Of a DNA stretch of 64,000 bases, positions 1 to 64,000 are shown one piece after another. The DNA is from an uncultured Gammaproteobacteria bacterium (GTDB lineage: Bacteria > Patescibacteriota > Microgenomatia > UBA10105 > UBA927): contig CAZUOM010000004.1 in the NCBI GenBank assembly GCA_964621305.1, positions 14,209 through 78,208 on the forward strand. Direction: 5' to 3'. A program made the translations under genes and the position numbers. Positions within the stretch are counted from its first letter, which is position 1. The number at the start of each line of letters is the position of its first letter. Below the pieces are notes generated by a model, which saw only the letters and a list, made by a program, of their open reading frames with translations, ran no database searches and was not told the DNA's origin.

Positions 1-750
1 AAACTGACGGAAGAAACGACCGCTCACGCTCTGCAAGGGGTGGCCTTGCAGAGGCAAGGCCACCCCTTAAGAAAATTACTGTTCGTAGCTCACGAGTCCT
101 ACAACCAGGGTGTCATCGGTCTGGTAGCAGGAAAGCTCGCTGAAGAATTTTACCGCCCGGCAATCGTCGTCTCCAAAGGCGAAATTTACTCTAAAGCCTC
201 GGCCCGTTCCATCAGCGGCTTCAATATTGTCGAGGCGATCCGGAAAGTGAGCGATATCCTAGTTGACGTCGGCGGCCACCCGATGGCCGCTGGATTTACG
301 GTGGAGACGAGACACCTTGAGATTTTACAAGACAGGCTGGAGAAGCTTGCAGAAGCCGAACTGATTGAGGAGAAACTCACGCGCACACTTAAAATCGACG
401 CCGAAATTCCTCTGGAGCTTGTCACCGATGAACTCTGGAGAAAACTCCAGCATTTTGAACCTTTCGGCATCGGCAACCCCGAACCAGTCTTTGCAACACG
501 CGATGTACGCGTGAAGGAGGCCAGATTGATAGGAGCAGAAAGAAGACATCTCAAGCTACGATTATTTTCTAACAATGTAACAATGAAACAATTTAACAAT
601 TTTTTTGTTGATGCAATTGCCTTCAACTTTGGTTCACTCTACGATAAGCTCCAGACCGGTAAGTCTATAGACATCGCCTACACCATCGACCGCGACACCT
701 GGAATGGGAATTCGAAATTACAGCTGAAAATAAAAGACTTCTCCCTATAA
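1..750 (+). CDS. recJ: single-stranded-DNA-specific exonuclease RecJ, C-terminal part (5' end lies outside the window)
   Basis: Reading frame is open from base 1. DHHA1-type motif VDVGGHPMAAGF is followed by the RecJ C-terminal domain. Stop codon at 748-750. Confidence 0.6.
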   Translation, partial: KLTEETTAHALQGVALQRQGHPLRKLLFVAHESYNQGVIGLVAGKLAEEFYRPAIVVSKGEIYSKASARSISGFNIVEAIRKVSDILVDVGGHPMAAGFTVETRHLEILQDRLEKLAEAELIEEKLTRTLKIDAEIPLELVTDELWRKLQHFEPFGIGNPEPVFATRDVRVKEARLIGAERRHLKLRLFSNNVTMKQFNNFFVDAIAFNFGSLYDKLQTGKSIDIAYTIDRDTWNGNSKLQLKIKDFSL

Positions 751-794
751 ATTTATTGACGGTAGCCTCTTGTTTGTGTTAGGATAAAAATATC

Positions 795-1010
795 ATGAAC
801 ATCCTTAGTATTCCACAAGAACTCATCAAGGAAAAAGAACTCGTTCTCATTTCAAGGCGCACGTTGGAGGATTTATTGCGACGTGTTATCCCGTCGGTGC
901 GATTGACTGTTTTACAAAAGAAGGCCTTAGTGCGAGCCAGAAAGAACCGATCCGCGGGAGCATACCTCTCACTCAATGAAATTAAAGCGAAACTGGGTCT
1001 TACAAGTTGA
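795..1010 (+). CDS. putative antitoxin (small, Phd/YefM-like) of a RelE/ParE module
   Basis: 71-aa ORF immediately upstream of a RelE-like ORF and overlapping it by 35 nt. No other homology recognised. Confidence 0.4.
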   Translation: MNILSIPQELIKEKELVLISRRTLEDLLRRVIPSVRLTVLQKKALVRARKNRSAGAYLSLNEIKAKLGLTS

Positions 1011-1245
1011 TCCTTCAATAGGAAAATCCCTTAAACGCATTCCCCGAAGAGATGCTCAACGGATTATATCTACGATTGAATTGTTGCAAAATGATCCGTA
1101 CGCTGGGGACATTCAGAAGGTCCATGGAGAATCAAACGTCTGGCGGTGACGGGTAGGATCATATCGCATCTTTTTCGAAGTATATCCGACAGAGCATGTC
1201 CTCCACGTTTTTCATGTTGAACGAAGAACCACAACAACCTATTAA
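976..1245 (+). pseudogene. relE: RelE/ParE-family toxin interrupted by an in-frame TGA at 1147-1149
   Basis: Translation from ATG 976 gives MKLKRNWVLQVDPSIGKSLKRIPRRDAQRIISTIELLQNDPYAGDIQKVHGESNVWR*RVGSYRIFFEVYPTEHVLHVFHVERRTTTTY. The RelE core motif ..RLRVGDYRI.. is split by the stop. Neither half appears in the ORF track. Confidence 0.55.
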
Positions 1246-2564
1246 ATACAACAAAACCCCCGCATTGTTTACCCCGCAAGCGTTCGCTTGTGGGGATTGC
1301 GGCGCAAATTGCCGGTCAATACAGGGGTTTATGTGTTAACCCTGAGCTTGTCGAATGGGTCATATTCCACCTGCCTTTGTGCTCAATGGGCAAAAGTTTT
1401 TTGTCCACTGAGAAAGGGGCAGGTGGAACGAGGAGGTGATTGGGGGATTGATTTTCTCGAAGATCGAGAATGAAACCCCAAAGGGTGAGCCCAGCGCCAC
1501 GTGCTGATGACAAGCGCCGGGCTCAGTCCTTACGTGCAATGTTTTGTGCAATCCGCGCATAATGGTCCTGATCCGGATGGGACGCCACACGGAATTTGGT
1601 GGCGAGAACCATTCCGGCATGGACACGGCGCGTCCATTGCGCGGACCGCACGGGGCTGTGCGCGCACGATGCTGAAGCAGCAGAACAGCAGAACGAGAAA
1701 CAATGGATTGCTATCCTGTTTTTGGCAGTGTTTTCGACACCAACCGCATCTTGTATGCGGGAAGTGTGTCGTTTGACTGCATGCTGCATTTGCGTGTTTC
1801 CCCTTGTTGCACTTGCAAGGTATTGGCATTTGTCTTCTCCCAGAAATTTTTGGACTCCGGAAAAAAGAAAAAAAGTTAACCCCTTATGGGTCACCTCCTT
1901 GTGATGAATTTAGAAAATGCCATTCGGATTGGATAAAAAGATATGGAAATTCCATAGCTCATCATCCAATCCAAATCTGTTTGTTAAAGAGCGATCGACT
2001 TACCTACGTTCCCACCACGACACTACCCGACTGATGTGATCCTGGACCGTAAATGCGGGTAGGTATGTGATCATTCACTACATGATCGGGATGGACATTT
2101 AGATCCTTATCAGTGATTGGTCGGTACGGACCAAATAAACCTTCGTGTTCTTCGTATTCACTTCTTTCTGGATCCATAGTTTCGAATGACTCCCAGTACT
2201 ACGTTTACTTGCTCGCATCTCCACTAATCCTCCCCGTCTTAGCATTCGGCTTTGGGTACTATTCGTACACGCCTCATGCTGCGACGTTGGGAGGATTGAT
2301 CGGTTCGTAAATTCGTGAATGCGAATTCACTCATTAACGAACCATCAAAAAACCTCCCGATTGTGGGAGGTTCGTTTGGGACTATTTTAAAAAAATTATG
2401 TCATCGTCGCCAAACGAACTCCCCTCCAGACGTGGAGGTTAATAAGGTTGATAAAGAGATATCGTTTAGCGCTTTGCATAGCCAAAATTGGCAGGAATAA
2501 GTCATTTATAGCACCCAGCAGAGCCGCTTGTCAATGGGGCAAAATAAAACTACAATTGTTCCAT

Positions 2565-3953
2565 ATGGTGAGAACTCTTGCTGCAGAAACGGTAACGAAA
2601 ATAGGACAGGAAGTGGTTCTTAAAGGCTGGGTCAACAGCCGCCGGGATCATGGGAAAATCATGTTTCTCGATCTAAGGGATATAAGTGGGATAGTGCAGA
2701 TGGTGGGGCAGGGAGTAGATGCTCGACCGGAAGATGTGGTTGAGGTTGTGGGACTCGTCAAGGAGCGGCCCAAGGAAATGGTAAACCCTAAATTAGAAAC
2801 GGGAACGATTGAAGTAGAAGTGAGAAGCTTGAAAATACTAAGTAAGGCAAAAGAACTACCATTCCCCATAGAGACTGATGGCTACGACATAGATGAGGAA
2901 ATTCGTAACAAGTACCGTTATCTGGATTTGCGTCGGCCAAGAATGGCTCGTAACATTCGCCTACGGTCGAAGGTAGTTAACTTCATTCGGCAATTTTTAA
3001 TCGGTCGGGATTTTGTCGAGATAGAAACACCGATCTTGACCAAAACCACACCTGAAGGCGCGCGAGATTTCCTCGTGCCATCTCGGCTCCAGAAGGGCAA
3101 ATTTTACGCACTTCCCCAAAGCCCACAACAATACAAGCAACTTCTTATGGTTTCCGGCATGGAGCGGTACTTTCAGATTGCGCGCTGTTTTCGTGATGAG
3201 GATCCGCGTAAGGATCGGGCGTATGGAGAATTTACTCAACTTGACTTAGAAATGTCGTTTATTACGCAAGAAGATATTTTGCAGCTTACAGAAGAGCTCT
3301 TTACAAACTTAGTTAAGGAGTTGTTACCCAAAAAAAGAATAAGCCAATCGCCCTGGCCTAGGCTTACCCATAAAGAAGCAAAAGAAAAATACGGAACTGA
3401 TAAGCCGGATTTACGAAAAGACAAGAGCAACCGTGATGAACTGGCGTTTTCCTGGACAGTCGATTTTCCGCTCTTTGTCGAGCAAACCAAAGAGGATTTT
3501 TACTATGGCTCCGGGTCGGCCAAATTTGCTCCCTCACATCACATGTTTACCGCTCCTCACCTGGACGACATTTCGCTTTTAGACAGTGATCCCCTCAAAG
3601 TTCGTGGCCAGCAGCATGATTTGGTGCTCAATGGCTATGAAGTAGGCGGTGGCAGCGTGCGGATCCATGACTCAAAAATTCAAGAAAAAGTATTTGAACT
3701 GATTGGATTTACTGCCGAGCAAAAAAAGCAGTTTGAACACGTGCTCGCCGCATTTGGCTACGGCGTGCCGCCGCACGGAGGGATTGCGCCGGGTATTGAC
3801 CGGTTTCTGATGGCCGTCCTCGGCGAGCCGAGTGTCCGCGAGGTCATGGCATTTCCAGCTTCTGCCTCCGGCCAAATTAGCGTGATGGAAGCCCCAAGTG
3901 AGGTAGTAGAGGAGCAATTAAAAGAGTTAGGTATAAAAGTCGTTTCCCGCTGA
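2565..3953 (+). CDS. aspS: aspartyl-tRNA synthetase (class II, compact form)
   Basis: N-terminus MVRTLAAETVTKIGQEVVLKGWV..RDHGKIMFLDLRD matches the anticodon-binding domain. LPQSPQQYKQLLM and FRDEDPRKDR class II motifs. Start chosen by N-terminal homology, not the upstream TTG. Confidence 0.85.
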   Translation: MVRTLAAETVTKIGQEVVLKGWVNSRRDHGKIMFLDLRDISGIVQMVGQGVDARPEDVVEVVGLVKERPKEMVNPKLETGTIEVEVRSLKILSKAKELPFPIETDGYDIDEEIRNKYRYLDLRRPRMARNIRLRSKVVNFIRQFLIGRDFVEIETPILTKTTPEGARDFLVPSRLQKGKFYALPQSPQQYKQLLMVSGMERYFQIARCFRDEDPRKDRAYGEFTQLDLEMSFITQEDILQLTEELFTNLVKELLPKKRISQSPWPRLTHKEAKEKYGTDKPDLRKDKSNRDELAFSWTVDFPLFVEQTKEDFYYGSGSAKFAPSHHMFTAPHLDDISLLDSDPLKVRGQQHDLVLNGYEVGGGSVRIHDSKIQEKVFELIGFTAEQKKQFEHVLAAFGYGVPPHGGIAPGIDRFLMAVLGEPSVREVMAFPASASGQISVMEAPSEVVEEQLKELGIKVVSR

Positions 3954-3958
3954 TTTAA

Positions 3959-4927
3959 ATGGCAAAGAAGAAGGTTTTTTACCGGTATAATTGGTGGCGA
4001 AAATCCCTTGATAAAATACTTTTTTTGGTGGCGATAGGGTTTTTTCTACTACTGAGTCCCGGGCAAAATAAATATTTTGCCATTACAGAGAAGCCATCAA
4101 GTCTATTGCGATCACTTCCATTTCTCGTTCCGACACCGGCGCCATATCCGACCAATATCACAGGTCTTTATCCAGGCACTGAAATTACAGGGCAGGGGAT
4201 TGTGATTGTGGATGTAGATAGCGGAGTTTATCTTTATAAACGCAATGAGGAAGAACAACTGGCGCCGGCCTCCACGACCAAAATCATGACTGCCTTGGTG
4301 GCTCTGGACAAGTATAAACTAGACGACGTATTGACGGTGCGCGCCACTGTCAATAGCGGGCAAACCATGAAGCTAGTCTTCGGCGAGCGGCTTACGGTTG
4401 AAAATCTTTTGTACGGGACGCTCATCCAGTCTGCCAACGACGCAGCTTTTGTTATAGCTGACAACTTCTCTGCAGGCATCTCGGCATTTGTGGAAGCGAT
4501 GAATAAGAAAGCAGCAGATCTACATTTAACAAAAACTCACTTTACTAATCCCGTGGGCTACGATGATCCGAATCACAAGATGACGCCGATGGATCTGGCG
4601 CGCCTGTCATCGATTGCTCTAACTAACCCAACGATTGCCAAAATGGTAGCCATCCCGCAGATTACTGTTTCTGACGTGACTCACACCTATTTCCATCCGC
4701 TTGCCAACGTCAATCAGCTTCTTGGGAAAATTCCCGGTGTTGGGGGGATAAAAACCGGATGGACGGAGGCTGCAGGGGAAAACCTCGTAACGCTTGTTGA
4801 GCGCAATGGACATATGGTGATCATCGTTCTTTTAAAAAGCAGCGACCGTTTTGGAGAAACAGCAAAGCTCATCGACTGGGTATTTGGCAATTACCAGTGG
4901 AAAGAATTTACTCGGTCCATTCTCTGA
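3959..4927 (+). CDS. D-alanyl-D-alanine carboxypeptidase (peptidase S11, PBP5/6-like)
   Basis: SxxK (ASTTK), SxN (SAND) and KTG (KTGWT) motifs. N-terminal transmembrane anchor. Confidence 0.8.
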   Translation: MAKKKVFYRYNWWRKSLDKILFLVAIGFFLLLSPGQNKYFAITEKPSSLLRSLPFLVPTPAPYPTNITGLYPGTEITGQGIVIVDVDSGVYLYKRNEEEQLAPASTTKIMTALVALDKYKLDDVLTVRATVNSGQTMKLVFGERLTVENLLYGTLIQSANDAAFVIADNFSAGISAFVEAMNKKAADLHLTKTHFTNPVGYDDPNHKMTPMDLARLSSIALTNPTIAKMVAIPQITVSDVTHTYFHPLANVNQLLGKIPGVGGIKTGWTEAAGENLVTLVERNGHMVIIVLLKSSDRFGETAKLIDWVFGNYQWKEFTRSIL

Positions 4928-5960
4928 CGACCGCCGGTACGTACGCCAGAAAACCATTGTCCCCTTCAAAAACAAAAATCGGCTGGAGATACGTTTGGGG
5001 ATCATAAGAGTCGTAGTAACCTAGGTATACATTGCGTATAACTACCGTTGTGCCGGTACGCGGAGAGCGTGCTATATAGCCCTCTCCAGATTGCAATTCC
5101 TGCCATGCTTGACTCGTTGGTTTGATCGCATAGGTTGCTGCGGCTTCAAAATCAATAGGCCAAAGATTGTAGGCAAATTGAATCAGTTGTTTTTTCCGAT
5201 GCGTTGACCCGGAATATATAAAGGCAACCGGTGCTTCATCTGGATTTGGTTGAAATATACGATTACCAAAAATATCTTTTCTAAAAAAATCAATTCTTAA
5301 CGCATCAGCGGCTGATAGGCTAGTCGTAGTTACCAATTTGTCACCCACAAGTTTTAGGTATGTAACTTTTTGCGTACCTACTTTCAGGTCTTCATCCAAT
5401 AGATTGAATCCTCGTAGGAGTCCTATGGATTCGGTGACAAGCGCATCAGCGCTAGAAAATGCATGATCGGAAAATAGACCAATATCCTGTTCAAATGCGT
5501 AGCGGAGGATAAAGTGCCCGGAGACAATGTCGTATCTGAGTTTGCGCAGGGTAAGTTCTTGATCGTCAAAGCGGTAAATATTTTTGCTTTCTTGTATCGG
5601 GGTCGGATCTAGATCGAGCCGATGGGCAAAATCTTGTGTTTTTGGCAAAGCAAGTAAATTTGCAGGCTGTTTTGGCATGAAATAAACGGTTGCAGATTCG
5701 GAGGCTTTCGGGACAATACCCTCTATGGTTTCAAGCTGAAAGGCAAGGGCGGCGGAAGAGGAAGCTTGCGGAGGAAAGACGATAGCTGGAAGCTTGCCAA
5801 ACCGATGATTGGGAGGCGGTGGTTTGGGTGGAAAGAAGGAGAGCCAGATAGCAACAAACATGCTCCCAAAAATCCGTAATAAAAAATACAAAATGACTGC
5901 AAGTATCAGCCAATTGACGGTTCTTCGTGTATAATAGGCGGTCTCAGTTAGGGTAGCCAT
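4908..5960 (-). CDS. hypothetical membrane-anchored protein with a proline-rich segment
   Basis: Start set at MATLTETAYY.. (ATG at 5960), which gives a transmembrane helix at the N-terminus. The longer ORF would overlap divergent gltX by 140 nt. Contains FPPKPPPPNH. No homology recognised. Confidence 0.45.
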   Translation of the reverse strand: MATLTETAYYTRRTVNWLILAVILYFLLRIFGSMFVAIWLSFFPPKPPPPNHRFGKLPAIVFPPQASSSAALAFQLETIEGIVPKASESATVYFMPKQPANLLALPKTQDFAHRLDLDPTPIQESKNIYRFDDQELTLRKLRYDIVSGHFILRYAFEQDIGLFSDHAFSSADALVTESIGLLRGFNLLDEDLKVGTQKVTYLKLVGDKLVTTTSLSAADALRIDFFRKDIFGNRIFQPNPDEAPVAFIYSGSTHRKKQLIQFAYNLWPIDFEAAATYAIKPTSQAWQELQSGEGYIARSPRTGTTVVIRNVYLGYYDSYDPQTYLQPIFVFEGDNGFLAYVPAVVREWTE

Positions 5961-6005
5961 TCTTCTTTGAGTATACGGTTGGCGGGTGATAGAATCAATT
6001 ACATC

Positions 6006-7361
6006 ATGACCGTTCGCACCCGCATCGCTCCATCTCCAACCGGGGAAGATCTCCACATCGGCAATGCCTATACCGCTCTCATCAATTACGTATTTGCCAA
6101 AAAACATGGAGGTAAGTTTATTATTCGCATAGAAGATACTGACAGGACGCGTTCTGTCGAGGGATCAGAGGAGCGCATTTTAGACTCTTTGAAATGGCTT
6201 GGCATTGGCTACGACGAAGGGCCATATAGACAGTCTGAGCGATTGGCTGAATACAAGCGCATCGCCGAAGAACTGGTTGAAAAAGGACATGCATTTTACT
6301 GTTTCTGTACTCCCGAACGGCTGGAATTGATGCGCAAGGAGCAAGAATCCCGACACGAGCCGCCAATGTATGACGGAAAGTGCAAAGCACTTTCAATTCA
6401 AAATTCAAAATTAAAAATTCAAAATGGAGAGCAACACGTCGTTCGATTAAATGTTCCCGATGAGGGGACGACTTCGTTTACAGATATTATTCGGGGCGAA
6501 ATTTCATTTGAAAATAAACTTATTGACGATCAGGTGATCCTCAAGTCTGACGGATTTCCGACGTATCACCTGGGAGTGGTCGTTGATGATCATCTTATGG
6601 AAATATCTCATGTGGTTCGCGGTGAAGAGTGGATTTCTTCAACGCCGAAACATGTTTTGCTTTACCAATTTCTCGGTTGGGAGCTGCCGAAATATGCCCA
6701 CTTGCCGCTCCTTCGCAACCCGGACAAAAGCAAATTGTCCAAGCGAAAAAATCCTGTGTGGTTGAGTTGGTATAAGGAGCAGGGATTTTTGCCAGAGGCA
6801 ATCCTTAATTATCTAGCCACATTGGCGTGGGCTCACCCAGAGGGAAAAGACATTTTTTCTTTAGATGATATGATAAAACTTTTTGATCTAAAGAACATTC
6901 AAACCACTGCGCCGGTATTTGATGTCGAAAAACTCCGTTGGGTTAATGGGCAGTACTTGAGGAAATATCAAATATCAAATATCAAATATCAAATATTCAA
7001 TTTTTATAAGCAGAAATATCCGATGGGCGGAATCGAAAAAATTTTACCGCTTGTTATTGAACGGATGAAGACGCTCAAAGAATTTGACTCCCTTGCAGGA
7101 TTTTTCTTTAAGAGACCAACGGAATACGAACACCCGCTTAATCAAAAACTTATTAGTCTTGTAAAAACTACACTTGAAACTTCAGATTGGTCCCATGAGG
7201 CGATGGAAAAATCTATCCGTGCTTCTGCGGAGAAGGAAGGAATTTCTGCAAAAGATCTTTTTATGGAGCTTCGTGTCGCCACTACAGGCAAAACCGTCGG
7301 CCCACCCCTGCTTGAATCGCTTGAAATACTCGGCAAAGAAGAAACGCTTTTGCGTTTATAA
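6006..7361 (+). CDS. gltX: glutamyl-tRNA synthetase
   Basis: MTVRTRIAPSPTGEDLHIGN (HIGH-type motif), KLSKR (KMSKS-type motif). Contains two in-frame heptamer repeat tracts. Confidence 0.9.
   Translation: MTVRTRIAPSPTGEDLHIGNAYTALINYVFAKKHGGKFIIRIEDTDRTRSVEGSEERILDSLKWLGIGYDEGPYRQSERLAEYKRIAEELVEKGHAFYCFCTPERLELMRKEQESRHEPPMYDGKCKALSIQNSKLKIQNGEQHVVRLNVPDEGTTSFTDIIRGEISFENKLIDDQVILKSDGFPTYHLGVVVDDHLMEISHVVRGEEWISSTPKHVLLYQFLGWELPKYAHLPLLRNPDKSKLSKRKNPVWLSWYKEQGFLPEAILNYLATLAWAHPEGKDIFSLDDMIKLFDLKNIQTTAPVFDVEKLRWVNGQYLRKYQISNIKYQIFNFYKQKYPMGGIEKILPLVIERMKTLKEFDSLAGFFFKRPTEYEHPLNQKLISLVKTTLETSDWSHEAMEKSIRASAEKEGISAKDLFMELRVATTGKTVGPPLLESLEILGKEETLLRL
6394..6426 (+). repeat. tandem heptanucleotide repeat (AAATTCA)x4.5 in frame inside gltX
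   Basis: caattca aaattca aaattaa aaattca aaatg, encoding SIQNSKLKIQN. Seen directly in the sequence. Confidence 0.85.
6963..6997 (+). repeat. tandem heptanucleotide repeat (AAATATC)x5 in frame inside gltX
   Basis: aaatatc x4 plus aaatatt, encoding KYQISNIKYQIF. Confidence 0.85.
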
Positions 7362-8180
7362 ATAGTCTATCCAGTGCGGGTCGGTTTCGACGGTTAAGTC
7401 GAGGAATACTTTTTTATTGGTTGCGGCCTCGAGTTCTTTTCTTGCGGCCATGCCGATTTCTTTGATCATTGATCCTTTTTTGCCGATGATGATGCCTTTG
7501 TAACGTTCTTCAGAAGTTAGAATGCGAGCTTTTATATAGAGCGCCCCATTATCTCTTTCTGCAACATCATCAACAATTGCGGTGAGCTTATAGGGTACTT
7601 CGCGGCGCAAAAAGAGAAATGCTTTTTCGCGGATAAGCTCGGCCAAGTAGGTTTTACTGTCAAGGTTAAGTGTGGGGTGAGGCAGTTCTCCTGCAGCAGC
7701 CAAAGCCTTACCTTCAGGAAGATAGGAAAAGATCTTTTCTATCAGTGTCGAAACGTGCGTGCCAACAAGAGCTGACACTTCGACAACTTCATCAAGTTCG
7801 TCTTCCAGAAATTTATACTGCACACGATAATCTGGTTCCTGGATGTCTGTTTTATTGATGACGAGAATTTTCGGACAGGAAAATTGGCGGACCAAGCCGA
7901 TTGCTGAGTTCTCCTCGGACCCCTTTTTTCTGGAATGGTCGATGATGTAAAGGACGAGATTTAACTGTTTTCCCAGAAAATTTTGTCTGCTGCTAGCCAC
8001 ACCGGGGGTATCGACAAAAACGATCTGGCCGCGGTCATCCTCATAGACTGCATTAATGATCATGCGGGTAGTTTGGGGCTTGGGAGAAGTAATAGACACT
8101 TTTCGGCCCACGAGCGTATTGAGCAGGGTCGATTTGCCGCTATTAGGTCTGCCAATAAGCACAACGTAGCCGGATTTCAT
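7356..8180 (-). CDS. era: GTPase Era
   Basis: GRPNSGKSTL G1 motif, DTPG motif, C-terminal KH domain. Confidence 0.9.
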   Translation of the reverse strand: MKSGYVVLIGRPNSGKSTLLNTLVGRKVSITSPKPQTTRMIINAVYEDDRGQIVFVDTPGVASSRQNFLGKQLNLVLYIIDHSRKKGSEENSAIGLVRQFSCPKILVINKTDIQEPDYRVQYKFLEDELDEVVEVSALVGTHVSTLIEKIFSYLPEGKALAAAGELPHPTLNLDSKTYLAELIREKAFLFLRREVPYKLTAIVDDVAERDNGALYIKARILTSEERYKGIIIGKKGSMIKEIGMAARKELEAATNKKVFLDLTVETDPHWIDYL

Positions 8181-8314
8181 TTCAGATTTTGAGCACAGTA
8201 TACAATTACTCCGGAAATTCAGCGGCGTATTGCTCTGGCTTGAAAACTTTGGGTCATAATACTATTTTTTTGATTGAGCATCATAAAGAATGATTGCGTT
8301 TTTCATGGCTGCGG

Positions 8315-8348
8315 GGCTTGGATTCTCCGAATAAATTTACGCGGTAAA
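8315..8348. repeat. near-perfect 15-bp hairpin (CTCCGAATAAATTTAC-GCG-GTAAATTTTTCGGAG)
   Basis: Inverted repeat seen directly. Lies between the era start and the tRNA-Gln 3' side. Possible processing or terminator element; no T-run. Confidence 0.4.
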
Positions 8349-8402
8349 TTTTTCGGAGTGAACGGACCAAGATAAACTGATTCCCATCCTCTAGGGCCTG
8401 GG

Positions 8403-8473
8403 CTGGGAGACTTGGATTCGGACCAAGATAAACGGATTCAGAGTCCGTTGTCCTACCGTTAGACGATCTCCCA
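8403..8473 (-). tRNA. tRNA-Gln (anticodon CUG)
   Basis: Manual cloverleaf on the minus strand: acceptor UGGGAGA/UCUCCCA with U1-A72 and G73 (Gln identity elements). D-stem GUCU/GGAC. Anticodon stem ACGGA/UCCGU with loop CUCUGAA. T-arm CUUGG-UCCGAAU-CCAAG. CCA is not encoded. Confidence 0.8.
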
Positions 8474-8699
8474 GCTCAAGTCACAGCGATGGCGGGCAGG
8501 CAGAGTCCGCTGTACACGCCTCATCGGCGGGTCGCCGGAGAGGCGACTACCGTTATACGACCCCGCAAGTAGCCATATTATAGCGGAAAACGCCTCTGGA
8601 GAGAATTCGATAATGCCTTTGATATAATCAGCTTATGAAGCTCTATCTTTTCGGAGGCGCAGAAGTTCAGTTGGGGCAGGTTGATGCTCTTACGGAGTT

Positions 8700-8728
8700 C
8701 TTGACAAGAAATAATTATTTTGATAGAA
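8700..8728 (+). promoter_or_regulatory. candidate sigma70-type promoter (TTGACA, 17-nt spacer, TAGAAA) upstream of the ABC transporter
   Basis: Sequence motif only. Confidence 0.3.
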
Positions 8729-8819
8729 AATATTTCAGGTAGATAGTGGTTATTGAATACGTGAAGTGCACGATAGTGGCTCTAAAACTACCAACGCTAA
8801 AGAAAGTAAAAATCAAAGG

Positions 8820-8858
8820 ATGAAAAAAATGGTAACAAAAAAACGTCTTCACGCATAA
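8820..8858 (+). CDS. candidate 12-codon leader ORF (MKKMVTKKRLHA)
   Basis: AAAGGA 3 nt upstream of the ATG. An intrinsic-terminator-like hairpin follows. Speculative. Confidence 0.2.
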   Translation: MKKMVTKKRLHA

Positions 8859-8872
8859 CTTTTTCCAATAAC

Positions 8873-8898
8873 GCCTCCACTTTTACGTGGAGGTTTTT
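8873..8898 (+). terminator. hairpin CCTCCAC-ttttac-GTGGAGG followed by TTTTT (attenuator or terminator-like)
   Basis: 7-bp GC-rich stem plus T-run, 27 nt upstream of the ABC ATPase start. Confidence 0.45.
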
Positions 8899-8924
8899 CA
8901 TTTAATTAATTCTTGCCAAAATGA

Positions 8925-9842
8925 ATGGAACATATGATTACTCTTGATGGTATTACCAAGAAATTTAACGATCAGACCGTCTTAAATGATATAAATCTGA
9001 AAATTAATAAAGGAGAAATTGTTGGTCTCTTAGGCCCCAATGGAGCAGGAAAAACTACCACGCTTCGGATAATTGCCGGAGTATTGCCGCCAACAAGAGG
9101 CACGGTCAAAATAGATAACCTTGCACTTGAACTGGACTGGCGTCTTAAAAAAAGAATAGGCTTTCTGCCTGAAAACAACCCCTTGTACGAAGATATGACT
9201 GTTGAAGAGTATTTGTCTTTCTGGTCGGATATGAAACAGATTCCTAAAAGTAAAAAAAAGGAAGCGATTGGTTTTGTCGTTGACCACTGTGGTATTGCTG
9301 AAGTTTACTTTCGGCCAATTAGTGAATTGTCAAAAGGGTACAGGCAGCGTGTCGGTTTTTCCCAATCAATTCTAACTAAACCCGATATTTTAATCCTTGA
9401 TGAACCAACCGAAGGCTTAGACCCAAATCAAAGACAGGATATAGCGAATTTGATAAAAGATTTGGGCAAGAAACGGACAATTGTTATCTCCTCCCACGTC
9501 TTGGGTGAACTTTCCAGAATAGCAAGCAGAATGATAATTATCCATAGGGGGGCAATTGTGGCTGATGACACGCCTGACAACCTGAAAAAGATTGGCATTT
9601 CCTCACAAGTAATTGAGATTGAGGTAAAAGGAAAAAATGTTTTATCAACGCTTAAGAAAGTTAAGAGTGTTATTGAAGTTAACGAAAGAAGAAACAACTA
9701 TTATGTTCTTGAGGTTGATAAAAAGAAAGATATCCGCGAGGAGCTTTATAATCTTTCGGTCAAGAATAAGTGGACAATGCTTACACTGCTTGCAAAAGAA
9801 AGAGCAATTGAGGATGTCTTTGGGCAATTAACCAGCAATTGA
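8925..9842 (+). CDS. ABC transporter ATP-binding protein (ABC-2 exporter type)
   Basis: Walker A GPNGAGKTT, signature LSKGYRQRV, Walker B ILILDEPTEGLD. Confidence 0.8.
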   Translation: MEHMITLDGITKKFNDQTVLNDINLKINKGEIVGLLGPNGAGKTTTLRIIAGVLPPTRGTVKIDNLALELDWRLKKRIGFLPENNPLYEDMTVEEYLSFWSDMKQIPKSKKKEAIGFVVDHCGIAEVYFRPISELSKGYRQRVGFSQSILTKPDILILDEPTEGLDPNQRQDIANLIKDLGKKRTIVISSHVLGELSRIASRMIIIHRGAIVADDTPDNLKKIGISSQVIEIEVKGKNVLSTLKKVKSVIEVNERRNNYYVLEVDKKKDIREELYNLSVKNKWTMLTLLAKERAIEDVFGQLTSN

Positions 9843-9849
9843 AAAGATT

Positions 9850-12033
9850 ATGAAAATACATATTATTATAATAAGACTGGCAAAAAAAGAATTTTTCGGG
9901 TATATAAACAATGCGCTTGCTTATACCATAATAGTTCCATTTCTTCTTCTGTCTATTTTCCTTTATACGAGAACCGCTTTGGTTGGAGGAGAAGCAAACC
10001 TAAGGCCTTATTTTGAGCTTTTACCCTGGTTTTTGCTTTTGCTGGCACCTGCTTTATCCATGAAGCTTCTGTCTGATGAACAAAAATTGGACACACTTGA
10101 CCTTCTTTTTGCCCATCCCATATCTGAGCTTGAAATTGTCTTGGGAAAATTCTTAGGAGCTATTGCCTTTTTTGCCGTTATATTACTTACAACTTTAGGA
10201 TTGCCGCTTACTCTCATAGTTTATTCTCGTCCTGATTTAGGCCAGATAGCAGGCCAGTATATCGGAGCATTGTTTATAGGAGCAACATTTATATCAATTG
10301 GTATTGCCGCCTCCTCATACCTTAAAAATGTTATTTCGAGTTTCCTTTTAGGGGCAGCCACAAGTTTCGTAATGATGATTGTAGGATCTGATTTTATTAC
10401 CCAAATGTTGCCTTTTCCCTTGAGCCGTATAGCCTCAGAACTTTCAGTCATAACCCACGATGAAAGTGTCGCCCGCGGCCTCTTGGACATCAGGGATGTA
10501 TTCTATTTTATGACAGTAACGGCGGTATTTCTTGCCGCAGCAATACTTAAGCTTTCGGAACGGAAAACCGCAGAAAGGCCTGCCGAGGCAAGGAAGCTCA
10601 AAATTGCCTTGGGACTTATATTGGCAATAGGAATATTTTCCAATCTGCTTTTATCCACTTATCCCGTAAAGATCGACTTGACTCAGGGAAGACTGTTTAC
10701 TCTTTCAGAAGGAACCAAACAAACCCTCAAAAATCTTGACGATATCGTAACAATCACGCTTTTTACTTCAAGAAATCTTCCAGCCCAGATGCAACTTGTT
10801 GCCCGGGATATATCTGACACGCTTAGAGATTACGAAAAATTGAGTAAAAACGTAAATTTCAGGATAGTTTATCCGGATGAAAGTTTAGAAGGAACACAAG
10901 AGGCTCAACAGGCAGGAATAAACGAAGTCCAATTTAGCACTCTTTCATCAGGCAAATTTGAAGCCCAAGCAGGATTCCTGGGACTGGGTCTCCGGTTTGG
11001 GGACAAGACCGAGAGCATACCTTTTATTAAAGACATATCAGATCTTGAGTATCAGTTAACCCGCAGAATAAGAAAACTTTCACAAAATAAAGACAAAGTA
11101 ATCGGAATATATAGAAATGGTTTCTTGCAAAGCGAAATATTGGATAAACTTATGGAAACTCAATATAAAACTCAAAATTTAGCGGTTGACGATACCAACA
11201 AGCTAAAAGATTTAAGCGCATTAATAGCAATTGATGACGGAAGCCAGGCAAGTACCGCCTCAGCAATGATAAGGGAGTATCTTAACCAAAACGGAAAAGT
11301 TTTGTTCTTAGTAAGTGGAGTAAATGTCGTCCCGCAAATATTGTCAGCTCAAAAAAGCCAATCAGATATTCCAAGTTTTCTTAATGATTACGGAGTTACT
11401 TTAAATAAAGATTTGGTTTATGATTTGCAGTTATCTGAGATTCTTAATTTCCGCGGCCGAAACGGAAGAGGTTATCTTTCACAGTACCCTTATTGGCTAC
11501 GGGCACTTCCTGCAACAGATAATTTTTCTCCACTGGCAACGATAAAAAGCGTATCCTTAGGCTGGCCAAGCTCCGTAAGTCTATCTCAAAAAGAGGGAAT
11601 CAGCCAAAAAATACTCTTAACAACAGGAAGAAATTCCGGCAAGACTGAAAATGCGAATACAATTTCACCAGAATCTGTAAGAAACCTTATTCCAAACGCC
11701 CAAAATATTCCTCTTGCTGTACTTTTGGAAAAAGGTGATATGCGACTTATAGTTGTTGCGTCTTCAACACTAGCAGATGACCAATTCCTTGAAAATAACC
11801 CTGATAATATTGCATTTTTGAGTAACGCCATAGATTATCTGGCCTCAGATAAAGACTTGGCCGCAATTCCAGCAAAATCAACCGGACGTACGGTTTTTGA
11901 ATTCAGAAGTCCTGTCGATGTTCTGCTGGTTCAATATGGCAACCTGTTTATTCCACCCTTAACAGTTATATTATTTGCGATATTTTATCTAAGAAGAAGG
12001 AGGTTTTTAACAAAACGCAGCTATGCAAAATAA
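9850..12033 (+). CDS. ABC-2 family permease fused to a large GldG-like extracytoplasmic domain
   Basis: N-terminal multi-transmembrane region, then a ~450-aa soluble domain, then a C-terminal transmembrane helix. Immediately follows and overlaps the ABC ATPase. Confidence 0.55.
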   Translation: MKIHIIIIRLAKKEFFGYINNALAYTIIVPFLLLSIFLYTRTALVGGEANLRPYFELLPWFLLLLAPALSMKLLSDEQKLDTLDLLFAHPISELEIVLGKFLGAIAFFAVILLTTLGLPLTLIVYSRPDLGQIAGQYIGALFIGATFISIGIAASSYLKNVISSFLLGAATSFVMMIVGSDFITQMLPFPLSRIASELSVITHDESVARGLLDIRDVFYFMTVTAVFLAAAILKLSERKTAERPAEARKLKIALGLILAIGIFSNLLLSTYPVKIDLTQGRLFTLSEGTKQTLKNLDDIVTITLFTSRNLPAQMQLVARDISDTLRDYEKLSKNVNFRIVYPDESLEGTQEAQQAGINEVQFSTLSSGKFEAQAGFLGLGLRFGDKTESIPFIKDISDLEYQLTRRIRKLSQNKDKVIGIYRNGFLQSEILDKLMETQYKTQNLAVDDTNKLKDLSALIAIDDGSQASTASAMIREYLNQNGKVLFLVSGVNVVPQILSAQKSQSDIPSFLNDYGVTLNKDLVYDLQLSEILNFRGRNGRGYLSQYPYWLRALPATDNFSPLATIKSVSLGWPSSVSLSQKEGISQKILLTTGRNSGKTENANTISPESVRNLIPNAQNIPLAVLLEKGDMRLIVVASSTLADDQFLENNPDNIAFLSNAIDYLASDKDLAAIPAKSTGRTVFEFRSPVDVLLVQYGNLFIPPLTVILFAIFYLRRRRFLTKRSYAK

Positions 12034-12892
12034 AACTTTGTGGCTATTGGGAACAATTTTGGCAATCCTTACCCTTTTTTGGGGCGTAAAAACTTATCTA
12101 CCCAAATATAATAAACCGTCTTCACCTTATGCCGAAAAAGTGAAACCTTACGATAAATCCTCTGTCAGGTCTATCGTTATCAAAAATTCAGAATGTTCAG
12201 TTGAATTAAAAAAAGAAGGTGAAGATTGGAAAGTAAACGGAAAAAAAGCTGATAAATCGAAAATAGACGATCTGGTTAATCAGCTTATCCCGCCTATTTT
12301 TCCTGATATTATCGCCAAAACCGATAAAAGATATCATGAATTTAACTTAACTTCCGACAAAGCAATACGTATCACCTTTGATGATAAATTGACCTGGTTT
12401 ATCGGTAAAAGTACCGGATCAAATGTCTATGTCAGATTTGATGGAGACAATACAGTGTATCTTCTTAAATCAGGAATTTCATCCAATTTTTCAACTGACA
12501 ATTCAGATTGGTATGATAAGACTATCGTTGCTTTTGATCAAACTAAAGCGACCAAAATTACATTGAAAGAGAGAACTAATACTTTAGTATTAGTCAAGAA
12601 AGAAAATAAATGGACTGAAGAAGGCAGCAAAAGGGAGGCAAAAAAGGATAAAGTCGATTCAGTTTTATCCCAAGTTTCAAATTTAACTGCCCAGTCATTA
12701 TATGAATCAAAAAAAGAACAAGTATATCCAACTGCACCCACATTCACTTTAATCGTTGAATATGACGGAAAAAGCGAGACGCTTGAACTTTATAAAGGAA
12801 GTTCTGACTTTCTTGTTAAACGATCATCAGATAAAGAACAGTTTGTTGTAAGTGAATATTCAATTTCATCGATAATATCCGCCCTAAAATAA
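12023..12892 (+). CDS. hypothetical membrane-anchored protein (possibly the DUF4340-like partner of the GldG-like transporter)
   Basis: N-terminal transmembrane helix. Gene order resembles GldG/DUF4340 pairs. No motif recognised. Confidence 0.4.
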   Translation: MQNKTLWLLGTILAILTLFWGVKTYLPKYNKPSSPYAEKVKPYDKSSVRSIVIKNSECSVELKKEGEDWKVNGKKADKSKIDDLVNQLIPPIFPDIIAKTDKRYHEFNLTSDKAIRITFDDKLTWFIGKSTGSNVYVRFDGDNTVYLLKSGISSNFSTDNSDWYDKTIVAFDQTKATKITLKERTNTLVLVKKENKWTEEGSKREAKKDKVDSVLSQVSNLTAQSLYESKKEQVYPTAPTFTLIVEYDGKSETLELYKGSSDFLVKRSSDKEQFVVSEYSISSIISALK

Positions 12893-12938
12893 ATCCTTGG
12901 GAAAAGGTACCCCCTCTCCGCTCTAACCTCCAAATAAA

Positions 12939-13217
12939 TTGGTTATTGCAGGGTTGTATAAATACATAAGGAATCCCATGCTTTTAGTTTTTTGGATATA
13001 TCTTACTGCTTTTATATTTTTTCTTATTAACCCTTTCCTTCCACCTCTACGTGGTTTTGTGGGAAGAAAAAGAATTAATTTTTCCGAGAAGATGAATATT
13101 TACCGCTTACGGACCATGATTTGGAAGATGGTTTTTGCACTTCGTGCGGACATACTCAACGCCGCGCGAAGGCAGCGATTCGTTAACGCACTTGTCCCTT
13201 TTAAAATTCAGATTTGA
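12939..13217 (+). pseudogene. C-terminal remnant of an isoprenylcysteine carboxyl methyltransferase (ICMT/PEMT) family protein
   Basis: GLYKYIRNPM matches the family motif G-Y-(R/K)-Y-(V/I)-R-H/N-P-M. An in-frame TAA 15 nt upstream of the TTG start bounds the frame. N-terminal transmembrane half is missing. Confidence 0.3.
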
Positions 13218-13287
13218 CATATGGATAATGAAGTAAAACTACAAGAACTCAAAGATACGCTTGCCCACTACGAAGAAAAGCTGCGGT

Positions 13288-14553
13288 TTAAGATGAAGCG
13301 GTATAGCGGGGGGAGTTAATGACGGTTTCATAAATTTTTAGTGTTTTTCGCGCTTGTTTCTGCCAGGTCATCCGCTTAGAAAGCTCAAGGCCGTGCCGGC
13401 GTTGGCTCGCATAGACGTGAGAGTTAGTGAGTAACACTTCTATTTGCGACGCAAGAGACATGGGGTTTGCAGCGGAAGAGATAAATTTTCTGCGGGAAGA
13501 GCTGAAGAGGCTTGAGATGCCGGAGACGTTGGTGGCAATGACGGGCGTACCGCAGGCCATAGCCTCCAGGGCCGTGATGCCGAACGATTCATAGTGAGAT
13601 GGCATGATGACTGCGTCTGCGGCGTTGTAATAAGAGATCAGTCGATTCTGCTGTTGCCTTCCGACAAAATGAACGACTGAAGACAATCCAAGTTGGCGTC
13701 GTAGCTTATCCAGGCGATCAAGTTCTTTGGACCAGATATTTCGCCTCTGGGAGACATCCCCGCCGACAATCCAGAGACGAAGTCCTAGCTGAGAATTTTT
13801 CTGTCTCAGCATTTTGAGCGCGTACATGAGAACATCGATACCCTTGAGCGGTTCGATGCGGCCAACAAACAGAAGCAGTTTTTCGTGAGTGTTGAAGTGT
13901 ATATCGCGACGAGATTTGCCTTTATCTATCGGGTGGAACATGTCCGCATCAACGCCCGGTGTTACAGTGATGATTTTTTCCGGTGGACAATCGTAGAGGT
14001 ATCGGAGATAAGCATTGTCTACCTCACTGATTGCCGTGAGACGATCTGACTCCTTTACTAATAGAAGTTCTGCTTGAATACGGGTGACATCTTCTCTTTC
14101 CGATATGTCACGCGCGACGAGGTTTTTCATGAGGGCTAACGTATGAAAAGAAGTGACAAGTGGTCTGTTATGAGTTAGCTCTCTTAGCTTGAGCGCAGCA
14201 AGTCCTGATAAGTAATAGTGAGCGTGGATGAGATGGTAACTCGTGCCCGTTTTTTTTATATACGATGCAATATTGACAACAAACTTTGTGAGAAAACGGC
14301 GAAGTTTTTTCTTGGGCACAGGACTTTCTGGTCCGGCGATGATATGCATGAGACGAACGTTTTTTGAAATTTCAATGACGTGCGGCTGCACTACATCTTG
14401 GGACCTGGTATAGATATCAACGGAAATACCGAGTTGACCGAGTTTACGTGAAAGCTCTAGTACATAGACGTTCATGCCGCCGGTTTCCTTTCCTTCAACT
14501 GAGGTCAGAGGACAGGTGTGGTAGGAGAGCATCGCTAAAGAGAGATATCTCAT
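13288..14553 (-). CDS. GT4 glycosyltransferase, MshA-like (GT-B fold)
   Basis: N-terminal HTCPLTSVEGKETGGMNVYVLELS resembles the MshA-type GGMNVY motif. C-terminal EPLKG/GT1 region. Confidence 0.7.
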   Translation of the reverse strand: MRYLSLAMLSYHTCPLTSVEGKETGGMNVYVLELSRKLGQLGISVDIYTRSQDVVQPHVIEISKNVRLMHIIAGPESPVPKKKLRRFLTKFVVNIASYIKKTGTSYHLIHAHYYLSGLAALKLRELTHNRPLVTSFHTLALMKNLVARDISEREDVTRIQAELLLVKESDRLTAISEVDNAYLRYLYDCPPEKIITVTPGVDADMFHPIDKGKSRRDIHFNTHEKLLLFVGRIEPLKGIDVLMYALKMLRQKNSQLGLRLWIVGGDVSQRRNIWSKELDRLDKLRRQLGLSSVVHFVGRQQQNRLISYYNAADAVIMPSHYESFGITALEAMACGTPVIATNVSGISSLFSSSRRKFISSAANPMSLASQIEVLLTNSHVYASQRRHGLELSKRMTWQKQARKTLKIYETVINSPRYTASS

Positions 14554-14659
14554 CGGTCACATTATATACCGTTATATCTAGGCGCCCAACTTGAGGCCAA
14601 GGCTTGACAGAGCATACTGATATTATTTATTCTAGTTCTAGAGAGGTGGTGATGACAAA

Positions 14660-14863
14660 ATGAAGATGAAGGATTTAGATTTCGCTGCAGGCGTCGTTAC
14701 AACCATCGGTGCGCTCAATTGGGGACTTATAGGAGCATTTAATCTGGACTTGGTAAAGACTGTTCTCGGAACTAGCCCGTCGATCGTCCAACTGGTATAC
14801 ATCGTTGTTGGTCTTTCTGGGCTCTACATGCTCCACAAGATGCTGGCCAAAGGGAATAAATAA
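14660..14863 (+). CDS. DUF378-family small membrane protein
   Basis: IGALNWGLIGAFNLDLV..IVQLVYIVVGLSGLY is typical of DUF378 (YuzA-like). Good Shine-Dalgarno sequence GAGGTGGTGA. Confidence 0.65.
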   Translation: MKMKDLDFAAGVVTTIGALNWGLIGAFNLDLVKTVLGTSPSIVQLVYIVVGLSGLYMLHKMLAKGNK

Positions 14864-14878
14864 CTGTTAAGATACCGC

Positions 14879-15655
14879 ATGAAGAAATTATTGCTTGTTT
14901 TTCCGAATCCGGATGACGAGTCATTTCTATGTTGCGGTACGATTGCTAAATATGCCGCCGCAGAGTGTGATGTTTACTCTGTATACACAACTGACGAAAG
15001 ATCAGGAGAGAAATTAGGATTGTCGACGGATACCTATTTGGGCTTTAAAGACGGTACACTGCGAAGGCTTAGTCCAGGCGAGTTGGAAGACAGAGTATTT
15101 CGGGAGATGGTTCGATTTGTGCCGGAAGTAGTTATCACCTACGGACCAAAGGGTATTACTAACCACCCAGACCACACAAAGCTATCCGTGTCGACTACGG
15201 TTGCTTTTCAACGGTACGTGCAGGACGTAAAAGACTTGCCGCAATTTGCGAGCCTTACCGGAGTTCGACAGCGGCGATTGGGGCATACATATAAAGCAAG
15301 TTTTGATGCGTGTTTGGCCCTTGAGCACGAGCCAAGGCTCTACTATGCCTGTTTACCAGAAAGTGTCGTCGGGTATCATAAAAAACTCAAACTCATTCTC
15401 GGCCAGTCTTATGGCACTCCTTGGGTAGGAACCCCGGATAAATTTATTACAACGGTCATTAATATCAAACGTTTCCAAAGCAAAAAAATCAAAGCATTGG
15501 ATGCGCATCAGCCACAAGTTAGCAATAAAAAGACAGGCAAGCTATTATCTTTTGTAAACAATCCAATCTTTAGTAATGAATATTTTATTCTCCGTATGTC
15601 TGGTTATGACGAGGTATTCATGGGTAAAAACGACCACGTGAGTAATCGACTTTAG
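14879..15655 (+). CDS. PIG-L/LmbE-family N-acetylglucosaminyl deacetylase
   Basis: VFPNPDDES (PDDE) and NHPDH motifs. Confidence 0.75.
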   Translation: MKKLLLVFPNPDDESFLCCGTIAKYAAAECDVYSVYTTDERSGEKLGLSTDTYLGFKDGTLRRLSPGELEDRVFREMVRFVPEVVITYGPKGITNHPDHTKLSVSTTVAFQRYVQDVKDLPQFASLTGVRQRRLGHTYKASFDACLALEHEPRLYYACLPESVVGYHKKLKLILGQSYGTPWVGTPDKFITTVINIKRFQSKKIKALDAHQPQVSNKKTGKLLSFVNNPIFSNEYFILRMSGYDEVFMGKNDHVSNRL

Positions 15656-15683
15656 CCTCTTTACTTTCCCTTGATTTGTATTA

Positions 15684-15708
15684 AACTGATACTCTTGAGG
15701 TATCAGTT
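15684..15708. promoter_or_regulatory. perfect 9-bp inverted repeat AACTGATAC-N7-GTATCAGTT abutting the Rrf2 start codon (candidate operator)
   Basis: Seen directly. Position and symmetry fit autoregulation by the Rrf2 dimer. Confidence 0.4.
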
Positions 15709-16104
15709 ATGAAACTTCCTAAGCAGGAGGATTTTGCAGTGCTTCTGATGGGGGAGCTGACTAATGCGTATCATCGGCGATTGGTTCCTTTGTCTGAAAT
15801 ATCGCGTCGGCACGGCGTTTCTGCCCTATTTCTAAAAAAAATTGCGAGACTCCTGCGCCTGCGCGGCCTTATTGAAAGTAAAGAAGGCTTGGGAGGGGGT
15901 TACATGCTGGCCCGGGAGCCGCGAATGATTACGGTGTGGGAAATTATTGGCGCGGTTTCTGGAGTAAAATCCGTACCTGTAAGGCTTTGGCGGGAAGCTT
16001 GCCCTGTTAATTCTAAATGCTTGCCACAGCATCTCAACCGAGTGGTCCAGGAGTCTATAGAACAGAGTTTAAAGCGGCTTACACTTGAAACTATTTTGCA
16101 CTAG
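15709..16104 (+). CDS. Rrf2-family transcriptional regulator (IscR/SufR-like)
   Basis: HTH region LSEISRRHGVSALFLKKIARLLRLRGLIESKEG. First gene of the SUF operon. Confidence 0.8.
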   Translation: MKLPKQEDFAVLLMGELTNAYHRRLVPLSEISRRHGVSALFLKKIARLLRLRGLIESKEGLGGGYMLAREPRMITVWEIIGAVSGVKSVPVRLWREACPVNSKCLPQHLNRVVQESIEQSLKRLTLETILH

Positions 16105-16106
16105 CG

Positions 16107-16940
16107 ATGAAAAAAGATATTCTAACAGTTAAAAACTTACAAGCATCCATCGACGGCAAGGAAATCCTCAAAGGCGTTTCGTTTGCTGTGGCCTCAGGAG
16201 AAATCCACGCAATAATGGGGCCAAACGGCAGCGGTAAGTCAACATTAGCGCAGGCATTGATGGGACACCAGTCATATCAAGTAAAAATTAAAAATTTAAA
16301 ATTGAAAATTGGAAAGCAAGACATCGTTCGTCTCTCGCCAGAAGGACGCGCAAAGGCAGGACTTTTTCTTGCTTTTCAGTCGCCGATTGCGATACCTGGG
16401 GTCAGCGCGATGAATTTACTGCGTAGCTCCTATCAAGTCCTCCATGGAGACAAAGGTGGTAAGAAAAATGGTCAAGCAATTCAGAACCCAGTTCTGGCGC
16501 GACGCTGGAAGAGCGCTGATCTGGATTTGGCACAGTTTAGCCCCTTGGTTCGTGACCGTGCCCGATTTTTATCTTTAGACGAATCATTTCTTAGTCGGGG
16601 TATCCACGATGGGTTTTCAGGTGGAGAGAAAAAGAAGTTGGAGATGCTCCAGGCGTTGGTGTTAAAGCCTAAATTTGCCGTGTTTGATGAGATCGATACC
16701 GGCCTTGACGTAGACGCATTACGCTTAGTAGCGAGTGCAATTGGGAGACTCGCCAAAGAAGGGGCAGGAGTAATTGTCATTACACACTATCAGAGAATTC
16801 TAAAATATTTAAAACCAGACGTGGTGCATGTGATTGTGGATGGAAAAATAGTTGAAACCGGAGGATCGGAGTTAGCAAAAAAAATTGAACAAAAAGGATA
16901 CACATCTTATGCAAACGCAACCAATCGTCGGCGACTATAA
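16107..16940 (+). CDS. sufC: Fe-S cluster assembly ATPase SufC
   Basis: [19 protein letters not shown], Walker [12 protein letters not shown]. Confidence 0.85.
16281..16315 (+). repeat. tandem heptanucleotide repeat (TTnAAAA)x5 in frame inside sufC
   Basis: gtaaaaa ttaaaaa tttaaaa ttgaaaa ttggaaa, encoding [11 protein letters not shown]. Confidence 0.8.
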
Positions 16941-18303
16941 ATACGGTTTCCGAAAGCAGGAAAACTACCTTTTCAAGTCCAAAAAGGGGTTGGACGCTAC
17001 TGTCGTGGTGGACATCAGTTGGCATAAGAGTGAACCGGAATGGATGAGACAGTTCCGCTTGCGTGCACTTCAAGTATTTGAAAGGAAATCAATGCCGACG
17101 TGGGGAGCTGACTTATCAACGATTAATTTTGATGACATTTATTACTACATTAAGCCAACAGAAAAGAAAGCAGGCAATTGGAACGAATTACCCAAAGAGA
17201 TCCGTGAGACGTACGACGCTATAGGAATTCCCGAGGCAGAAAAAAAGTTTCTTGCCGGGGTTTCGGCACAGTACGAGAGCGAAGTAGTGTATAAAAGCAT
17301 CCAATCTATGCTTTCAAAAAAAGGAGTCATTTTTTTAGATATGGATTCGGGGCTTCGCGAGTACCCGGAAATTGTGAAACAGTACTTCGGGACAGTTATT
17401 CCTCCCGCTGATAACAAGTTTTCCGCGCTCAATAGCTCCGTTTGGTCAGGTGGTTCATTTGTCTATGTGCCGGCCGGCGTCCGTGTTGACCTGCCGCTTC
17501 AGGCATACTTTCGCATCAATGCCGCAAACATGGGGCAGTTTGAGCGGACACTCATCATTGCGGAAGAAGGCAGTTATGTGCACTACGTCGAGGGTTGTAG
17601 CGCGCCCGTTTATACAACCGACTCCCTCCACAGCGCAGTTGTTGAGATTGTCGTAAAGCCGAGAGCGCGGGTTCGCTACACGACAATCCAAAACTGGAGC
17701 ACCAATGTCTATAACCTCGTCACCAAGCGCGCACGGGTGGAGGAAGAAGGAGTGATGGAATGGGTCGACGGGAATCTGGGAAGTAAGATCACCATGAAGT
17801 ACCCGAGCATTTATCTTATGGGTCCTAAGGCTCGAGGTGAAGTGCTCTCTATTGCATACGCCGGGCCGCATCAGCATCAGGATGCAGGAGGAAAAGCAGT
17901 GCATCTGGCAGCAGAAACAACCTCGCAGATTATTTCCAAATCCGTCAGTCGTGGAGGCGGACGGACATCGTATCGAGGTCTTGTTCAAGTGGTCAAAGGT
18001 GCGACCAATGTCAAAAGTAAAGTGGTCTGCGACGCGTTGCTTTTAGATGAGGATTCGCGTTCAGACACCTATCCCACAATGAAAATTGACGAGCAGGAAG
18101 TGACCATCGAGCACGAGGCGACGGTATCCAAAATCGGCGACGAGCAGTTGTTTTACTTGCAAAGTCGCGGCATCGACAAAGGGCAAGCGCAGTCGATGAT
18201 CGTCAACGGATTTATCGAGCCGATCGTCAAGGAACTGCCTCTAGAATACGCGGTTGAGATGAACCGTTTAATCCAATTACAGATGGAGGGATCAGTCGGA
18301 TGA
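16909..18303 (+). CDS. sufB: Fe-S cluster assembly protein SufB
   Basis: SufB/SufD beta-helix. Start placed at ATG 16909 inside the longer TTG-initiated ORF. Overlaps the sufC 3' end. Confidence 0.85.
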
Positions 18304-18905
18304 AAACTGTTGTAAGAGAAATTACGGAAAACGATGAGAGATTAGAATATTCTCTGGGCAGTCACGAAAAGTTGACGCTAGTTATTATCATATCGGGACC
18401 AACCAAAGAGGTTGTCGCGCGCATTCGCTTGGCTGGAGTCGGTGCAAAAGCTGACATTCTCGGTTTTGTGGTAGGTAAGGGCGATAAGCAATTTACTCTA
18501 CACACTTTACAAGAACATGTAGCGCCTGGCACGACTAGCAATTTATTGGTCAAGAGTGTTCTATCTGATAAAGCAAGGTTTTCTTATGACGGCGGAATCA
18601 AAGTTGAACGCAAAGCCCAGAAAACCGACGCATACCAGCGGAATGAGAATTTACTGCTCTCCAAAACTGCTACGGCAGAAAGCAAGCCGGCACTAGAGAT
18701 TTTAGCTAACGACGTACGCTGCACGCACGGGGCTACTGTGGGCATGGTGCCAAAAGACCAGCTCTGGTATCTTGCCACTCGCGGCGTGTCTAAAACTCAA
18801 GCCGAGCAGCTCATTGTGACGGGATTTTTACATAGTGCGCTGGATAGAATTCAATCGAAAGTTGCTCGAAAGGAGGTAGAGGAAAAACTATGGCAGATTT
18901 TGTAA
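18300..18905 (+). CDS. sufD: SufD-like (SufB/SufD family, short)
   Basis: C-terminal SufBD domain similarity. Operon position. Confidence 0.6.
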
Positions 18906-19201
18906 AGGTATTAGGCTTTGGCGATCTACCGGAAGGATCCATGAAGCAAGTAGTCGTTGGTAGCAAACGTATTGCACTTGCAAACGTAGACGGTCAAGTT
19001 TTTGCCGTTGACGACACGTGCAACCACGAGGAATGCTCTCTTGCTAACGAAGGGTTTCTTGATGGTGCGGTCATCACCTGCGGCTGTCACGGAGCTCAGT
19101 TTGACGCTACTAGCGGTAAAATGTTGGCCCTCCCAGCAACAGGAGATCTTGTTTCATACGAAACGAAAGTAGAAAACGGAGGGATATATGTCAAAATATA
19201 G
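18890..19201 (+). CDS. Rieske [2Fe-2S] domain protein
   Basis: Box I CNHEEC and box II CGCHGA. Confidence 0.75.
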   Translation: MADFVKVLGFGDLPEGSMKQVVVGSKRIALANVDGQVFAVDDTCNHEECSLANEGFLDGAVITCGCHGAQFDATSGKMLALPATGDLVSYETKVENGGIYVKI

Positions 19202-20399
19202 AAAAGACTTTCCGCTATTGACGAGGAAAATAAACAGCAAACCCATCGTTTATCTTGACTCGACGGCAACCTCACTGAAGCCACAGCCGGTTATCGATGT
19301 AGTAGTTAATTATTATCGCTGGTACTCGGCCAACGTCCACCGCGGCATTTACACGATTTCGGAGGAAGCGACAGAGAAATGTGAAAGCGCGAGAAAGAAA
19401 GTAGCAGATTTTATCCACGCCCCGTCGGTTGACGAAACCATTTTTACTGGCGGGACCACAGAGTCAGTTAATTTGGTCGCTTCAGGTATCGGAAAAACGC
19501 TCTCCTCCGGCGATAACGTAGTAACAACGATCATGGAGCATCACTCCAACTTTGTTCCGTGGCAGCAGGTGGCAAAAGAAAGGAGTTTAGAGTTTAGAGT
19601 TTGGAGCGTAGAGAAAGACGGAACACTAAATTTGGAAGAATTGGAGAAATTAATTACTCGAAGAACAAAAGTACTCGCAATTGCTGCTGTATCCAACGTG
19701 CTCGGGACAATTAATCCTATTAAAACAATTGTTGGAAAAGTAAAGCGTCTTAGTCCCAAGTGCATTGTTGTCGTTGATGCAGCTCAAGCAGTCCCGCACA
19801 TGCCAGTAGATGTTGCCAATTGGGGAGCCGACTTTGTGGCGTTTTCCGGTCACAAAATGCTCGGCCCTACAGGCATCGGTGTTCTGTGGGGAAAGATGGA
19901 ACGACTTGGGGAGCTTGCTCCATACCACTATGGCGGCGAGATGATTTCAGAAGTTCACGTTGATCATACGCATTTTAAAAACCCCCCGCAAAAATTTGAG
20001 GCAGGAACGCCGCATATCGCAGGAGCTATCGGATTAGGAGCAGCGATTGATTATTTAACGAAAGTTGGGGTGGAAAACATAAGAAATCACGAAAAAGAAA
20101 TTACACATTATGCCTTACGGATTTTACGCGATGTCAATATTATTGGACCAAAAAACGCCGAAGATCGAGGCGGAGTTATCACATTCACAATGAAAGGAGC
20201 TCATCCCCATGATATCGCGCAAGTATTAGACGAGGACAACATCTGTATCCGCGCCGGTCACCACTGCGCCATGCCGCTCCATGAGTATCTTGGACTTTCT
20301 GCCACAGCGCGGGCTTCCTTTTATATGTATACAACCAAAGAAGACGTTGATGCGCTGGTTGAGGGTATAGAAAAAACAAAGCGATTATTATCAAAATAA
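19188..20399 (+). CDS. sufS: cysteine desulfurase SufS (class V aminotransferase)
   Basis: PLP lysine context SGHKMLGPTGIGVL. Catalytic-cysteine region RAGHHCAMP. Confidence 0.85.
   Translation: MSKYRKDFPLLTRKINSKPIVYLDSTATSLKPQPVIDVVVNYYRWYSANVHRGIYTISEEATEKCESARKKVADFIHAPSVDETIFTGGTTESVNLVASGIGKTLSSGDNVVTTIMEHHSNFVPWQQVAKERSLEFRVWSVEKDGTLNLEELEKLITRRTKVLAIAAVSNVLGTINPIKTIVGKVKRLSPKCIVVVDAAQAVPHMPVDVANWGADFVAFSGHKMLGPTGIGVLWGKMERLGELAPYHYGGEMISEVHVDHTHFKNPPQKFEAGTPHIAGAIGLGAAIDYLTKVGVENIRNHEKEITHYALRILRDVNIIGPKNAEDRGGVITFTMKGAHPHDIAQVLDEDNICIRAGHHCAMPLHEYLGLSATARASFYMYTTKEDVDALVEGIEKTKRLLSK
19583..19610 (+). repeat. tandem heptanucleotide repeat (GAGTTTA)x3 plus a degenerate unit, in frame inside sufS
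   Basis: gagttta gagttta gagtttg gagcgta, encoding SLEFRVWSV. Confidence 0.8.
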
Positions 20400-20401
20400 T
20401 T

Positions 20402-20761
20402 ATGGATCTCTATCGTGATCTTATCCTTGATCACTACCACAATCCCCGAAACTTTGGCCACTTGGGAAAACCAGACGTCGTTGTAGAAGAATACAATGCG
20501 TCCTGTGGTGATAAAATTGTCATGGAGATTACTTTCGATACTCGAGTCAAGGATATTCGCTTCAGCGGAGAAGGCTGTGCGATCAGTCAAGCCAGTGCAT
20601 CAATGCTCACCGAAAGAGCAAAGACGTTAGACAAAAAAAAGATTCTCAGCATGAGCCTTGATGATATTACAAACATGCTTGGAACTACCCTTACTCCTTC
20701 GCGTACGAAATGCGCACTACTACCTCTTGAAGTGTTGCAGAAAGCAATTGCGAAGATATAA
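20402..20761 (+). CDS. sufU: SufU/IscU-like Fe-S assembly scaffold or sulfurtransferase
   Basis: Three conserved Cys contexts (ASCGD, GEGCAIS, TKCALLP). Confidence 0.8.
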   Translation: MDLYRDLILDHYHNPRNFGHLGKPDVVVEEYNASCGDKIVMEITFDTRVKDIRFSGEGCAISQASASMLTERAKTLDKKKILSMSLDDITNMLGTTLTPSRTKCALLPLEVLQKAIAKI

Positions 20762-20773
20762 AATCGATAGCAC

Positions 20774-21028
20774 ATGGATGTTAATGATCCGAAAGTTGTA
20801 AGAAAAATTCGCCGATTCACTATGCGCATCGATCGTGGTTTGTGTATCGGTGCGGCAACCTGTGTTGCAATTGCGCCCAAAGGTTGGGCGCTGGATGAGG
20901 AGGCAAAAGCATACATTTTGGAGACGGCTGAGGAAGAAACCGACGAAACGCTTCTTGAGGCAGCCAAAAGTTGTCCAGTGATGGCCATCATTATCACCGA
21001 CGAAACCGGGAAGCAAGTATACCCGTAA
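20774..21028 (+). CDS. small ferredoxin (single 4Fe-4S-type cluster)
   Basis: CIGAATCVAIAP...SCPVMAI cysteine pattern. Confidence 0.55.
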   Translation: MDVNDPKVVRKIRRFTMRIDRGLCIGAATCVAIAPKGWALDEEAKAYILETAEEETDETLLEAAKSCPVMAIIITDETGKQVYP

Positions 21029-21245
21029 AATCTATTTTTAAGCCTTCCCTGGTTGAGATTAGCATCTCGAGCTTTTTGTAGCTAATCGTCTCCGCCGCAT
21101 CGGAGTCGGGATCTACGGCGATGATTGCTTCTTTATTTGGATATTTTTGTGCATTATCTGAAAGAATCTTGTCTAAAGACATTTCGTAATAATAATCAAT
21201 CTCGCTAGAAAAAACCACACGACTGTGATAGGCTAAGAGGATTAT

Positions 21246-22967
21246 ATGGAAAGCGTCACCTGGAAAATCGGTGGAGAGGCAGGGTTTGGCATTATGGCCT
21301 CGGGGACCATGCTCGCTCGAGCCATGAGTCGAGGGGGCTACCATGTGTTTGCCACGAACGAGTACCCCTCGCTCATCCGCGGTGGACACAATGTGGTAAC
21401 GATGCGGATTGCTACTTCTGCGTTTCACGCTCTCAACCTAGGCGTCCATATTTTGGTCGCGCTCAACAAAGAGACCGTAGAGTTTCACAAAGACGAGTTA
21501 TCCACCGGCGCTATAGTCGTCTTTGATCCACAAGACCACGCCTGGCAGGCAACCGATTTTCCCAAAAAGGCTGAACTGGTAGCCATTCCGCTTCGACAGA
21601 TGGTCGCCTCAAAGGCTGTCGATCCTGTGATGCGCAACACCATTACCTTGGGAGCTACCATAGCTTTATTGGGTAAGCCGTTTGAAGCGCTTTCGACAGT
21701 CATTAGCGACCAGTTTAAGCGAAAAGGGCAGGAAGTCGTTGACGCAAACGTTTCCATTGCCAAACTTGGCTATGATCACATCAAAGAAAAATTTCCCAAC
21801 TTGACCGGTGTGGCTCTTTCGGAAGGCAACGAGAACGGGCGCAAGCTTCTAGTCAATGGTAGTGAGGCGATTGGTATTGGTGCGGTGCGGGCGGGGCTAA
21901 AATTTGCAGCCATTTACCCCATGACGCCGATTAATTCCCTAATTACGTATCTAGCCGATCACACCAAACAATTTGGACTAGTGTATAAACAGCCGGAAGA
22001 TGAAATCGCTGGCATCAATATGGCAATCGGCGCCTCTGTTGCCGGGGTTCGGAGTATGGTGGCAACCAGTGGTGGCGGTTTTGCGTTGATGGTAGAAGGG
22101 TTATCGCTTGCGGGCATGATCGAAGTGCCATTGGTTATCGACATGGGGATGAGGGTAGGGCCTGCCACCGGCATGCCAACTTATACAGAGCAAGGAGAGC
22201 TACAGTTTCTTATTCACGCCGGACACGGAGAGTTCCCTCGGATAATTTTAGCTCCGGGTGACGCTGCGGAAGCGTATGCATTGACTATTGAGGCATTTAA
22301 TCTCGCTGACCAATTTCAAGTGCCGGTTTTTGTTCTGACCGATAAATACCTTAATGAAAGCCAGTGGTGTGTGCCGGCAAGCGAGTTTCAAAAAGAAGTG
22401 GTTATTGATCGAGGTAAACTTGTAATTACTTCAGATGAAGGTTTTAAAAGATATGATTTGACTGCGTCTGACGGCATTTCACCGCGAAGTGTACCGGGTA
22501 TGAAAAATGGTCTCTACTGGGCTAACTCGTATGAACACGATGAGGTTGGTCACGTGACGGAAAAGGCAGCCGGGCGGGCAGCTATGGTAGACAAGCGCCT
22601 GAAAAAACAGGCAGCAATAGAAAAAATCGCAAAACCTCCGACCGTCTACGGTAACCTAGATGCGCCGATTTCATTTGTCACATGGGGATCAACAAAAGGG
22701 CCGGTATTAGAGGCAATTCAAAATTCAAAATTCAAAATTCAAAATGAAACTGTAAATATCATTCATTTTTCTTGGGTGTATCCTTTCCCTTCGGCAGTGG
22801 CCGCGTTACTGGCTGGAAAAAAACGCATTATTGACGTAGAGCAGAATGCAACAGGGCAACTGGCGGCCCTTATCAGGGAGCACACAGGGATTGAGATAAC
22901 AGAGAAATTGCTAAAATACGATGGCAGACCATTTTTTCCAGAAGAAATACTTGAAAGAGTAGCTTAG
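21246..22967 (+). CDS. 2-oxoacid:ferredoxin oxidoreductase alpha subunit (fused gamma-alpha)
   Basis: N-terminal POR/KOR gamma-like domain, then an alpha domain with a GG..L..EG-type TPP region. Confidence 0.8.
   Translation: MESVTWKIGGEAGFGIMASGTMLARAMSRGGYHVFATNEYPSLIRGGHNVVTMRIATSAFHALNLGVHILVALNKETVEFHKDELSTGAIVVFDPQDHAWQATDFPKKAELVAIPLRQMVASKAVDPVMRNTITLGATIALLGKPFEALSTVISDQFKRKGQEVVDANVSIAKLGYDHIKEKFPNLTGVALSEGNENGRKLLVNGSEAIGIGAVRAGLKFAAIYPMTPINSLITYLADHTKQFGLVYKQPEDEIAGINMAIGASVAGVRSMVATSGGGFALMVEGLSLAGMIEVPLVIDMGMRVGPATGMPTYTEQGELQFLIHAGHGEFPRIILAPGDAAEAYALTIEAFNLADQFQVPVFVLTDKYLNESQWCVPASEFQKEVVIDRGKLVITSDEGFKRYDLTASDGISPRSVPGMKNGLYWANSYEHDEVGHVTEKAAGRAAMVDKRLKKQAAIEKIAKPPTVYGNLDAPISFVTWGSTKGPVLEAIQNSKFKIQNETVNIIHFSWVYPFPSAVAALLAGKKRIIDVEQNATGQLAALIREHTGIEITEKLLKYDGRPFFPEEILERVA
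22714..22746 (+). repeat. tandem heptanucleotide repeat (AAATTCA)x4.5 in frame inside the oxidoreductase alpha gene
   Basis: caattca aaattca aaattca aaattca aaatg, encoding IQNSKFKIQN. Same 7-mer as in gltX. Confidence 0.85.
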
Positions 22968-23035
22968 TAGCTTATTTTTTTCTAGCTTAGTTTTGCTAAG
23001 TTGCTTGACTTGCTAAGCTGCTAAACTTTCTATTT

Positions 23036-23899
23036 ATGGCATCAATAACTGCAGATCAGCTTAAAACTGGTTTTCTTCCTACCTGGTGTCCTGGGTGTGG
23101 AGACTTTGGCATTTGGATGTCGCTGCGGCAGGCGCTCTCTAACCTCGGTATAGGCCCGGACGACGGGCTGATCGTTTACGGCATTGGTTGCCACGGCAAC
23201 ATGTATGACTGGATGAATATGTATGCAGTTGAGGGGCTTCACGGCCGGGCGTTGCCAGTGGCACAGGGAGCAAAATTGGCTAATCACAAGCTTCCGGTGA
23301 TTGTCGTCTCCGGCGATGGAGACTGTTTGGGAGAAGGGGGCAATCACTTCATCCACGCCGCTAAAAGGAATCCCGATCTGACGGTCATCATTCACGACAA
23401 CCAAGTGTATGGACTTACGACCGGGCAGGCATCACCAACGGCCGATCAGGGCTTCAAAACCAAATCCACACCGGAAGGCGTAGTAGACCAGCCAGTCAAC
23501 CCGCTTACCCTTGCGCTGGTTTCCGGTGCCACCTACGTGGCGCGTGGATTTGCCGGTGACACGCCGGGACTTACTCAAATCATAGCCGAAGCCATCAGTC
23601 ATAAGGGGTTTTCTGTGGTCGATGCCCTCCAGCCTTGTGTCACATTTGATAAAGTTCATACATATCAGTGGTATAGGTCTCGGCTCTATCGGCTGGCGGA
23701 CGAAGGATTTGAACCAAACGACAAATTTAAAGCACTGGGCAAAGCCATGGAATGGGGAGATCGCATCCCAGTTGGCCTATTATATAAAGAAGAACGCCCA
23801 ACCAGCGAGGACAGAGAATCAGCCTTAGCAGGCGGCCCGCTCAACTCGCTGCCGTTGAATATTGAAAACCTACAGGAGCTTATTGACGAGTTTATTTAG
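23036..23899 (+). CDS. 2-oxoacid:ferredoxin oxidoreductase beta subunit (TPP-binding)
   Basis: GCHGN and GDGD TPP-binding motifs. Conserved WCPGCG N-terminus. Confidence 0.8.
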
Positions 23900-23955
23900 T
23901 TGCATTATTGACAGGACTTTTAGCACTTGTTATACTTGAGTGCCAGAGAAACGAA

Positions 23956-26424
23956 ATGAATACACTTAATAAATCGACAGAACACGTTTTGCCAGTCGTA
24001 CCGATTAGAGATGGCATTGTTTTTCCCGGAATGGAAATGATTCTTACGTTCGGCCGTGCACGATCTGTGTCAGCAATAGATGCAGCTCAAGCAGGCCCGC
24101 GGCGCGTTATTTTATCTATGCAAAGAAATCCAGCAATCAACGACCCGACGCCCTCAGATCTTTATACGATGGGCACTGTAGGCGAGATTGTTCAGATGAT
24201 GCGCAATGAAGGAGAAATCAATGCGCTCGTTCGGGGTATTTCCAAGGTAGAAATTCTCTCCTATGAAACCGTGGAGCCGTTTTTTGTCGCGCGAGCTATT
24301 GAGCGAATCGATTCTGTTGAAGATAGCGACGAAACGAACGCTCTTATGCGTCATTTGACCGGAGAATTACGTCGTGCCGTCAACATGGGCAAATCAATGG
24401 ACTTTTTAACGTTTATGAACGTTATGTCAGGGCTTTCTCCACTCGCTCTTTCGTATCAGATAGCCGGAGTTTTAGATATCAAGCCAAGTGAACGCCAGGA
24501 ACTGCTTGAAATATCTTCCGTACGCGAGCGGTTAGAACGGGAAAGCGGCTATTTTGCCAAAGAAGTTAAAATTCTTGAACTTGAGAAAAAAATAGCCAGT
24601 AAGACGCAAGAAAAATTTGATAAAAACGTTCGTGAGCAAGTGCTTCGTGAGCGCATGAAGACGATCGAAAAAGAGCTTGGCGAGGAAGGAGAAAATAAGG
24701 AAACAAAGGAGTTATCCGATAAAATAAAAAAGGCAGGTATGCCCACAGAGGTGTTGGAAAAAGCACAAAAAGAACTTATCCGGTTGGGACAAATGTCACC
24801 CTATAATCCCGAAGCATCGTATCTTCGAACATATCTCGATTGGCTTATCGAGATGCCATGGAATGTTTCAAGTTCAAACAATGTGGACATTAAAGCCGCT
24901 GCAGTGGTATTAGATCAAGATCATTATGGCTTGATCAAAATCAAAGAACGCATATTAGAATATCTTGCCGTTATGAAACTCCGTTCCGGCCTTACAGAAA
25001 CAGAAGCTATATCTCAATCGCAGACTGTTCAAAGCAAAGGTGCAACTGAGAAAAAGAAAAGTAAGTCAGCACCTACGATCCTTTGTTTTGTAGGTCCTCC
25101 AGGAGTGGGAAAGACATCCATTGGAAAATCGATTGCACGGTCGTTGGGTCGTAAATTCGTCAAAATGTCTCTTGGCGGCATACGGGACGAAGCGGAAATC
25201 CGCGGCCATAGGAGGACCTACGTCGGGGCACTTCCTGGGCGGATTATTCAAGGCATAAAGCAAGCAGGGACCAAAAATCCGGTTTTTATGCTCGACGAAA
25301 TCGATAAAGTCGGTACTGATTTTCGAGGTGATCCTTCTTCGGCGCTTCTAGAGGCTCTTGACCCAGAGCAGAACTTTGCATTTTCGGATCATTACTTGGA
25401 TGTAGCCTTTGATCTTTCAGATGTTTTTTTTCTGACGACGTGTAATGTTTTAGACACTATTCCGCCTGCATTGCGTGATCGTTTGGAAGTTATTCATTTT
25501 CCGGGGTATACACAAGAAGAAAAATTTCATATTGGGCAGGACTATTTAGTAGAAAAACAGCGGGAAGCTCATGGTATTCCTATCGGTCTGGTTAAAATTT
25601 CCCATAGCGCCATAAATGAAATCATTTACCGGTACACGCGGGAAGCCGGCGTTCGCAACCTGGAGCGTCAAATTGCTACGTTATTTCGGAAAATAGCCAA
25701 AAAAATTGCAGAATCCAACGGTAAAAAATTTTCCGGCCTGACCATTGGGCCGAGTGAACTTCATAAGTATCTCGGTCCATATAAATTCAGCTCATATTTA
25801 GCTGAGAAAAAGAATGAAGTTGGCATGTCGACTGGCTTGGCTTGGACAGAAGCAGGCGGAGACATTCTTTTTATTGAAGTAGCGCTCATGCCGGGCAGGG
25901 GAAGCCTGACGCTTACTGGACAGCTTGGAGATGTCATGAAGGAATCAGGTCAGGCAGCACTCTCATACGTGCGAAGCCGTTACAAAATGCTCGGGCTGCC
26001 GGAGAAGTTTTTCCAAAAACTTGACATACATGTGCATGTTCCGGAAGGGGCTGTGCCCAAGGATGGCCCGTCAGCCGGTGCAGCCATTGGTACGGCCATT
26101 GTCTCGGCGCTGACGAAAATTCCATCTCGCAGAACGGTTGCTATGACCGGCGAAATCACTCTGCGCGGTAGAGTTCTGGAAATTGGTGGGGTGAAGGAAA
26201 AAGTTATCGCAGCGCACCGAGCCGGGATCAAAACGGTGATTTTGCCGAAAAATAATAAAAAAGATCTTGAAGATATTCCCAAAAAAGTTTTAAGCGATCT
26301 CATTTTTCACTTCGTTGAACACATGGACGAAGTTCTGCGGTTTGCCTTAACGAAACCCGTGCATGAAGAAAAAGAGATCGTCGAACCAACTTTGGGGAGT
26401 CAAGCGGCACACCTTACGGCTTAA
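23956..26424 (+). CDS. lon: ATP-dependent protease Lon
   Basis: LON N-terminal domain ([15 protein letters not shown]), Walker [11 protein letters not shown]16 protease motif [10 protein letters not shown]. Confidence 0.9.
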
Positions 26425-27337
26425 GATAGTCAAAGACTAGCTTGGAAATTTTTGCCATCAATTGCTTCGTTTCTGCCTCATCGGTAATGTCGCTGGTAAA
26501 AATTCCCAGATAATAGCGCATTTTTCCGTCTTCTATGATTCCAACGTCATGAAGTTTTGCAGTCGCATCTCCTGTTTTGTGATAAACCGTGGCCGTTTTG
26601 GGTAGTAGTGGCGGGAGTCTATCTTCAAAATCACTGTCTTTTAGAAACGATTTAAGCTCCTCTGTGAGCGCTTGGTTGACAATTTTTCCATCTAGAAGAT
26701 TTGTGAGAAGAATTGCCACATCTCTGTTGCTAGTCTGGTTTGCTTCAACCATTTCTGTTTGTGTGAGCCCCCAGCCTGATAACATTTTTTGAACATGAGC
26801 TGTGGACACAAAGTAGACGGAAAGAATGTAGCCCGCGGTGTTATCGCTTTTTTGCATCATTAGCCGCGCTAAGGTTTTGATTGAGTAAGCGCTCCCGGGT
26901 TTTTCATAGCGGATTACACCTGTTCCGTAGTCTTGAATATCTTTCTCTTGGATCGTAATTTGCTTGTCTAAGTTAATACTTCCTTCCTGCGCTTTGCTGT
27001 AGAGGGCTACAAGAATCGGGATTTTATTGACAGAGGCTGCTTCGTACATTACGGTTTCATTGATGCCCATTTCGAAGGTACTCGTTAAGTCTTTTACTAG
27101 AACGGAATAATTTTTCCACGTGGCTCCGACGAGCGACTGGATCATGCCCCGCAGCTCCTGCGGGTTTTTCTTTTTGGCAAACAAGATGAGTTGGCGGTCG
27201 GGCTGTTTTGCCTTTTGTGAGGGGATCGGCGAGACGATCTTGGACCTGCTGGTTATTTTATGGCCGATGGCAAAGAATATCGCGATGGTCAATAAAGGGA
27301 GAAATAGTTTTCTTTTATGCCTCAAAAACATGTACAA
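26414..27337 (-). CDS. class A beta-lactamase-related serine hydrolase
   Basis: SVNK (SxxK), SDN and KTG motifs. N-terminal transmembrane or signal segment. Confidence 0.7.
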
Positions 27338-27353
27338 ATTGTACCATCTTTTG

Positions 27354-27427
27354 TAGCGCGTGCGGGATTTGAACCCGCGATTTGTTGGTTGAGAACCAAC
27401 CGTCCTAGGCCACTAGACGAACGCGCC
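27354..27427 (-). tRNA. tRNA-Glu (anticodon CUC)
   Basis: Manual cloverleaf. D-arm UCGUCUAGUGGCCUAGGAC is close to canonical tRNA-Glu. Anticodon stem GUUGG/CCAAC with loop UUCUCAA. T-arm GCGGG-UUCAAAU-CCCGC. Confidence 0.8.
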
Positions 27428-27455
27428 CTGTGCCATGATTTTATCATGGTGGTAC

Positions 27456-27485
27456 TTGACAGGACAAGTGAGATTAGTTTACAAT
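27456..27485 (+). promoter_or_regulatory. near-consensus sigma70 promoter (TTGACA, 17-18 nt spacer, TACAAT)
   Basis: Seen directly. Drives the short transcript below. Confidence 0.5.
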
Positions 27486-27491
27486 ACAGTT

Positions 27492-27549
27492 GTCCTACGC
27501 GAACTTATTCTGAGCGCTCCCTCGGTAGCTTTGAGGGGCGATTTTTTTT
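27492..27549 (+). ncRNA. candidate small RNA of about 58 nt (promoter and terminator both present)
   Basis: Predicted transcription start site about 7 nt after the -10 box. Ends at an intrinsic terminator (stem CGCuCCCUC/GAGGGGCG plus U8). No ORF. Confidence 0.35.
27515..27549 (+). terminator. rho-independent terminator (GC stem plus T8)
   Basis: gcgctccctcggtagctttgaggggcg followed by attttttttg. Confidence 0.6.
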
Positions 27550-27673
27550 GATGTGTTAGTTAATGAGCAAATTCTTATTTGCGAATTTACTAACCATCAA
27601 TTCCGTAGTTGCGACACCGTGACGTGAAGCTATAAGCTTCGGGAAGGGCGAGCATATTACTGGGATTAAACGT

Positions 27674-28138
27674 ATGAACGACCTGCATAAAATGGTCATG
27701 ACCAAAGACGGCTTGGTACAGCTGCGGGCTGAACACGAAGAGCTGGTTAAAATTAAGAGGCCAGAAATTGTCAAGCGGCTTTCAGACGCACGTGACCTGG
27801 GAGATTTATCCGAGAACAGCGAATATGCAGCAGCCAAACAAGACTTGGCATTTATCGACGGCCGTATAGCCGAACTTGAGGAAATACTTCACAGCGCAAA
27901 AGTAGTTACTACACACGGCAAGACGAAGGTTGACGTCGGCTGCAAAGTGACACTCCACCTTAACGGAAAACGTGAGGTGTTTACTGTCGTTGGCGAGTGG
28001 GAAGCAGACCCTTCCCAAAAGAAAATTTCGCACGAGTCGCCGCTAGGCAAGGCCCTTATCGGCAAAAAACTTGGAGATTCAGTGGAGGTGGCGGCACCTG
28101 CGGGCAAGCTCACCTACAAAATAATAGAGATAGAATAA
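27674..28138 (+). CDS. greA: transcription elongation factor GreA
   Basis: N-terminal coiled-coil (LSENSEYAAAKQ) and C-terminal FKBP-like domain. Confidence 0.85.
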   Translation: MNDLHKMVMTKDGLVQLRAEHEELVKIKRPEIVKRLSDARDLGDLSENSEYAAAKQDLAFIDGRIAELEEILHSAKVVTTHGKTKVDVGCKVTLHLNGKREVFTVVGEWEADPSQKKISHESPLGKALIGKKLGDSVEVAAPAGKLTYKIIEIE

Positions 28139-28160
28139 AGCCAGACACAAGAAACAAATA

Positions 28161-28184
28161 AACCCGCCGCAAGGCGGGTTTTTA
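28161..28184 (+). terminator. rho-independent terminator after greA
   Basis: CCCGCC-gcaa-GGCGGG followed by TTTTT. Confidence 0.7.
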
Positions 28185-28199
28185 TGTTAGTATAAAGCT

Positions 28200-29666
28200 A
28201 TGGCGACCATTGATGCACTCAAAAAAGTACGGCTGGGAAAGTTGAAAGCTCTCAAGAAATTGGGCGTTGATCCGTACCCGGCGGTCGTTGAGCGAAAAGA
28301 GTCCATTCGATCGGTTCGAGATATGCAGAAAGGCGACGTTGCGGTTGCAGGCCGCATCATGGGATTGCGCGCACATGGCAAGATTGTTTTTGTAGACCTC
28401 CGAGATGAGACAGAAAGGATTCAAGTGGTGCTCAAAGCTGACGGACTTATTCCCGAAGCTCTGGCACTCCTTGACTACTTAGACATTGGTGATTTTTTGG
28501 CGGCCCGAGGGACGGTTGGGAAAACACAATCGGGAGAGCTCTCTGTTTTTGCAAGCAACATACAATTGCTTTCTAAAGCTATCCGGCCGCTGCCGGATGC
28601 CTGGTACGGCCTCAAAGATGTCGAAGAGCGGTATCGCAAGCGCTATCTAGATATCCTCCTGAACCCCGAAGTTAAAAAAAGGCTTGAAACTCGTAGTCGA
28701 GTGATTGATGCCATACGAGATTTCCTTACCAATCGCGAATTTTTGGAAGTGGAGACCCCTACCTTGCAACCGATATACGGAGGTGGTCTGGCTCGGCCGT
28801 TTGTGACCCACCATAATGTACTCGATACTGATTTTTACCTGCGGATTTCCGACGAGATGTATCTCAAGCGGCTCATTGTCGCCGGATTTGAGAAAGTCTT
28901 TGAGATAACCAAGGTTTTTCGCAACGAAGGGGTCGATCGCAATCACAATCCGGAATTTACCATGTTTGAAGCACAGATTGCCTATCAGGATTACTTCTAT
29001 GGCATGGATATTACTGAGGAGCTTATCGAGTATGTTGCGCGCCAAGTTCTAGGATCAACCAAATTTACCTATCAGGGTTTGGAAATGGATGTTAGACGAC
29101 CTTGGCCACGACACCGTCTCGTTGAGGCGGTTCATAAATTTACTGGAGTTGATCCACTTGTATGGAAGAGGGTCGGTGAAGCAAAAGAAGCGATTCAGGC
29201 GATGGAGGGGATACCAGAGGCGAAACTAGGGCTACTTGCAAAACTGCAATCCTTAGGCGAATCCATGGTCTTTGCCTTTGATGAAGCAGTACAACCAAAG
29301 ATTGTTGCCCCAACCATCGTCTACGATTATCCGATCGAGGTTTCGCCACTTGCAAAGAAATGTGAAGATCCCCGCTTCGCCCAACGATTCGAGGTATTTG
29401 CCGCAGGAAGTGAGCTGGGAAATAACTATACCGAGCTTAATGACCCGCAAGATCTTAAAACGCGCTTTGCAGAGGAGAAAAAACGGGCCCAAGCTGGTGT
29501 TGTTGAGGCTCACCAAACAGACTCTGACTACCTGGAGGCCATCGAACACGGTTTCCCGCCCACCTGCGGCCTGGGGATAGGTATTGATCGATTAGTGATG
29601 CTTCTTTCTGATGCCAAATCCATAAAAGAGGTGATTCCGTTTCCCCTGATGAAAAAAGAAAAATGA
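28200..29666 (+). CDS. lysS: lysyl-tRNA synthetase (class II)
   Basis: OB-fold N-terminus. FRNEGVDRNHNPEFTMFE motif 2 and GLGIGIDRLVMLL motif 3. Confidence 0.9.
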   Translation: MATIDALKKVRLGKLKALKKLGVDPYPAVVERKESIRSVRDMQKGDVAVAGRIMGLRAHGKIVFVDLRDETERIQVVLKADGLIPEALALLDYLDIGDFLAARGTVGKTQSGELSVFASNIQLLSKAIRPLPDAWYGLKDVEERYRKRYLDILLNPEVKKRLETRSRVIDAIRDFLTNREFLEVETPTLQPIYGGGLARPFVTHHNVLDTDFYLRISDEMYLKRLIVAGFEKVFEITKVFRNEGVDRNHNPEFTMFEAQIAYQDYFYGMDITEELIEYVARQVLGSTKFTYQGLEMDVRRPWPRHRLVEAVHKFTGVDPLVWKRVGEAKEAIQAMEGIPEAKLGLLAKLQSLGESMVFAFDEAVQPKIVAPTIVYDYPIEVSPLAKKCEDPRFAQRFEVFAAGSELGNNYTELNDPQDLKTRFAEEKKRAQAGVVEAHQTDSDYLEAIEHGFPPTCGLGIGIDRLVMLLSDAKSIKEVIPFPLMKKEK

Positions 29667-30229
29667 TCACCAAACAACAGGCTATAGATCTCCTGCATTT
29701 CCACACGCAAAACCAAAACCTTCGGCGGCATATGTATGCGGTTGCGGCGGTGATGGGTGCGCTGGCAGGCAAGCTTGGCGGGGATCCGGAAACCTGGGAA
29801 GTTTTAGGACTTTTACACGACGCAGACTGGGAAGAAACTAAGGACACGCCGAACGAGCATACGAAAAGAACGCTGAGCTGGCTTGCTGAGCTGGGAGAAA
29901 CAGATGGGCCAATTGTCCACGCGCTCATGTCCCACAACCGCAAATACACCGGCCTTGCAGAACTTGACGGCGTTATGGAGTGGGCGCTTGAGACGTGCGA
30001 TGAATTGACTGGCTTTATTATTGCAGTTGCCTTAGTGCGACCCGAAAGGAAACTTGAAACCGTGAGTGTCGAATCAATCTTAAAGAAATGGAAAACCAAA
30101 GAGTTTGCAAGAGCCGTCGATCGGTCACAAATAGAACAATGTGAAGTGAGACTGGGAATTACACTAGATGAATTTATTCAAATCACATTGACTGCAATGA
30201 AAAACATCCACAATGAGTTAGGCCTGTGA
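29663..30229 (+). CDS. HD-domain phosphohydrolase
   Basis: H..HD motif (LGLLHDADW) plus downstream His/Asp. ATGA-type overlap with lysS. Confidence 0.6.
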   Translation: MITKQQAIDLLHFHTQNQNLRRHMYAVAAVMGALAGKLGGDPETWEVLGLLHDADWEETKDTPNEHTKRTLSWLAELGETDGPIVHALMSHNRKYTGLAELDGVMEWALETCDELTGFIIAVALVRPERKLETVSVESILKKWKTKEFARAVDRSQIEQCEVRLGITLDEFIQITLTAMKNIHNELGL

Positions 30230-30858
30230 AACAACTTCTTATTGCCACTACCAATCCAGGCAAGTTTGCTGAAATATCAATGTTTTTATCTGATTTACGA
30301 ATCAGACTTATTGGACTTAAGGATGCGGGCATTGGCGAGCGAGTCCAGGAAACAGGCAAAACGTTCGAGGAAAACGCGATTCTTAAGGTCAAGTTTTACG
30401 CCAAAAAGTCCGGGTTGCCTACGATTGCTGATGATGGGGGATTTGAAATAGACGCGTTAGGAGGTGAGCCGGGGGTGAAGTCGCACCGATGGGTGCACGG
30501 CGATCGTGAAGATACTGATGAGGATCTTATTGCCAATACGATCACACGGCTTCAAGGCGTTCCGCTTCCGGAGAGGGGAGCGCAGCTTCGGGCAGTCATC
30601 GCTTTTGGATCTCCCGACGGCACGGCTTATACAGCAGAAGGAGTCATACGTGGAGTGATTCCACTGCAGCCCTCTCCGACGCGAACGCCAGGCTTTCCCT
30701 TTCGTTCACTCCTTTACATTCCAGAGCTTGGAAAGTTCTATAACTTCGACGTATTGAGTCCAGAGGAGAACGAAGCGTATAATCATAGGAAGAAAGCCCT
30801 TGACCTGCTCAAACCGATGATTCAAAAATTGCTGCTTGACAAGTTGTCAAGTATATAG
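30226..30858 (+). CDS. rdgB: non-canonical purine NTP pyrophosphatase (RdgB/HAM1)
   Basis: IATTNPGKFAEI N-terminal motif. HAM1-family length. Confidence 0.8.
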   Translation: MKQLLIATTNPGKFAEISMFLSDLRIRLIGLKDAGIGERVQETGKTFEENAILKVKFYAKKSGLPTIADDGGFEIDALGGEPGVKSHRWVHGDREDTDEDLIANTITRLQGVPLPERGAQLRAVIAFGSPDGTAYTAEGVIRGVIPLQPSPTRTPGFPFRSLLYIPELGKFYNFDVLSPEENEAYNHRKKALDLLKPMIQKLLLDKLSSI

Positions 30859-30873
30859 TATCGTAGTTGCACG

Positions 30874-31113
30874 ATGTATCAATTACCTGTTGGACAATTC
30901 AAATCCAATTTTTCCGAAATTTTAGAAATTGTTCTCAGGGGAGGGAGCGTGGGGATTACGTATGGTAAAAGCAAAAGAAAAGTAGCAGCGCTGGTGCCTT
31001 ATAATAAACATACGTCAGGCCAAAAAATTAAATTAGGTATCCTTAAAGGTAAGGCCTCATATAAAATAAAAGAAGGGTTTAAGATGACTGAAGAGCAATT
31101 TCTTGGTCTATGA
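30874..31113 (+). CDS. Phd/YefM-type antitoxin
   Basis: NFSEILEIVLRGGSVGITYGKSKRKVAALVPY pattern. 4-nt overlap with a downstream PIN toxin. Confidence 0.55.
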   Translation: MYQLPVGQFKSNFSEILEIVLRGGSVGITYGKSKRKVAALVPYNKHTSGQKIKLGILKGKASYKIKEGFKMTEEQFLGL

Positions 31114-31508
31114 GTTATCTCGTTGATACCCAAATTTTCCTGTGGTCGCTAATGTCACCAAAAAAAATTTCTCAGAAAATAAGTAAAATCCTCAATGACC
31201 CTGAACCCGCAAAGCATATTAGTATTTTTTCCTTTTGGGAAATTTCTTTGAAGTTTTCGCTTGGCAAAATTGATCTAATCGGCGTTTTACCTGATGAATT
31301 ACCCGATATTGCTAAAAAGGCCAATTTCGATGTTTTAGACGTAGACGTAAAAACGGTTTCCTCTTACCACAAACTACCTTACGGAAGAAATAAAGATCCA
31401 TTTGATCGTATGTTGGCTTGGCAGGCAATACGTAACGATTATTATTTACTGACAAAAGATCCGGATTTTGCCGATTATAAAGCCCAGGGATTGAAGATAA
31501 TTTGGTAA
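31110..31508 (+). CDS. vapC: PIN-domain toxin (VapC family)
   Basis: Acidic quartet: LVDTQ, WEIS, DPFDR, TKDPDF. Confidence 0.65.
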   Translation: MSYLVDTQIFLWSLMSPKKISQKISKILNDPEPAKHISIFSFWEISLKFSLGKIDLIGVLPDELPDIAKKANFDVLDVDVKTVSSYHKLPYGRNKDPFDRMLAWQAIRNDYYLLTKDPDFADYKAQGLKIIW

Positions 31509-31559
31509 CTTGATTTTATTAATCTTGCAGGGTAAGCGCTTTAGACGTATTCTTAAGCT

Positions 31560-32795
31560 ATGCTTGATATTAAATTTATTCGCGAAAATTTAGAGCTTTG
31601 TAAGAAGGCAGCCCTGAACAAAAATCGGGAAGTGGATTGGGAGGGATTGCTTGCGGCAGATGAAAAACGGAGAGAACTTATCGGAAAAGTTGAGTTGTTG
31701 CGCGCAAGGAGAAACGATTCAAGCGTTGAGAATCGAGAAAGAGGAAAAAAAGTTAAAGTAGAACTTAGGAAGTTTGAAGAAGAGTTGCGAGACATAGAAG
31801 AGAAATTTGAGGTACAGATGCTTACAGTGCCCAATGTGCCGGATGAAAGCGTACCGGTAGGAAAAGACGCAAGCGGGAATAAAGAAATAAAGAAGTGGGG
31901 AGGGCCCACAAAGTTTGACTTTGAATCGAAAGATCACATAGCGCTTGCCAAATCTCTTGATCTTATCGACTTTGAGCGTGGAGTAAAGGTGGGAGGCTTC
32001 CGGGCGTATTTTCTCAAAAACGAAGCGGCCCAGATGGAGCTGGCCCTCATGTGGTATACGCTCAGTAAACTTGTTGCCAAAGGCCACACTCCGCTTATTG
32101 CTCCATCTCTGGTTAAGGATTTTACGCTCGTTGGTAATGGTCAGTTTCCTTGGGGCAGGGAAGAAGTCTATCATCTTGAAAAAGACGATCTGTATTTGGC
32201 AGGTACTGCAGAAGTCCCGGTGACGGCATATTTTGCCGATGAGTTGCTCAATGAAAAAGATTTACCAAAAAAGTTTGTTGCGTTTTCGCCGTGTTTCCGG
32301 CGAGAAGCAGGGAGCTACGGAAAAGATACCAAAGGGGTCTATCGGTTACACCAATTTAATAAAATTGAGCAAGTTGTTATTTCGACCAATGATATGAACA
32401 GTTCTTTTACTCTTCATGAGGAACTCTTAGCCAACGCAGAAGAAATTTTGCAGGACCTTGAACTTCCATACCGCGTGATGCTCATGTGCACCGGAGACAT
32501 GGGCGAGCCCCAGGTGAAAAAATATGACATAGAGACTTGGATGCCCGGCCGTAAAGCCTATGGAGAGACCATGTCCAATTCAGTCATGGGTGATTTTCAG
32601 GCGAGGAGACTCAAAATACGCTACCGGGCCAAAGACGGCACGACAAAGTTCTGCCATACGCTAAACAACACCGCCCTTGCCTCGCCGCGCATCCTGATTG
32701 CCATTTTAGAAAATTATCAGCAGGCAGATGGGTCGGTAAAGGTTCCGAAAGTACTTCAAAGCTTCCTTGGTAAAGAAGTCATCCGCCGAACATGA
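31560..32795 (+). CDS. serS: seryl-tRNA synthetase
   Basis: N-terminal coiled-coil. Class II motifs (FRREAGSYGKDTKGVYRLHQF, GETMSNS). Confidence 0.9.
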   Translation: MLDIKFIRENLELCKKAALNKNREVDWEGLLAADEKRRELIGKVELLRARRNDSSVENRERGKKVKVELRKFEEELRDIEEKFEVQMLTVPNVPDESVPVGKDASGNKEIKKWGGPTKFDFESKDHIALAKSLDLIDFERGVKVGGFRAYFLKNEAAQMELALMWYTLSKLVAKGHTPLIAPSLVKDFTLVGNGQFPWGREEVYHLEKDDLYLAGTAEVPVTAYFADELLNEKDLPKKFVAFSPCFRREAGSYGKDTKGVYRLHQFNKIEQVVISTNDMNSSFTLHEELLANAEEILQDLELPYRVMLMCTGDMGEPQVKKYDIETWMPGRKAYGETMSNSVMGDFQARRLKIRYRAKDGTTKFCHTLNNTALASPRILIAILENYQQADGSVKVPKVLQSFLGKEVIRRT

Positions 32796-33463
32796 CTTGG
32801 CTCTCCTATATATTTACTCAAACGATACTGCAAACTTCCTCAAAATATAACCGCGAGATTCGGGTAAATGAGGAGCGCGGCAAGCTCAAGCTCTTGGTTA
32901 ATGGCTCCCGGCAGTCCGGTGAGTATATCGAGAAGCTCTGGAAAGAGGCATTTAAAGCATTTGGATTGCCTCAGAGCCATTTGCAAGGGGACCCCTTGCA
33001 AATTCTTGTTTTGGGTGTTGGGGGCGGGACGGTTATTCAAATGCTTAATGCCTATTATCCCAACGCTTCGATTATTGCTGTTGACATTGACCAGACCATG
33101 ATAGACATAGGGAAGAAATATTTTGGTCTGGACAGGCTTCCTAACATTTCCTTTGTCTGCCAGGATGCGGAACAATTTGTCCAGAAAAAGACGAAACGAC
33201 CATATGACCTGGTGATTGTTGATTTGTTTATCGGCACTCACGTGCCCGAAGTCGTAAGGGATGAAAACTTTTTGAAAAATATTAAAACAATGTTGATGCC
33301 TCGTGGAAGCGTGGTCATCAATTACTTACACGAGTTTGAGTACGTCAAGCAATCTGACGAATTAAAGGAGCTTCTCGAGCGTTTATTTCCTAGTGTCATA
33401 GAAAAGTTTAACTACAATAACCGGTTCTTTCTGTGCAATCCCACCCGGTATGCATTAAGTTAA
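32792..33463 (+). CDS. spermidine-synthase-like class I SAM-dependent methyltransferase (short form)
   Basis: ILVLGVGGGTVIQML...IIAVDIDQTMIDIGKKYF and DLVIVDLF resemble the PABS/SpeE core. Confidence 0.5.
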   Translation: MTWLSYIFTQTILQTSSKYNREIRVNEERGKLKLLVNGSRQSGEYIEKLWKEAFKAFGLPQSHLQGDPLQILVLGVGGGTVIQMLNAYYPNASIIAVDIDQTMIDIGKKYFGLDRLPNISFVCQDAEQFVQKKTKRPYDLVIVDLFIGTHVPEVVRDENFLKNIKTMLMPRGSVVINYLHEFEYVKQSDELKELLERLFPSVIEKFNYNNRFFLCNPTRYALS

Positions 33464-33563
33464 GCCTAGGAGTAAGAAGCGGCCGCTTTTCACTACTAGG
33501 TTGGTTTTTTTTGCTTCTGGTTGCGTAGTTTAGGTACGAAGCTTCTGGTGATACAATAAGGGC

Positions 33564-36236
33564 ATGTTTAAGTTCCTCGGAAAACTACTTGATAGTAACG
33601 AAAAAGAAATAAGTAAGCTGCGAGCGATTGTTGATCGTGTAAATAGTCTTGAGATAGAGATTAAAAAACTCAAAGACGCTGATTTTCCCAAAAAAACTGC
33701 AGAATTGCGAGAGCGCTTGAGTCGTGGAGAAATGCTTGACGGGATTTTGCCCGAAGCCTATGCGCTCGTTCGAGAAGCTGCTCACCGGACGATCGGGCAG
33801 AGGCCATTTGACGTTCAGATAATGGCCGCCAGTGCCCTTCACCAGGGAAAAGTTGCCGAGCAAAAAACAGGGGAGGGGAAAACGCTTTCAGCTACCCCAG
33901 CACTTTACCTCAACGCTCTTACAGGCCGCGGCGCACACCTTGTAACCGTTAACGATTATCTGGCCCGGCGTGACGCGGGTTGGATGGGGCCTATTTATTG
34001 TCTATTGGGGATGAAAGTCGCAGCAATCATAAGCGAGCAATCTTTTTTGTACGATCCTACCACCGACGACACAACGGCCACTGATTGGCGCCTTAAACAT
34101 CTTCGGCCAGTCAGCCGCAAAGAGGCCTATCAAGCAGACATTACCTACGGAATCAACAGCGAATTTGGATTTGATTACCTACGCGACAACATGACAACTG
34201 ATATGAACCAGCTCGTCCAGCGCGAGTATCACTTTGCAGTCATTGATGAAGTTGACTCGATTCTAATTGACGAGGCGCGTACGCCGCACATCATATCTGC
34301 CCCGGCAGCGGAAGCCACACACAAGTATTACGACTACGCCAAATTAGTTGATAGGCTGACGTCGGAGATCGATTATAAAATTGATGAAAAGTTGCGTACC
34401 GCACACCTGACAGACCACGGTATTGTCAAAGTAGAAAAGATGATGGGGTTGGGCAATATATACGAGACAGACTTCGAAACAGTTCACCATATCGAGGCGG
34501 CACTTAAAGCGAGGACCTTATTTCAAAGAGATAAAGATTATGTTGTCAAAGACGGACAAGTGATTATTGTTGATGAGTTTACTGGCCGGCTTCTGGTGGG
34601 CCGACGATTTAGCGAAGGGATTCACCAGGCAATAGAGGCCAAAGAAGGCGTAACTATTCAACAGGAGAGTAGAACCTTGGCAACCGTATCTCTTCAAAAT
34701 TATTTTCGCATGTACGAAAAACTGGCCGGCATGACAGGAACTGCAGCGACTGAGGCAGAGGAGTTTAAGAAAATTTATAACGTTGATGTGGTTGTCATTC
34801 CAACACATCGGCCGATGATCCGCCGGGATTTTGCCGACAGCGTCTATAAAACGCCGAGAGCCAAGTATGCTGCCATCGTCAATGACATAATTGAAGCCTA
34901 CAAAAGGGGACAACCTGTGCTTGTTGGCACCACTTCTATAGAAAAAAATGAGATTATCAGCGAATTTCTCAAGCGCAAGGGTATCCCACACAACGTATTA
35001 AACGCTAAAAATCACCTGCGAGAGGCTATGATCATCGCCGAAGCAGGCAAAAAAAGCGCCGTGACTGTCGCAACCAACATGGCCGGTCGGGGAGTGGACA
35101 TCATTCTTGGAGGATCGAGGAAAGAGAAATGGGAGGTGGGGGATGATAGAGAATGGAAGATGGAAGATGGCAGATGGAGAGAGCGGCACGATGAGGTTGT
35201 AAGTGTTGGTGGACTTCATGTGATAGGCAGTGAACGACATGAGAGCAGGCGCATTGATAATCAGCTCAGAGGCCGAAGTGGCCGTCAGGGCGATCCGGGG
35301 ACGAGCAGGTTTTATGTGTCTTTGGAGGATGACATTATGCGTCTGTTTGGAGGCGAACAGGTAGCAAAGCTTATGGATATCTTTAAGCTGCCTGAAGACG
35401 TGCCGTTGGAGCACGGAATGGTTTCTAGGGCTATCGAGCAGGCGCAGACCAAAGTCGAGGGCTTCCATTTTGATAGCCGCAAACACCTGGTGGAATACGA
35501 CGACGTTCTCAATAAACAGCGGGAAATTATTTACCGTCGCCGGAGAAAAATTTTGGAGGGCGAGTCGCAAAAAGAAGCCATTATTGAAAAAATTACTACA
35601 GAAATAAGGAAAGTCGTTTCGATTTATTCAGATGAAAGAGGAACAATCGAACGGGAGAAAATTGTCTCCGAATTTATCGCAATAATTCCGTTTGACCTGG
35701 CGTCGCAAGGCCAGTTTTTGAAACAACTTGAACAGTTCCATACTACGGGCGAAACGATTGAATTCCTTATAAAACTCATAAGCGATATGTATGAAACGCG
35801 AGAGAAGGAGGTATCTAGCGAGATCATGCGTCAGATCGAGCACTGGGTGAGTTTGCAGGTGATGGATAATCTCTGGATGGATCACCTGGATGCCATCGAT
35901 GATCTCCGAGAAGGCATTGGCCTTCGTGGCTATGGCCAGCGCGATCCGCTCGTCGAGTACAAAAACGAAGCGTTCAATATGTTCGAGCGACTAATCGCCA
36001 CCATCGACAGCGAAATTGTGCACAGGCTTTTTAAAGTGCAGGTGCAGCTTGCACAACCTCCAACGAACAACCCACAACCGACAACAAAAGTACCAGAAAA
36101 ACCTGTGCAAACTAAAAATAATCAACCCGTTAACCAATTACCTGTAATTGCTAAGAAGCTTGGCCGCAACGATCCGTGCTGGTGTGGAAGCGGCAAGAAA
36201 TGGAAAAAATGTCATTATCCAAATCTTCCGAAATAA
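33564..36236 (+). CDS. secA: preprotein translocase ATPase SecA
   Basis: DEAD motor domains. HESRRIDNQLRGRSGRQGDPG. C-terminal zinc finger CWCGSGKKWKKCH. Confidence 0.9.
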   Translation: MFKFLGKLLDSNEKEISKLRAIVDRVNSLEIEIKKLKDADFPKKTAELRERLSRGEMLDGILPEAYALVREAAHRTIGQRPFDVQIMAASALHQGKVAEQKTGEGKTLSATPALYLNALTGRGAHLVTVNDYLARRDAGWMGPIYCLLGMKVAAIISEQSFLYDPTTDDTTATDWRLKHLRPVSRKEAYQADITYGINSEFGFDYLRDNMTTDMNQLVQREYHFAVIDEVDSILIDEARTPHIISAPAAEATHKYYDYAKLVDRLTSEIDYKIDEKLRTAHLTDHGIVKVEKMMGLGNIYETDFETVHHIEAALKARTLFQRDKDYVVKDGQVIIVDEFTGRLLVGRRFSEGIHQAIEAKEGVTIQQESRTLATVSLQNYFRMYEKLAGMTGTAATEAEEFKKIYNVDVVVIPTHRPMIRRDFADSVYKTPRAKYAAIVNDIIEAYKRGQPVLVGTTSIEKNEIISEFLKRKGIPHNVLNAKNHLREAMIIAEAGKKSAVTVATNMAGRGVDIILGGSRKEKWEVGDDREWKMEDGRWRERHDEVVSVGGLHVIGSERHESRRIDNQLRGRSGRQGDPGTSRFYVSLEDDIMRLFGGEQVAKLMDIFKLPEDVPLEHGMVSRAIEQAQTKVEGFHFDSRKHLVEYDDVLNKQREIIYRRRRKILEGESQKEAIIEKITTEIRKVVSIYSDERGTIEREKIVSEFIAIIPFDLASQGQFLKQLEQFHTTGETIEFLIKLISDMYETREKEVSSEIMRQIEHWVSLQVMDNLWMDHLDAIDDLREGIGLRGYGQRDPLVEYKNEAFNMFERLIATIDSEIVHRLFKVQVQLAQPPTNNPQPTTKVPEKPVQTKNNQPVNQLPVIAKKLGRNDPCWCGSGKKWKKCHYPNLPK
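35142..35183 (+). repeat. tandem heptanucleotide repeat (GAAGATG-like)x6 in frame inside secA
   Basis: gatgata gagaatg gaagatg gaagatg gcagatg gagagag, encoding DDREWKMEDGRWRER, in a variable linker of SecA. Confidence 0.8.
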
Positions 36237-36240
36237 AGGT

Positions 36241-36835
36241 ATGCAGTACACAATCTTAGGGAAAACCGGACTTAAAGTGTCAAGAATCGGTTTTGGAGGT
36301 TGGGGTATTGGTGGGGGTGCACCAGTCTTGCGGTGGTCTGATATGTGGAAGGCTAACGACAGTCTTTCTAAACAGGCATTGATTAAAGCATACGATCTCG
36401 GCGTAAATTTCTACGACACTGCTTTAGTATATGCAGATGGCCATAGCGAGAGACTGATCGCCAATACCTTAAAAGGTAAAAATATTATAGTCGCCACCAA
36501 AGTACCGCCAAAAGACTTTCATTAATATTTTTGATCAAGCCCCCAGAGATAAATTATTTCCACTTGCTCGTAAAAATAATATTGGAATTATTGCAAGAGT
36601 ACCGCTAGATGAAGGCTCACTTGGAGGGCTTTTTACTCCAAAGAGATCAATGGCTCAGATTGCGTTGAAGTATTGTTTGTTAGATGAGGGGGCAGATGTT
36701 GGTATTGTTGGAATGCGTAGCCCTAATCATGTCGCCGAGAACCTAGAAAGTATTAACGTTGAATTAAAACCGGAAGAAATAGATTATCTTAACAGTCAAA
36801 GATGGATCAGAAACTTTTATCCTGAAGATGTATAA
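36241..36835 (+). pseudogene. aldo/keto reductase with an internal deletion of about 100 codons and a frame change
   Basis: N-terminal fragment [36 protein letters not shown] (stop at 36525). The C-terminal portion, [58 protein letters not shown]..., continues in the +1 frame to 36835. The central TIM-barrel part is missing. Confidence 0.6.
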
Positions 36836-36867
36836 TTCTAAAATTAAAAATGTAAAGCGTATGGTAG

Positions 36868-36893
36868 TATAATTGATAGGAGGGGAGGTGAGA
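36868..36893 (+). promoter_or_regulatory. perfect -10 box TATAAT (36868-36873) followed by a strong Shine-Dalgarno sequence AGGAGGGGAGGTGAG (36879-36893)
   Basis: Seen directly, immediately upstream of the Cys-rich ORF. Confidence 0.4.
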
Positions 36894-36896
36894 GAT

Positions 36897-37007
36897 ATGT
36901 GTCAGATGTGCGGGTGCACGCCGTGTGCCAAATGCGGCAAGGAAATAAAAAACGGCAAGTGCGCGGGCTGCAATAAAAAATCCTCTGAGTGCAGCTGTAA
37001 GACGTAA
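36897..37007 (+). CDS. 36-aa cysteine-rich peptide (9 Cys): MCQMCGCTPCAKCGKEIKNGKCAGCNKKSSECSCKT
   Basis: Strong Shine-Dalgarno sequence 4-18 nt upstream, preceded by TATAAT. Overlapping CxxC/CxC motifs. Below the 60-aa cut-off of the ORF track. Confidence 0.45.
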   Translation: MCQMCGCTPCAKCGKEIKNGKCAGCNKKSSECSCKT

Positions 37008-37360
37008 GTCGTAATTTTACTGATCTTTATTCCTTAACGCGGTTGTTACGAAGATTGATCTGTGGTAGTAGGTCATACCATGTTCTTAGATTGTCATCAG
37101 ATGGGCTCTTGTTCATAACCTTTATTTATTCTCCAGTTGTAAACGGGAGACTGTTTATGAAGTTGGTGCATCAGTTTGTCTCTATGAACTTTTGTGACAA
37201 TACCCGCTGCAATTACAGGATGAATTGTTGCATCGGCATCAACAATAGAACGAATTTGGAAAAAGATTACACTATTAAAAGCAAAAATGCATGTTGACAA
37301 AAAAGAAATAATCATGCAAAAAGGAGATACCATTATTATTCCTTTAAAACGGCTCACCTC

Positions 37361-38500
37361 ATGCTCCAACCTATCTCACAAGCAACGCCCATAATTTCTT
37401 TACCGCTGCCGATAAGCGAAGGTCTTAAACCTCGTGGCACGCGAGTGATGCTGCCGCACGGGGGACTACCGGAAATTTTTCCTCCGTATTTGGCAGATCT
37501 CATACAAAAAACCGGTGGACCGACCGGACCCATCGGGCTCCAATTTGTGTCGCGGCCGGAGTTGGAGCGCAGGTTTTTCAAAACAGGGATGAAAGACCCA
37601 CTTATCGAAGACGAGCACGAGGTGGCACCGGGTCTTGTGTATAAATATCGAAGCAATATTGGGAAGAAGAACGGTGAGATGTTTTACTGGGGTCGGGCGC
37701 TTTGGACTATCACCCGCCACTGCGCTAGTTACTGCCGTTTTTGTACACGGGGGAGAGAAGTGGGGATTCCCACTGGAGTCGAGGGAGTCAGTGCTGCGGC
37801 CTTGGCCCATACACCGCATCTTCTTATGGATCAAATTAATGAAACACTGAGCTTTATTGAGAAAGAGAAGGGAATTAATGAAATCATACTTTCCGGTGGC
37901 GACCCGATGACGGTGCACCCTACCATCCTTCAATATATATTAGGGAAACTGGGTGAGCTCCAGAAAAAAGGCAGGCTCGCCATCGTACGGATTGGAACGC
38001 GCGTGCCGGTACATAACCCACTACTTCTTCGCGATGATCACTTTAAGGCAATATCTCAACTTAAGAACCCTCGGATGATGATTCATATAAATCATTATTT
38101 AGAGTTGACAGAGCAAACTCTTGGGGTTCTTGCGCGACTCCGCAAAGAGTGCGGAGCTGTCGTCATGTCACAATCAGTTTTACTCAAAGGCGTCAATGAC
38201 GATGTTGAGACACTTTACTTACTGTTTACAAAACTGACTTCTGAAGGAATTGTTCCGTATTACGTGTTTCAAAACGATCCGGTCTATTGGGCCGAGCATT
38301 TTACGGTGTCCATCAAACGTGCCGTCAAAATGTGGCAGAAGTTGCGCCCCATGCTTTCGGGAGTGGCAGCAACTGCCCGCTTTGTCATCGACACACCGAA
38401 AGGATACGGAAAAGTTCCCCTACCAGAAGGAGATGGGTGGGAAGTCAACTACCGCCGAGGCTACCGCGACTTCCACGGCAACTGGTTCCCCCTTAGATGA
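37361..38500 (+). CDS. KamA-family radical SAM enzyme (lysine-2,3-aminomutase/EpmB-like)
   Basis: CASYCRFCTR (Cx3Cx2C). The N-terminal region DPLIEDEHEVAPGLVYKYRSN aligns to the KamA DPLHEDDHSPVPGLTHRYPDR. An alternative start at ATG 37448 is possible. Confidence 0.7.
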   Translation: MLQPISQATPIISLPLPISEGLKPRGTRVMLPHGGLPEIFPPYLADLIQKTGGPTGPIGLQFVSRPELERRFFKTGMKDPLIEDEHEVAPGLVYKYRSNIGKKNGEMFYWGRALWTITRHCASYCRFCTRGREVGIPTGVEGVSAAALAHTPHLLMDQINETLSFIEKEKGINEIILSGGDPMTVHPTILQYILGKLGELQKKGRLAIVRIGTRVPVHNPLLLRDDHFKAISQLKNPRMMIHINHYLELTEQTLGVLARLRKECGAVVMSQSVLLKGVNDDVETLYLLFTKLTSEGIVPYYVFQNDPVYWAEHFTVSIKRAVKMWQKLRPMLSGVAATARFVIDTPKGYGKVPLPEGDGWEVNYRRGYRDFHGNWFPLR

Positions 38501-40971
38501 TGGGCTGTTTGGGCAGTCACCGCTTTTTGTTTGATTGCCTCAAGAAAGAAGATAAAGACCCCTGTTGCCACAACAGCAGCCAGCCAATTTCCTATCGGCA
38601 ACGGGACCGTGTGGAACACGGCAGATAACCTCGGTTGGTAGATGAGTGCAATCAAGAGCGTTAGTCCGCAGGCGGCGGCACCGAGGAGCCAGCGATTGTC
38701 AAACAAACGCAAACTGATGACGGGTTTATCTAGTGCTCGGAGCGAAAAAGCAGCACTTAGGGAACACAAACAAACAAAGACAAATACCGTCGTTTGCCCG
38801 AGAGCCAGATCGTTCATCATCAGGCCATAGAGAGCAAACAAAACAAAGCCCAATGCCGCCTTCACCGTACTTGTTGTAGCAATGAACCGCTTCACGGAAA
38901 GTGGAAAAAGTGACCTGTTGGTGTCATGAGGTTTTACGGAAAGCACCTCTCCATCTTTTGGGTCCACGGCTAGTGCCAGGTTTGGCAAGCCGTCGGAGAT
39001 AATATTGATCCAAAGAATCTGTATGGCGGTTAGTGGCAGCGGCAAGCCGGCAAGGAGGGAAGCCGTGATAAGGAGCACCTCGGTGAAGGCATCAGACAAT
39101 AGATAGATGACTACTTTACGGATATTGGCAAAAATCACGCGACCTTCTGCAACCGCTGCCACGATGGTGCGGAAACTGGAGTCCAAAAGCACCATGTCCG
39201 CCGTTTCCCGTGCCACATCGGATGCGGTTCCCACCACAATGCCGATATCGGCTTTTTTGATGGCCAGCGCATCATTGATACCGTCACCAGTCATGGCGAC
39301 GACTTCACCATTTAACTGAAGTGCCCCCACAATGGCGAGTTTCTGCTCGGGGGTGACGCGACAGAAGAGTCTGATCGTTTTTACCCGCCGGGCAAGCTCA
39401 TCCGGTGAAAGATGTGCAAGCTCTTTGCCTTCGATGATTTCAGAACTAGGATTGTCAATGGGTATACCCAACTCTGCAAGCACTGCCTCGGCGGTCAGTC
39501 GGTAGTCGCCGGTTACCACTTTTACTGAAATTCCTGCCTGCCGACAGGCTGCAAGCGCCTGGGAAACGTCGTGTCTGACTGGATCGGAAATACCCACGAC
39601 TCCCAGAAATGTCAGCTTATCGACGTCATCTGTTTTTAGTCGGTTTAAGGTATGAGATTTAGAAGCCAGTGCGATCGCGCGAAGCCCTTTGTCAGCGAGG
39701 GAGTTGACTGTCGCAAGCCACCTCTTGCGTGCGGCGGCCGAAAGCGTGCTTTTTTCAAGCAACACTTCGGGAGCTCCTTTCACCCAGATCTTGCCGGCAG
39801 TGGCAACCGCCATGTATTTTTTAGTACTGTCAAAAGGAAGCTCGGATCGCCGTGGGTGCTCATCGGCTATTTCCTGAGGATCGGTATGATCTTTTTTTTG
39901 CACCCACTCCCAGAGGGCTATCTCTAAAGGGTCGGTAAGGTCGTTGGCGATGACAGCGGCCAGCGTCACCTCGTGTGGGTCAACAACTCTTTCTTTTACC
40001 ACCTGCATGACTCCCTCGGTGAGGGTGCCAGTTTTGTCAACGGCCAGGCAGGTAACTGATCCCAGCGTCTCAGCCGAGATAAGCCGCCGCACTAGGGCTC
40101 GCTGTTTGAGTATCCGTTGCATGCCGATGGCTAAAATCACCGTCAGGGTAACGGCCATACCTTCGGGAACAGAGGAAACAGCCAGTGCCACCGCGGTCGT
40201 AAACATCACGACGAGCTTTTCTCCACGGTTGATACCGATGAGGAACACAAAGAAGCTAACACCCAGGAGAATGCCGGTCATGGTGCGGGCAAGACTTCGC
40301 AGAGACAGCTGGAGTGTCGTTTCTTCCTCGGGTGTTTCTTCCAATGTTTCGGCAATGGAGCCAATTCTGGTATGCATTCCCGTGGCTGTGACGCGCATGG
40401 TAGCCCTGCCGGAAAGCAGGGTAGTTCCGGCAAACACGGTTGAGTCCCCATCCACGTATTTAGACACCGGGAAGCTCTCGCCGGTGAGGATTGCTTCGTT
40501 TGCGGATGTCTCATGTGATTCAAGGAGTATACCGTCGGCTGGGATACGGTCGCCTGCGGCAAGCAGTACCGTGTCATCTGGCACGAGCCCTTTCGCGTCG
40601 ATGATCTTGGGTTTCCCATCGCGAATAACCCGGACATTTTGGATGAGGAACTTTTTGAGCGCATAGAGGCTGTGTTGGGCTTTTCTCTCTTGAACAAATC
40701 CCAGGATGGTATTGATGAATACGGCCAGAAAAATAATTGTGGCATCCACCAGGTCTTGTAAAAGCACGGTCACGAGACCGGCCGCAAGCAGGACATAGAT
40801 GAGGGGGCTTTTGAATTGAGAAAGGAAAAGACTGACATCTGACGGCGGTCTTCGTTCCCGGATGGTATTTGGGCCGTATTGGTTATAGAGTCTATCGGCT
40901 TCTTCGGTGGTCAACGACGGTAGTGCGGTCACAAATTTTATTATACTCTTGCTCACAACCGCTTTATCCAT
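38461..40971 (-). CDS. cation-transporting P-type ATPase (type II, Ca2+/Mg2+-like)
   Basis: TGES, DKTGTLT, PEGM (TM4), GDGINDALA. No CPC heavy-metal motif. Confidence 0.85.
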   Translation of the reverse strand: MDKAVVSKSIIKFVTALPSLTTEEADRLYNQYGPNTIRERRPPSDVSLFLSQFKSPLIYVLLAAGLVTVLLQDLVDATIIFLAVFINTILGFVQERKAQHSLYALKKFLIQNVRVIRDGKPKIIDAKGLVPDDTVLLAAGDRIPADGILLESHETSANEAILTGESFPVSKYVDGDSTVFAGTTLLSGRATMRVTATGMHTRIGSIAETLEETPEEETTLQLSLRSLARTMTGILLGVSFFVFLIGINRGEKLVVMFTTAVALAVSSVPEGMAVTLTVILAIGMQRILKQRALVRRLISAETLGSVTCLAVDKTGTLTEGVMQVVKERVVDPHEVTLAAVIANDLTDPLEIALWEWVQKKDHTDPQEIADEHPRRSELPFDSTKKYMAVATAGKIWVKGAPEVLLEKSTLSAAARKRWLATVNSLADKGLRAIALASKSHTLNRLKTDDVDKLTFLGVVGISDPVRHDVSQALAACRQAGISVKVVTGDYRLTAEAVLAELGIPIDNPSSEIIEGKELAHLSPDELARRVKTIRLFCRVTPEQKLAIVGALQLNGEVVAMTGDGINDALAIKKADIGIVVGTASDVARETADMVLLDSSFRTIVAAVAEGRVIFANIRKVVIYLLSDAFTEVLLITASLLAGLPLPLTAIQILWINIISDGLPNLALAVDPKDGEVLSVKPHDTNRSLFPLSVKRFIATTSTVKAALGFVLFALYGLMMNDLALGQTTVFVFVCLCSLSAAFSLRALDKPVISLRLFDNRWLLGAAACGLTLLIALIYQPRLSAVFHTVPLPIGNWLAAVVATGVFIFFLEAIKQKAVTAQTAHHLRGNQLPWKSR

Positions 40972-40983
40972 TAGAATGGTTGC

Positions 40984-41757
40984 ATGGAAGAAGGGGAAAA
41001 GAAAATTTCATTTATTGGCAATAATCCGTTTCAAATAATTATTCTCGTGGCAGTTATCGTCGGTGCGTTTTATCTCGGGTCTCTCAAAACGAAAGTGGAG
41101 ATTCTCGAGCGTGGAGGGGTAGGCTCGGGTCAGAAATCAACGATCCCAGCAGGACCCAACGCACCGGCCGCTCCCCAGCCGCCACCGCCGCAGTCAGCAG
41201 GGGACGTTCCCAAAGTCACTAAAGACGACCACGTCAAGGGAGATCGAAAAGCCAGAATTGCCCTCATCGAGTACTCCGACCTCGAGTGCCCTTTCTGCAA
41301 GCGCTTTCACCCGACAGCCCAGCAGGTGGTGGATGAGTACAAAGGTAAGGTGATGTGGGTGTATCGGCACTTTCCACTGGATCAGATCCATTCTAAAGCA
41401 GACAAGGAGGCCGAAGCCACCGAATGTGCCTGGGAACTGGGAGGAGACGACGGATTCTGGAAAATGACGGATAAGATTTTCGAGACGACCCCATCCAACA
41501 ATGGGCTCTCCCTGGACGATTTGCCGGAACTGGCAAAAGCAGCGGGGCTAGATGCCGCCAAATTCAAAGAGTGCCTGGATAGTGGACGTCAGGCGGCACG
41601 GGTGGAAGAGCAGTACCAAGGAGGGGTCCGTGCAGGCATTACCGGGACTCCGGGCAATATTCTTCTTGATACCAAAAGCGGCAAGACCCGCTTGCTTCCT
41701 GGTGCAGTACCGTTTGATTCGATCAAACCAGTGATTGACGAAATGTTGAAAGGATAA
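40984..41757 (+). CDS. DsbA-family thiol:disulfide oxidoreductase, membrane-anchored
   Basis: N-terminal transmembrane helix, Pro-rich linker, thioredoxin fold with CPFC active site. Confidence 0.7.
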   Translation: MEEGEKKISFIGNNPFQIIILVAVIVGAFYLGSLKTKVEILERGGVGSGQKSTIPAGPNAPAAPQPPPPQSAGDVPKVTKDDHVKGDRKARIALIEYSDLECPFCKRFHPTAQQVVDEYKGKVMWVYRHFPLDQIHSKADKEAEATECAWELGGDDGFWKMTDKIFETTPSNNGLSLDDLPELAKAAGLDAAKFKECLDSGRQAARVEEQYQGGVRAGITGTPGNILLDTKSGKTRLLPGAVPFDSIKPVIDEMLKG

Positions 41758-41793
41758 GGTTAAGAGTAATCACTTTTGTCCCATAGTACTTGA

Positions 41794-41822
41794 CTTCTTC
41801 TTCTTCTTCTTCTTCTTCTTCT
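41794..41822. repeat. (CTT)9.7 trinucleotide microsatellite, intergenic
   Basis: cttcttcttcttcttcttcttcttcttct, seen directly. Confidence 0.9.
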
Positions 41823-41849
41823 AAACTCCATCCTTAGATAAACAAAAAA

Positions 41850-41877
41850 GCGCGTCTAAATGCGACGCAATTTTTTT
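41850..41877 (+). terminator. candidate intrinsic terminator downstream of the DsbA-like gene
   Basis: GCGTC-taaatgc-GACGC stem followed by T7. Confidence 0.4.
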
Positions 41878-41989
41878 GGTTTATCGGTCATCGGGAAACC
41901 TCGGGGTTTTGAACTTGTGTGTATAACTCGAGTCCTGTTCATGACCGAAAATTTTGCGCGTTTAAGTAAGGTCCAAGAAAGGAGGCAAT

Positions 41990-42124
41990 ATGAAAAAAAA
42001 GAATCTTGGACCCCTGTTCATTGTCATAACCCTGGGTATTTGGTGGTTACTGCAGGGATGGTATGCGGGGATGATAATCGCGTTGATGTTAATCGGTGCG
42101 ATTATGTATATGGATAATGAGTAA
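41990..42124 (+). CDS. small hydrophobic membrane peptide (44 aa): MKKKNLGPLFIVITLGIWWLLQGWYAGMIIALMLIGAIMYMDNE
   Basis: Shine-Dalgarno sequence AAAGGAGG 5 nt upstream. Two predicted transmembrane segments. Confidence 0.35.
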   Translation: MKKKNLGPLFIVITLGIWWLLQGWYAGMIIALMLIGAIMYMDNE

Positions 42125-42198
42125 ACGTGCAAGCCCCTCCGGAGTCGGAATTTGTGCCAGAAATGGCATGATTTTCGATGTTGATGGAGGGGTGTGTT

Positions 42199-42324
42199 TT
42201 ATCTTGACGAGCGCGACTTGCCGCGCTCGTATAGCTTGGCGGCGATGAGGACTAATGCCACCGCGATGAGGGTAAGAGCAAATGCAATTTGTGCTGTGGT
42301 GATAACGTTCCAGAAGTCAATCAT
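42199..42324 (-). CDS. small membrane protein (41 aa, 1 transmembrane helix): MIDFWNVITTAQIAFALTLIAVALVLIAAKLYERGKSRSSR
   Basis: Start codon overlaps the stop of the preceding small ORF (ATGA), suggesting translational coupling. Confidence 0.3.
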   Translation of the reverse strand: MIDFWNVITTAQIAFALTLIAVALVLIAAKLYERGKSRSSR

Positions 42325-42548
42325 ATTCGCTTCGCTTGTTTGGTTAAGTAGACAGATAGATACAACATTACCATACCAAAAGTAAATGAGACAATCAAGA
42401 CCAATGGCCATTCTGGTTTTTGTAGCACTTCAAATCCAGGAGAAATAAAAATGACACCGAACCAAGCGGCAGAAAGATTTTGACAAACACCGGCGACGGC
42501 AAGAAGCCAAAGTATCGTATCTTTTTTGCGAAAAGAAATAAAGTTCAT
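42321..42548 (-). CDS. small membrane protein (75 aa, 2 transmembrane helices)
   Basis: Hydrophobic profile. Lies downstream of ruvB on the same strand. ATGA overlap with the next small ORF. Confidence 0.35.
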   Translation of the reverse strand: MNFISFRKKDTILWLLAVAGVCQNLSAAWFGVIFISPGFEVLQKPEWPLVLIVSFTFGMVMLYLSVYLTKQAKRI

Positions 42549-42555
42549 GGGTGAT

Positions 42556-43572
42556 TTAGAATAACTCCTCTTGCAACTTCTTTGGTAGTGTTTTTCCTAG
42601 GTGTTTGAATGCGGCGGGGGTTGCGAGGCGGCCGCGGGGGGTGCGCTTGAGAAATCCAATCTGCATAAGATACGGCTCAAGTACTTCCTCAACCGTGCCG
42701 ATGTCTTCGGATAATGCTGCTGCAATGGTTTCGATGCCGACCGGGCCGCCGGAGAATTTTTCGATAATCGCCGTCAGCAGCCGCCGATCAGAACTATCCA
42801 GTCCCATCGGGTCAACCTCAAGCATGTCGAGTGCCTTGTGCAAAATATCCTCGGTGATTCCGCCGTCTCCTTCCACCTGGGCTACATCGCGGACACGCTT
42901 GAGGAGCCGTAGCGCTATCCGCGGTGTGCCACGACTTCTGACAGCAAGTTCTTGTTTTGCCGCTTTGTGGATGGCAATCTTGAGCTTACTGGCTGCGCGT
43001 TCGATGATTTGCTCAAGTTCCATGGGTTGGTAAAAACTTAATCGCGAGACGACTCCAAAGCGATCCCGCATTGGTGAAGAGAGGAGTCCGATTCTCGTGG
43101 TTGCCCCGACTATGGTAAACGGCGGCAGGTCCAGCCGAAGCGTGCGGGCCGAGGGACCTTTGCCGATGACAATGTCAAGGGCAAAGTCTTCCATAGCCGG
43201 ATAGATAGTTTCCTCAACGACTTTGTTGAGCCTGTGAATCTCATCGATAAAGAGGATATCTTTTGGTTCAAGGTTAGTGAGTATCGATGCGAGGTCTCCA
43301 GCACGCTCGAGAGACGGCCCGCTTGTGACGCGAACATTGACGCCAAGTTCTTTGCCGATGATGTGAGCGAGCGTGGTTTTACCTAGTCCAGGAGGGCCGT
43401 AGAGGAGAATGTGCTCGACAGCCTCTTTGCGTTTTTTGGCTGCAGCAAGGGCGACTTTGAGCGAACGTTTGACTACCTCCTGTCCTTCAAACTCGTCCCA
43501 TGAGGTAGCTCGAAGTGAAGTAAAGAGTATTTCTTCGTCAGGCGTCGTTACCTTTTTTAGTTTTTTTGTCAT
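42556..43572 (-). CDS. ruvB: Holliday junction branch-migration ATPase RuvB
   Basis: Walker [10 protein letters not shown]. Walker B FIDEIHRL. Winged-helix C-terminus. Confidence 0.9.
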
Positions 43573-44144
43573 GGTTTTCCCAAGAGCTTGAGTGCTTGTC
43601 TGACTTTATCTTCGACGCTTACGGCGTCGGCGTCCAGCCTCTTGACTACCTCCAGCGCTTCGCTTCTTGCAAAACCCATGGAGATGAGTGCATCAAGAAC
43701 ATCCTTTGTTTCGCCACCAATCTCGCCTCCAAGGTCGAGCTCAGCAACACTGCCTAATTTATTTTTTAATTCAATAATAATCTTTTGAGCATTTTTGGTG
43801 CCGACACGGGGAATTGTGGTAAAAAAGGTAACGTCGGCGGCTGCCACCGCCTTGCGTATCGCTTGTGCGCCCCGATCTACAATAGCTAGACCCGTGCGCG
43901 GTCCGACGCCTGGGACAGTTAACAATAGCTCAAATAGTAAGAGCTCTTCTTGCGTGGTAAAGCCATAGAGGTCGAGCGCGTCATCTCGCACATGCGTATG
44001 AGTAAACAAGGCAATATCTTTCCCGACTGGAGAATTTGAAATAACTTTGTCCGCAAGATAAACACGATACCCGACGCCACCGACCATGACGATAACGGGA
44101 TTAGTGCTCGATGAAAAAATTGTACCTTTTAATGCTCCGATCAT
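43569..44144 (-). CDS. ruvA: Holliday junction DNA-binding protein RuvA
   Basis: [16 protein letters not shown]-terminus. HhH motifs ([13 protein letters not shown]). Confidence 0.85.
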
Positions 44145-44629
44145 ACAAATTTTGCTTTCGTGCGATACGAGTATGCGTGCGTTAAGGCTATAGCCAGAGC
44201 GTCGGCCACGTCGTCCGGTTTTGGAATAGAGCTAAGGTGGAGAAGATTTTTCACCATGTGTTGTACTTGTGTTTTATCCGCGCGGCCGTTTCCGATAATC
44301 GTTTGTTTCACGACAAGCGGAGTATATGATATCACGGGGACACTAGCCTTTGCCCCAGCCAAAAGAACAACGCCTCGGCCCTGGGCAACCGGAATAACGG
44401 TCTTGGCGTTTGTCGCAAAGAAAAGTTCCTCCAGAGCAATGGCATCGGGTTTTTCTTTTGTAAGCAAGTGGGTGAGCTTGTCAAAAATATGCTTAAGCCG
44501 GTCGGCTGGAGCGTCTGATGGTTTTGTTTCGATACAGCCGAAACTGCCAACGACGGTTTTTCCTTTGCTTTCATTAACCAGGCCCCACCCAACCCGCGCA
44601 GTCCCCGGATCAATGCCAAGGATTTTCAT
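44141..44629 (-). CDS. ruvC: crossover junction endodeoxyribonuclease RuvC
   Basis: ILGIDPGTARVGWG N-terminal motif (catalytic Asp). Confidence 0.85.
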   Translation of the reverse strand: MKILGIDPGTARVGWGLVNESKGKTVVGSFGCIETKPSDAPADRLKHIFDKLTHLLTKEKPDAIALEELFFATNAKTVIPVAQGRGVVLLAGAKASVPVISYTPLVVKQTIIGNGRADKTQVQHMVKNLLHLSSIPKPDDVADALAIALTHAYSYRTKAKFV

Positions 44630-44653
44630 GTGGATTTGTTATACCATAAATCT

Positions 44654-45028
44654 ATGAACCCCATCATCCGGTTTCTTCTAGTAGCAGGAGCTACAGCTTC
44701 AGTTGTTGTGATTGTCAGTTTACTCTGGCCGCGCTTAACCAGCCAGCCGCGTCCGGAGGTTCTCCAGGCAGTACAGGAGACTGCGCTAACAACCGGAGTT
44801 GGCCAGGAGGCAGCCAAAGTTTTGGGAGTTGAGGAGGAGAAAAACGTCAAACCAGTCAATCTTTCCTCAGCGGCCGCCTCAGTAGCTGGGGGTATATCGT
44901 CAACCATTGCGCAGAAAGCGCAGGAAATTGTAACACAACAAATTACTAACCAGATCATTAGTCACTACACCCAGCTACCACAATCTCAGCAGCAACAAGT
45001 TCAAGAGTTTATATGCAAACCTAAGTAA
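44654..45028 (+). CDS. hypothetical secreted or membrane protein
   Basis: N-terminal hydrophobic segment, Q-rich C-terminus. Start chosen at the second Met to avoid zero spacing with divergent ruvC. Confidence 0.35.
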   Translation: MNPIIRFLLVAGATASVVVIVSLLWPRLTSQPRPEVLQAVQETALTTGVGQEAAKVLGVEEEKNVKPVNLSSAAASVAGGISSTIAQKAQEIVTQQITNQIISHYTQLPQSQQQQVQEFICKPK

Positions 45029-45031
45029 GAT

Positions 45032-45772
45032 ATGGCTATTATTTACGCATTAATTTCAGTTATTTTTGTAAGTCTTCTGTCACTTCTTGGCGCCGTGTTT
45101 TTGGTGTTTCAGCGAGAACTTGTTCACAAATTTATTACCTTTACACTGGCGTTTTCTTCGGGAGTAATGTTGGGGAGCGTATTTTTCGATTTGTTACCCG
45201 AAAGTCTGGGTATGTTGCCCGAGCAAACGTTCCCGTTGACCCTTCTTGGTATCATCTGTTTTTTTGCATTAGAAAAACTTCTCCGCTGGCACCATCACGT
45301 TCCCGGAGATCACCGGGAAGAAGAAGAAGCTGTGGCCTATCTTTCGCTAATTGGGGACGGCATTCATAACTTTGTCGATGGGGTGATTATCGGCGCTGCA
45401 TACCTGGTTTCTATTCCGATCGGTGTCACGACCACGCTTGCCGTGATAGCTCACGAGATCCCCCACGAGATGAGCGATTTTACCATCCTCATCCACGGAG
45501 GCTTTCCCACTGCCAAAGCGCTCTGGTACAATCTTCTCTCAGCTCTTACAGCCGTTGTTGGCGCTCTCTTTGTCCTTATTGTGACGACTGTGTTTGGCGA
45601 TCTGGTTGCCTTGTTGGTGCCATTTGCGGCTGGCAACTTTCTGTATATTGCATCCAGCGACCTTATTCCTGAGCTCCAGAAAAAACGCGAACTGCCAACA
45701 TCAGTTGCCCAAATCCTCTTGCTTATCGGGGGCGTTTTGGTTATGGTGGTCGTACGAGGCCTCTTTGAATAA
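45032..45772 (+). CDS. zupT: ZIP-family metal (zinc) transporter
   Basis: HEIPHEMSDF signature. His-rich loop HHHVPGDHREEEE. Confidence 0.8.
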   Translation: MAIIYALISVIFVSLLSLLGAVFLVFQRELVHKFITFTLAFSSGVMLGSVFFDLLPESLGMLPEQTFPLTLLGIICFFALEKLLRWHHHVPGDHREEEEAVAYLSLIGDGIHNFVDGVIIGAAYLVSIPIGVTTTLAVIAHEIPHEMSDFTILIHGGFPTAKALWYNLLSALTAVVGALFVLIVTTVFGDLVALLVPFAAGNFLYIASSDLIPELQKKRELPTSVAQILLLIGGVLVMVVVRGLFE

Positions 45773-45775
45773 ACT

Positions 45776-46572
45776 ATGAATGACTTTGGAAAAGATAACC
45801 CATCTGCGGTTACGTTCCCTCGACCGGAATACCCTTCCTCGGGTCGCTATATTTCTAGTGAATGGACGATCGAACATGGTGATCGTATTGGGAGCGGATC
45901 AGTAGCTGACATATACGATTGTTGGACTAACCGTAATACAGGACAGTTATTCGTTGCAAAAGAATTTTCTGTAACTAACTATGAGTTCTATAGAGATGAA
46001 GTAGCTGCATTTCTACGAGCCAGGGGGGTGTACCGTACCTGGTCAAGATGTTTGACTACGGAAAGGATAAATCTACATTTAGGAACGTTATTATCGAAGA
46101 GCGAGTGAGGAGCGAAAGGGTTTTTAGTAGAGGGAAAACATTGTCTCCGGTTGACAAACTTATGATCCTATATCAGTATCTTAAATTTCTAGAAGCATTA
46201 AAACAGAAGGGAATAATAAATTTGGATCCCAAAATGGATAATGTATTTTATGATGCCGATGAAGTCGAGATAACTGCGATAGACTTGGGTGTCGTTAAAT
46301 TTGCGACAAATAGAGCCGACGCAGATAGACTGATGAAAGAAGGACTCTTTCGTCCTTTAAGGGGAAGAGGGGTGCCTATTCTTGCTGAGGAAGTTACAAA
46401 ACTATTTGACGGTCAAGGTGCCTTTGTAACTAATTATGCAGAACTTGCAAAATCAGGAAGTTTGCCTGATGTAACTTCAATTCCAAAAGGCTTACAAAGA
46501 GGAATGATAGAACTGTTTAACGGGAGAATAAATTCAATACCACAGCTCGAACAAGTTTTCAGAGCAGGATAG
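45776..46572 (+). pseudogene. eukaryotic-like protein kinase fold protein, frameshifted in a G6 tract (46023-46028)
   Basis: N-terminal ORF has a Gly-rich loop IGSGSVADIY and a VAIK-like FVAKEF. The downstream ORF has a catalytic-loop-like LDPKMDN and a DFG-like IDLG. One additional G in the G6 run would fuse them: ..AFLRARGGVPYLVKMFDYG.. Confidence 0.5.
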
Positions 46573-46637
46573 GTGATCCCTACTAATTAAATGGTTTATT
46601 TGACACCATTTAGTTTTTGAAGTAATATAAATGGTAT

Positions 46638-46880
46638 ATGAATGCAACCTTAACAATTTCTTCTCAAGGACAGGTGGTGATCCCCGCGGCAGTGCGGCGT
46701 ATCTTGGGTTCCAAGCCGGGGGATAAATTACGGCTTCGAGTAGAAAAGCGCCAGAAGACAGTTGTTGCCGTTATTGAACCGGTGGCCAAACGATGGGTTG
46801 ATCGCCTGTACGGAGCAGCCAAGGGTGTATACGGCGACGTGGACAAGTATATTGAAAAAGAGCGCAATAGCTGGAGATAA
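46638..46880 (+). CDS. vapB: AbrB/SpoVT/MazE-type antitoxin (VapB-like)
   Basis: Swapped-hairpin motif ISSQGQVVIPAAVRRILGSKPGDKLRL. Confidence 0.55.
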   Translation: MNATLTISSQGQVVIPAAVRRILGSKPGDKLRLRVEKRQKTVVAVIEPVAKRWVDRLYGAAKGVYGDVDKYIEKERNSWR

Positions 46881-46883
46881 TCT

Positions 46884-47315
46884 ATGATCAGGCGGATTGG
46901 GCTGGACAGCATGGTGTTTATCTATTTCTTCGAAAAACGCGAGCCCTACGGATCTATTGCCAGAGACTTTATTGCCCAGATTGAAAACGGTAAGATACTG
47001 GCTGTTACTTCATTCGTCACCATTATTGAAACCCTGTCGGTAGCAAAGCTACAAACCAACCCAGTGTTGTACGACGATATCGTTTCATTTTTTCAAACGA
47101 CCCCATCGTTGACTATAGTCTTTCCTCATTGGGAAGTGTCTTTAGCAACAGCGAGACTGCGGCAGAAGTACTCTAAGCTACGGACACCCGATGCCATTCA
47201 GCTAGCCACAGCAGCTATAGAAAACGTTGATTATCTCGTTACTAACGATAAACGTCTTTTACATCTGCCTCAACCGCCCGTCCCGATTCGTGCTATTCGC
47301 AATCTGGTAGAATGA
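46884..47315 (+). CDS. vapC: PIN-domain toxin (VapC family)
   Basis: Acidic residues in GLDSMV, IIETL, PDAIQLA and TNDKRL. Confidence 0.65.
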
Positions 47316-48331
47316 GCCTCATGGAAGATACCCTTAAAACCAGAGCTGCCGAAGTACTTGTTAAACTCAACCTTGACCAAAAGCGTAAAGTCATACGTGA
47401 TCTTACGGCGGAAATCTCCCACCCCGATTTCTGGAAAGACAATCAAGCGGCCAAGCAAAAAATGAAGGAGCTCGCTAGCCTCCGAAAGGAGCTTGAAGAT
47501 GGTGAAATGTTTGAGTTTTTGGTTAGCGAAGGAAAAGAAGACGAGGTTATTAGAGAATTGAAGCGTCTTGAGTTTGCACTTTATTTGTCCGGGTCTTACG
47601 ACCGGGGAGATGCAATTTTTGCCATTCATGCAGGCCAAGGAGGAATCGAGGCAATGGACTGGACTGCTATGCTTTACCGAATGTACAGCCGCTACGTCGA
47701 GCGCAAAGGCTGGCAGCTTGAAGAAATTGATTATACGCCGGGAGATGAAGCAGGGATAAAAAGTGTTACTGCAAGTGTTTCTGGGCGATTTGCCTTTGGA
47801 TTTCTTAAAGCTGAAGCGGGTGTGCACAGACTTGTTAGACAATCACCGTTTAATGCTGATAAACTGAGGCAGACTTCATTTGCGATGGTAGAGGTGTTGC
47901 CGGTTATAGGAGAGTCAGTTGAGTTAGAGATTAAAGAGGAAGATCTTGAGTGGGATTTTTACCGAAGTGGAGGCCACGGCGGCCAAAACGTCAACAAAGT
48001 TTCAACCGCCGTACGTCTTCGTCACAAACCCACAGGTATCGTCGTAACTAGCCAAGCACAGCGTTACCAAGGGCAAAACCGTGAGCATGCTCTTACTATT
48101 TTGCGCAGTAAGTTGTGGGAATTGGAACAGAGGAAAAGGTTTGAGGAAGAAAAGTCAATCCGCGGGCAATACAAGACGCCGGGGTGGGGCAATCAAATCC
48201 GTTCTTATGTTCTTCATCCATATCACATGATCAAAGACTTACGCACCAGGCACGAAACCGGCGATACGGATAGGGTGCTGGGCGGGGACATTGAAGACTT
48301 TGTCGTTGCGTACTTGAAAAGTACGGCGTAA
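47312..48331 (+). CDS. prfB: peptide chain release factor 2
   Basis: GGQ motif ([11 protein letters not shown]) and the RF2-specific SPF motif (RQSPFNAD). One continuous ORF, so no programmed frameshift here. Confidence 0.85.
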
Positions 48332-48348
48332 GGGTTAATAATGAAACC

Positions 48349-48786
48349 ATGAATAATGAGGCAGAAGATCAGTTGTTGAAAACCCTTGAGGAGAAGCAAA
48401 ACATGAAAATTCAACCGGCTATTGTAGGAGTTTATATTATATTAATTACTTTGGGCGTAGCAACAGGATACCTTCTATCAAAAGTGAGCGCTACGAGAGT
48501 CAATGAGAAACCATCAATGGTCAAAACAGATAAAATTGTAGGCATTACAGATACCAAAACGTTTAAAGATTTCGCCGAAGGAATGATCGAAAAAGGCGGT
48601 ATAGATGGAGAAGGCACACACAAGCTTGTTCGCGAGGGAGGCCCATCCCAGACTGCTTTTCTTATTTCTTCTGTCGTTGACCTTGACGAATTTTCTGGCA
48701 AGAAGGTGCGCGTGTGGGGGGAAACGTTCGCTGCAAAAAAAGCCGCGTGGCTTATGGATGTCGGGAAAATTGAACTCCTGCAATGA
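48349..48786 (+). CDS. hypothetical membrane-anchored protein
   Basis: Single N-terminal transmembrane helix. 4-nt overlap with ftsE. Confidence 0.4.
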   Translation: MNNEAEDQLLKTLEEKQNMKIQPAIVGVYIILITLGVATGYLLSKVSATRVNEKPSMVKTDKIVGITDTKTFKDFAEGMIEKGGIDGEGTHKLVREGGPSQTAFLISSVVDLDEFSGKKVRVWGETFAAKKAAWLMDVGKIELLQ

Positions 48787-49475
48787 TTCGCTTCAATGGC
48801 GTTAGCAAATTATATGGCACCAGTAGCGCTTTGTCCGACGTAGCATTTACAATCGGCAAGGGCGAATTTGTCTTTCTTATCGGTTCTTCCGGCGCAGGAA
48901 AAACTACATGTCTTCGCATGATTATCTGTGATATTCTTCCGACGAATGGAAACGTAGAAGTAGATGGTATAGACATCCGGCAGGTGCCTGCCGGCAAAAA
49001 GTACCTCTTGCGGCGGAAGGTTGGGACAGTGTTCCAAGATTTTAAACTTCTTCCTGACCGGACCATCTATGAAAATGTTGCCCTTGCATTGGAAATTCTT
49101 GGAAGAAAAGATGCGGAGGTAAAGAAAGATGTCCATGATGTTCTTGGGCTGGTGGGGTTGGGGGGGAAAGCCGCGATGTTCCCGCGGCAGTTATCAGCTG
49201 GAGAGCTACAGCGCACCAGTATAGCACGCGCTATCGCCGGTGGACCGACAATTTTACTGGCTGATGAGCCCACAGGTAACTTGGACCCGCAGACAGCAGA
49301 AGAAATTCTCCGGATTCTTGTCGAGATTAATAAAATAGGAACGACCGTACTCATGGCTACCCACAACGCTATGGTGGTTAACGAATTAAAAAAACGAACG
49401 ATTACGCTCGAAAATGGGCGGCTCGTTAGCGATGAAGCAAAAGGCAGGTATCACCTCTCAAAAAGGAAATCATGA
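48783..49475 (+). CDS. ftsE: cell division ABC ATPase FtsE
   Basis: GSSGAGKTT, LSAGELQRTSIARA, LLADEPTGNLD. Confidence 0.85.
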   Translation: MIRFNGVSKLYGTSSALSDVAFTIGKGEFVFLIGSSGAGKTTCLRMIICDILPTNGNVEVDGIDIRQVPAGKKYLLRRKVGTVFQDFKLLPDRTIYENVALALEILGRKDAEVKKDVHDVLGLVGLGGKAAMFPRQLSAGELQRTSIARAIAGGPTILLADEPTGNLDPQTAEEILRILVEINKIGTTVLMATHNAMVVNELKKRTITLENGRLVSDEAKGRYHLSKRKS

Positions 49476-50371
49476 AACTACTTACCATAACTGGAACGCA
49501 TATTCGAAGATCACCATATCAGGCATTGGCGGCAATCCTCACGATGTTATTGACCATGCTATTGGCCGGGTTCTTTTTTGTAACCTCTGTCGCTTCGGTG
49601 GTCGTGCTCAAATACTTTGAGGGCAAGCCTCAAATTACGGTCTTTTTTACGGATAAGACAGAAGTAACTGAAGTGGATGCACTCCAGCGGAAGCTTGTGG
49701 CAACGGGGAAAACTTCAGGAATAAAATATATTTCTAAAGAAGAGGCGCTGGCTATCTATCGCCAACAGAATAAAAACGACCCTTTGCTTCTGGAGATGGT
49801 CACTGCAGAAATTTTGCCTGCGTCGCTTGAGATTTCCGCCACCAACCCCTCGTACCTTCGGGATCTTGAAGAGGTCATTGCCGGATCCCAAGGAGTTGAA
49901 GAAGTAGTTTTCCAGCAAGATGTTGTCGATTCCCTCTTGGCCTGGACCCGGGCCATTCGCATTGTTGGCGGCATACTGGCAGGACTATTAGCCATTGATT
50001 CGCTTCTGGTGGTTATGACCATTATCGGTATGAAGATAGCATTAAAAAAAACGGAAGTAGAAATTTTAACCTTGGTTGGGGCCTCTCCCTGGTACATCCG
50101 TGCGCCGTTTCTTTTGGAAGGTGGGCTCTATGGAGCATTTGGCGCTCTTGCCGCTTGGGGCATCATCATCGGAGGGGTACTGTGGCTGCGAGCTGGACTG
50201 CTGACATTTTTAGGAATTCCGGCTATTGCCGAAGTTTTACAACATCCTATGAGTGCCGGTTTTTTGTTTCCGGCGTTCTTGCTGTTTGCGATTATGATCT
50301 GCGTCGGTTTTTCCCTCGGCATTTTCGGCAGTTTCGTTGCAGTAAGCCGCTACCTGCAGTCTGAACGATAA
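49472..50371 (+). CDS. ftsX: cell division permease-like protein FtsX
   Basis: TM1, a large periplasmic loop, then three C-terminal transmembrane helices. Follows ftsE. Confidence 0.8.
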
Positions 50372-50375
50372 CTCC

Positions 50376-51488
50376 ATGAAGCTTTTGGTTTTAGTCGTTG
50401 CTCTTGGATTCGTTTTGATAGTTGTACAGCCGGCGGCGGCGCAGACAATTGCTGAGCTTCAGGCGAAAATTGTGGAGCTGGAAGGTCAGGCAAGCTCGCT
50501 TTCTAAAGAAATATCGCTGAAAAACTCTCAAATTTCCTTAACCCAGCTCAAAATGAGTTCGACGAGAATTTCTATAGATAAACTGGCAAAAGAAATAGAC
50601 GAGCTTACCGCTCAAATAGAACAACTCGAAGAACTCAAAACCAAGAGACTTGAATTAGCTCTCCATCGTGCGCCGGAAGCATATAAACGACGGAGCCAGC
50701 TCTTGATTGGGTTTTTATTCCTGGGTCAAAATTTTTCCAACATGCTTTCACGTGTCAAATACCTTGCGCGGGTGCAAGAAGTCGACGCACAACTGTATAA
50801 ACAGCTTCAGCTTACTCAAGTCAGATATAATGAGCGCAAGGATGCGCGGGAGAAAAAGAAAGCAGAATTAGAAGCACTTAAACAGCAACTGGAGGCCCAA
50901 ACGCGAGATCTGGAACAAAGAAAAAAAGAGAAGCAGGTTCTTTTGGATCAGACAAAAAATAGTGAAGCGGTCTATCAGCAATTGCTGGCGCAGGCGTTGG
51001 CGGAAAAAAGGGCACTGGAGCAAGCGCTCGTTGACGCAGTGAAAATCGGTCCAGTCAAAAAAGGCGATCCGATAGCACTGGTAGGCAACACAGGATATCC
51101 GGGCTGTTCTACTGGGCCGCATCTTCATTTTGAAATCAGGAAGAACAACGTTTGGACGGATCCAGGAGAGTATATTAGCGCCAAAACCGTAAAAGACGAA
51201 CAGGACGGCGGCGATCGGTTAGTGGGACGCGGTTCTTGGGACTGGCCACTTGCGGACACCATAAGGCTAACCCAGTACTTCGGCAGGACGCCGTATTCGT
51301 GGCGCTATACTTATTCCGGAGGCGTTCATACGGGCATTGATATGGTTTCAACATCTACGGAAGTAGTCCGTGCGCCCAAAGACGGTATGCTCTATTCGTC
51401 AAGTCAATCCTGCGGTAGCAGTATCATAAAAATAAAATACATAGACCACAGCGATAGCCTCTTGAGTTTTTATCTTCATGTGCAGTAG
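50376..51488 (+). CDS. EnvC-like coiled-coil protein with M23/LytM peptidase motifs in permuted order
   Basis: Signal peptide, a long coiled-coil, then [18 protein letters not shown] (the HxH part of M23), then [12 protein letters not shown] (the HxxxD part) at the C-terminus. Confidence 0.6.
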
Positions 51489-52290
51489 TATAGATAGCGC
51501 TATTAAAGTACTATACGTATTTATTATTGTTGTATTCTTCCTTCTTCCTCAACAGGTTTCCGCAGCTGTTGTTATTAATGAGTTTCAATTAGAACCTTCG
51601 GGAGCTTCTCAATGGGCGGAAATTCTCAATACCGGACCGGATTCAGTGAATATTTCCGGTTGGTTTATTGACGACAATGGAGGATCAGAAAAATATACAA
51701 TCCCTTCTGGAAGTATCATTTCTGCAAATACGTGTATATCTTTCCAGAGCGGAAATTTTAACTGGAATACCGCATCTAGCGACAGCGCACGCTTGCTTAA
51801 TGGTTTGACAGTTGTTGATGAATATTCTTTTTCTGAAAGTCCAGGTAGCGGGGTTTCTTATGGAAGATCGCCAGACGGAACAGGAAGCTTCACAACATTT
51901 ACTAGTCCGACACGCGATAAGGTTAATTCAACTGGTCAATCATGTTTAGCGCCACCGACACCAACTCCCACGCCAACATCCACACCAACTCCTACTTTAA
52001 CTCCGACTCCTACGCCCACGCCGGGGCCCACGGTGACGCCGACTCCTACGCCCACAAAAACTCCGACTCCGACTCCTACCCGAACCCTAACGCCGGCACC
52101 AACCTTAATTGAGTTACCACCCGAATCAACCGCGACCGTATTGGGAGCCAAAGAAGACAACCCAGAACCAGAGGAGCCAAGGCCAATACAGCCCTTTATC
52201 ATTTCTTTACTTCTCATATCGTTTGGGTTGGCGATTTTGTCTCTTCTGTTGCTGGTTAAAAAATTACCAAAACTCATCAAACATTTCTAG
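51478..52290 (+). CDS. cell-surface protein: lamin-tail-domain (LTD) plus Pro/Thr-rich linker plus C-terminal transmembrane anchor
   Basis: Signal peptide. [32 protein letters not shown] signature. (PT)n linker. C-terminal hydrophobic helix followed by KKLPK. Confidence 0.55.
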
Positions 52291-52312
52291 AAGAAGCTGG
52301 TATACTGCACGG

Positions 52313-52726
52313 ATGAAGCTAGTTGGGATTTGGTTGCCGTCAGTTGCTTGGATGTCTATTATTTTTCTTTTATCCTCGCGTCAGCGTGTGGAGATCTCAG
52401 ATCAAGAGGCAATAAACTTTTTATTTTTCAAAACATTACACCTCATTGAGTACGCAATCTTATTTTCCCTCAATGTCCGTGCGTTACGTTTATCTTTTTC
52501 AAAAGAGCGATTGAAAAAAGTTTTAACAACAGCAGCGACTCTTACAATTGTCTATGCGTTCACCGATGAGATTCACCAACTTTATGTGCCTACCCGGGAG
52601 GGGAAGTTGACCGATGTTATAATTGATGGCATTGGAGTAGCACTTACATGGATATTCATAACCCGATTATTACCAAAAACGCCCAAGAAGCTGCGCGTGT
52701 GGGTCAAGCGTTGGCCGGTGAGGTAG
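52313..52726 (+). CDS. VanZ-family membrane protein
   Basis: HLIEYAILFSL...DEIHQLYVPTREGKLTDVIIDGIG pattern. Start at the internal ATG 52313. Confidence 0.55.
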   Translation: MKLVGIWLPSVAWMSIIFLLSSRQRVEISDQEAINFLFFKTLHLIEYAILFSLNVRALRLSFSKERLKKVLTTAATLTIVYAFTDEIHQLYVPTREGKLTDVIIDGIGVALTWIFITRLLPKTPKKLRVWVKRWPVR

Positions 52727-53100
52727 TTGAAATGGGACAGAGTGCGGCAATCATTTGCCTGTATGGGGAATTGGGAAGCGGGAAGACGACATTTGCGCAG
52801 GGATTTGCAAAAGGATTAGGTATTGGCTCCCGCCTCCTTTCCCCTACCTTCATTATTGTACGACGTTATCAAATTCCAAAGTCATCCAAGTTTTTTTATC
52901 ACATTGATCTTTATAGAATACAGACAAAAGAGGAGTTGGAAGGCCTTGGACTAAGGGAAATTTTTGCCGAGCCGTCAGCAACTATTATTATTGAATGGGC
53001 CGACCGGCTTGAAAAACTTCTACCCAAAAAAAGGATTGACGTTTACTTCTCCTTGATGGGTTTGACCAAGCGAGAGATTACGATTAAAAAAATTTCCTGA
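52648..53100 (+). CDS. tsaE: tRNA threonylcarbamoyladenosine biosynthesis protein TsaE (YjeE ATPase)
   Basis: P-loop LYGELGSGKTTF. Confidence 0.75.
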   Translation: MDIHNPIITKNAQEAARVGQALAGEVVEMGQSAAIICLYGELGSGKTTFAQGFAKGLGIGSRLLSPTFIIVRRYQIPKSSKFFYHIDLYRIQTKEELEGLGLREIFAEPSATIIIEWADRLEKLLPKKRIDVYFSLMGLTKREITIKKIS

Positions 53101-53108
53101 GTCTGCAA

Positions 53109-54065
53109 TTATTTGCCAAACACTTCTGCTCTGTTTCGAATTTTTAATCCCGTATCCTGTTGCAGGATATCTCTTCCAGAAAATTTAAACTCGTTCCATT
53201 CGGGCTTCATGGCCCAGCGAAGCGCAGTTGCGTAAAGACACAGGGGGCCACAATCTTCAGCATTAAACTGGACTTTTGTCTGTTTTGCCGCATACAATTC
53301 TGGGTGGTCTGCTAGTTCTTGATCTCCGGATAAGCTCAGGTCATATGATTTATTTTTTAGCATCTCAACAGCTAATTCATTGGCATAGACTGCAGCTTGC
53401 GATCCTTTAAATATTTCATCTGGGTCAGCGGCTGTTTCAGACCATTTCGATAAATCCATCCATTCTTCATTGTTCTGTGTTGGATTATATGTCAGGACAC
53501 GCCATCCTTTTGCTGTTCTTTCCGGCGCACGCAAACAAAGCACCCAATGGGTACCGGCACTCCGATAAAAAACCATAGGCAATTGCCATCGTTGCGCAAG
53601 TGCAAAAAGGTCTGATCCAGAGAACCATTCTCCGTTGTTGTATGAACTATGAGTAGGTGAGCTAATGGTTGTTTTAGCAATGAGATCTTTCATTTTTGGT
53701 CGTAGGCTTGAGACAAAGATACTGGCGGCCTCTCTGTTTGTTTGTGACGTGATATAAAGACTGGCTAAAGCGTCTTCGTATCCAGGATGTGCTACAGCAT
53801 AATCGTGAGCATCATCTACTGTTATTACTATCCTATTTTTTGGGTTTTCACCTTCTTGATTAAGTACTCGAATCAACGATCGGATACCTGCTAATTCTTC
53901 AGGCGTATCGAAATCTTCTGGTTGTAAAATTTTAATTTGGTCTTGTATAGCCTTGGTATCAGCCAGGACTGTGTTTTCATTCGCACGGTGGTACCAAGGA
54001 AGTATTTGAATTGGGACATCTTGTCTTCGACGTCCATGCAAAACATCAGCCAATTTATCTAGCAT
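53109..54065 (-). CDS. hypothetical protein with a papain-like thiol motif (DCGPLCLYA)
   Basis: 318 aa with no recognisable family. The His (THWVL) precedes the Cys motif. Lies on the opposite strand, inside the tsa gene neighbourhood. Confidence 0.45.
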   Translation of the reverse strand: MLDKLADVLHGRRRQDVPIQILPWYHRANENTVLADTKAIQDQIKILQPEDFDTPEELAGIRSLIRVLNQEGENPKNRIVITVDDAHDYAVAHPGYEDALASLYITSQTNREAASIFVSSLRPKMKDLIAKTTISSPTHSSYNNGEWFSGSDLFALAQRWQLPMVFYRSAGTHWVLCLRAPERTAKGWRVLTYNPTQNNEEWMDLSKWSETAADPDEIFKGSQAAVYANELAVEMLKNKSYDLSLSGDQELADHPELYAAKQTKVQFNAEDCGPLCLYATALRWAMKPEWNEFKFSGRDILQQDTGLKIRNRAEVFGK

Positions 54066-54111
54066 ATAGTCTTGTATAGTACTAATAAAAAAACATACAA
54101 TCCTACTGAGT

Positions 54112-54705
54112 ATGAATGATGATTATATCATAGCACTTGCCGTTCAGGTACTAAAAGAAGGGGGAATTGTCATCTATCCGACGGATACGGCTTTCGGCAT
54201 AGGGTGCAGGATCGACCGGCCTCGTGCTGTTGATCGACTATTTAAAATTCGTAATCGACCGTTCACACAGGCGACACCTGTTTTAATTAACACTAAAGAG
54301 ACGGCCATCGCCTATTTTGATAACCCTCCAGAAATTGTGCGACGTTTTATGAGGGAGTATTGGCCGGGAGCGCTCACAATCGTTGCCAAATGTAAGAAAA
54401 ATCTTGTTGACTCCCCTATCCGTGGGGGCGGCGAAACTATTGGCGTTCGAATGCCCGACCATGAAACTGCCTTGTCAATCATTAGAGGAGTCGGTGTACC
54501 GATTTTGGGTCCATCTGCCAACTTTCACGGCGGCCCCACCCCCTACCGGCAGGAAGACCTCGATCCGGATCTAGTTAAACTCGTTGATCTAGTAGTTCCT
54601 GGAAAATGCAAATTCGGCAACGTCTCCACCGTCATCGACTGTTCCGTTTCGCCCTACAAAATTATCCGCCAGGGGGCGGTGAGATTACACCCAGGGGTGG
54701 TATAA
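54112..54705 (+). CDS. tsaC: L-threonylcarbamoyladenylate synthase TsaC/YrdC/Sua5 domain
   Basis: GGIVIYPTDTAFGIGC motif. Confidence 0.75.
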   Translation: MNDDYIIALAVQVLKEGGIVIYPTDTAFGIGCRIDRPRAVDRLFKIRNRPFTQATPVLINTKETAIAYFDNPPEIVRRFMREYWPGALTIVAKCKKNLVDSPIRGGGETIGVRMPDHETALSIIRGVGVPILGPSANFHGGPTPYRQEDLDPDLVKLVDLVVPGKCKFGNVSTVIDCSVSPYKIIRQGAVRLHPGVV

Positions 54706-54712
54706 TACGTGT

Positions 54713-55009
54713 ATGTGGAACTGGTCAGTGGATGAAAAAGCGTTTAAAAAGCGCGATCCGGCGGGGTACAGGTTGTGGCGACTTGAACAGCTTATTAACT
54801 ACGGCCTCGACGGGGAAAAATTGAGCGAAAAGGAAGTCAAAAAGGCATGGCCGAAAATCAAAGATCGCCTTGATCCTGACAGTCGAAAGGCGATAGAATT
54901 CTATCTATGGGGCAAATCGTGGCGGCTGGAACCGGGCTTACGCCCAGACAGAAAAAATTTCTGGCAGTGGTACTTCAAACGCCATATTTCCTCAAACGTT
55001 TCTACCTGA
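54713..55009 (+). CDS. hypothetical small protein (possible partner of the downstream nucleotidyltransferase toxin)
   Basis: 98-aa ORF overlapping the start of the AbiEii-like gene. No motif recognised. Confidence 0.25.
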   Translation: MWNWSVDEKAFKKRDPAGYRLWRLEQLINYGLDGEKLSEKEVKKAWPKIKDRLDPDSRKAIEFYLWGKSWRLEPGLRPDRKNFWQWYFKRHISSNVST

Positions 55010-55587
55010 CTGGAGGAACTGCTTTAAGCTACTGGTATCTTCATCACCGGGTTTCGAATGACATAGATTTCTTTAGCGAGCAAGAAGTAAATGTATCGTA
55101 TATTAACCAGTGGTTAGCAGAGAGACAAAAAGTCATTGGTTATTCAGATTTAACTCATAGCCAGCAGTTTGGTTTTAATACATATCAGTTGAAATTTCCT
55201 GACCGTGAAATTCTTAAAGTGGATTTTAACTATTACCCTTCTGAACGAATTGAACGCGGCGTGACCTGGAAAGGCTTGATGATCGATAGTCTCTATGATA
55301 TTGCAGTCAACAAGTTTTATACAATAGCGACGAGCCCTCGAGCAAGAGATTACGTTGATCTATATAGCATCTTGAAAGAAGATCAATGGACTTTGGAACA
55401 ACTTAGAAAAGATTCTGTCATAAAATTTGGTATCCATGTTGAAATTCTTCTTATTGCAAGGCAACTTCTTCGTGTTAAAGAATTTACTGAAATACCACAA
55501 ATGCTTATCCCCGTAGATCGGCATAAAATGGAGGAGTTTTTCGTGGGCCTTGCAAAATCCCTAAAGCCTAAGATATTTAAACCGTAA
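54907..55587 (+). CDS. AbiEii/AbiGii-type nucleotidyltransferase toxin family protein
   Basis: N-terminal LTPRQKKFLAVVLQTPYFLKRFYLTGGTALSYWYLHHRVSNDIDFF matches the family signature (GGTAL...HR.S.DiDFF). Confidence 0.55.
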   Translation: MGQIVAAGTGLTPRQKKFLAVVLQTPYFLKRFYLTGGTALSYWYLHHRVSNDIDFFSEQEVNVSYINQWLAERQKVIGYSDLTHSQQFGFNTYQLKFPDREILKVDFNYYPSERIERGVTWKGLMIDSLYDIAVNKFYTIATSPRARDYVDLYSILKEDQWTLEQLRKDSVIKFGIHVEILLIARQLLRVKEFTEIPQMLIPVDRHKMEEFFVGLAKSLKPKIFKP

Positions 55588-55596
55588 TCGACTCAA

Positions 55597-55923
55597 ATGA
55601 AGGCTGTCCTTTTTATCGACACTTCAAGCTCGGAACAAATCAAAGTCTCACTTGAGCTGAACGGTAAAAAATTTGAAAAGACGGCGGAGAGGCCTTCTCA
55701 CGCACAGATGGTGCTGCCGATGATTGAGGAGATTCTCAAGAATCATAAAATAAAGCTTTCTGAAATCTCAGAAATTAAGGTAAATACTCACCCCGGTTCT
55801 TTTACCGGTATTAGAGTCGGGATTGCGGTGGCGCAGATGCTCGGCAAGCTTCTCAACATTTCGGTCAACGGGAAACCTGCTGGAGAGGTTCAGGCGACCT
55901 ATCAGGAATCAAAGTGGGAATAG
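55597..55923 (+). CDS. tsaB: tRNA t6A biosynthesis protein TsaB (compact form)
   Basis: FIDTSS...HPGSFTGIRVGIAVAQML resembles the YeaZ N-terminal domain. Only 108 aa. Confidence 0.55.
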   Translation: MKAVLFIDTSSSEQIKVSLELNGKKFEKTAERPSHAQMVLPMIEEILKNHKIKLSEISEIKVNTHPGSFTGIRVGIAVAQMLGKLLNISVNGKPAGEVQATYQESKWE

Positions 55924-56837
55924 TGTATTATGGATATAGTATGCCCGAATTTGTTCTTCATTTCTTAACTCCCAATCACACCAATAACCACCGAGCGCGA
56001 GTCTTGCATCTTGACGCGCTACTTTTTTATGTTTTGGCATTTGCGGTGTTTCATCTTGGGATTCAGTGGTTACGCCACGTTCGGCCTGATGTGCTTGGCT
56101 ATGCTACAGATATTCATCTGGAACAGCTTTTGGCAGCAACTAATGCGAAGCGAAAGGAAGCAGGGTTATCAGATCTACAACTTAACAACGAGCTTTCACA
56201 GGCGGCGGCACAAAAAGCCAAAGATATGTTTGCCAATAACTATTGGGCGCACTTTGCCCCAGATGGCAAGACGCCGTGGGATTTTGTTAGTTCTTCTGGA
56301 TATAAATATGCCATCGCCGGTGAAAATCTCGCAAAAAACTTCTCGACAAGTACGGCGGTTGTGGACGCATGGATGGCTTCACCCACCCACAGGGAGAATA
56401 TCGTGAAATCAGAATATCGCGACGTCGGCTTTGCCATCGTCAACGGAGTCCTCGCTGGTGAAGAAACGACGCTGGTGGTTCAAATGTTTGGAGCAACATC
56501 AGCAGAACTTGCCCAAGCAGCCCCGGCGCCAGTTAAGCGGCCTGAAGTGCCAACAACCAGTGCTTCTATTGGCCAAGTCGCCGTAACGCAGGAAAAACCT
56601 TCTGCCCTTGCTGTCGTTGGATCTGCCGTCATCAAGCCAGTGATTGACGCCGCCACACTCACTCACACAATCACGTTTCTTTTTATCGGATTTCTCTTAG
56701 GGGTGCTGGCTATCGATTTTTGGCTCGTCCGGCAGCGTAAACTTGTACGTTTAACCGGTCATACAGTGGGACATCTCGTATTTTTTAGTTCTTTGCTTAT
56801 TTTGACGGGAGCCATAACCCGAGGTAGCATTTTATAA
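55914..56837 (+). CDS. CAP/SCP (PR-1-like, YkwD-type) domain protein with transmembrane segments
   Basis: NYWAHF..GENLAKNFSTSTAVVDAWMASPTHRENIV CAP motifs. Confidence 0.6.
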   Translation: MGIVYYGYSMPEFVLHFLTPNHTNNHRARVLHLDALLFYVLAFAVFHLGIQWLRHVRPDVLGYATDIHLEQLLAATNAKRKEAGLSDLQLNNELSQAAAQKAKDMFANNYWAHFAPDGKTPWDFVSSSGYKYAIAGENLAKNFSTSTAVVDAWMASPTHRENIVKSEYRDVGFAIVNGVLAGEETTLVVQMFGATSAELAQAAPAPVKRPEVPTTSASIGQVAVTQEKPSALAVVGSAVIKPVIDAATLTHTITFLFIGFLLGVLAIDFWLVRQRKLVRLTGHTVGHLVFFSSLLILTGAITRGSIL

Positions 56838-56840
56838 TAT

Positions 56841-57089
56841 ATGAAACCTCATGTTTTCCATTTTGTCGTCCTATTTGCTATTCTTGTGCTTGGCGTCATG
56901 TCGTTTTTTGTTGTGGCAGGCAATACGGGTTTGCAGTTTCTCGTAGGAGTCATTACGGCAATCGCCTACGTACTCTGGGGTCTTTTTCATCATACCGTTG
57001 CCGGTGATCTTCACAAGAAAATTGTGATAGAATATATCCTCATTGCGGCCATCGCAGTCCTGCTTCTAGAGGTTGCCATCGGGCCGTAA
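56841..57089 (+). CDS. small membrane protein (2 transmembrane helices)
   Basis: Hydrophobicity only. Confidence 0.35.
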   Translation: MKPHVFHFVVLFAILVLGVMSFFVVAGNTGLQFLVGVITAIAYVLWGLFHHTVAGDLHKKIVIEYILIAAIAVLLLEVAIGP

Positions 57090-57095
57090 CTTACT

Positions 57096-57836
57096 ATGAA
57101 AGGCGTCATCTTGGCAGGTGGGTTAGCTACACGACTTCGACCCCTTACCCTCGTTACTAACAAGCATCTTTTGCCGGTTTATCACCAGCCGATGATTTAC
57201 TTCCCGTTGACTGCGATGAAAAAAGCTGGCATTAAAGAAGTGCTTCTTACTTCGTCGGCGGATCACTCCGGTCACTTTGCCAATCTGCTCAAAGCCGGTG
57301 AAGATTTTGATCTCAAACTTTATTACGCGGTGCAACAAAATTCCAAGGGCGGGATAGCTGAGGCCATCAAGCTTGCCGAAGAATTTGCCAAGGATCAACC
57401 GATTTTAGTGCTTTTGGGTGATAATATTTTCACTTTTGATCTGGGAAGCGCCTTGAAGCGATATGTAGACAGTGGAAGCAAAGGGGCTGTGGTATTTGGT
57501 GTCCACAAAGACACAGAATCCCGCCAATATGGCGTCATTGAAGTAGACAAAGATGGTAAAGTGCTATCTATTGAAGAAAAACCGGAACATCCCAAGAGTG
57601 ATCTGGCTCAAACAGGTATTTATATTTACGACCAAACCGTGTTTACAAAAATAAAAGGACTGTCTCCGTCGGCACGGGGCGAGCTGGAAGTAACCGGTCT
57701 TAATAACATGTATTTGGACGCCGGTGCTTTGTCGTGTGAGATTATTGATTGGTGGGTTGATGCGGGAACGTCTTTTGATGAACTGCTTGCCGCCAATATG
57801 CAGGTGGCATACATGGTCAAGAAAGGGCAACTGTGA
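57096..57836 (+). CDS. rmlA: glucose-1-phosphate thymidylyltransferase-like sugar nucleotidyltransferase
   Basis: [17 protein letters not shown]-terminal motif. Short form. Confidence 0.7.
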
Positions 57837-58804
57837 AACTTTTGGTTACTGGCGGGGCTGGATTCATCGGTTCCAATTTTATTCATTACTGGCTTACCAA
57901 TCATTCTGACGATACTATCGTCAACCTCGACAAACTCACATATGCAGGCAACCTCGAGAATCTGGCGGACGTAGCAACAAACCCTCACTATCAATTTATA
58001 AAAGGAGATATCTGCGATGCGGGAACTGTTGCTCGAGCATCTGTGGACATTGAAGTAGTGGTACATTTTGCCGCGGAGAGCCACGTAGACCGCTCGATTC
58101 AGGCAGCAGCCCCCTTTGTGTTGACCAATGTGGTCGGCACCCACATATTGCTGGAGGCGGCTGTTAAGGCTCGGGTAAAACGATTTCATCATATATCTAC
58201 GGACGAAGTGTTCGGATCTCTTGAGCTTGATGATCCGAGTAAATTTACTGAACAAACAAAATATAATCCTAGAAGTCCTTATTCAGCAAGCAAAGCCGCC
58301 TCAGATCATTTAGTAAACTCGTATTTTCATACATTTGGATTACCTATTACCATCACCAACTGTTCAAACAACTACGGTCCGTATCAGTTTCCTGAAAAAC
58401 TCATCGCTCTTGCCGTCACGAACGTTTTAGAGGGGAAAAAGGTGCCCATCTACGGCGACGGAAAATACGTTCGCGATTGGGTTTATGTGGAGGATCACTG
58501 TCGGGCAATAGATGCGGCACTGACAAATGGCAAACCAGGAGAAACGTATTGCGTGGGAGGACTGACAAAAGACATAGACAATCTCACTATCGTTAAAAAA
58601 ATTCTTTCTATCATGGGTAAAGATGAGTCAGCCATTGAATTTGTCAAAGACCGTGCGGGTCACGATCGGCGTTACGCCATTGATTGGACCAAAATTAATA
58701 CAGAGCTTGGTTGGAGTCCGGCTCATGATCTTGATGCGTGGTTAGCAAAAACGGTCGAATGGTATCAGGAGCACGAAGCATGGTGGCGGCGGATAAAACA
58801 ATGA
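57833..58804 (+). CDS. rmlB: dTDP-glucose 4,6-dehydratase
   Basis: [20 protein letters not shown] (YxxxK), [11 protein letters not shown]. Confidence 0.85.
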
Positions 58805-59664
58805 AAATCATTGGCACCGGCCTTACTGGACTCGTCGGCTCGCGCGTTGTTGAACTTCTTTCCTCTGTTTTTTCTTTTGAAAATCTCAACAGCAGGTCTG
58901 GCGTGGATATTACCAACAGAGAAACGTTGATATCCCGCATTGCCAGCTCTGATGCTACGTGGATTTTTCATTTTGCCGCAAAAACCGACGTCGATGAATG
59001 TGAGAAAGAAAAGGAGTTAGGCAAAGCAAGTGAAGCATGGCGGATCAACGTTGGGGTTACTGAGTCAATTGCTGCAGCCTGCCGCCAGAGGCAAAAACAC
59101 CTTTTGTATATTTCGACAGATTTTGTCTTTGATGGGAAAAAAGATATGTATGTTGAGGAAGACAAGCCTAGTCCTGCTGGATGGTACGCAAAGACCAAAT
59201 ATGAAGGGGAACTCCGGGTGAAAACACTTGAAAAGCTGGGGTTAATAGTCCGTATCGCGTTTCCCTATCGGGCTAAAGTAGAAAAAAAACCGGATTTTTT
59301 GCATCGCATGCTCGCAGTTCTTGAAGGCGGCAAAGATCTGACGGCGCCTTCCGATCAACTATTTGTGCCTACTTTTATTGATGATATCGCTGCCGCCATC
59401 GCAAAACTGGTTGACCAGCAAGCCTTTGGGATATATCACCTCGTCGGTTCACAAGTTCTATCTCCTTATGAGGCCGGGCAAAAGATTGCTGCTGTATTTG
59501 GCTATGATTCAAAGAGAGTGCAAAGCGCACGATTCGTCGATTTTTATCAGAGCCGTGCGCCTCGCCCCTTTTATGGGTGTCTATCAAATGATAAAATAGC
59601 TAAATTCGGCCTAAAAATGTCAACTTTTGACGAAGGACTAGCTGCTATACAGAAACAAATATGA
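58801..59664 (+). CDS. rmlD: dTDP-4-dehydrorhamnose reductase-like (RmlD family)
   Basis: [12 protein letters not shown] Rossmann motif, YAKTKYEGE (YxxxK). Start ATG 58801 overlaps the rmlB stop (ATGA). Confidence 0.7.
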
Positions 59665-60959
59665 CAATTGCCTTTGTCGGTCACGGATATGTGGGGCTCG
59701 TTACGGCTGCGGTGTTTGCCGACTTAGGCAACACCGTCTGGGTGGTCGGGCACACCAAAGAAAAAATCGAAAGACTAAAAAAAGGAATTGCACCTTTTTA
59801 TGAGCCTGGTTTGGTAGAGCTTATTGTGCGCAACATAAAAGCCAAGCGCCTTTTTTTTACTATGGATTATGCAGAAGCAGTGCATACTTCCGAGATTATC
59901 TTTATTTGCGTAGGTACGCCATCCGGCTCAAACGGACAAGCGGATCTTAGTAGCGTGTTTGAAGCGGCCAAAAGAATAGGTAGTGCCTTGGTTGGTTATA
60001 AAGTCGTTGTGACAAAAAGCACCGTCCCTCCGGGCACCAACAAAAAAATTGCAGATATCATCAGCAAGATGAAGCCCGATGGCTCATCATTTGTCATTGC
60101 CTCAGTTCCGGAGTTCTTGCGAGAAGGCACTGCCATAGAAGATTCGATGCATCCAGATAGGGTTGTTATCGGAACTACATCAGATCGGGCACAAGAGCTT
60201 CTTGTTGAACTTCATAAATCTATTAACGGAAAGTATGTTTTGTGCAACATCGAGACTGCTGAGCTTATTAAGTATGCATCAAACGCGCTCCTTTCGGTCA
60301 AAATATCCTTTGCCAATGCCATTGCGTTTTTGTCCGATAAGGTGGGTGCAGACGTTGAAAAAGTTTTGGACGGAGTTGGGTTGGATAAACGTATCGGAAG
60401 AAGTTTTCTTTCTCCAGGCGTGGGTTTTGGCGGCAGTTGTTTCCCCAAAGATGTCAAAGCACTGATTGCATTATCCAAGGAGCATGGGTATGACTTTGCT
60501 CTGCTCAAGGCTGTCGAAGAGATCAACCGTCAGGCAGCCGCAGGCTTTGTAGAAAAAATCTCACACCATTTTAAGGACGCGCTCAAGAGAAAAAAGATTG
60601 CAGTTTTAGGTTTATCGTTTAAGCCAAATACCGATGACATGCGTGAGGCGCCATCCATTGAAATTATCACACATTTGCTCAAACTTGGTGCACAGGTGGT
60701 GGCCTATGATCCGGTGGCAATGTCAAATGCCAAAAAAGTTTTGCCGTCCAACGTGGCGTATGCCAAAGATGCATACGCAGCCACCCAAGGAGCAGATGCT
60801 GTGGCAGTGGTAACCGAATGGAACGAGTTTCGCCAGATTGATTTGGTTCGACTGGCCAAAGGACTCAAAAATCGTGTGTTGTTTGACGGGCGCAACGTTT
60901 ATGAACCAGCTCGTGTTAAACGTCTCGGATTTATGTATTATGGAGTAGGACGTATGTAA
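59661..60959 (+). CDS. ugd: UDP-glucose/GDP-mannose 6-dehydrogenase family protein
   Basis: VGHGYVGLVTA, GGSCFPKDV catalytic Cys motif. Confidence 0.8.
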   Translation: MTIAFVGHGYVGLVTAAVFADLGNTVWVVGHTKEKIERLKKGIAPFYEPGLVELIVRNIKAKRLFFTMDYAEAVHTSEIIFICVGTPSGSNGQADLSSVFEAAKRIGSALVGYKVVVTKSTVPPGTNKKIADIISKMKPDGSSFVIASVPEFLREGTAIEDSMHPDRVVIGTTSDRAQELLVELHKSINGKYVLCNIETAELIKYASNALLSVKISFANAIAFLSDKVGADVEKVLDGVGLDKRIGRSFLSPGVGFGGSCFPKDVKALIALSKEHGYDFALLKAVEEINRQAAAGFVEKISHHFKDALKRKKIAVLGLSFKPNTDDMREAPSIEIITHLLKLGAQVVAYDPVAMSNAKKVLPSNVAYAKDAYAATQGADAVAVVTEWNEFRQIDLVRLAKGLKNRVLFDGRNVYEPARVKRLGFMYYGVGRM

Positions 60960-60977
60960 TTTTTGTAGGGAGAACGA

Positions 60978-61934
60978 ATGGCTAAAAAAGCACTTATCAC
61001 TGGAATTGCTGGATTTGTGGGTAGTCACATGGCCGAATCTTTGCTTGATGAAGGCATGGAGGTTTATGGATTATGCCGGCCACGAAGTAAAACTGATCAC
61101 ATTGGAGGAATTATCGACAAGCTGCATCTGGAAGATGCAGACCTTTTGGATTCTCACAGTTTATACAGCACAATATCTCGCATTAAGCCGGATATGATTT
61201 TTCATCTGGCTGCACAGTCATTTGTGCCAACGTCCTGGGTATCACCGTCGGTTACTCTCGAGGTCAACATTGTGGGATCTTCTAATCTTTTTGAGGCAGT
61301 GCGTATGGCTGGCATTGATCCGATTATCCAAATTGCTGGCTCGTCTGAAGAGTATGGATTAGTCCACTCTGATGAGTTGCCCATTAAAGAAAGCAATCCA
61401 ATGCGGCCATTATCTCCCTATGCGGTTTCGAAATTAGCGATGGACTATTTGGGCTACCAGTATTTTCAGTCTTATAAAATTCGTATCATAAGAACACGAG
61501 GCTTTAACCACACCGGGCCGCGCAGGGGAGAGACATTTGCAGAGTCTAACTTTGCTAAGCAGGTCGCCATGATTGAAAAAGGTAAACAGGAACCCATCAT
61601 ACACGTCGGCAACCTAGAAGCCAGTCGCGATTACACGGACGTGCGGGACATGGTCAAAGCGTATATACTCGCAGTTGAAAAATGCGATTCGGGTCAGTCT
61701 TACAATATCTGCACGGGCAAAGCCATCAAAATCGGCGACTTACTCGATCTCCTTCTTTCATTTTCCAAACTTAGAGTTGATATACAGAAAGATCAGCAGC
61801 GCATGCGACCATCCGATGTACCGGTTTTACTTGGGGACAATAGTAAATTTGTCGCAAAAACTGGCTGGAAACCGGAGATTCCGTTTGAAAAAACTATGAA
61901 AGATCTCCTTGATTACTGGCGTGCTAGGGTATAA
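60978..61934 (+). CDS. NAD-dependent epimerase/dehydratase (GDP-mannose 4,6-dehydratase-like)
   Basis: ITGIAGFVGSH, YAVSKLAMD (YxxxK). Confidence 0.7.
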   Translation: MAKKALITGIAGFVGSHMAESLLDEGMEVYGLCRPRSKTDHIGGIIDKLHLEDADLLDSHSLYSTISRIKPDMIFHLAAQSFVPTSWVSPSVTLEVNIVGSSNLFEAVRMAGIDPIIQIAGSSEEYGLVHSDELPIKESNPMRPLSPYAVSKLAMDYLGYQYFQSYKIRIIRTRGFNHTGPRRGETFAESNFAKQVAMIEKGKQEPIIHVGNLEASRDYTDVRDMVKAYILAVEKCDSGQSYNICTGKAIKIGDLLDLLLSFSKLRVDIQKDQQRMRPSDVPVLLGDNSKFVAKTGWKPEIPFEKTMKDLLDYWRARV

Positions 61935-61940
61935 ATCCAC

Positions 61941-63053
61941 ATGAAAGTCGTAGTCGTACTTCCCACATACAATGAAAGGGAAAGCATTGAAACTCTTCTG
62001 GAACAACTTGTTGCTATAACAGGAAAGCACTCGACACACACATTTATGTTTCTCGTTGTAGACGATGCGTCACCAGATGGAACAGGTCAGTTTGTGGAAG
62101 CGTATAGTAGGCATCACCCGAACGTTTATCTTTTAACCGGAAATAAGGAAGGATTGGGTAGAGCGATTTTGCGCGGCATGAAATACGCGGCAGAAGTACT
62201 GAAAGCAGACATTATCGGCCAAATGGATGCGGATCTTTCTCATGATCCCAACGTGCTTGGAAAATTTATTCAGAAGTATGATGAAGGGTTTCATTTTGTC
62301 GTGGGAAGTCGGTATATTCAGGGAGGATCTATTCCAAAAAACTGGGGTTTGCACCGAAAAATTTTCAGTGTAGTAGGCAATGCTTTTGTACGTTATGGTC
62401 TGGGATTTACGGCCGTGCATGATTGGACTGGCGGGTATCGTCTCTATGCCAGAACATACTATGAACTATCTAGACGCGAGATGGGTAAGCACAAGGGATA
62501 TGTGTTTCAGATTGCCTTTCTTTATAAATCTATACTAAAAGGAGCCAAAGTTGGGGAAGTGCCTATACATTTTTTAGACCGTCGTTTCGGGCATTCTAAA
62601 ATTGCTCCCTCTGAGTATATCCGTGACGTTTTAGTCTTTGTACTCCGCCAACGGATTAAACGACTTATTGTTGGCCCCTTTCTTAAGGTTTGCATAGTGG
62701 GAACGATTGGGTTTACCATTAACACAATACTCCTTGAAACTGTCGTAATTTTAGGTTTTCATCCGACATTTGGCAGTGCCATAGGTGCCGAATTTGCCAT
62801 AGTTTCCAATTTCTTATTGAATAATCACTGGACGTATCGATCAAGGAAAATCATCGGTCTTAGAATCATAAAAAAGTTTTTTCAATTTAATACTACATCA
62901 GTTGGTGCCATACTCTTGCAAGCAGGAACAGTCGCTGTCGGTACGCTTCTTTTTGGTGTTCCAAGCTATCGATTTTTTTATCTCATAGGCGTCGGGTTCG
63001 GTTTGTTTTGGAATTATACGATGTACTCGAGATTGATCTGGAGGCAACGTTAA
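61941..63053 (+). CDS. GT2 polyprenyl-phosphate sugar synthase (DPM1-like) fused to a GtrA-like membrane domain
   Basis: VVLPTYNERESI, VVDDASPDGT, DADLSHDP. Four C-terminal transmembrane helices of GtrA type. Confidence 0.75.
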   Translation: MKVVVVLPTYNERESIETLLEQLVAITGKHSTHTFMFLVVDDASPDGTGQFVEAYSRHHPNVYLLTGNKEGLGRAILRGMKYAAEVLKADIIGQMDADLSHDPNVLGKFIQKYDEGFHFVVGSRYIQGGSIPKNWGLHRKIFSVVGNAFVRYGLGFTAVHDWTGGYRLYARTYYELSRREMGKHKGYVFQIAFLYKSILKGAKVGEVPIHFLDRRFGHSKIAPSEYIRDVLVFVLRQRIKRLIVGPFLKVCIVGTIGFTINTILLETVVILGFHPTFGSAIGAEFAIVSNFLLNNHWTYRSRKIIGLRIIKKFFQFNTTSVGAILLQAGTVAVGTLLFGVPSYRFFYLIGVGFGLFWNYTMYSRLIWRQR

Positions 63054-63087
63054 CAACATTACCTTATTTTATGATTAAGCTTTTGCC

Positions 63088-64000
63088 ATGATACAAAATC
63101 AACTTCGTGTATCGATCAAAAGAGAACAGGTAATTTTAATCGCGATTATTCTTCTTGCATCGTTTTTTCGTCTCTACAATATTTCTGGCTATATGACATT
63201 TTTGGGGGACGAAGGAAGGGACGCTCTGGTGGTTAAACGGATGATAGTAGATGGTAAGCTTACCCTCTTAGGACCAACGGCATCCGTCGGAGGATTTTTT
63301 CTCGGGCCGATCTACTATTATTTCATGATTCCTTTTTTGTGGCTTTGGAAGATGGACCCAGTAGGCCCAGCGATCATGGTCGCGCTTTTTGGGATTGCTA
63401 CGGTGTATCTGGTATACCGATTTGGTAAAGAGTTATTTGGCGAATATCCTGCCCTTCTTGCTGCCTTACTTTATGCGCTATCGCCTGTAGTCATCGCATA
63501 TTCTCGGTCCTCTTGGAATCCGAATTTGGTACCCTTTTTTTCAACACTCCTACTCTACCTACTCTACCGCGCAGTAAGTCGTAAACAATGGCGGCTGATT
63601 TTTCCCATCGGAATCATTATTGGCATCGGGTTACAACTCCATTATCTATTTTTATTTCTTATCGTTCTTACAGTTGCATGGTTTATTCTATGGGGGCGAA
63701 AAACGTCACTCCTACGTTTTTATGGAATAGGACTGGTTGGGTTTGTCGTCGGTTATGGACCATTTCTCCTTTTTGAGCTAAGACACGGATTTCCCAATAC
63801 CCATGCGATCACCCAATTTCTTCTTACTGGCAATGAGACAGGCTTTTCCTTGCTTACATTTTTGTCAAATATTCGCGACGTAAGTTACCGACTATTTGCT
63901 CGACTTGTTTTGCGCCATCCTCAACCTGAAATATGGATCTCTGTCCCACACTGGCAACAAGCCCTTTGGAATATAAGTGCTCGATTGATACTAGCGCTTT
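63088..64000 (+). CDS. polytopic membrane glycosyltransferase (GT39/GT83 ArnT/PMT-like), N-terminal part; continues beyond the window
   Basis: ORF open to the window edge. Multiple transmembrane helices. Early loop FLGDEGRDAL. Not listed in the ORF track. Confidence 0.5.
   Translation, partial: MIQNQLRVSIKREQVILIAIILLASFFRLYNISGYMTFLGDEGRDALVVKRMIVDGKLTLLGPTASVGGFFLGPIYYYFMIPFLWLWKMDPVGPAIMVALFGIATVYLVYRFGKELFGEYPALLAALLYALSPVVIAYSRSSWNPNLVPFFSTLLLYLLYRAVSRKQWRLIFPIGIIIGIGLQLHYLFLFLIVLTVAWFILWGRKTSLLRFYGIGLVGFVVGYGPFLLFELRHGFPNTHAITQFLLTGNETGFSLLTFLSNIRDVSYRLFARLVLRHPQPEIWISVPHWQQALWNISARLILAL

Follow-up and report, generated by a model that had tools for sequence, protein, structure and literature searches.

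Period-7 tracts in essential genes of a Candidatus Gottesmanbacteria: a coding, length-neutral variant of heptanucleotide repeat biology

Heptanucleotides are the commonest long simple-sequence-repeat (SSR) class in repeat-rich prokaryotes, and polymerase-footprint slippage has been proposed for them (Mrazek et al. 2007, as relayed in PMC4679880 and PMC4692102). The DNA analysed here, a 64-kb stretch from a groundwater Candidatus Gottesmanbacteria (CPR) that we call the window, resembles the long SSRs of Mrazek, Guo and Shah in that head-to-tail 7-nt units are far commoner than other periods and in being lineage-specific. As far as that survey is relayed in the two later papers, however, its repeats are mainly intergenic and its coding units are multiples of three. 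Units that are not a multiple of three would be expected mainly in noncoding DNA, whereas all six window tracts lie within essential open reading frames (ORFs); they are also short and length-neutral with respect to orthologues, and they come from a CPR lineage outside the survey. A heptanucleotide repeat within an ORF is known from neuO of E. coli K1, which is phase-variable through AAGACTC units (PMC3046976, PMC13001214). There, too, the repeat is translated in three phases and the frame is kept only by three-unit steps, but neuO is accessory and prophage-borne and serves as an ON/OFF copy-number switch between cells.

The heptamer arrays in the P6b stem-loop of the group I intron that interrupts Nostoc tRNA-Leu(UAA), and with them the cyanobacterial STRR heptamers, are likewise 7-nt repeats at a fixed place in a conserved gene, with the unit class replaced repeatedly and independently among lineages and extra short insertions recurring at the same spot (PMC4476775). 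In P6b, however, two arrays pair as an RNA stem, while the window arrays are translated and unstructured, and their host belongs to the Patescibacteria, not to the cyanobacteria. Small dispersed repeats (SDR) were reportedly described in Nostoc punctiforme by Elhai and colleagues in 2008 (Genome Res 18:1484). Rickettsia palindromic elements, reportedly found in frame within protein-coding genes by Ogata and colleagues in 2000, are selfish or neutral DNA that permissive sites of housekeeping proteins accommodate without loss of frame; the window tracts share this placement, but the Rickettsia elements are 100-150-nt insertions with a conserved sequence, whereas here there is no insertion and only the period is conserved. 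Set beside these systems, the tracts are a variant of known heptanucleotide repeat biology that is new in its coding, length-neutral, CPR setting.

The window contains exactly six period-7 tracts, each 24-34 nt long with 3.4-4.9 copies (Table 1). All six arrays consist of head-to-tail copies of one short unit at 88-100% match, as in simple sequence repeats, and they are more frequent than composition predicts. An earlier note on this DNA had located the six tracts correctly, and the sites of their low-complexity peptides do vary among orthologues, as it had supposed. It was right about the repeats but not about their size, which it gave as 3-6 copies and 21-42 nt (the secA core spans 26 of the 42 nt quoted). 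Each tract lies in a + strand ORF that stays open throughout it, and the host genes are all intact and in frame; GltRS, SufC, SufS and SecA were identified by PDB chain matches, the 2-oxoacid:ferredoxin oxidoreductase (OFOR) alpha subunit by source names and Pfam. A single internal C>A change interrupts the first gltX tract, and the secA tract has two conserved Trp codons spaced exactly 21 nt apart. A seventh tract, weak or decayed, falls in the C-terminal linker of SecA, which is hypervariable there; the orthologues' linkers contain heptamer-type peptides (QTSDVRLQTS, NPTNITNPTN, QPSAISSQPSA).

Table 1 Period-7 tracts in the window. Peptides are translations; helix and strand positions are from an AF2 model of GltRS.
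Tract	Coordinates	Strand	TRF span and unit	Copies	Match	Encoded peptide	Place in protein
gltX tract 1	6394..6426	+	6395-6425 (AATTCAA)	4.4	91%	SIQNSKLKIQNG	helix 131-139 plus turn before strand 145-148
gltX tract 2	6963..6997	+	6963-6996 (AAATATC)	4.9	100%	KYQISNIKYQIF	helix 323-333, where the anticodon-binding part begins
sufC	16281..16315	+	16282-16315 (TAAAAAT/AAAATTG)	4.1-4.6	88-90%	12 residues	
sufS	19583..19613	+	19583-19606 (GAGTTTA)	3.4 (3.4-4.4 overall)	94%	SLEFRVWSVE	
OFOR alpha	22714..22746	+	22715-22745 (AATTCAA)	4.4	100%	AIQNSKFKIQNE	
secA	35142..35183 (core 35153-35178)	+	(ATGGAAG)/(GATGGAA)	3.7	89%	DDREWKMEDGRWRE	NBD2
secA, weak or decayed	36052..36085	+	CACAACC		70% (score 33)		C-terminal linker

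Period 7 stands out both within the window and across the lineage. A window scan at lag 7 returned the same six segments only, with none in 20 dinucleotide-preserving shuffles, and the remaining lags from 4 to 12 gave 0-1 segments each; exact period-7 runs numbered 5 against 0.17 expected. The excess is a lineage property beyond this one locus: Gottesmanbacteria DNA has 9.1-9.4 tracts per 100 kb (the lower figure from 143 kb of other Gottesmanbacteria loci), compared with 3.5 per 100 kb in other CPR loci and 0.9 in non-CPR gltX loci (1,063 kb), and in the same comparison no other period exceeds 1.6 per 100 kb. Loci seeded by AATTCAA arrays have 29.5 period-7 tracts per 100 kb, 68 of these tracts being unseeded. 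Among the 86 unseeded tracts of heptamer-rich loci, 57 fall within frames that stay open for 100 aa or more. A period-7-specific, lineage-wide process generates these sequences, and chance is excluded; the earlier note's view that the tracts go beyond chance and share a generating mechanism was sound. The combined alternative of chance, pure protein-level selection for the peptides or assembly artefact is accordingly very improbable: it can draw on the A-rich composition and K/N/Q/I-rich peptides and on nothing more, while the shuffles lack tracts, the peptides of orthologues differ where the DNA periodicity persists, and separate assemblies and samples have identical tracts. Artefact, which the earlier note had allowed for, is unlikely given two 99.2%-identical loci from different samples (L083 and L084) whose tracts are the same; L087 and L088 also have identical tracts.

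At all six sites the tract-bearing segment is as long as that of tract-free orthologues and differs in length by 0-3 aa from distant PDB homologues. The GltX spacer measures 18 aa in 78 of 118 orthologues, with or without a tract, and the first gltX segment is of the same length as its PDB GltRS counterpart. The sufS tract region is collinear with B. subtilis SufS, free of gaps; that of secA was compared with E. coli SecA by alignment. Judged from these alignments, the tracts are replacements of equal-length ancestral segments, with no net insertion, as a mobile mini-element would make, at any of the six. The earlier note had left insertion and replacement to be decided by orthologue alignment, which favours the latter, and had argued that 3 x 7 = 21 preserves the frame in every tract. 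No tract has a length divisible by 21 nt; what preserves the frame is that the ancestral segment replaced was in each case as long as the tract.

Classical replication slippage alone, with gain or loss of whole units and length restored by separate compensating indels, is an improbable source of this pattern. Losses of 21 nt do occur, as in the secA of L213, which has DDREW in common with the window and is shorter by exactly 21 nt, and the GltX spacer is 11 aa, not 18, in 10 orthologues; GltX spacers of 15-17 aa and an 18-nt heptamer-type insertion in the serS of L087 also fit slippage. However, a one-unit step is a frameshift in these essential genes and would be lethal, and the usually exactly equal length at five independent sites would require exact compensation time after time.

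Stop codons are avoided within the arrays. The sufC unit contains TAA, and the repeat is interrupted at 16297, the very position at which it would otherwise put a TAA in frame; the sufS unit contains TAG, and its third copy has TGG at 19603 instead of what would be an in-frame TAG. In both genes the sole internal imperfection thus coincides with a would-be stop. Stop-free units make up 86% of coding units versus 69% of random heptamers, and among the 53 heptamer necklaces that are A/T-rich, stop codons are absent from only 8, which include AAAATTC and AAATATC.

The same codons carry arrays of different units in relatives. At gltX site 1, AATTCAA or AACTCAA tracts occupy these codons in L082, L083, L085 and L001, and genome B (L214) has a segment of equal length in which all 12 codons differ. 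At site 2, the codons hold (AAAACTC)n in L082 and L083, (AGCTATC)n in L085 and two copies of the 14-mer AAAACTCAAAGTTC in L001; a Roizmanbacteria gltX (L007) has a TCAAAGT tract, a 54%-identical GltX also bears a tract, and L214 has none. Recurrence with different units at the two sites was seen at the DNA level in 8 loci. Peptides with a 7-aa period occur in 35 of 120 GltX orthologues, and 37 of the 42 runs, of 25 different kinds, fall at these two sites. In sufC, the same codons of L087, the nearest genome, are filled by a perfect (AATATCA) x4.6 array of equal length. The L087 unit continues the conserved TAT CAA (YQ codons) on the 5' side, the window unit the conserved AAA ATT GGA (KIG codons) on the 3' side; the secA unit includes a conserved TGG. 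Fixed-position 7-nt arrays with units replaced among lineages are thus seen at both gltX sites and at sufC. L087 sufS reads a degenerate GAATTTA GGGTTCA GAATCTG GAATTTA at the same codons, more distant oxidoreductase alpha orthologues have KTSNFKIKNQ-like segments or LQAKGKK, and the secA of L090 and L089 (81-87% identity) encodes a non-repeat SEAxWxKxExxWQKA of equal length.

AATTCAA occurs in both gltX and the oxidoreductase alpha gene, which the earlier note took to argue for a shared mechanism (slippage, template switching or a mobile mini-repeat). As evidence for a mobile mini-repeat it is weak, since with so few stop-free A/T-rich heptamers such a coincidence is expected; unit frequencies at the two GltX sites put the probability of at least one shared pair among six tracts at about 0.37. 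L092 has AAAGTCA at both gltX sites, L091 has AAAGTCG and AAAGTCA, and L001 has AAAACTC at both; the two sites share a unit in about 3 of 13 genomes, close to what a small repertoire would yield. The sharing could be explained if arrays spread from locus to locus, either as a mobile mini-repeat or through ectopic gene conversion, and truly mobile mini-elements do occur at these sites in relatives. We nevertheless consider it quite unlikely: none of the six sites has a net insertion, terminal repeats and hairpins are absent, the units seem to derive from conserved sequence alongside them, and the sharing is close to chance.

Folding energies of the window arrays lie between 0 and -0.5 kcal/mol, no lower than those of shuffles, and neither inverted termini nor a stable hairpin was found in them. 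Each site has a single sense-strand array, translated and without predicted structure, in place of two complementary arrays that could pair as an RNA stem-loop. In relatives, GC-rich hairpin elements of 21-42 nt (CCTGCC...GGCAGG types) sit as insertions precisely at the junctions of heptamer units, with a folding energy of -12.6 kcal/mol (z about -3.8). They nest within each other, differ in presence between close strains and form in-frame insertions in essential genes. Their placement between heptamer units, nesting and strain variability recall the SDR reported from Nostoc, but they are unrelated to SDR in sequence, GC-rich and in frame in essential genes, and the window has no SDR-like or GC-rich hairpin element.

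Synonymous sites are conserved inside the tracts. The oxidoreductase alpha tract is identical to that of L087 over 27 nt; among codons for the same amino acid, 10/10 are identical inside it and 53% differ elsewhere in the gene (P=5e-4). Across tracts, synonymous identity is 10/10, 10/10, 9/9, 8/9 and 19/21, versus 41-53% outside (P 3e-4 to 8e-3), where about 55% of synonymous sites differ between genomes. For the earlier note, the same nucleotides in orthologues from unrelated lineages would have meant that a segment is ancestral and not a repeat. That test does not discriminate: the oxidoreductase tract in L087 and gltX site 1 in L083 do match, and close orthologues match because the repeat is maintained. 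Within 90%-identity GltX clusters the tract sites are free of indels, and no copy-number variation was seen between near-identical assemblies or in 90%-identity protein clusters, so either the process works slowly at the scale of populations or what it produces is soon eliminated. Unlike neuO, then, the tracts show no copy-number difference among close strains, and their hosts are essential rather than dispensable ON/OFF genes.

This conservation could alternatively reflect a nucleotide-level function. Arrays might be cis-elements under selection as 7-nt DNA or mRNA binding sites, for instance for cold-shock-type OB folds, one heptamer per domain, or for another regulator; CspB reportedly binds heptamer direct repeats (PMC4679880), and arrays recur at the same sites in genomes only 50-77% identical in protein. 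Such a role seems unlikely. Units vary freely at each site, as the kinds of 7-aa cycle in GltX attest, at gltX and secA the array is missing from close relatives, in which no other feature compensates for it, and the array strands are unstructured. Moreover, the same 31-nt AATTCAA array is found in ORFs matching at least 75 Pfam families, on at least 120 metagenome contigs, and has no consistent place across these families. Homogenisation combined with protein selection accounts for the synonymous conservation with no extra function needed.

We think it probable that the tracts are coding heptanucleotide microsatellites produced by 7-nt-offset strand misalignment and homogenisation and filtered by frame and protein constraints, a mutational bias of Gottesmanbacteria and neighbouring Microgenomates. 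In change-tolerant segments (short surface helices, turns, one strand), a 7-mer from a conserved flanking codon group would be copied over its neighbour, mostly without change of length. The route is likely to be either a nascent strand that misaligns transiently and then realigns, or out-of-register short-patch conversion. Being length-neutral, such copying would overwrite the ancestral segment and not lengthen it; transient misalignment as its route is suggested by the end states seen in the sequences, and the molecular step would be a 7-nt dislocation by a polymerase or repair enzyme. Ongoing unit-to-unit copying would wipe out single-copy mutations, giving concerted evolution. Since each unit position falls in all three codon positions across the copies, protein-level selection would then freeze "synonymous" sites as well. 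Selection would purge frame-shifting or stop-creating arrays, so that what remains are units without stops, or arrays interrupted where a stop would fall, and in-frame changes of three units (21 nt) could persist. The tracts presumably have no function of their own.

A broader reading, which we offer tentatively, is that Microgenomates CPR have an active, length-neutral "heptamer-writing" in which a lineage-specific replication or repair enzyme, copying from a template at a 7-nt offset, time and again rewrites permissive segments of essential proteins, and that the arrays are preferred landing sites of the 21-42-nt GC-rich hairpins, possibly with Y1/RAYT-type transposases. If true, the cyanobacterial heptamer/SDR system would have a parallel in protein-coding DNA, and protein sequences in reduced genomes would turn over through a source not recognised before; the hairpin elements between units suggest that repeats and mini-elements co-evolve outside cyanobacteria too. 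If the main explanation is right, mutational bias, not protein selection, would set stretches of 10-14 residues in essential enzymes across a candidate phylum, and gap-free alignments would hide residue-level non-homology, affecting CPR phylogeny and conservation scoring. The tracts also offer a natural experiment on how far surface helices in GltRS, SecA, SufC and other proteins tolerate arbitrary sequence, and a direct comparison of CPR genomes rich and poor in heptamers can address which feature of replication or repair gives the 7-nt register.

Direct reading of the sequence and Tandem Repeats Finder both recover the six heptamer tracts described in the earlier note, two in gltX and one each in sufC, sufS, the oxidoreductase alpha gene, and secA. 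They comprise 3.4-4.9 copies with 88-100% match, and all lie within long open reading frames on the + strand, with the frame open throughout each. One rival explanation is chance or artefact. The pattern is genuine and has strong statistical backing: the window contains 5 exact period-7 runs versus 0.17 expected from dinucleotide-preserving shuffles, with 0-1 runs at each other period within 4-15. A mismatch-tolerant lag scan returns exactly the six tract segments at lag 7 and 0-1 segments at every other lag, and no lag-7 segment appears in 20 shuffles of the window. Rfam and tRNA scans of the window yield no feature overlapping the tracts.

Heptamer tracts in the window, units at gltX site 2 in related genomes, and hairpin mini-elements and insertions in relatives (L-numbers, DNA loci of related genomes; P-numbers, database proteins)
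Feature	Unit or sequence	Position	Strand	Source
gltX tract 1	AATTCAA	6395-6425	+	Tandem Repeats Finder, period 7
gltX tract 2 (site 2, window)	(AAATATC)4.9	6963-6996	+	Tandem Repeats Finder, period 7; DNA
sufC tract	TAAAAAT/AAAATTG	16282-16315	+	Tandem Repeats Finder, period 7
sufS tract	GAGTTTA	19583-19606	+	Tandem Repeats Finder, period 7
Oxidoreductase alpha tract	AATTCAA	22715-22745	+	Tandem Repeats Finder, period 7
secA tract	ATGGAAG	35153-35178	+	Tandem Repeats Finder, period 7
Seventh, weak tract (70% match)	CACAACC	36052-36085		Tandem Repeats Finder
gltX site 2, L082 and L083	(AAAACTC)n			DNA
gltX site 2, L085	(AGCTATC)n			DNA
gltX site 2, L001	14-mer AAAACTCAAAGTTC x2			DNA
gltX site 2, L003 (54%-identical GltX)	(CAAAACT)n			DNA
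gltX site 2, L007 (Roizmanbacteria gltX)	(TCAAAGT)n			DNA
gltX site 1, L082, L083, L085, L001	AATTCAA or AACTCAA types			DNA
36-nt mini-element, same at both gltX sites	CCTGCCCGCAATGCTACGCAAAGCGTTGCAGGCGGG	L091:10430-10465, L091:11027-11062		GCA_030679255.1
Two mini-elements at gltX site 1, one interrupted by a third (nested)		L092:~4010-4110
30-nt mini-element	other sequence	L085:10436-10465
36-nt mini-element	other sequence	L083:~5650-5685
SecA insertion	GLPAGRQ	after residue ~40		P0389, P0392 (cluster of P0325)
SecA insertion	ARLPSPGGEANGGQ	residue ~526		P0265/P0373 versus P0374

The host genes are well identified. Solved structures match the window GltRS at E = 1e-126 and SufC at 5e-69, and they also match SufS and SecA; the oxidoreductase alpha assignment rests on source names and POR/POR_N domains. 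The start of gltX is placed at a TTG codon at 5967 in the ORF list and at an ATG at 6006 in the window-identical database protein (MTVRTRIAPSPTG). Otherwise the window is typical housekeeping sequence, encoding RecJ, a class II aaRS, a PBP, Era, the suf operon, Lon, SerRS, RuvABC, a release factor, and two tRNAs. The only notable intragenic repeat with a period other than 7 is an 8-nt tandem repeat (TAACAATG x3.9, 86% match) at 570-600, in frame within the RecJ gene (ORF 40-750). A perfect (CTT) x9.7 array occupies 41794-41822, intergenic and directly 3' of a DsbA-like gene (40984-41757), and the 69-nt oxidoreductase alpha-beta spacer (22958-23032) contains AGTAGCTT x2.1 together with TTGCTAAGCTGCTAAAC x2.4, the latter a 17-nt repeat.

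Database proteins nearest to the window GltX, oxidoreductase, and SecA come from metagenome bins of Candidatus Gottesmanbacteria (Patescibacteria/CPR), with best non-self matches at 77-87% identity. Across 8.9 kb the window is matched at 100% identity by another record, GCA_005239695.1. The nearest other genome, hereafter genome B (GCA_016194575.1 = GCA_964642005.1; loci L087, L088, L090, and L214), is syntenic with the window across the suf-OFOR-serS-secA region. A GltX-alignment scan of genome contigs, in which generic aaRS motifs dominate, supplied at least about five CPR loci among the matches listed; its non-CPR loci served as controls.

The earlier note envisaged lineage-specific insertions or replacements. 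Alignments with orthologues and homologues show replacement at unchanged length, and insertion is the wrong reading. Relative to distant homologues of solved structure, the tract regions differ in length by 0-3 residues in every case. Between YDGxC and VIRL, 78 of 118 GltX orthologues have an 18-residue spacer, irrespective of whether it includes a heptamer tract. Both gltX sites are tract-free in genome B; its site 1 differs from the window at 12/12 codons, with flanks and length unchanged. At the secA site, the segment in relatives of 81-87% identity is non-repetitive, SEAxWxKxExxWQKA, and exactly equal in length. In the AlphaFold model of the window GltRS (mean pLDDT 83.5), tract 1 forms helix 131-139 and the turn preceding strand 145-148, and tract 2 corresponds to helix 323-333; the counterpart of the SufS tract in B. 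subtilis SufS is a strand-turn. A patch scan of 26 gene pairs identified five length-neutral divergent patches, two of which are heptamer tracts. Frame is thus kept because segment length is unchanged. The proposal that 3x7=21 preserves the frame does not apply, since every tract site is length-conserved and no tract length is a multiple of 21 nt. Programmed frameshifting was considered and rejected: each tract is translated straight through in one frame, collinear with its orthologues.

Slippage with compensating indels is a rival route to the tracts. An indel census against the nearest genome found few heptamer events, as expected if overwriting is length-neutral. Among the few cases in which a tract adds length is serS of genome B (L087:20630-20652, window ~31724), which has an extra 18-nt heptamer-type insertion (AAATCNC x3.3) that is missing in the window and in the related locus L089. 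Separately, an 18-residue segment of Lon (25003-25056) with no clear period-7 structure is missing in genome B (L087/L090).

Different genomes carry different units at the same codons, as the table lists for gltX. Runs with 7-residue periodicity occur in 35 of 120 GltX orthologues, nearly all at the two tract sites, and represent 25 different peptide cycles (e.g., KVKSQKS, ISNLKSQ, FKFQISN, AQSSKLK, and KYQISNI). A perfect (AATATCA)4.6 array in genome B sufC sits at the exact codons of the window's AAAATTG-type array; the genome B unit carries on from conserved TAT CAA on the 5' side, the window unit from conserved AAA ATT GGA on the 3' side. The secA unit likewise includes a conserved Trp codon, with two Trp codons 21 nt apart, and the sufS tract is present in genome B in a degenerate version. 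A further rival account treats the arrays as cis-acting binding sites; the units described here vary between genomes at fixed codons.

Within tracts, synonymous positions are conserved. The oxidoreductase tract is identical across 27 nt between the window and genome B: 10/10 same-amino-acid codons are identical inside it versus 53% differing elsewhere in the gene (P=5e-4). The corresponding identities at gltX site 1 against three orthologues are 10/10, 9/9, and 8/9, and at site 2 (L082 versus L083) 19/21. Each position of the heptamer unit falls in codon positions 1, 2, and 3 across successive copies. If the copies stay alike, no unit-level change can be purely synonymous, and homogenisation combined with protein-level selection would therefore account for the conservation. 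Stop avoidance is also evident. When perfect arrays are built for each tract, only the sufC (TAA) and sufS (TAG) units generate an in-frame stop, and in both genes the internal departure from the perfect array sits on the would-be stop (AAT TAA to AAT TTA at 16297; GTT TAG to GTT TGG at 19603). In heptamer-rich loci, 86% of coding-strand units are stop-free versus 69% of random heptamers, and the sense strand is 43% A and 11% G.

Relatives show in-frame losses of exactly three units. SecA of one related locus (L213) has DDREW as in the window but is missing 21 nt between the Trp codons, and the GltX spacer is 11 residues instead of 18 in ten orthologues. No tract differences were found between near-identical assemblies, and no length change of heptamer tracts was seen in ten 90%-identity protein clusters, where the sole variation is the presence or absence of GC-rich mini-insertions.

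A common generating process behind the tracts, as first proposed, is correct, but the AATTCAA unit shared by gltX and the oxidoreductase gene does not carry the weight placed on it. Among the 53 A/T-rich heptamer necklaces with six or more A/T and four or more A, only 8 are stop-free in every phase, AAAATTC and AAATATC included. With the frequencies of units at the GltX sites, six tracts would contain one or more identical pairs with a probability of ~0.37. An exact search of metagenome contigs with a 31-nt AATTCAA array, a pattern that imposes a 31-nt floor on tract lengths in coding and non-coding hits, returned at least 120 contigs. Among the matches listed, 58 of 83 hits fall within open frames of at least 100 codons and use all three phases; 75 Pfam families are represented in these frames, among them class I aaRS, Mfd, TGT, PGK, TrmD, MnmA, and glycosyltransferases. 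Another 68 period-7 tracts, built from many different units, are present in the same listed loci, which reach 29.5 period-7 tracts per 100 kb versus ≤1.1 for any other period. AATTCAA recurs because the unit repertoire is small and the process general, and its recurrence is no evidence for mobility of one sequence. As for the rival proposal that tracts spread between loci, units are common to both gltX sites in ~3/13 genomes, not clearly above expectation.

Relatives additionally carry GC-rich hairpin mini-elements of 21-42 nt in their gltX tracts, always a multiple of 3 in length and exactly between heptamer units. Two of three tested fold far better than shuffles (-12.6 kcal/mol, z about -3.8). 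SecA clusters of >90% identity include members with and members without short palindromic insertions of the CCTGCC...GGCAGG type, so the mini-elements moved recently. A peptide-motif search found no mini-element copy in real window ORFs, and a GC-island scan of the window returned many ordinary GC-rich stretches. The arrays may attract mini-elements, or arrays and elements may both simply mark permissive sites. The heptamer tracts themselves are not mini-element insertions, because they involve no net insertion and no hairpin. A Y1 transposase fragment (PF01797; IS200/IS605 or RAYT-type) lies at a contig end (L086:15691-15942) in a relative that has a hairpin mini-element in gltX, and is a possible candidate for the mobilising enzyme. 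In the P0037 protein cluster, two assemblies split GltX into a pair of neighbouring partial genes (P0395+P0396 on one contig, of Gottesmanbacteria GW2011_GWA2_47_9, and P0400+P0405 on another; 198+248 and 211+236 aa), which suggests a frameshift or assembly error.

The best-supported account is a lineage-wide bias to strand misalignment at a 7-nt offset, which we infer would both create heptamer arrays and keep their copies uniform. Selection would permit arrays only at protein-tolerant places and only when stop-free and frame-preserving. Because tract-bearing and tract-free orthologues are equal in length at five independent sites, most array growth is probably length-neutral, with either realignment after transient misalignment or out-of-register short-patch conversion as the likely route; an occasional 21-nt step would come from classical slippage.

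The tracts are formally heptanucleotide simple sequence repeats, and the known kind to which they belong is heptanucleotide repeat biology; for the general excess of such repeats in bacteria, Mrazek and co-workers proposed a polymerase-footprint cause, according to PMC4679880 and PMC4692102. Usual simple sequence repeats with units that are not a multiple of three avoid coding DNA, a rule that the window tracts break. Nor are they neuO-type contingency loci, because the host genes are essential and copy number is invariant in our comparisons. The nearest parallel comes from the P6b region of the Nostoc tRNA-Leu intron, whose heptamer array occupies a set position within a conserved gene; its class of 7-nt unit has been replaced repeatedly, and additional insertions keep appearing at a single spot (PMC4476775). 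The Nostoc array, however, forms an RNA stem in a cyanobacterial host. Our literature search found no relevant report on heptamer or tandem repeats in CPR, Patescibacteria, or Gottesmanbacteria. What is new here is the recurrence of translated, length-neutral heptamer arrays at the same codons in essential genes of a CPR lineage.

Follow-up and report, generated by a model that had tools for sequence, protein, structure and literature searches.

A conserved nine-cysteine mini-protein, probably metal binding, encoded next to a KamA-like radical SAM gene and independent of it

Introduction

Two described groups of small proteins resemble the nine-cysteine peptide reported here: metallothioneins, as generally defined (PMC10612145), and zinc-ribbon or rubredoxin-knuckle mini-proteins, such as the haloarchaeal CPxCG micro-proteins and the zinc-ribbon ribosomal proteins. 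Like the metallothioneins used for comparison (the vertebrate beta-domain, Neurospora Cu-MT, SmtA/BmtA and MymT), the peptide is tiny, has about 25% cysteine in CxC/CxxC arrays, lacks aromatic residues and histidine, and is rich in Lys, Ser and Gly. In the vertebrate beta-domain, nine cysteines form an M3Cys9 cluster. The peptide has no detectable sequence homology to metallothioneins and differs from them in the strong conservation of its non-cysteine residues and of an 8-residue spacer. With the haloarchaeal CPxCG and zinc-ribbon mini-proteins it shares a length below 40 residues, two CxxC(G) knuckles placed 8 residues apart, and a predicted beta-hairpin between the knuckles.

A third point of comparison is SCIFF (six cysteines in forty-five), a ranthipeptide whose gene is consistently adjacent to that of its maturase, an enzyme that carries a SPASM domain. 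The locus described here likewise has a short cysteine-rich ORF near a radical SAM gene; unlike in SCIFF, the pairing is not conserved, and the enzyme, an aminomutase of the PLP type, gives no SPASM match. This enzyme shares with KamA, AblA and EpmB the CxxxCxxC and GGD motifs and the equivalents of residues R134, D293, D330 and K337 of lysine 2,3-aminomutase (LAM; 2A5H). We take K337 to be the PLP-binding lysine, and R134, D293 and D330 to hold free lysine by its carboxylate and epsilon-ammonium groups. The LAM reaction proceeds via PLP-bound radical intermediates (PMC9105233). Literature searches on metallothionein in Patescibacteria and small cysteine-rich bacterial proteins, and on aminomutase in the Candidate Phyla Radiation, found nothing relevant.

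Results

A nine-cysteine ORF with a strong Shine-Dalgarno sequence

The window (the whole 64,000-nt stretch of DNA analysed) contains a 36-codon ORF with the translation MCQMCGCTPCAKCGKEIKNGKCAGCNKKSSECSCKT, in which cysteine occupies residues 2, 5, 7, 10, 13, 22, 25, 32 and 34 (25%) and Phe, Tyr, Trp and His are absent. An earlier note, made from the letters of the window, had drawn attention to this ORF, to a TATAAT box and to a long Shine-Dalgarno sequence, all of which are present:

36897..37007, + strand: nine-cysteine mini-protein gene, 36 codons, member of a widespread unnamed family
36844..36873, + strand: promoter-like site, TTAAAA + 18-nt spacer + TATAAT, with the -10 hexamer at 36868..36873
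36878..36892, + strand: Shine-Dalgarno run AGGAGGGGAGGTGAG, 15 nt, ending 4 nt 5' of the ATG

The Shine-Dalgarno run occurs once in the window and in 0 of 100 shuffled sequences. The promoter-like site agrees with the consensus at 10 of 12 positions, its -35 element TTAAAA being weak, and the three such sites around the small ORF are no excess over the 3.3 expected from shuffles; we regard the TTAAAA/TATAAT site as a consensus match only. A look-up of the exact 36-aa peptide returned no record. When 64-kb sequences were simulated with a first-order Markov model, 2 of 100 contained nine cysteines within 36 stop-free codons, so that composition alone is no more than suggestive and comparative evidence decides.

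The peptide belongs to a family under purifying selection

Comparison with homologous genes shows that the small ORF is a genuine, strongly conserved gene under purifying selection. Nucleotide identity to L001, a related locus that also carries both genes, is 72.5% within the ORF and 27-30% in the flanks, and across the family mean pN is 0.157 and mean pS 0.804. The resulting ratio of 0.195 indicates that the peptide is kept at the amino-acid level, the point on which the earlier note had asked for a check. Both cysteine codons are in use at each of the nine sites among the recovered copies, and 54 of the 62 distinct homologous genes are preceded by a Shine-Dalgarno-like motif.

The family is large. 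At least 231 metagenome copies were confirmed by tblastn, and searches that used no fixed patterns returned 32 representatives and 165 protein clusters; homology alignments took a 44-aa, TTG-extended form of the ORF as query. The 82 recovered family ORFs (63 distinct DNA sequences, 47 distinct peptides) encode 35-41 residues, and the cysteine spacing is the same in all 82, although the 80 metagenome loci were fetched with two fixed peptide patterns, so that residues 9-16 and 17-25 look more invariant among these loci than they otherwise would. In an alignment of 73 family sequences, the ten invariant columns are the nine cysteines and G6, and G6, P9, G14, I17 and G24 are the non-cysteine residues that are invariant or nearly so. 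Conservation extends from residue 2 to residue 34, and only the tail past C34 is variable. Host GC content ranges from 36 to 68%, and the named members, most of them from Planctomycetota, are all annotated as "hypothetical protein". Searches of Pfam and NCBIfam at E values up to 1 gave no match to the peptide, including to Metallothio_Pro, and a PDB sequence search at E values up to 10 gave no relative and no metallothionein chain.

A putative zinc-ribbon-like core and a second cysteine site

An AlphaFold2 model of the peptide, built on the 73-sequence alignment (mean pLDDT 84.5), has a hairpin at residues 17-18/21-22, between two CxxC pairs, and a Foldseek search gave weak matches, mostly to cysteine-rich zinc modules. 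The general marks of a metallothionein (small size, cysteine-rich CxC/CxxC arrays, no aromatic residues) are found in the peptide and in the aligned family core. Judged by these sequence features and by the model, a metallothionein-like protein or tiny zinc ribbon is plausible and is the reading that we prefer. Specifically, metal would most likely be held by a zinc-ribbon-like core and a second cysteine site, in the manner of a metallothionein.

The small ORF would thus be an independently expressed gene for a protein of ~35-40 aa that folds around thiolate-bound metal. C10-x2-C13 and C22-x2-C25 would form two knuckles on a short beta-hairpin and provide a Cys4 site of the zinc-ribbon type, and the N-terminal C2, C5 and C7, together with the C-terminal C32 and C34, may build a second site or join a shared cluster. 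The conserved non-cysteine residues and the conserved 8-residue spacer suggest that the protein has a fixed fold and is not a flexible thiolate cluster. Such a metallothionein-like or double-zinc mini-protein could serve in metal buffering or hand-over, or in thiol protection, under stress. We infer metal binding, the assignment of cysteines to sites and the role in stress; the main explanation as a whole, comprising both the independence of the mini-protein from KamA and the metal-binding mechanism, is in our judgement likely.

The peptide has no conserved neighbouring partner gene

No partner gene is conserved beside the nine-cysteine peptide. Neighbour clustering and a Pfam census of 148 representative neighbours, with 136 Pfam families, gave no family present in more than 3 of them, and no metal transporter or metal regulator recurs among them; the gene downstream of the peptide varies between loci. 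In the window, zupT and a P-type ATPase had been put forward as a metal context, and this does not hold up: the ZIP transporter gene lies 8 kb from the small ORF, and the ATPase, which has Cation_ATPase_N/C domains, belongs to the P2-type cation pumps and not to the P1B type that transports heavy metals. The metallothionein-like or zinc-ribbon idea thus retains its plausibility from sequence and model, but gains nothing from metal-related gene context.

In some lineages stress genes recur beside the peptide. They add to the plausibility of metal binding, and would also suit a redox protein that is not a metal store, namely a sacrificial or reversible thiol/disulfide buffer, a scavenger of electrophiles or reactive oxygen species, or a small Fe-S cluster carrier induced by general stress. 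In 21 of 82 loci a CsbD gene with the same orientation as the peptide gene lies 45 nt upstream of it; these 21 hold just 8 distinct peptides, the loci with stress-gene neighbours being redundant and lineage-specific. A gene for a WrbA-like flavodoxin (quinone reductase) adjoins the peptide in 9 of the 82 loci and one for a rhodanese in 10, and Fe/Mn superoxide dismutase, flavodiiron protein and DJ-1/PfpI genes are neighbours in other lineages. However, none of these stress-gene contexts occurs in the window or in L001, and the paired CxxC knuckles about a hairpin in the model are typical of structural metal sites. We consider such a redox protein unlikely; a redox function would in any case be compatible with metal binding, since metallothioneins do both.

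It is considerably more doubtful that the peptide is a precursor, or a secreted cysteine-rich peptide, whose maturing enzyme has its gene in another part of the genome. The peptide is small and cysteine-rich, and the short contigs leave room for an enzyme at a distant locus. Yet no maturase-type family recurs among the 148 representative neighbours, and the peptide has neither a signal peptide nor the leader and variable core of RiPP precursors, its invariant motif beginning at residue 2. Furthermore, the full-length sequence stays near-identical in hosts of 36-68% GC, whereas modified peptides have variable cores.

The downstream gene encodes a probable lysine 2,3-aminomutase

The next intact gene on the same strand starts 353 nt 3' of the small ORF:

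37361..38500, + strand: KamA-like radical SAM/PLP aminomutase gene, 379 aa, with the motif CASYCRFC; a neighbour of the small ORF, not its functional partner

The best NCBIfam matches of this protein are KamA-type families, namely TIGR00238 and its equivalogs for AblA, EpmB, and glutamate and arginine 2,3-aminomutase, all of them aminomutases, and its score is below the curated cut-off of every one (score/cut-off: TIGR00238, 145.9/199.2; TIGR03822, 171.5/396.25; TIGR03820, 163.3/525.4; TIGR03821, 145.5/369.3; TIGR04368, 141/650; TIGR04468, 134.3/600). It aligns with lysine 2,3-aminomutase 2A5H at an E value of 2.7e-33 and contains the GGD motif. The catalytic residues are conserved: all 121 family members have the CxxxCxxC cysteines and the counterparts of LAM R134, D293 and K337, and at the position of D330 120 members have D and one has E. 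The earlier note had called the gene, about 350 bp downstream, canonical KamA-type; its protein falls below all NCBIfam cut-offs, although the catalytic residues are intact.

Pfam detects Radical_SAM, a sub-threshold LAM_C match (11.7 bits, cut-off 26.7), and no SPASM, twitch or other peptide-binding domain. Unlike classical KamA/AblA, the enzyme lacks the C-terminal LAM_C domain, ending ~25 residues past the PLP lysine, and lacks Cys268 of the inter-subunit zinc site, the equivalent of this zinc ligand being S, N or D in its family. The conserved catalytic residues mark the enzyme as a PLP- and SAM-dependent 2,3-aminomutase, and its substrate is probably free L-lysine: retention of the PLP lysine and of the lysine-binding residues points to a chemistry that requires a free alpha-amino acid.

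The enzyme belongs to a Patescibacteria-wide clade, in which gene surroundings differ. A DsbA-like gene lies 3' of KamA in three close relatives (immediately so in L001 and L002), and a Ddl-like ATP-grasp gene lies 5' of it in six more distant ones; neither Ddl-like nor LysA-like partners of KamA are present in the window. EpmA or EF-P was found in 0 of 10 size-matched window ORFs, a partial test confined to the window, and neither is among the recurrent families listed for 111 neighbours at 23 KamA loci.

The peptide and the KamA-like gene do not go together

The pairing of the peptide with the KamA-like gene is not conserved, and the two have no functional link. At orthologous radical SAM loci elsewhere, 23 of 24 have no peptide ORF within flanks of up to 6 kb, the outcome that the earlier note had named as one that would refute its proposal. 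The exception, L001, has the peptide four genes (3.6 kb) upstream of KamA, starting 33 nt past the secA stop codon. Conversely, a tblastn search with KamA against 83 peptide loci (408 kb) matched L001 alone, a locus retrieved by way of KamA in the first place, and found no KamA homologue in the 82 loci recovered through the peptide. Many of these peptide loci are short contigs, where a partner a few kb away could escape detection; the converse test, which started from KamA loci and covered as much as 6 kb on either side, is free of this weakness.

The surroundings of the small ORF in the window contain two decayed genes, both shown by their sequences to be pseudogenes:

37029..37258, - strand: relic of an RNase HII gene (rnhB), a pseudogene that retains just the C-terminal part and contains a change of frame and an in-frame stop
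36238..36835, + strand: relic of an aldo/keto reductase gene, a pseudogene 5' of the small ORF

The rnhB relic matches Pfam RNase_HII and, over profile positions 110-160 of 188, NCBIfam NF000595 (E 1e-13). In a tblastn comparison with the intact RNase HII of L024, a locus that has rnhB within the same secA-to-KamA interval, the relic covers residues 120-167 in frame -1 and, interrupted by a stop, residues 169-196 in frame -3, and has no counterpart of residues 1-119. The aldo/keto reductase relic consists of an N-terminal fragment (Aldo_ket_red positions 1-71 of 291) and a C-terminal fragment (240-288), 125 nt apart and in different frames. The 353-nt spacer, which the earlier note had described as containing no convincing ORF, thus has no intact gene but does hold the minus-strand RNase HII relic. 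Together, the relic between the two genes and the one upstream show that the adjacency of the small ORF and KamA is a by-product of gene loss: the secA-to-KamA interval is variable, and loss of intervening genes has left the peptide beside the KamA-like gene.

Elsewhere in the window, a programmed frameshift of RF2 was considered for the ORF before the RF2 gene (47312) and rejected; by eye this ORF resembles a PIN-domain toxin, not the N-terminus of RF2.

The favoured reading of the earlier note, in which the peptide is a ribosomal precursor modified by the adjoining KamA-family enzyme, has in its favour the short distance on one strand with no intact gene between and the existence elsewhere of pairs of cysteine-rich peptides and radical SAM enzymes such as SCIFF. 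We now regard it as extremely improbable. The two genes fail to co-occur, being four genes apart even in L001, and in the window a decayed gene on the opposite strand separates them. In addition, the enzyme keeps the PLP lysine and the residues that hold free lysine by its carboxylate and epsilon-ammonium groups and has no peptide-binding domain in Pfam, and the peptide is conserved from end to end and shows no division into leader and core.

Equally hard to sustain is a chance ORF, or a cysteine-codon-rich leader peptide controlling the downstream gene: shortness, strong translation signals, the long untranslated stretch that follows and the simulation result speak for it, but it is contradicted by protein-level conservation with saturated synonymous sites, by the near-invariant non-cysteine residues, by a downstream gene that changes from locus to locus and in the window is an opposite-strand pseudogene, and by a spacer with no Rfam match (E up to 1, 36800..37450) and no terminator-like hairpin. 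At gathering thresholds, Rfam finds only two tRNAs in the whole window, both away from the spacer.

Implications

Dropping the reading in which a KamA-type aminomutase modifies a new class of peptide saves follow-up effort, and the locus serves as an example of how gene decay can make misleading adjacencies in small genomes. The peptide itself represents a highly conserved family of 35-40 aa proteins that has no Pfam or NCBIfam model and has been largely missed by automated annotation. It is present in hundreds of environmental genomes, including those of reduced Patescibacteria, where the genes that are kept tend to matter.

Tentatively, we propose that the peptides, which are widespread among uncultivated Planctomycetota and Patescibacteria and in other bacteria of sediment and groundwater, make up a new bacterial metallothionein-like family with either two sites or an M3Cys9 cluster. 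Its members would have no sequence relationship to SmtA/BmtA and MymT, would buffer metal or stress on their own, and would comprise basic-tailed and acidic-tailed subtypes; this fuller proposal is possible, and we hold it with less than even confidence. Should the peptide prove to buffer metal or thiols, a metallothionein-like family would be added to those of bacteria, and uncultivated lineages would offer a way into the study of their metal and redox homeostasis.

The small nine-cysteine ORF is a genuine gene of a widespread family

The 36-codon ORF reported by the earlier note is present in the window, and both signals said to precede it, a TATAAT box and a long Shine-Dalgarno sequence, are found 5′ of its start codon:

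36868..36873 (+): TATAAT, with a weak −35 element (TTAAAA) 18 nt 5′ of it
36878..36892 (+): Shine-Dalgarno run AGGAGGGGAGGTGAG, a single occurrence in the window, reached in 0 of 100 shuffles
36897..37007 (+): nine-Cys ORF, from the ATG to the end of the stop codon, 36 aa, MCQMCGCTPCAKCGKEIKNGKCAGCNKKSSECSCKT

Promoter-like sites around the TATAAT are not in excess over shuffles. A stop-free 36-aa stretch with nine Cys was reached in 2 of 100 Markov simulations, so the Cys composition, taken alone, is only suggestive of a gene.

The small ORF is a genuine gene from a widespread family, unnamed and of a known general kind. A metagenome pattern scan yielded at least 231 confirmed copies, of which 80 loci were fetched; two gave no matching ORF, and the other 78 were combined with the window, L001 (from a close relative), L026 and L027. 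All 82 ORFs encode 35–41 aa with Cys exactly at positions 2, 5, 7, 10, 13, 22, 25, 32 and 34, an invariance that is in part imposed, as the 80 fetched loci come from two fixed patterns. The peptide is conserved at the amino-acid level, with a mean pN of 0.157, a mean pS of 0.804 and a ratio of 0.195 (63 distinct DNA sequences, 47 distinct peptides). Each Cys site uses both TGT and TGC across the copies, a Shine-Dalgarno-like motif lies upstream in 54 of 62, and the hosts span 0.36 to 0.68 in GC. In L001, the peptide (MCQGCGCSPCDKCGKEIKNGTCSGCNKKSGECTCEKKN) begins 33 nt past the secA stop codon, behind a strong Shine-Dalgarno sequence of its own; nucleotide identity between the window and L001 is 72.5% in the ORF versus 27–30% in the flanks.

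Two independent searches confirm the family picture: a profile HMM matched 32 of 1.84 billion representatives, and a word-indexed search gave 165 clusters. G6 and all nine Cys do not vary among 73 aligned sequences, and P9, G14, I17 and G24 hardly do. No Pfam or NCBIfam model matches the peptide, and its relatives are all named "hypothetical protein" at source, the named hosts being Planctomycetota and Phycisphaerae MAGs. Some members carry long acidic tails. In this subtype (relatives P0128, P0140, P0141, P0143, P0147, P0153, P0209, P0218 and P0245), a strongly acidic Glu/Asp tail of up to ~50 residues stands where other members have a short Lys tail, and the source-named relatives come from Planctomycetota/Phycisphaerae MAGs.

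Gene wreckage flanks the small ORF in a variable interval

The sequences flanking the small ORF are the remains of decayed genes, and the interval between secA and the KamA-like radical SAM gene is variable between the window, L001 and L024. The features of the window are as follows:

36238..36835 (+): aldo/keto reductase pseudogene, 5′ of the small ORF, beginning 2 nt past the secA stop codon
37029..37258 (−): RNase HII (rnhB) pseudogene, C-terminal part alone, in two frames with an in-frame stop
37361..38500 (+): KamA-like radical SAM gene, 379 aa, CASYCRFC, the next intact same-strand gene
38461..40971 (−): P2-type cation ATPase, convergent, its 3′ end overlapping that of the KamA-like gene by 40 nt
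40984..41757: membrane-anchored DsbA/Thioredoxin_4 gene (L001 7209..8033; L002 7138..7953; L024 about 8427..9161)

The aldo/keto reductase relic keeps profile positions 1–71 and 240–288 of 291, separated by a 125-nt gap and in different frames, corresponding to an internal deletion of ~170 aa and a frame change. An unrelated peptide locus, L085, has an intact aldo/keto reductase upstream of the peptide.

The 353-nt spacer between the small ORF and the KamA-like gene, in which the earlier note saw no convincing ORF, is not featureless, since it contains the minus-strand RNase HII relic. Specifically, a 90-aa minus-strand ORF matches positions 110–160 of 188 of NCBIfam NF000595 (E 1e-13) as well as Pfam RNase_HII. 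Residues 120–167 of the intact RNase HII of L024 correspond to window 37258..37115 in a single frame, and residues 169–196 to 37112..37029 in a different frame with an in-frame stop, while residues 1–119 have no counterpart in the relic. No further rnhB copy is detectable within the 64-kb window, and neither an Rfam family nor a terminator-like hairpin was found in the spacer.

KamA-like orthologues with 58–86% identity are common across Patescibacteria, e.g. Gottesmanbacteria and Woesebacteria. The close relatives L001, L002 and L024 share a backbone of the KamA-like gene, a DsbA-like thioredoxin gene (directly 3′ in L001 and L002, after one intervening ORF in L024) and then, encoded on the other strand, ruvB, ruvA and ruvC; secA lies upstream of this block in L001 and L024. 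The window has the same backbone plus the P2-type ATPase between the KamA-like and DsbA-like genes; the DsbA/Thioredoxin_4 gene following the KamA-like gene is a conserved pairing in Gottesmanbacteria-type relatives. In the window, the secA-to-KamA interval contains the reductase relic, peptide gene and rnhB relic. In L001, the peptide gene shares this interval with a 171-aa gene and three efflux genes, and in L024 it holds a putative antitoxin/PIN pair (by eye from translations), rnhB, intact and on the minus strand, and a PNPOx-like gene. The peptide adjoins the KamA-like gene in the window only because intervening content was lost.

The 171-aa gene of L001 (2400..2915, +) begins 13 nt past the peptide gene, has no counterpart in the window and no Pfam match, and by eye shows a signal-like N-terminal segment and a hydrophobic C-terminal segment. 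Elsewhere in the window, ORF 46884..47315 (+) has, by eye from its translation, a PIN-domain (VapC-like) look and overlaps by 4 nt the start of the RF2 ORF (47312..48331, +), whose prfB model match begins at profile position 94.

The peptide is probably a thiolate-metal mini-protein

From its sequence and predicted models, the peptide is probably a thiolate-metal mini-protein. It shares the general marks of metallothioneins (25% Cys, no aromatic residue or His, Lys/Ser/Gly-rich), and its C10-x2-C13-G and G-x-C22-x-G-C25 motifs, with a conserved 8-residue stretch between them, resemble the knuckle pair of a zinc ribbon. AlphaFold2 models (mean pLDDT 79.8 with 3 sequences, 84.5 with 73) both place short strands at about 16–18 and 21–22, between the two knuckles; no significant fold neighbour was found. 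A second site, or a shared cluster, could be formed by the five further invariant Cys, which lie at the two ends of the peptide.

The main alternative is a purely redox role for the peptide. Gene context hints only softly at a stress role: in 21 of 82 peptide loci, CsbD is found 45 nt upstream and in the same orientation, but just 8 distinct peptides are involved, and a WrbA-like gene adjoins the peptide in 9 loci and a rhodanese in 10.

Peptide and KamA-like enzyme are not a conserved pair

The metal-binding readings offered by the earlier note survive, but its favoured one, a precursor modified by the adjacent KamA-family enzyme, is refuted by a pairing that is not conserved, the kind of outcome that the note itself had set as refuting it. 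On the enzyme side, the peptide is absent from 23 of 24 other distinct KamA-like loci (6-kb flanks on both sides in most); in the sole positive, L001, it lies 3.6 kb and four genes from the KamA-like gene. On the peptide side, a KamA-like tblastn against 83 peptide loci (408 kb) matches L001 alone. A census of 148 representative neighbours of the peptide gave 136 Pfam families, each seen at most 3 times, and individual long peptide contigs carry unrelated neighbours, such as genes for a class I Trp/Tyr-type tRNA synthetase, TGT, GreA, Fe/Mn SOD, a protein of patatin/Omp85 type, a multi-haem cytochrome and an aldo/keto reductase.

The KamA-like enzyme may act in a beta-lysine pathway

The downstream same-strand gene, noted earlier as KamA-type, is KamA-like: among NCBIfam models it best fits those for lysine, glutamate and arginine 2,3-aminomutase and for EpmB, and the protein aligns with Clostridium lysine 2,3-aminomutase 2A5H (E 2.7e-33). 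All 121 family members keep the three cluster Cys and residues equivalent to R134, D293 and K337; at the position of D330, 120 have D and one has E. In 2A5H, we take K337 to bind PLP, R134 to hold the carboxylate of the substrate, and D293 and D330 to hold its epsilon-ammonium group. Lysine 2,3-aminomutase shifts an amino group via PLP-bound radical intermediates (PMC9105233). Such chemistry would require a free alpha-amino acid, which would make an internal peptide residue an implausible substrate. Unlike lysine 2,3-aminomutase, the KamA-like protein has neither LAM_C nor the Zn-ligand Cys268, and it scores under all curated family cut-offs; we describe it as KamA-like, without assignment to a named equivalog.

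The KamA-like gene is directly preceded, on the same strand, by a Ddl-like ATP-grasp gene in six more distant relatives of Peregrinibacteria, Gracilibacteria and related types (L011, L013, L014, L015, L017 and L019). Of these six divergent D-Ala-D-Ala-ligase-like genes, the five that were scored do not reach the Ddl cut-offs. L018 has a LysA-like PLP decarboxylase gene immediately 5′ of the KamA-like gene (3805..5001), and L021 has one ~1.4 kb upstream (3351..4580). These neighbours hint at a small-molecule beta-lysine pathway, and the ATP-grasp, LysA-like and KamA-like genes may represent a previously undescribed operon that would make and ligate beta-lysine.
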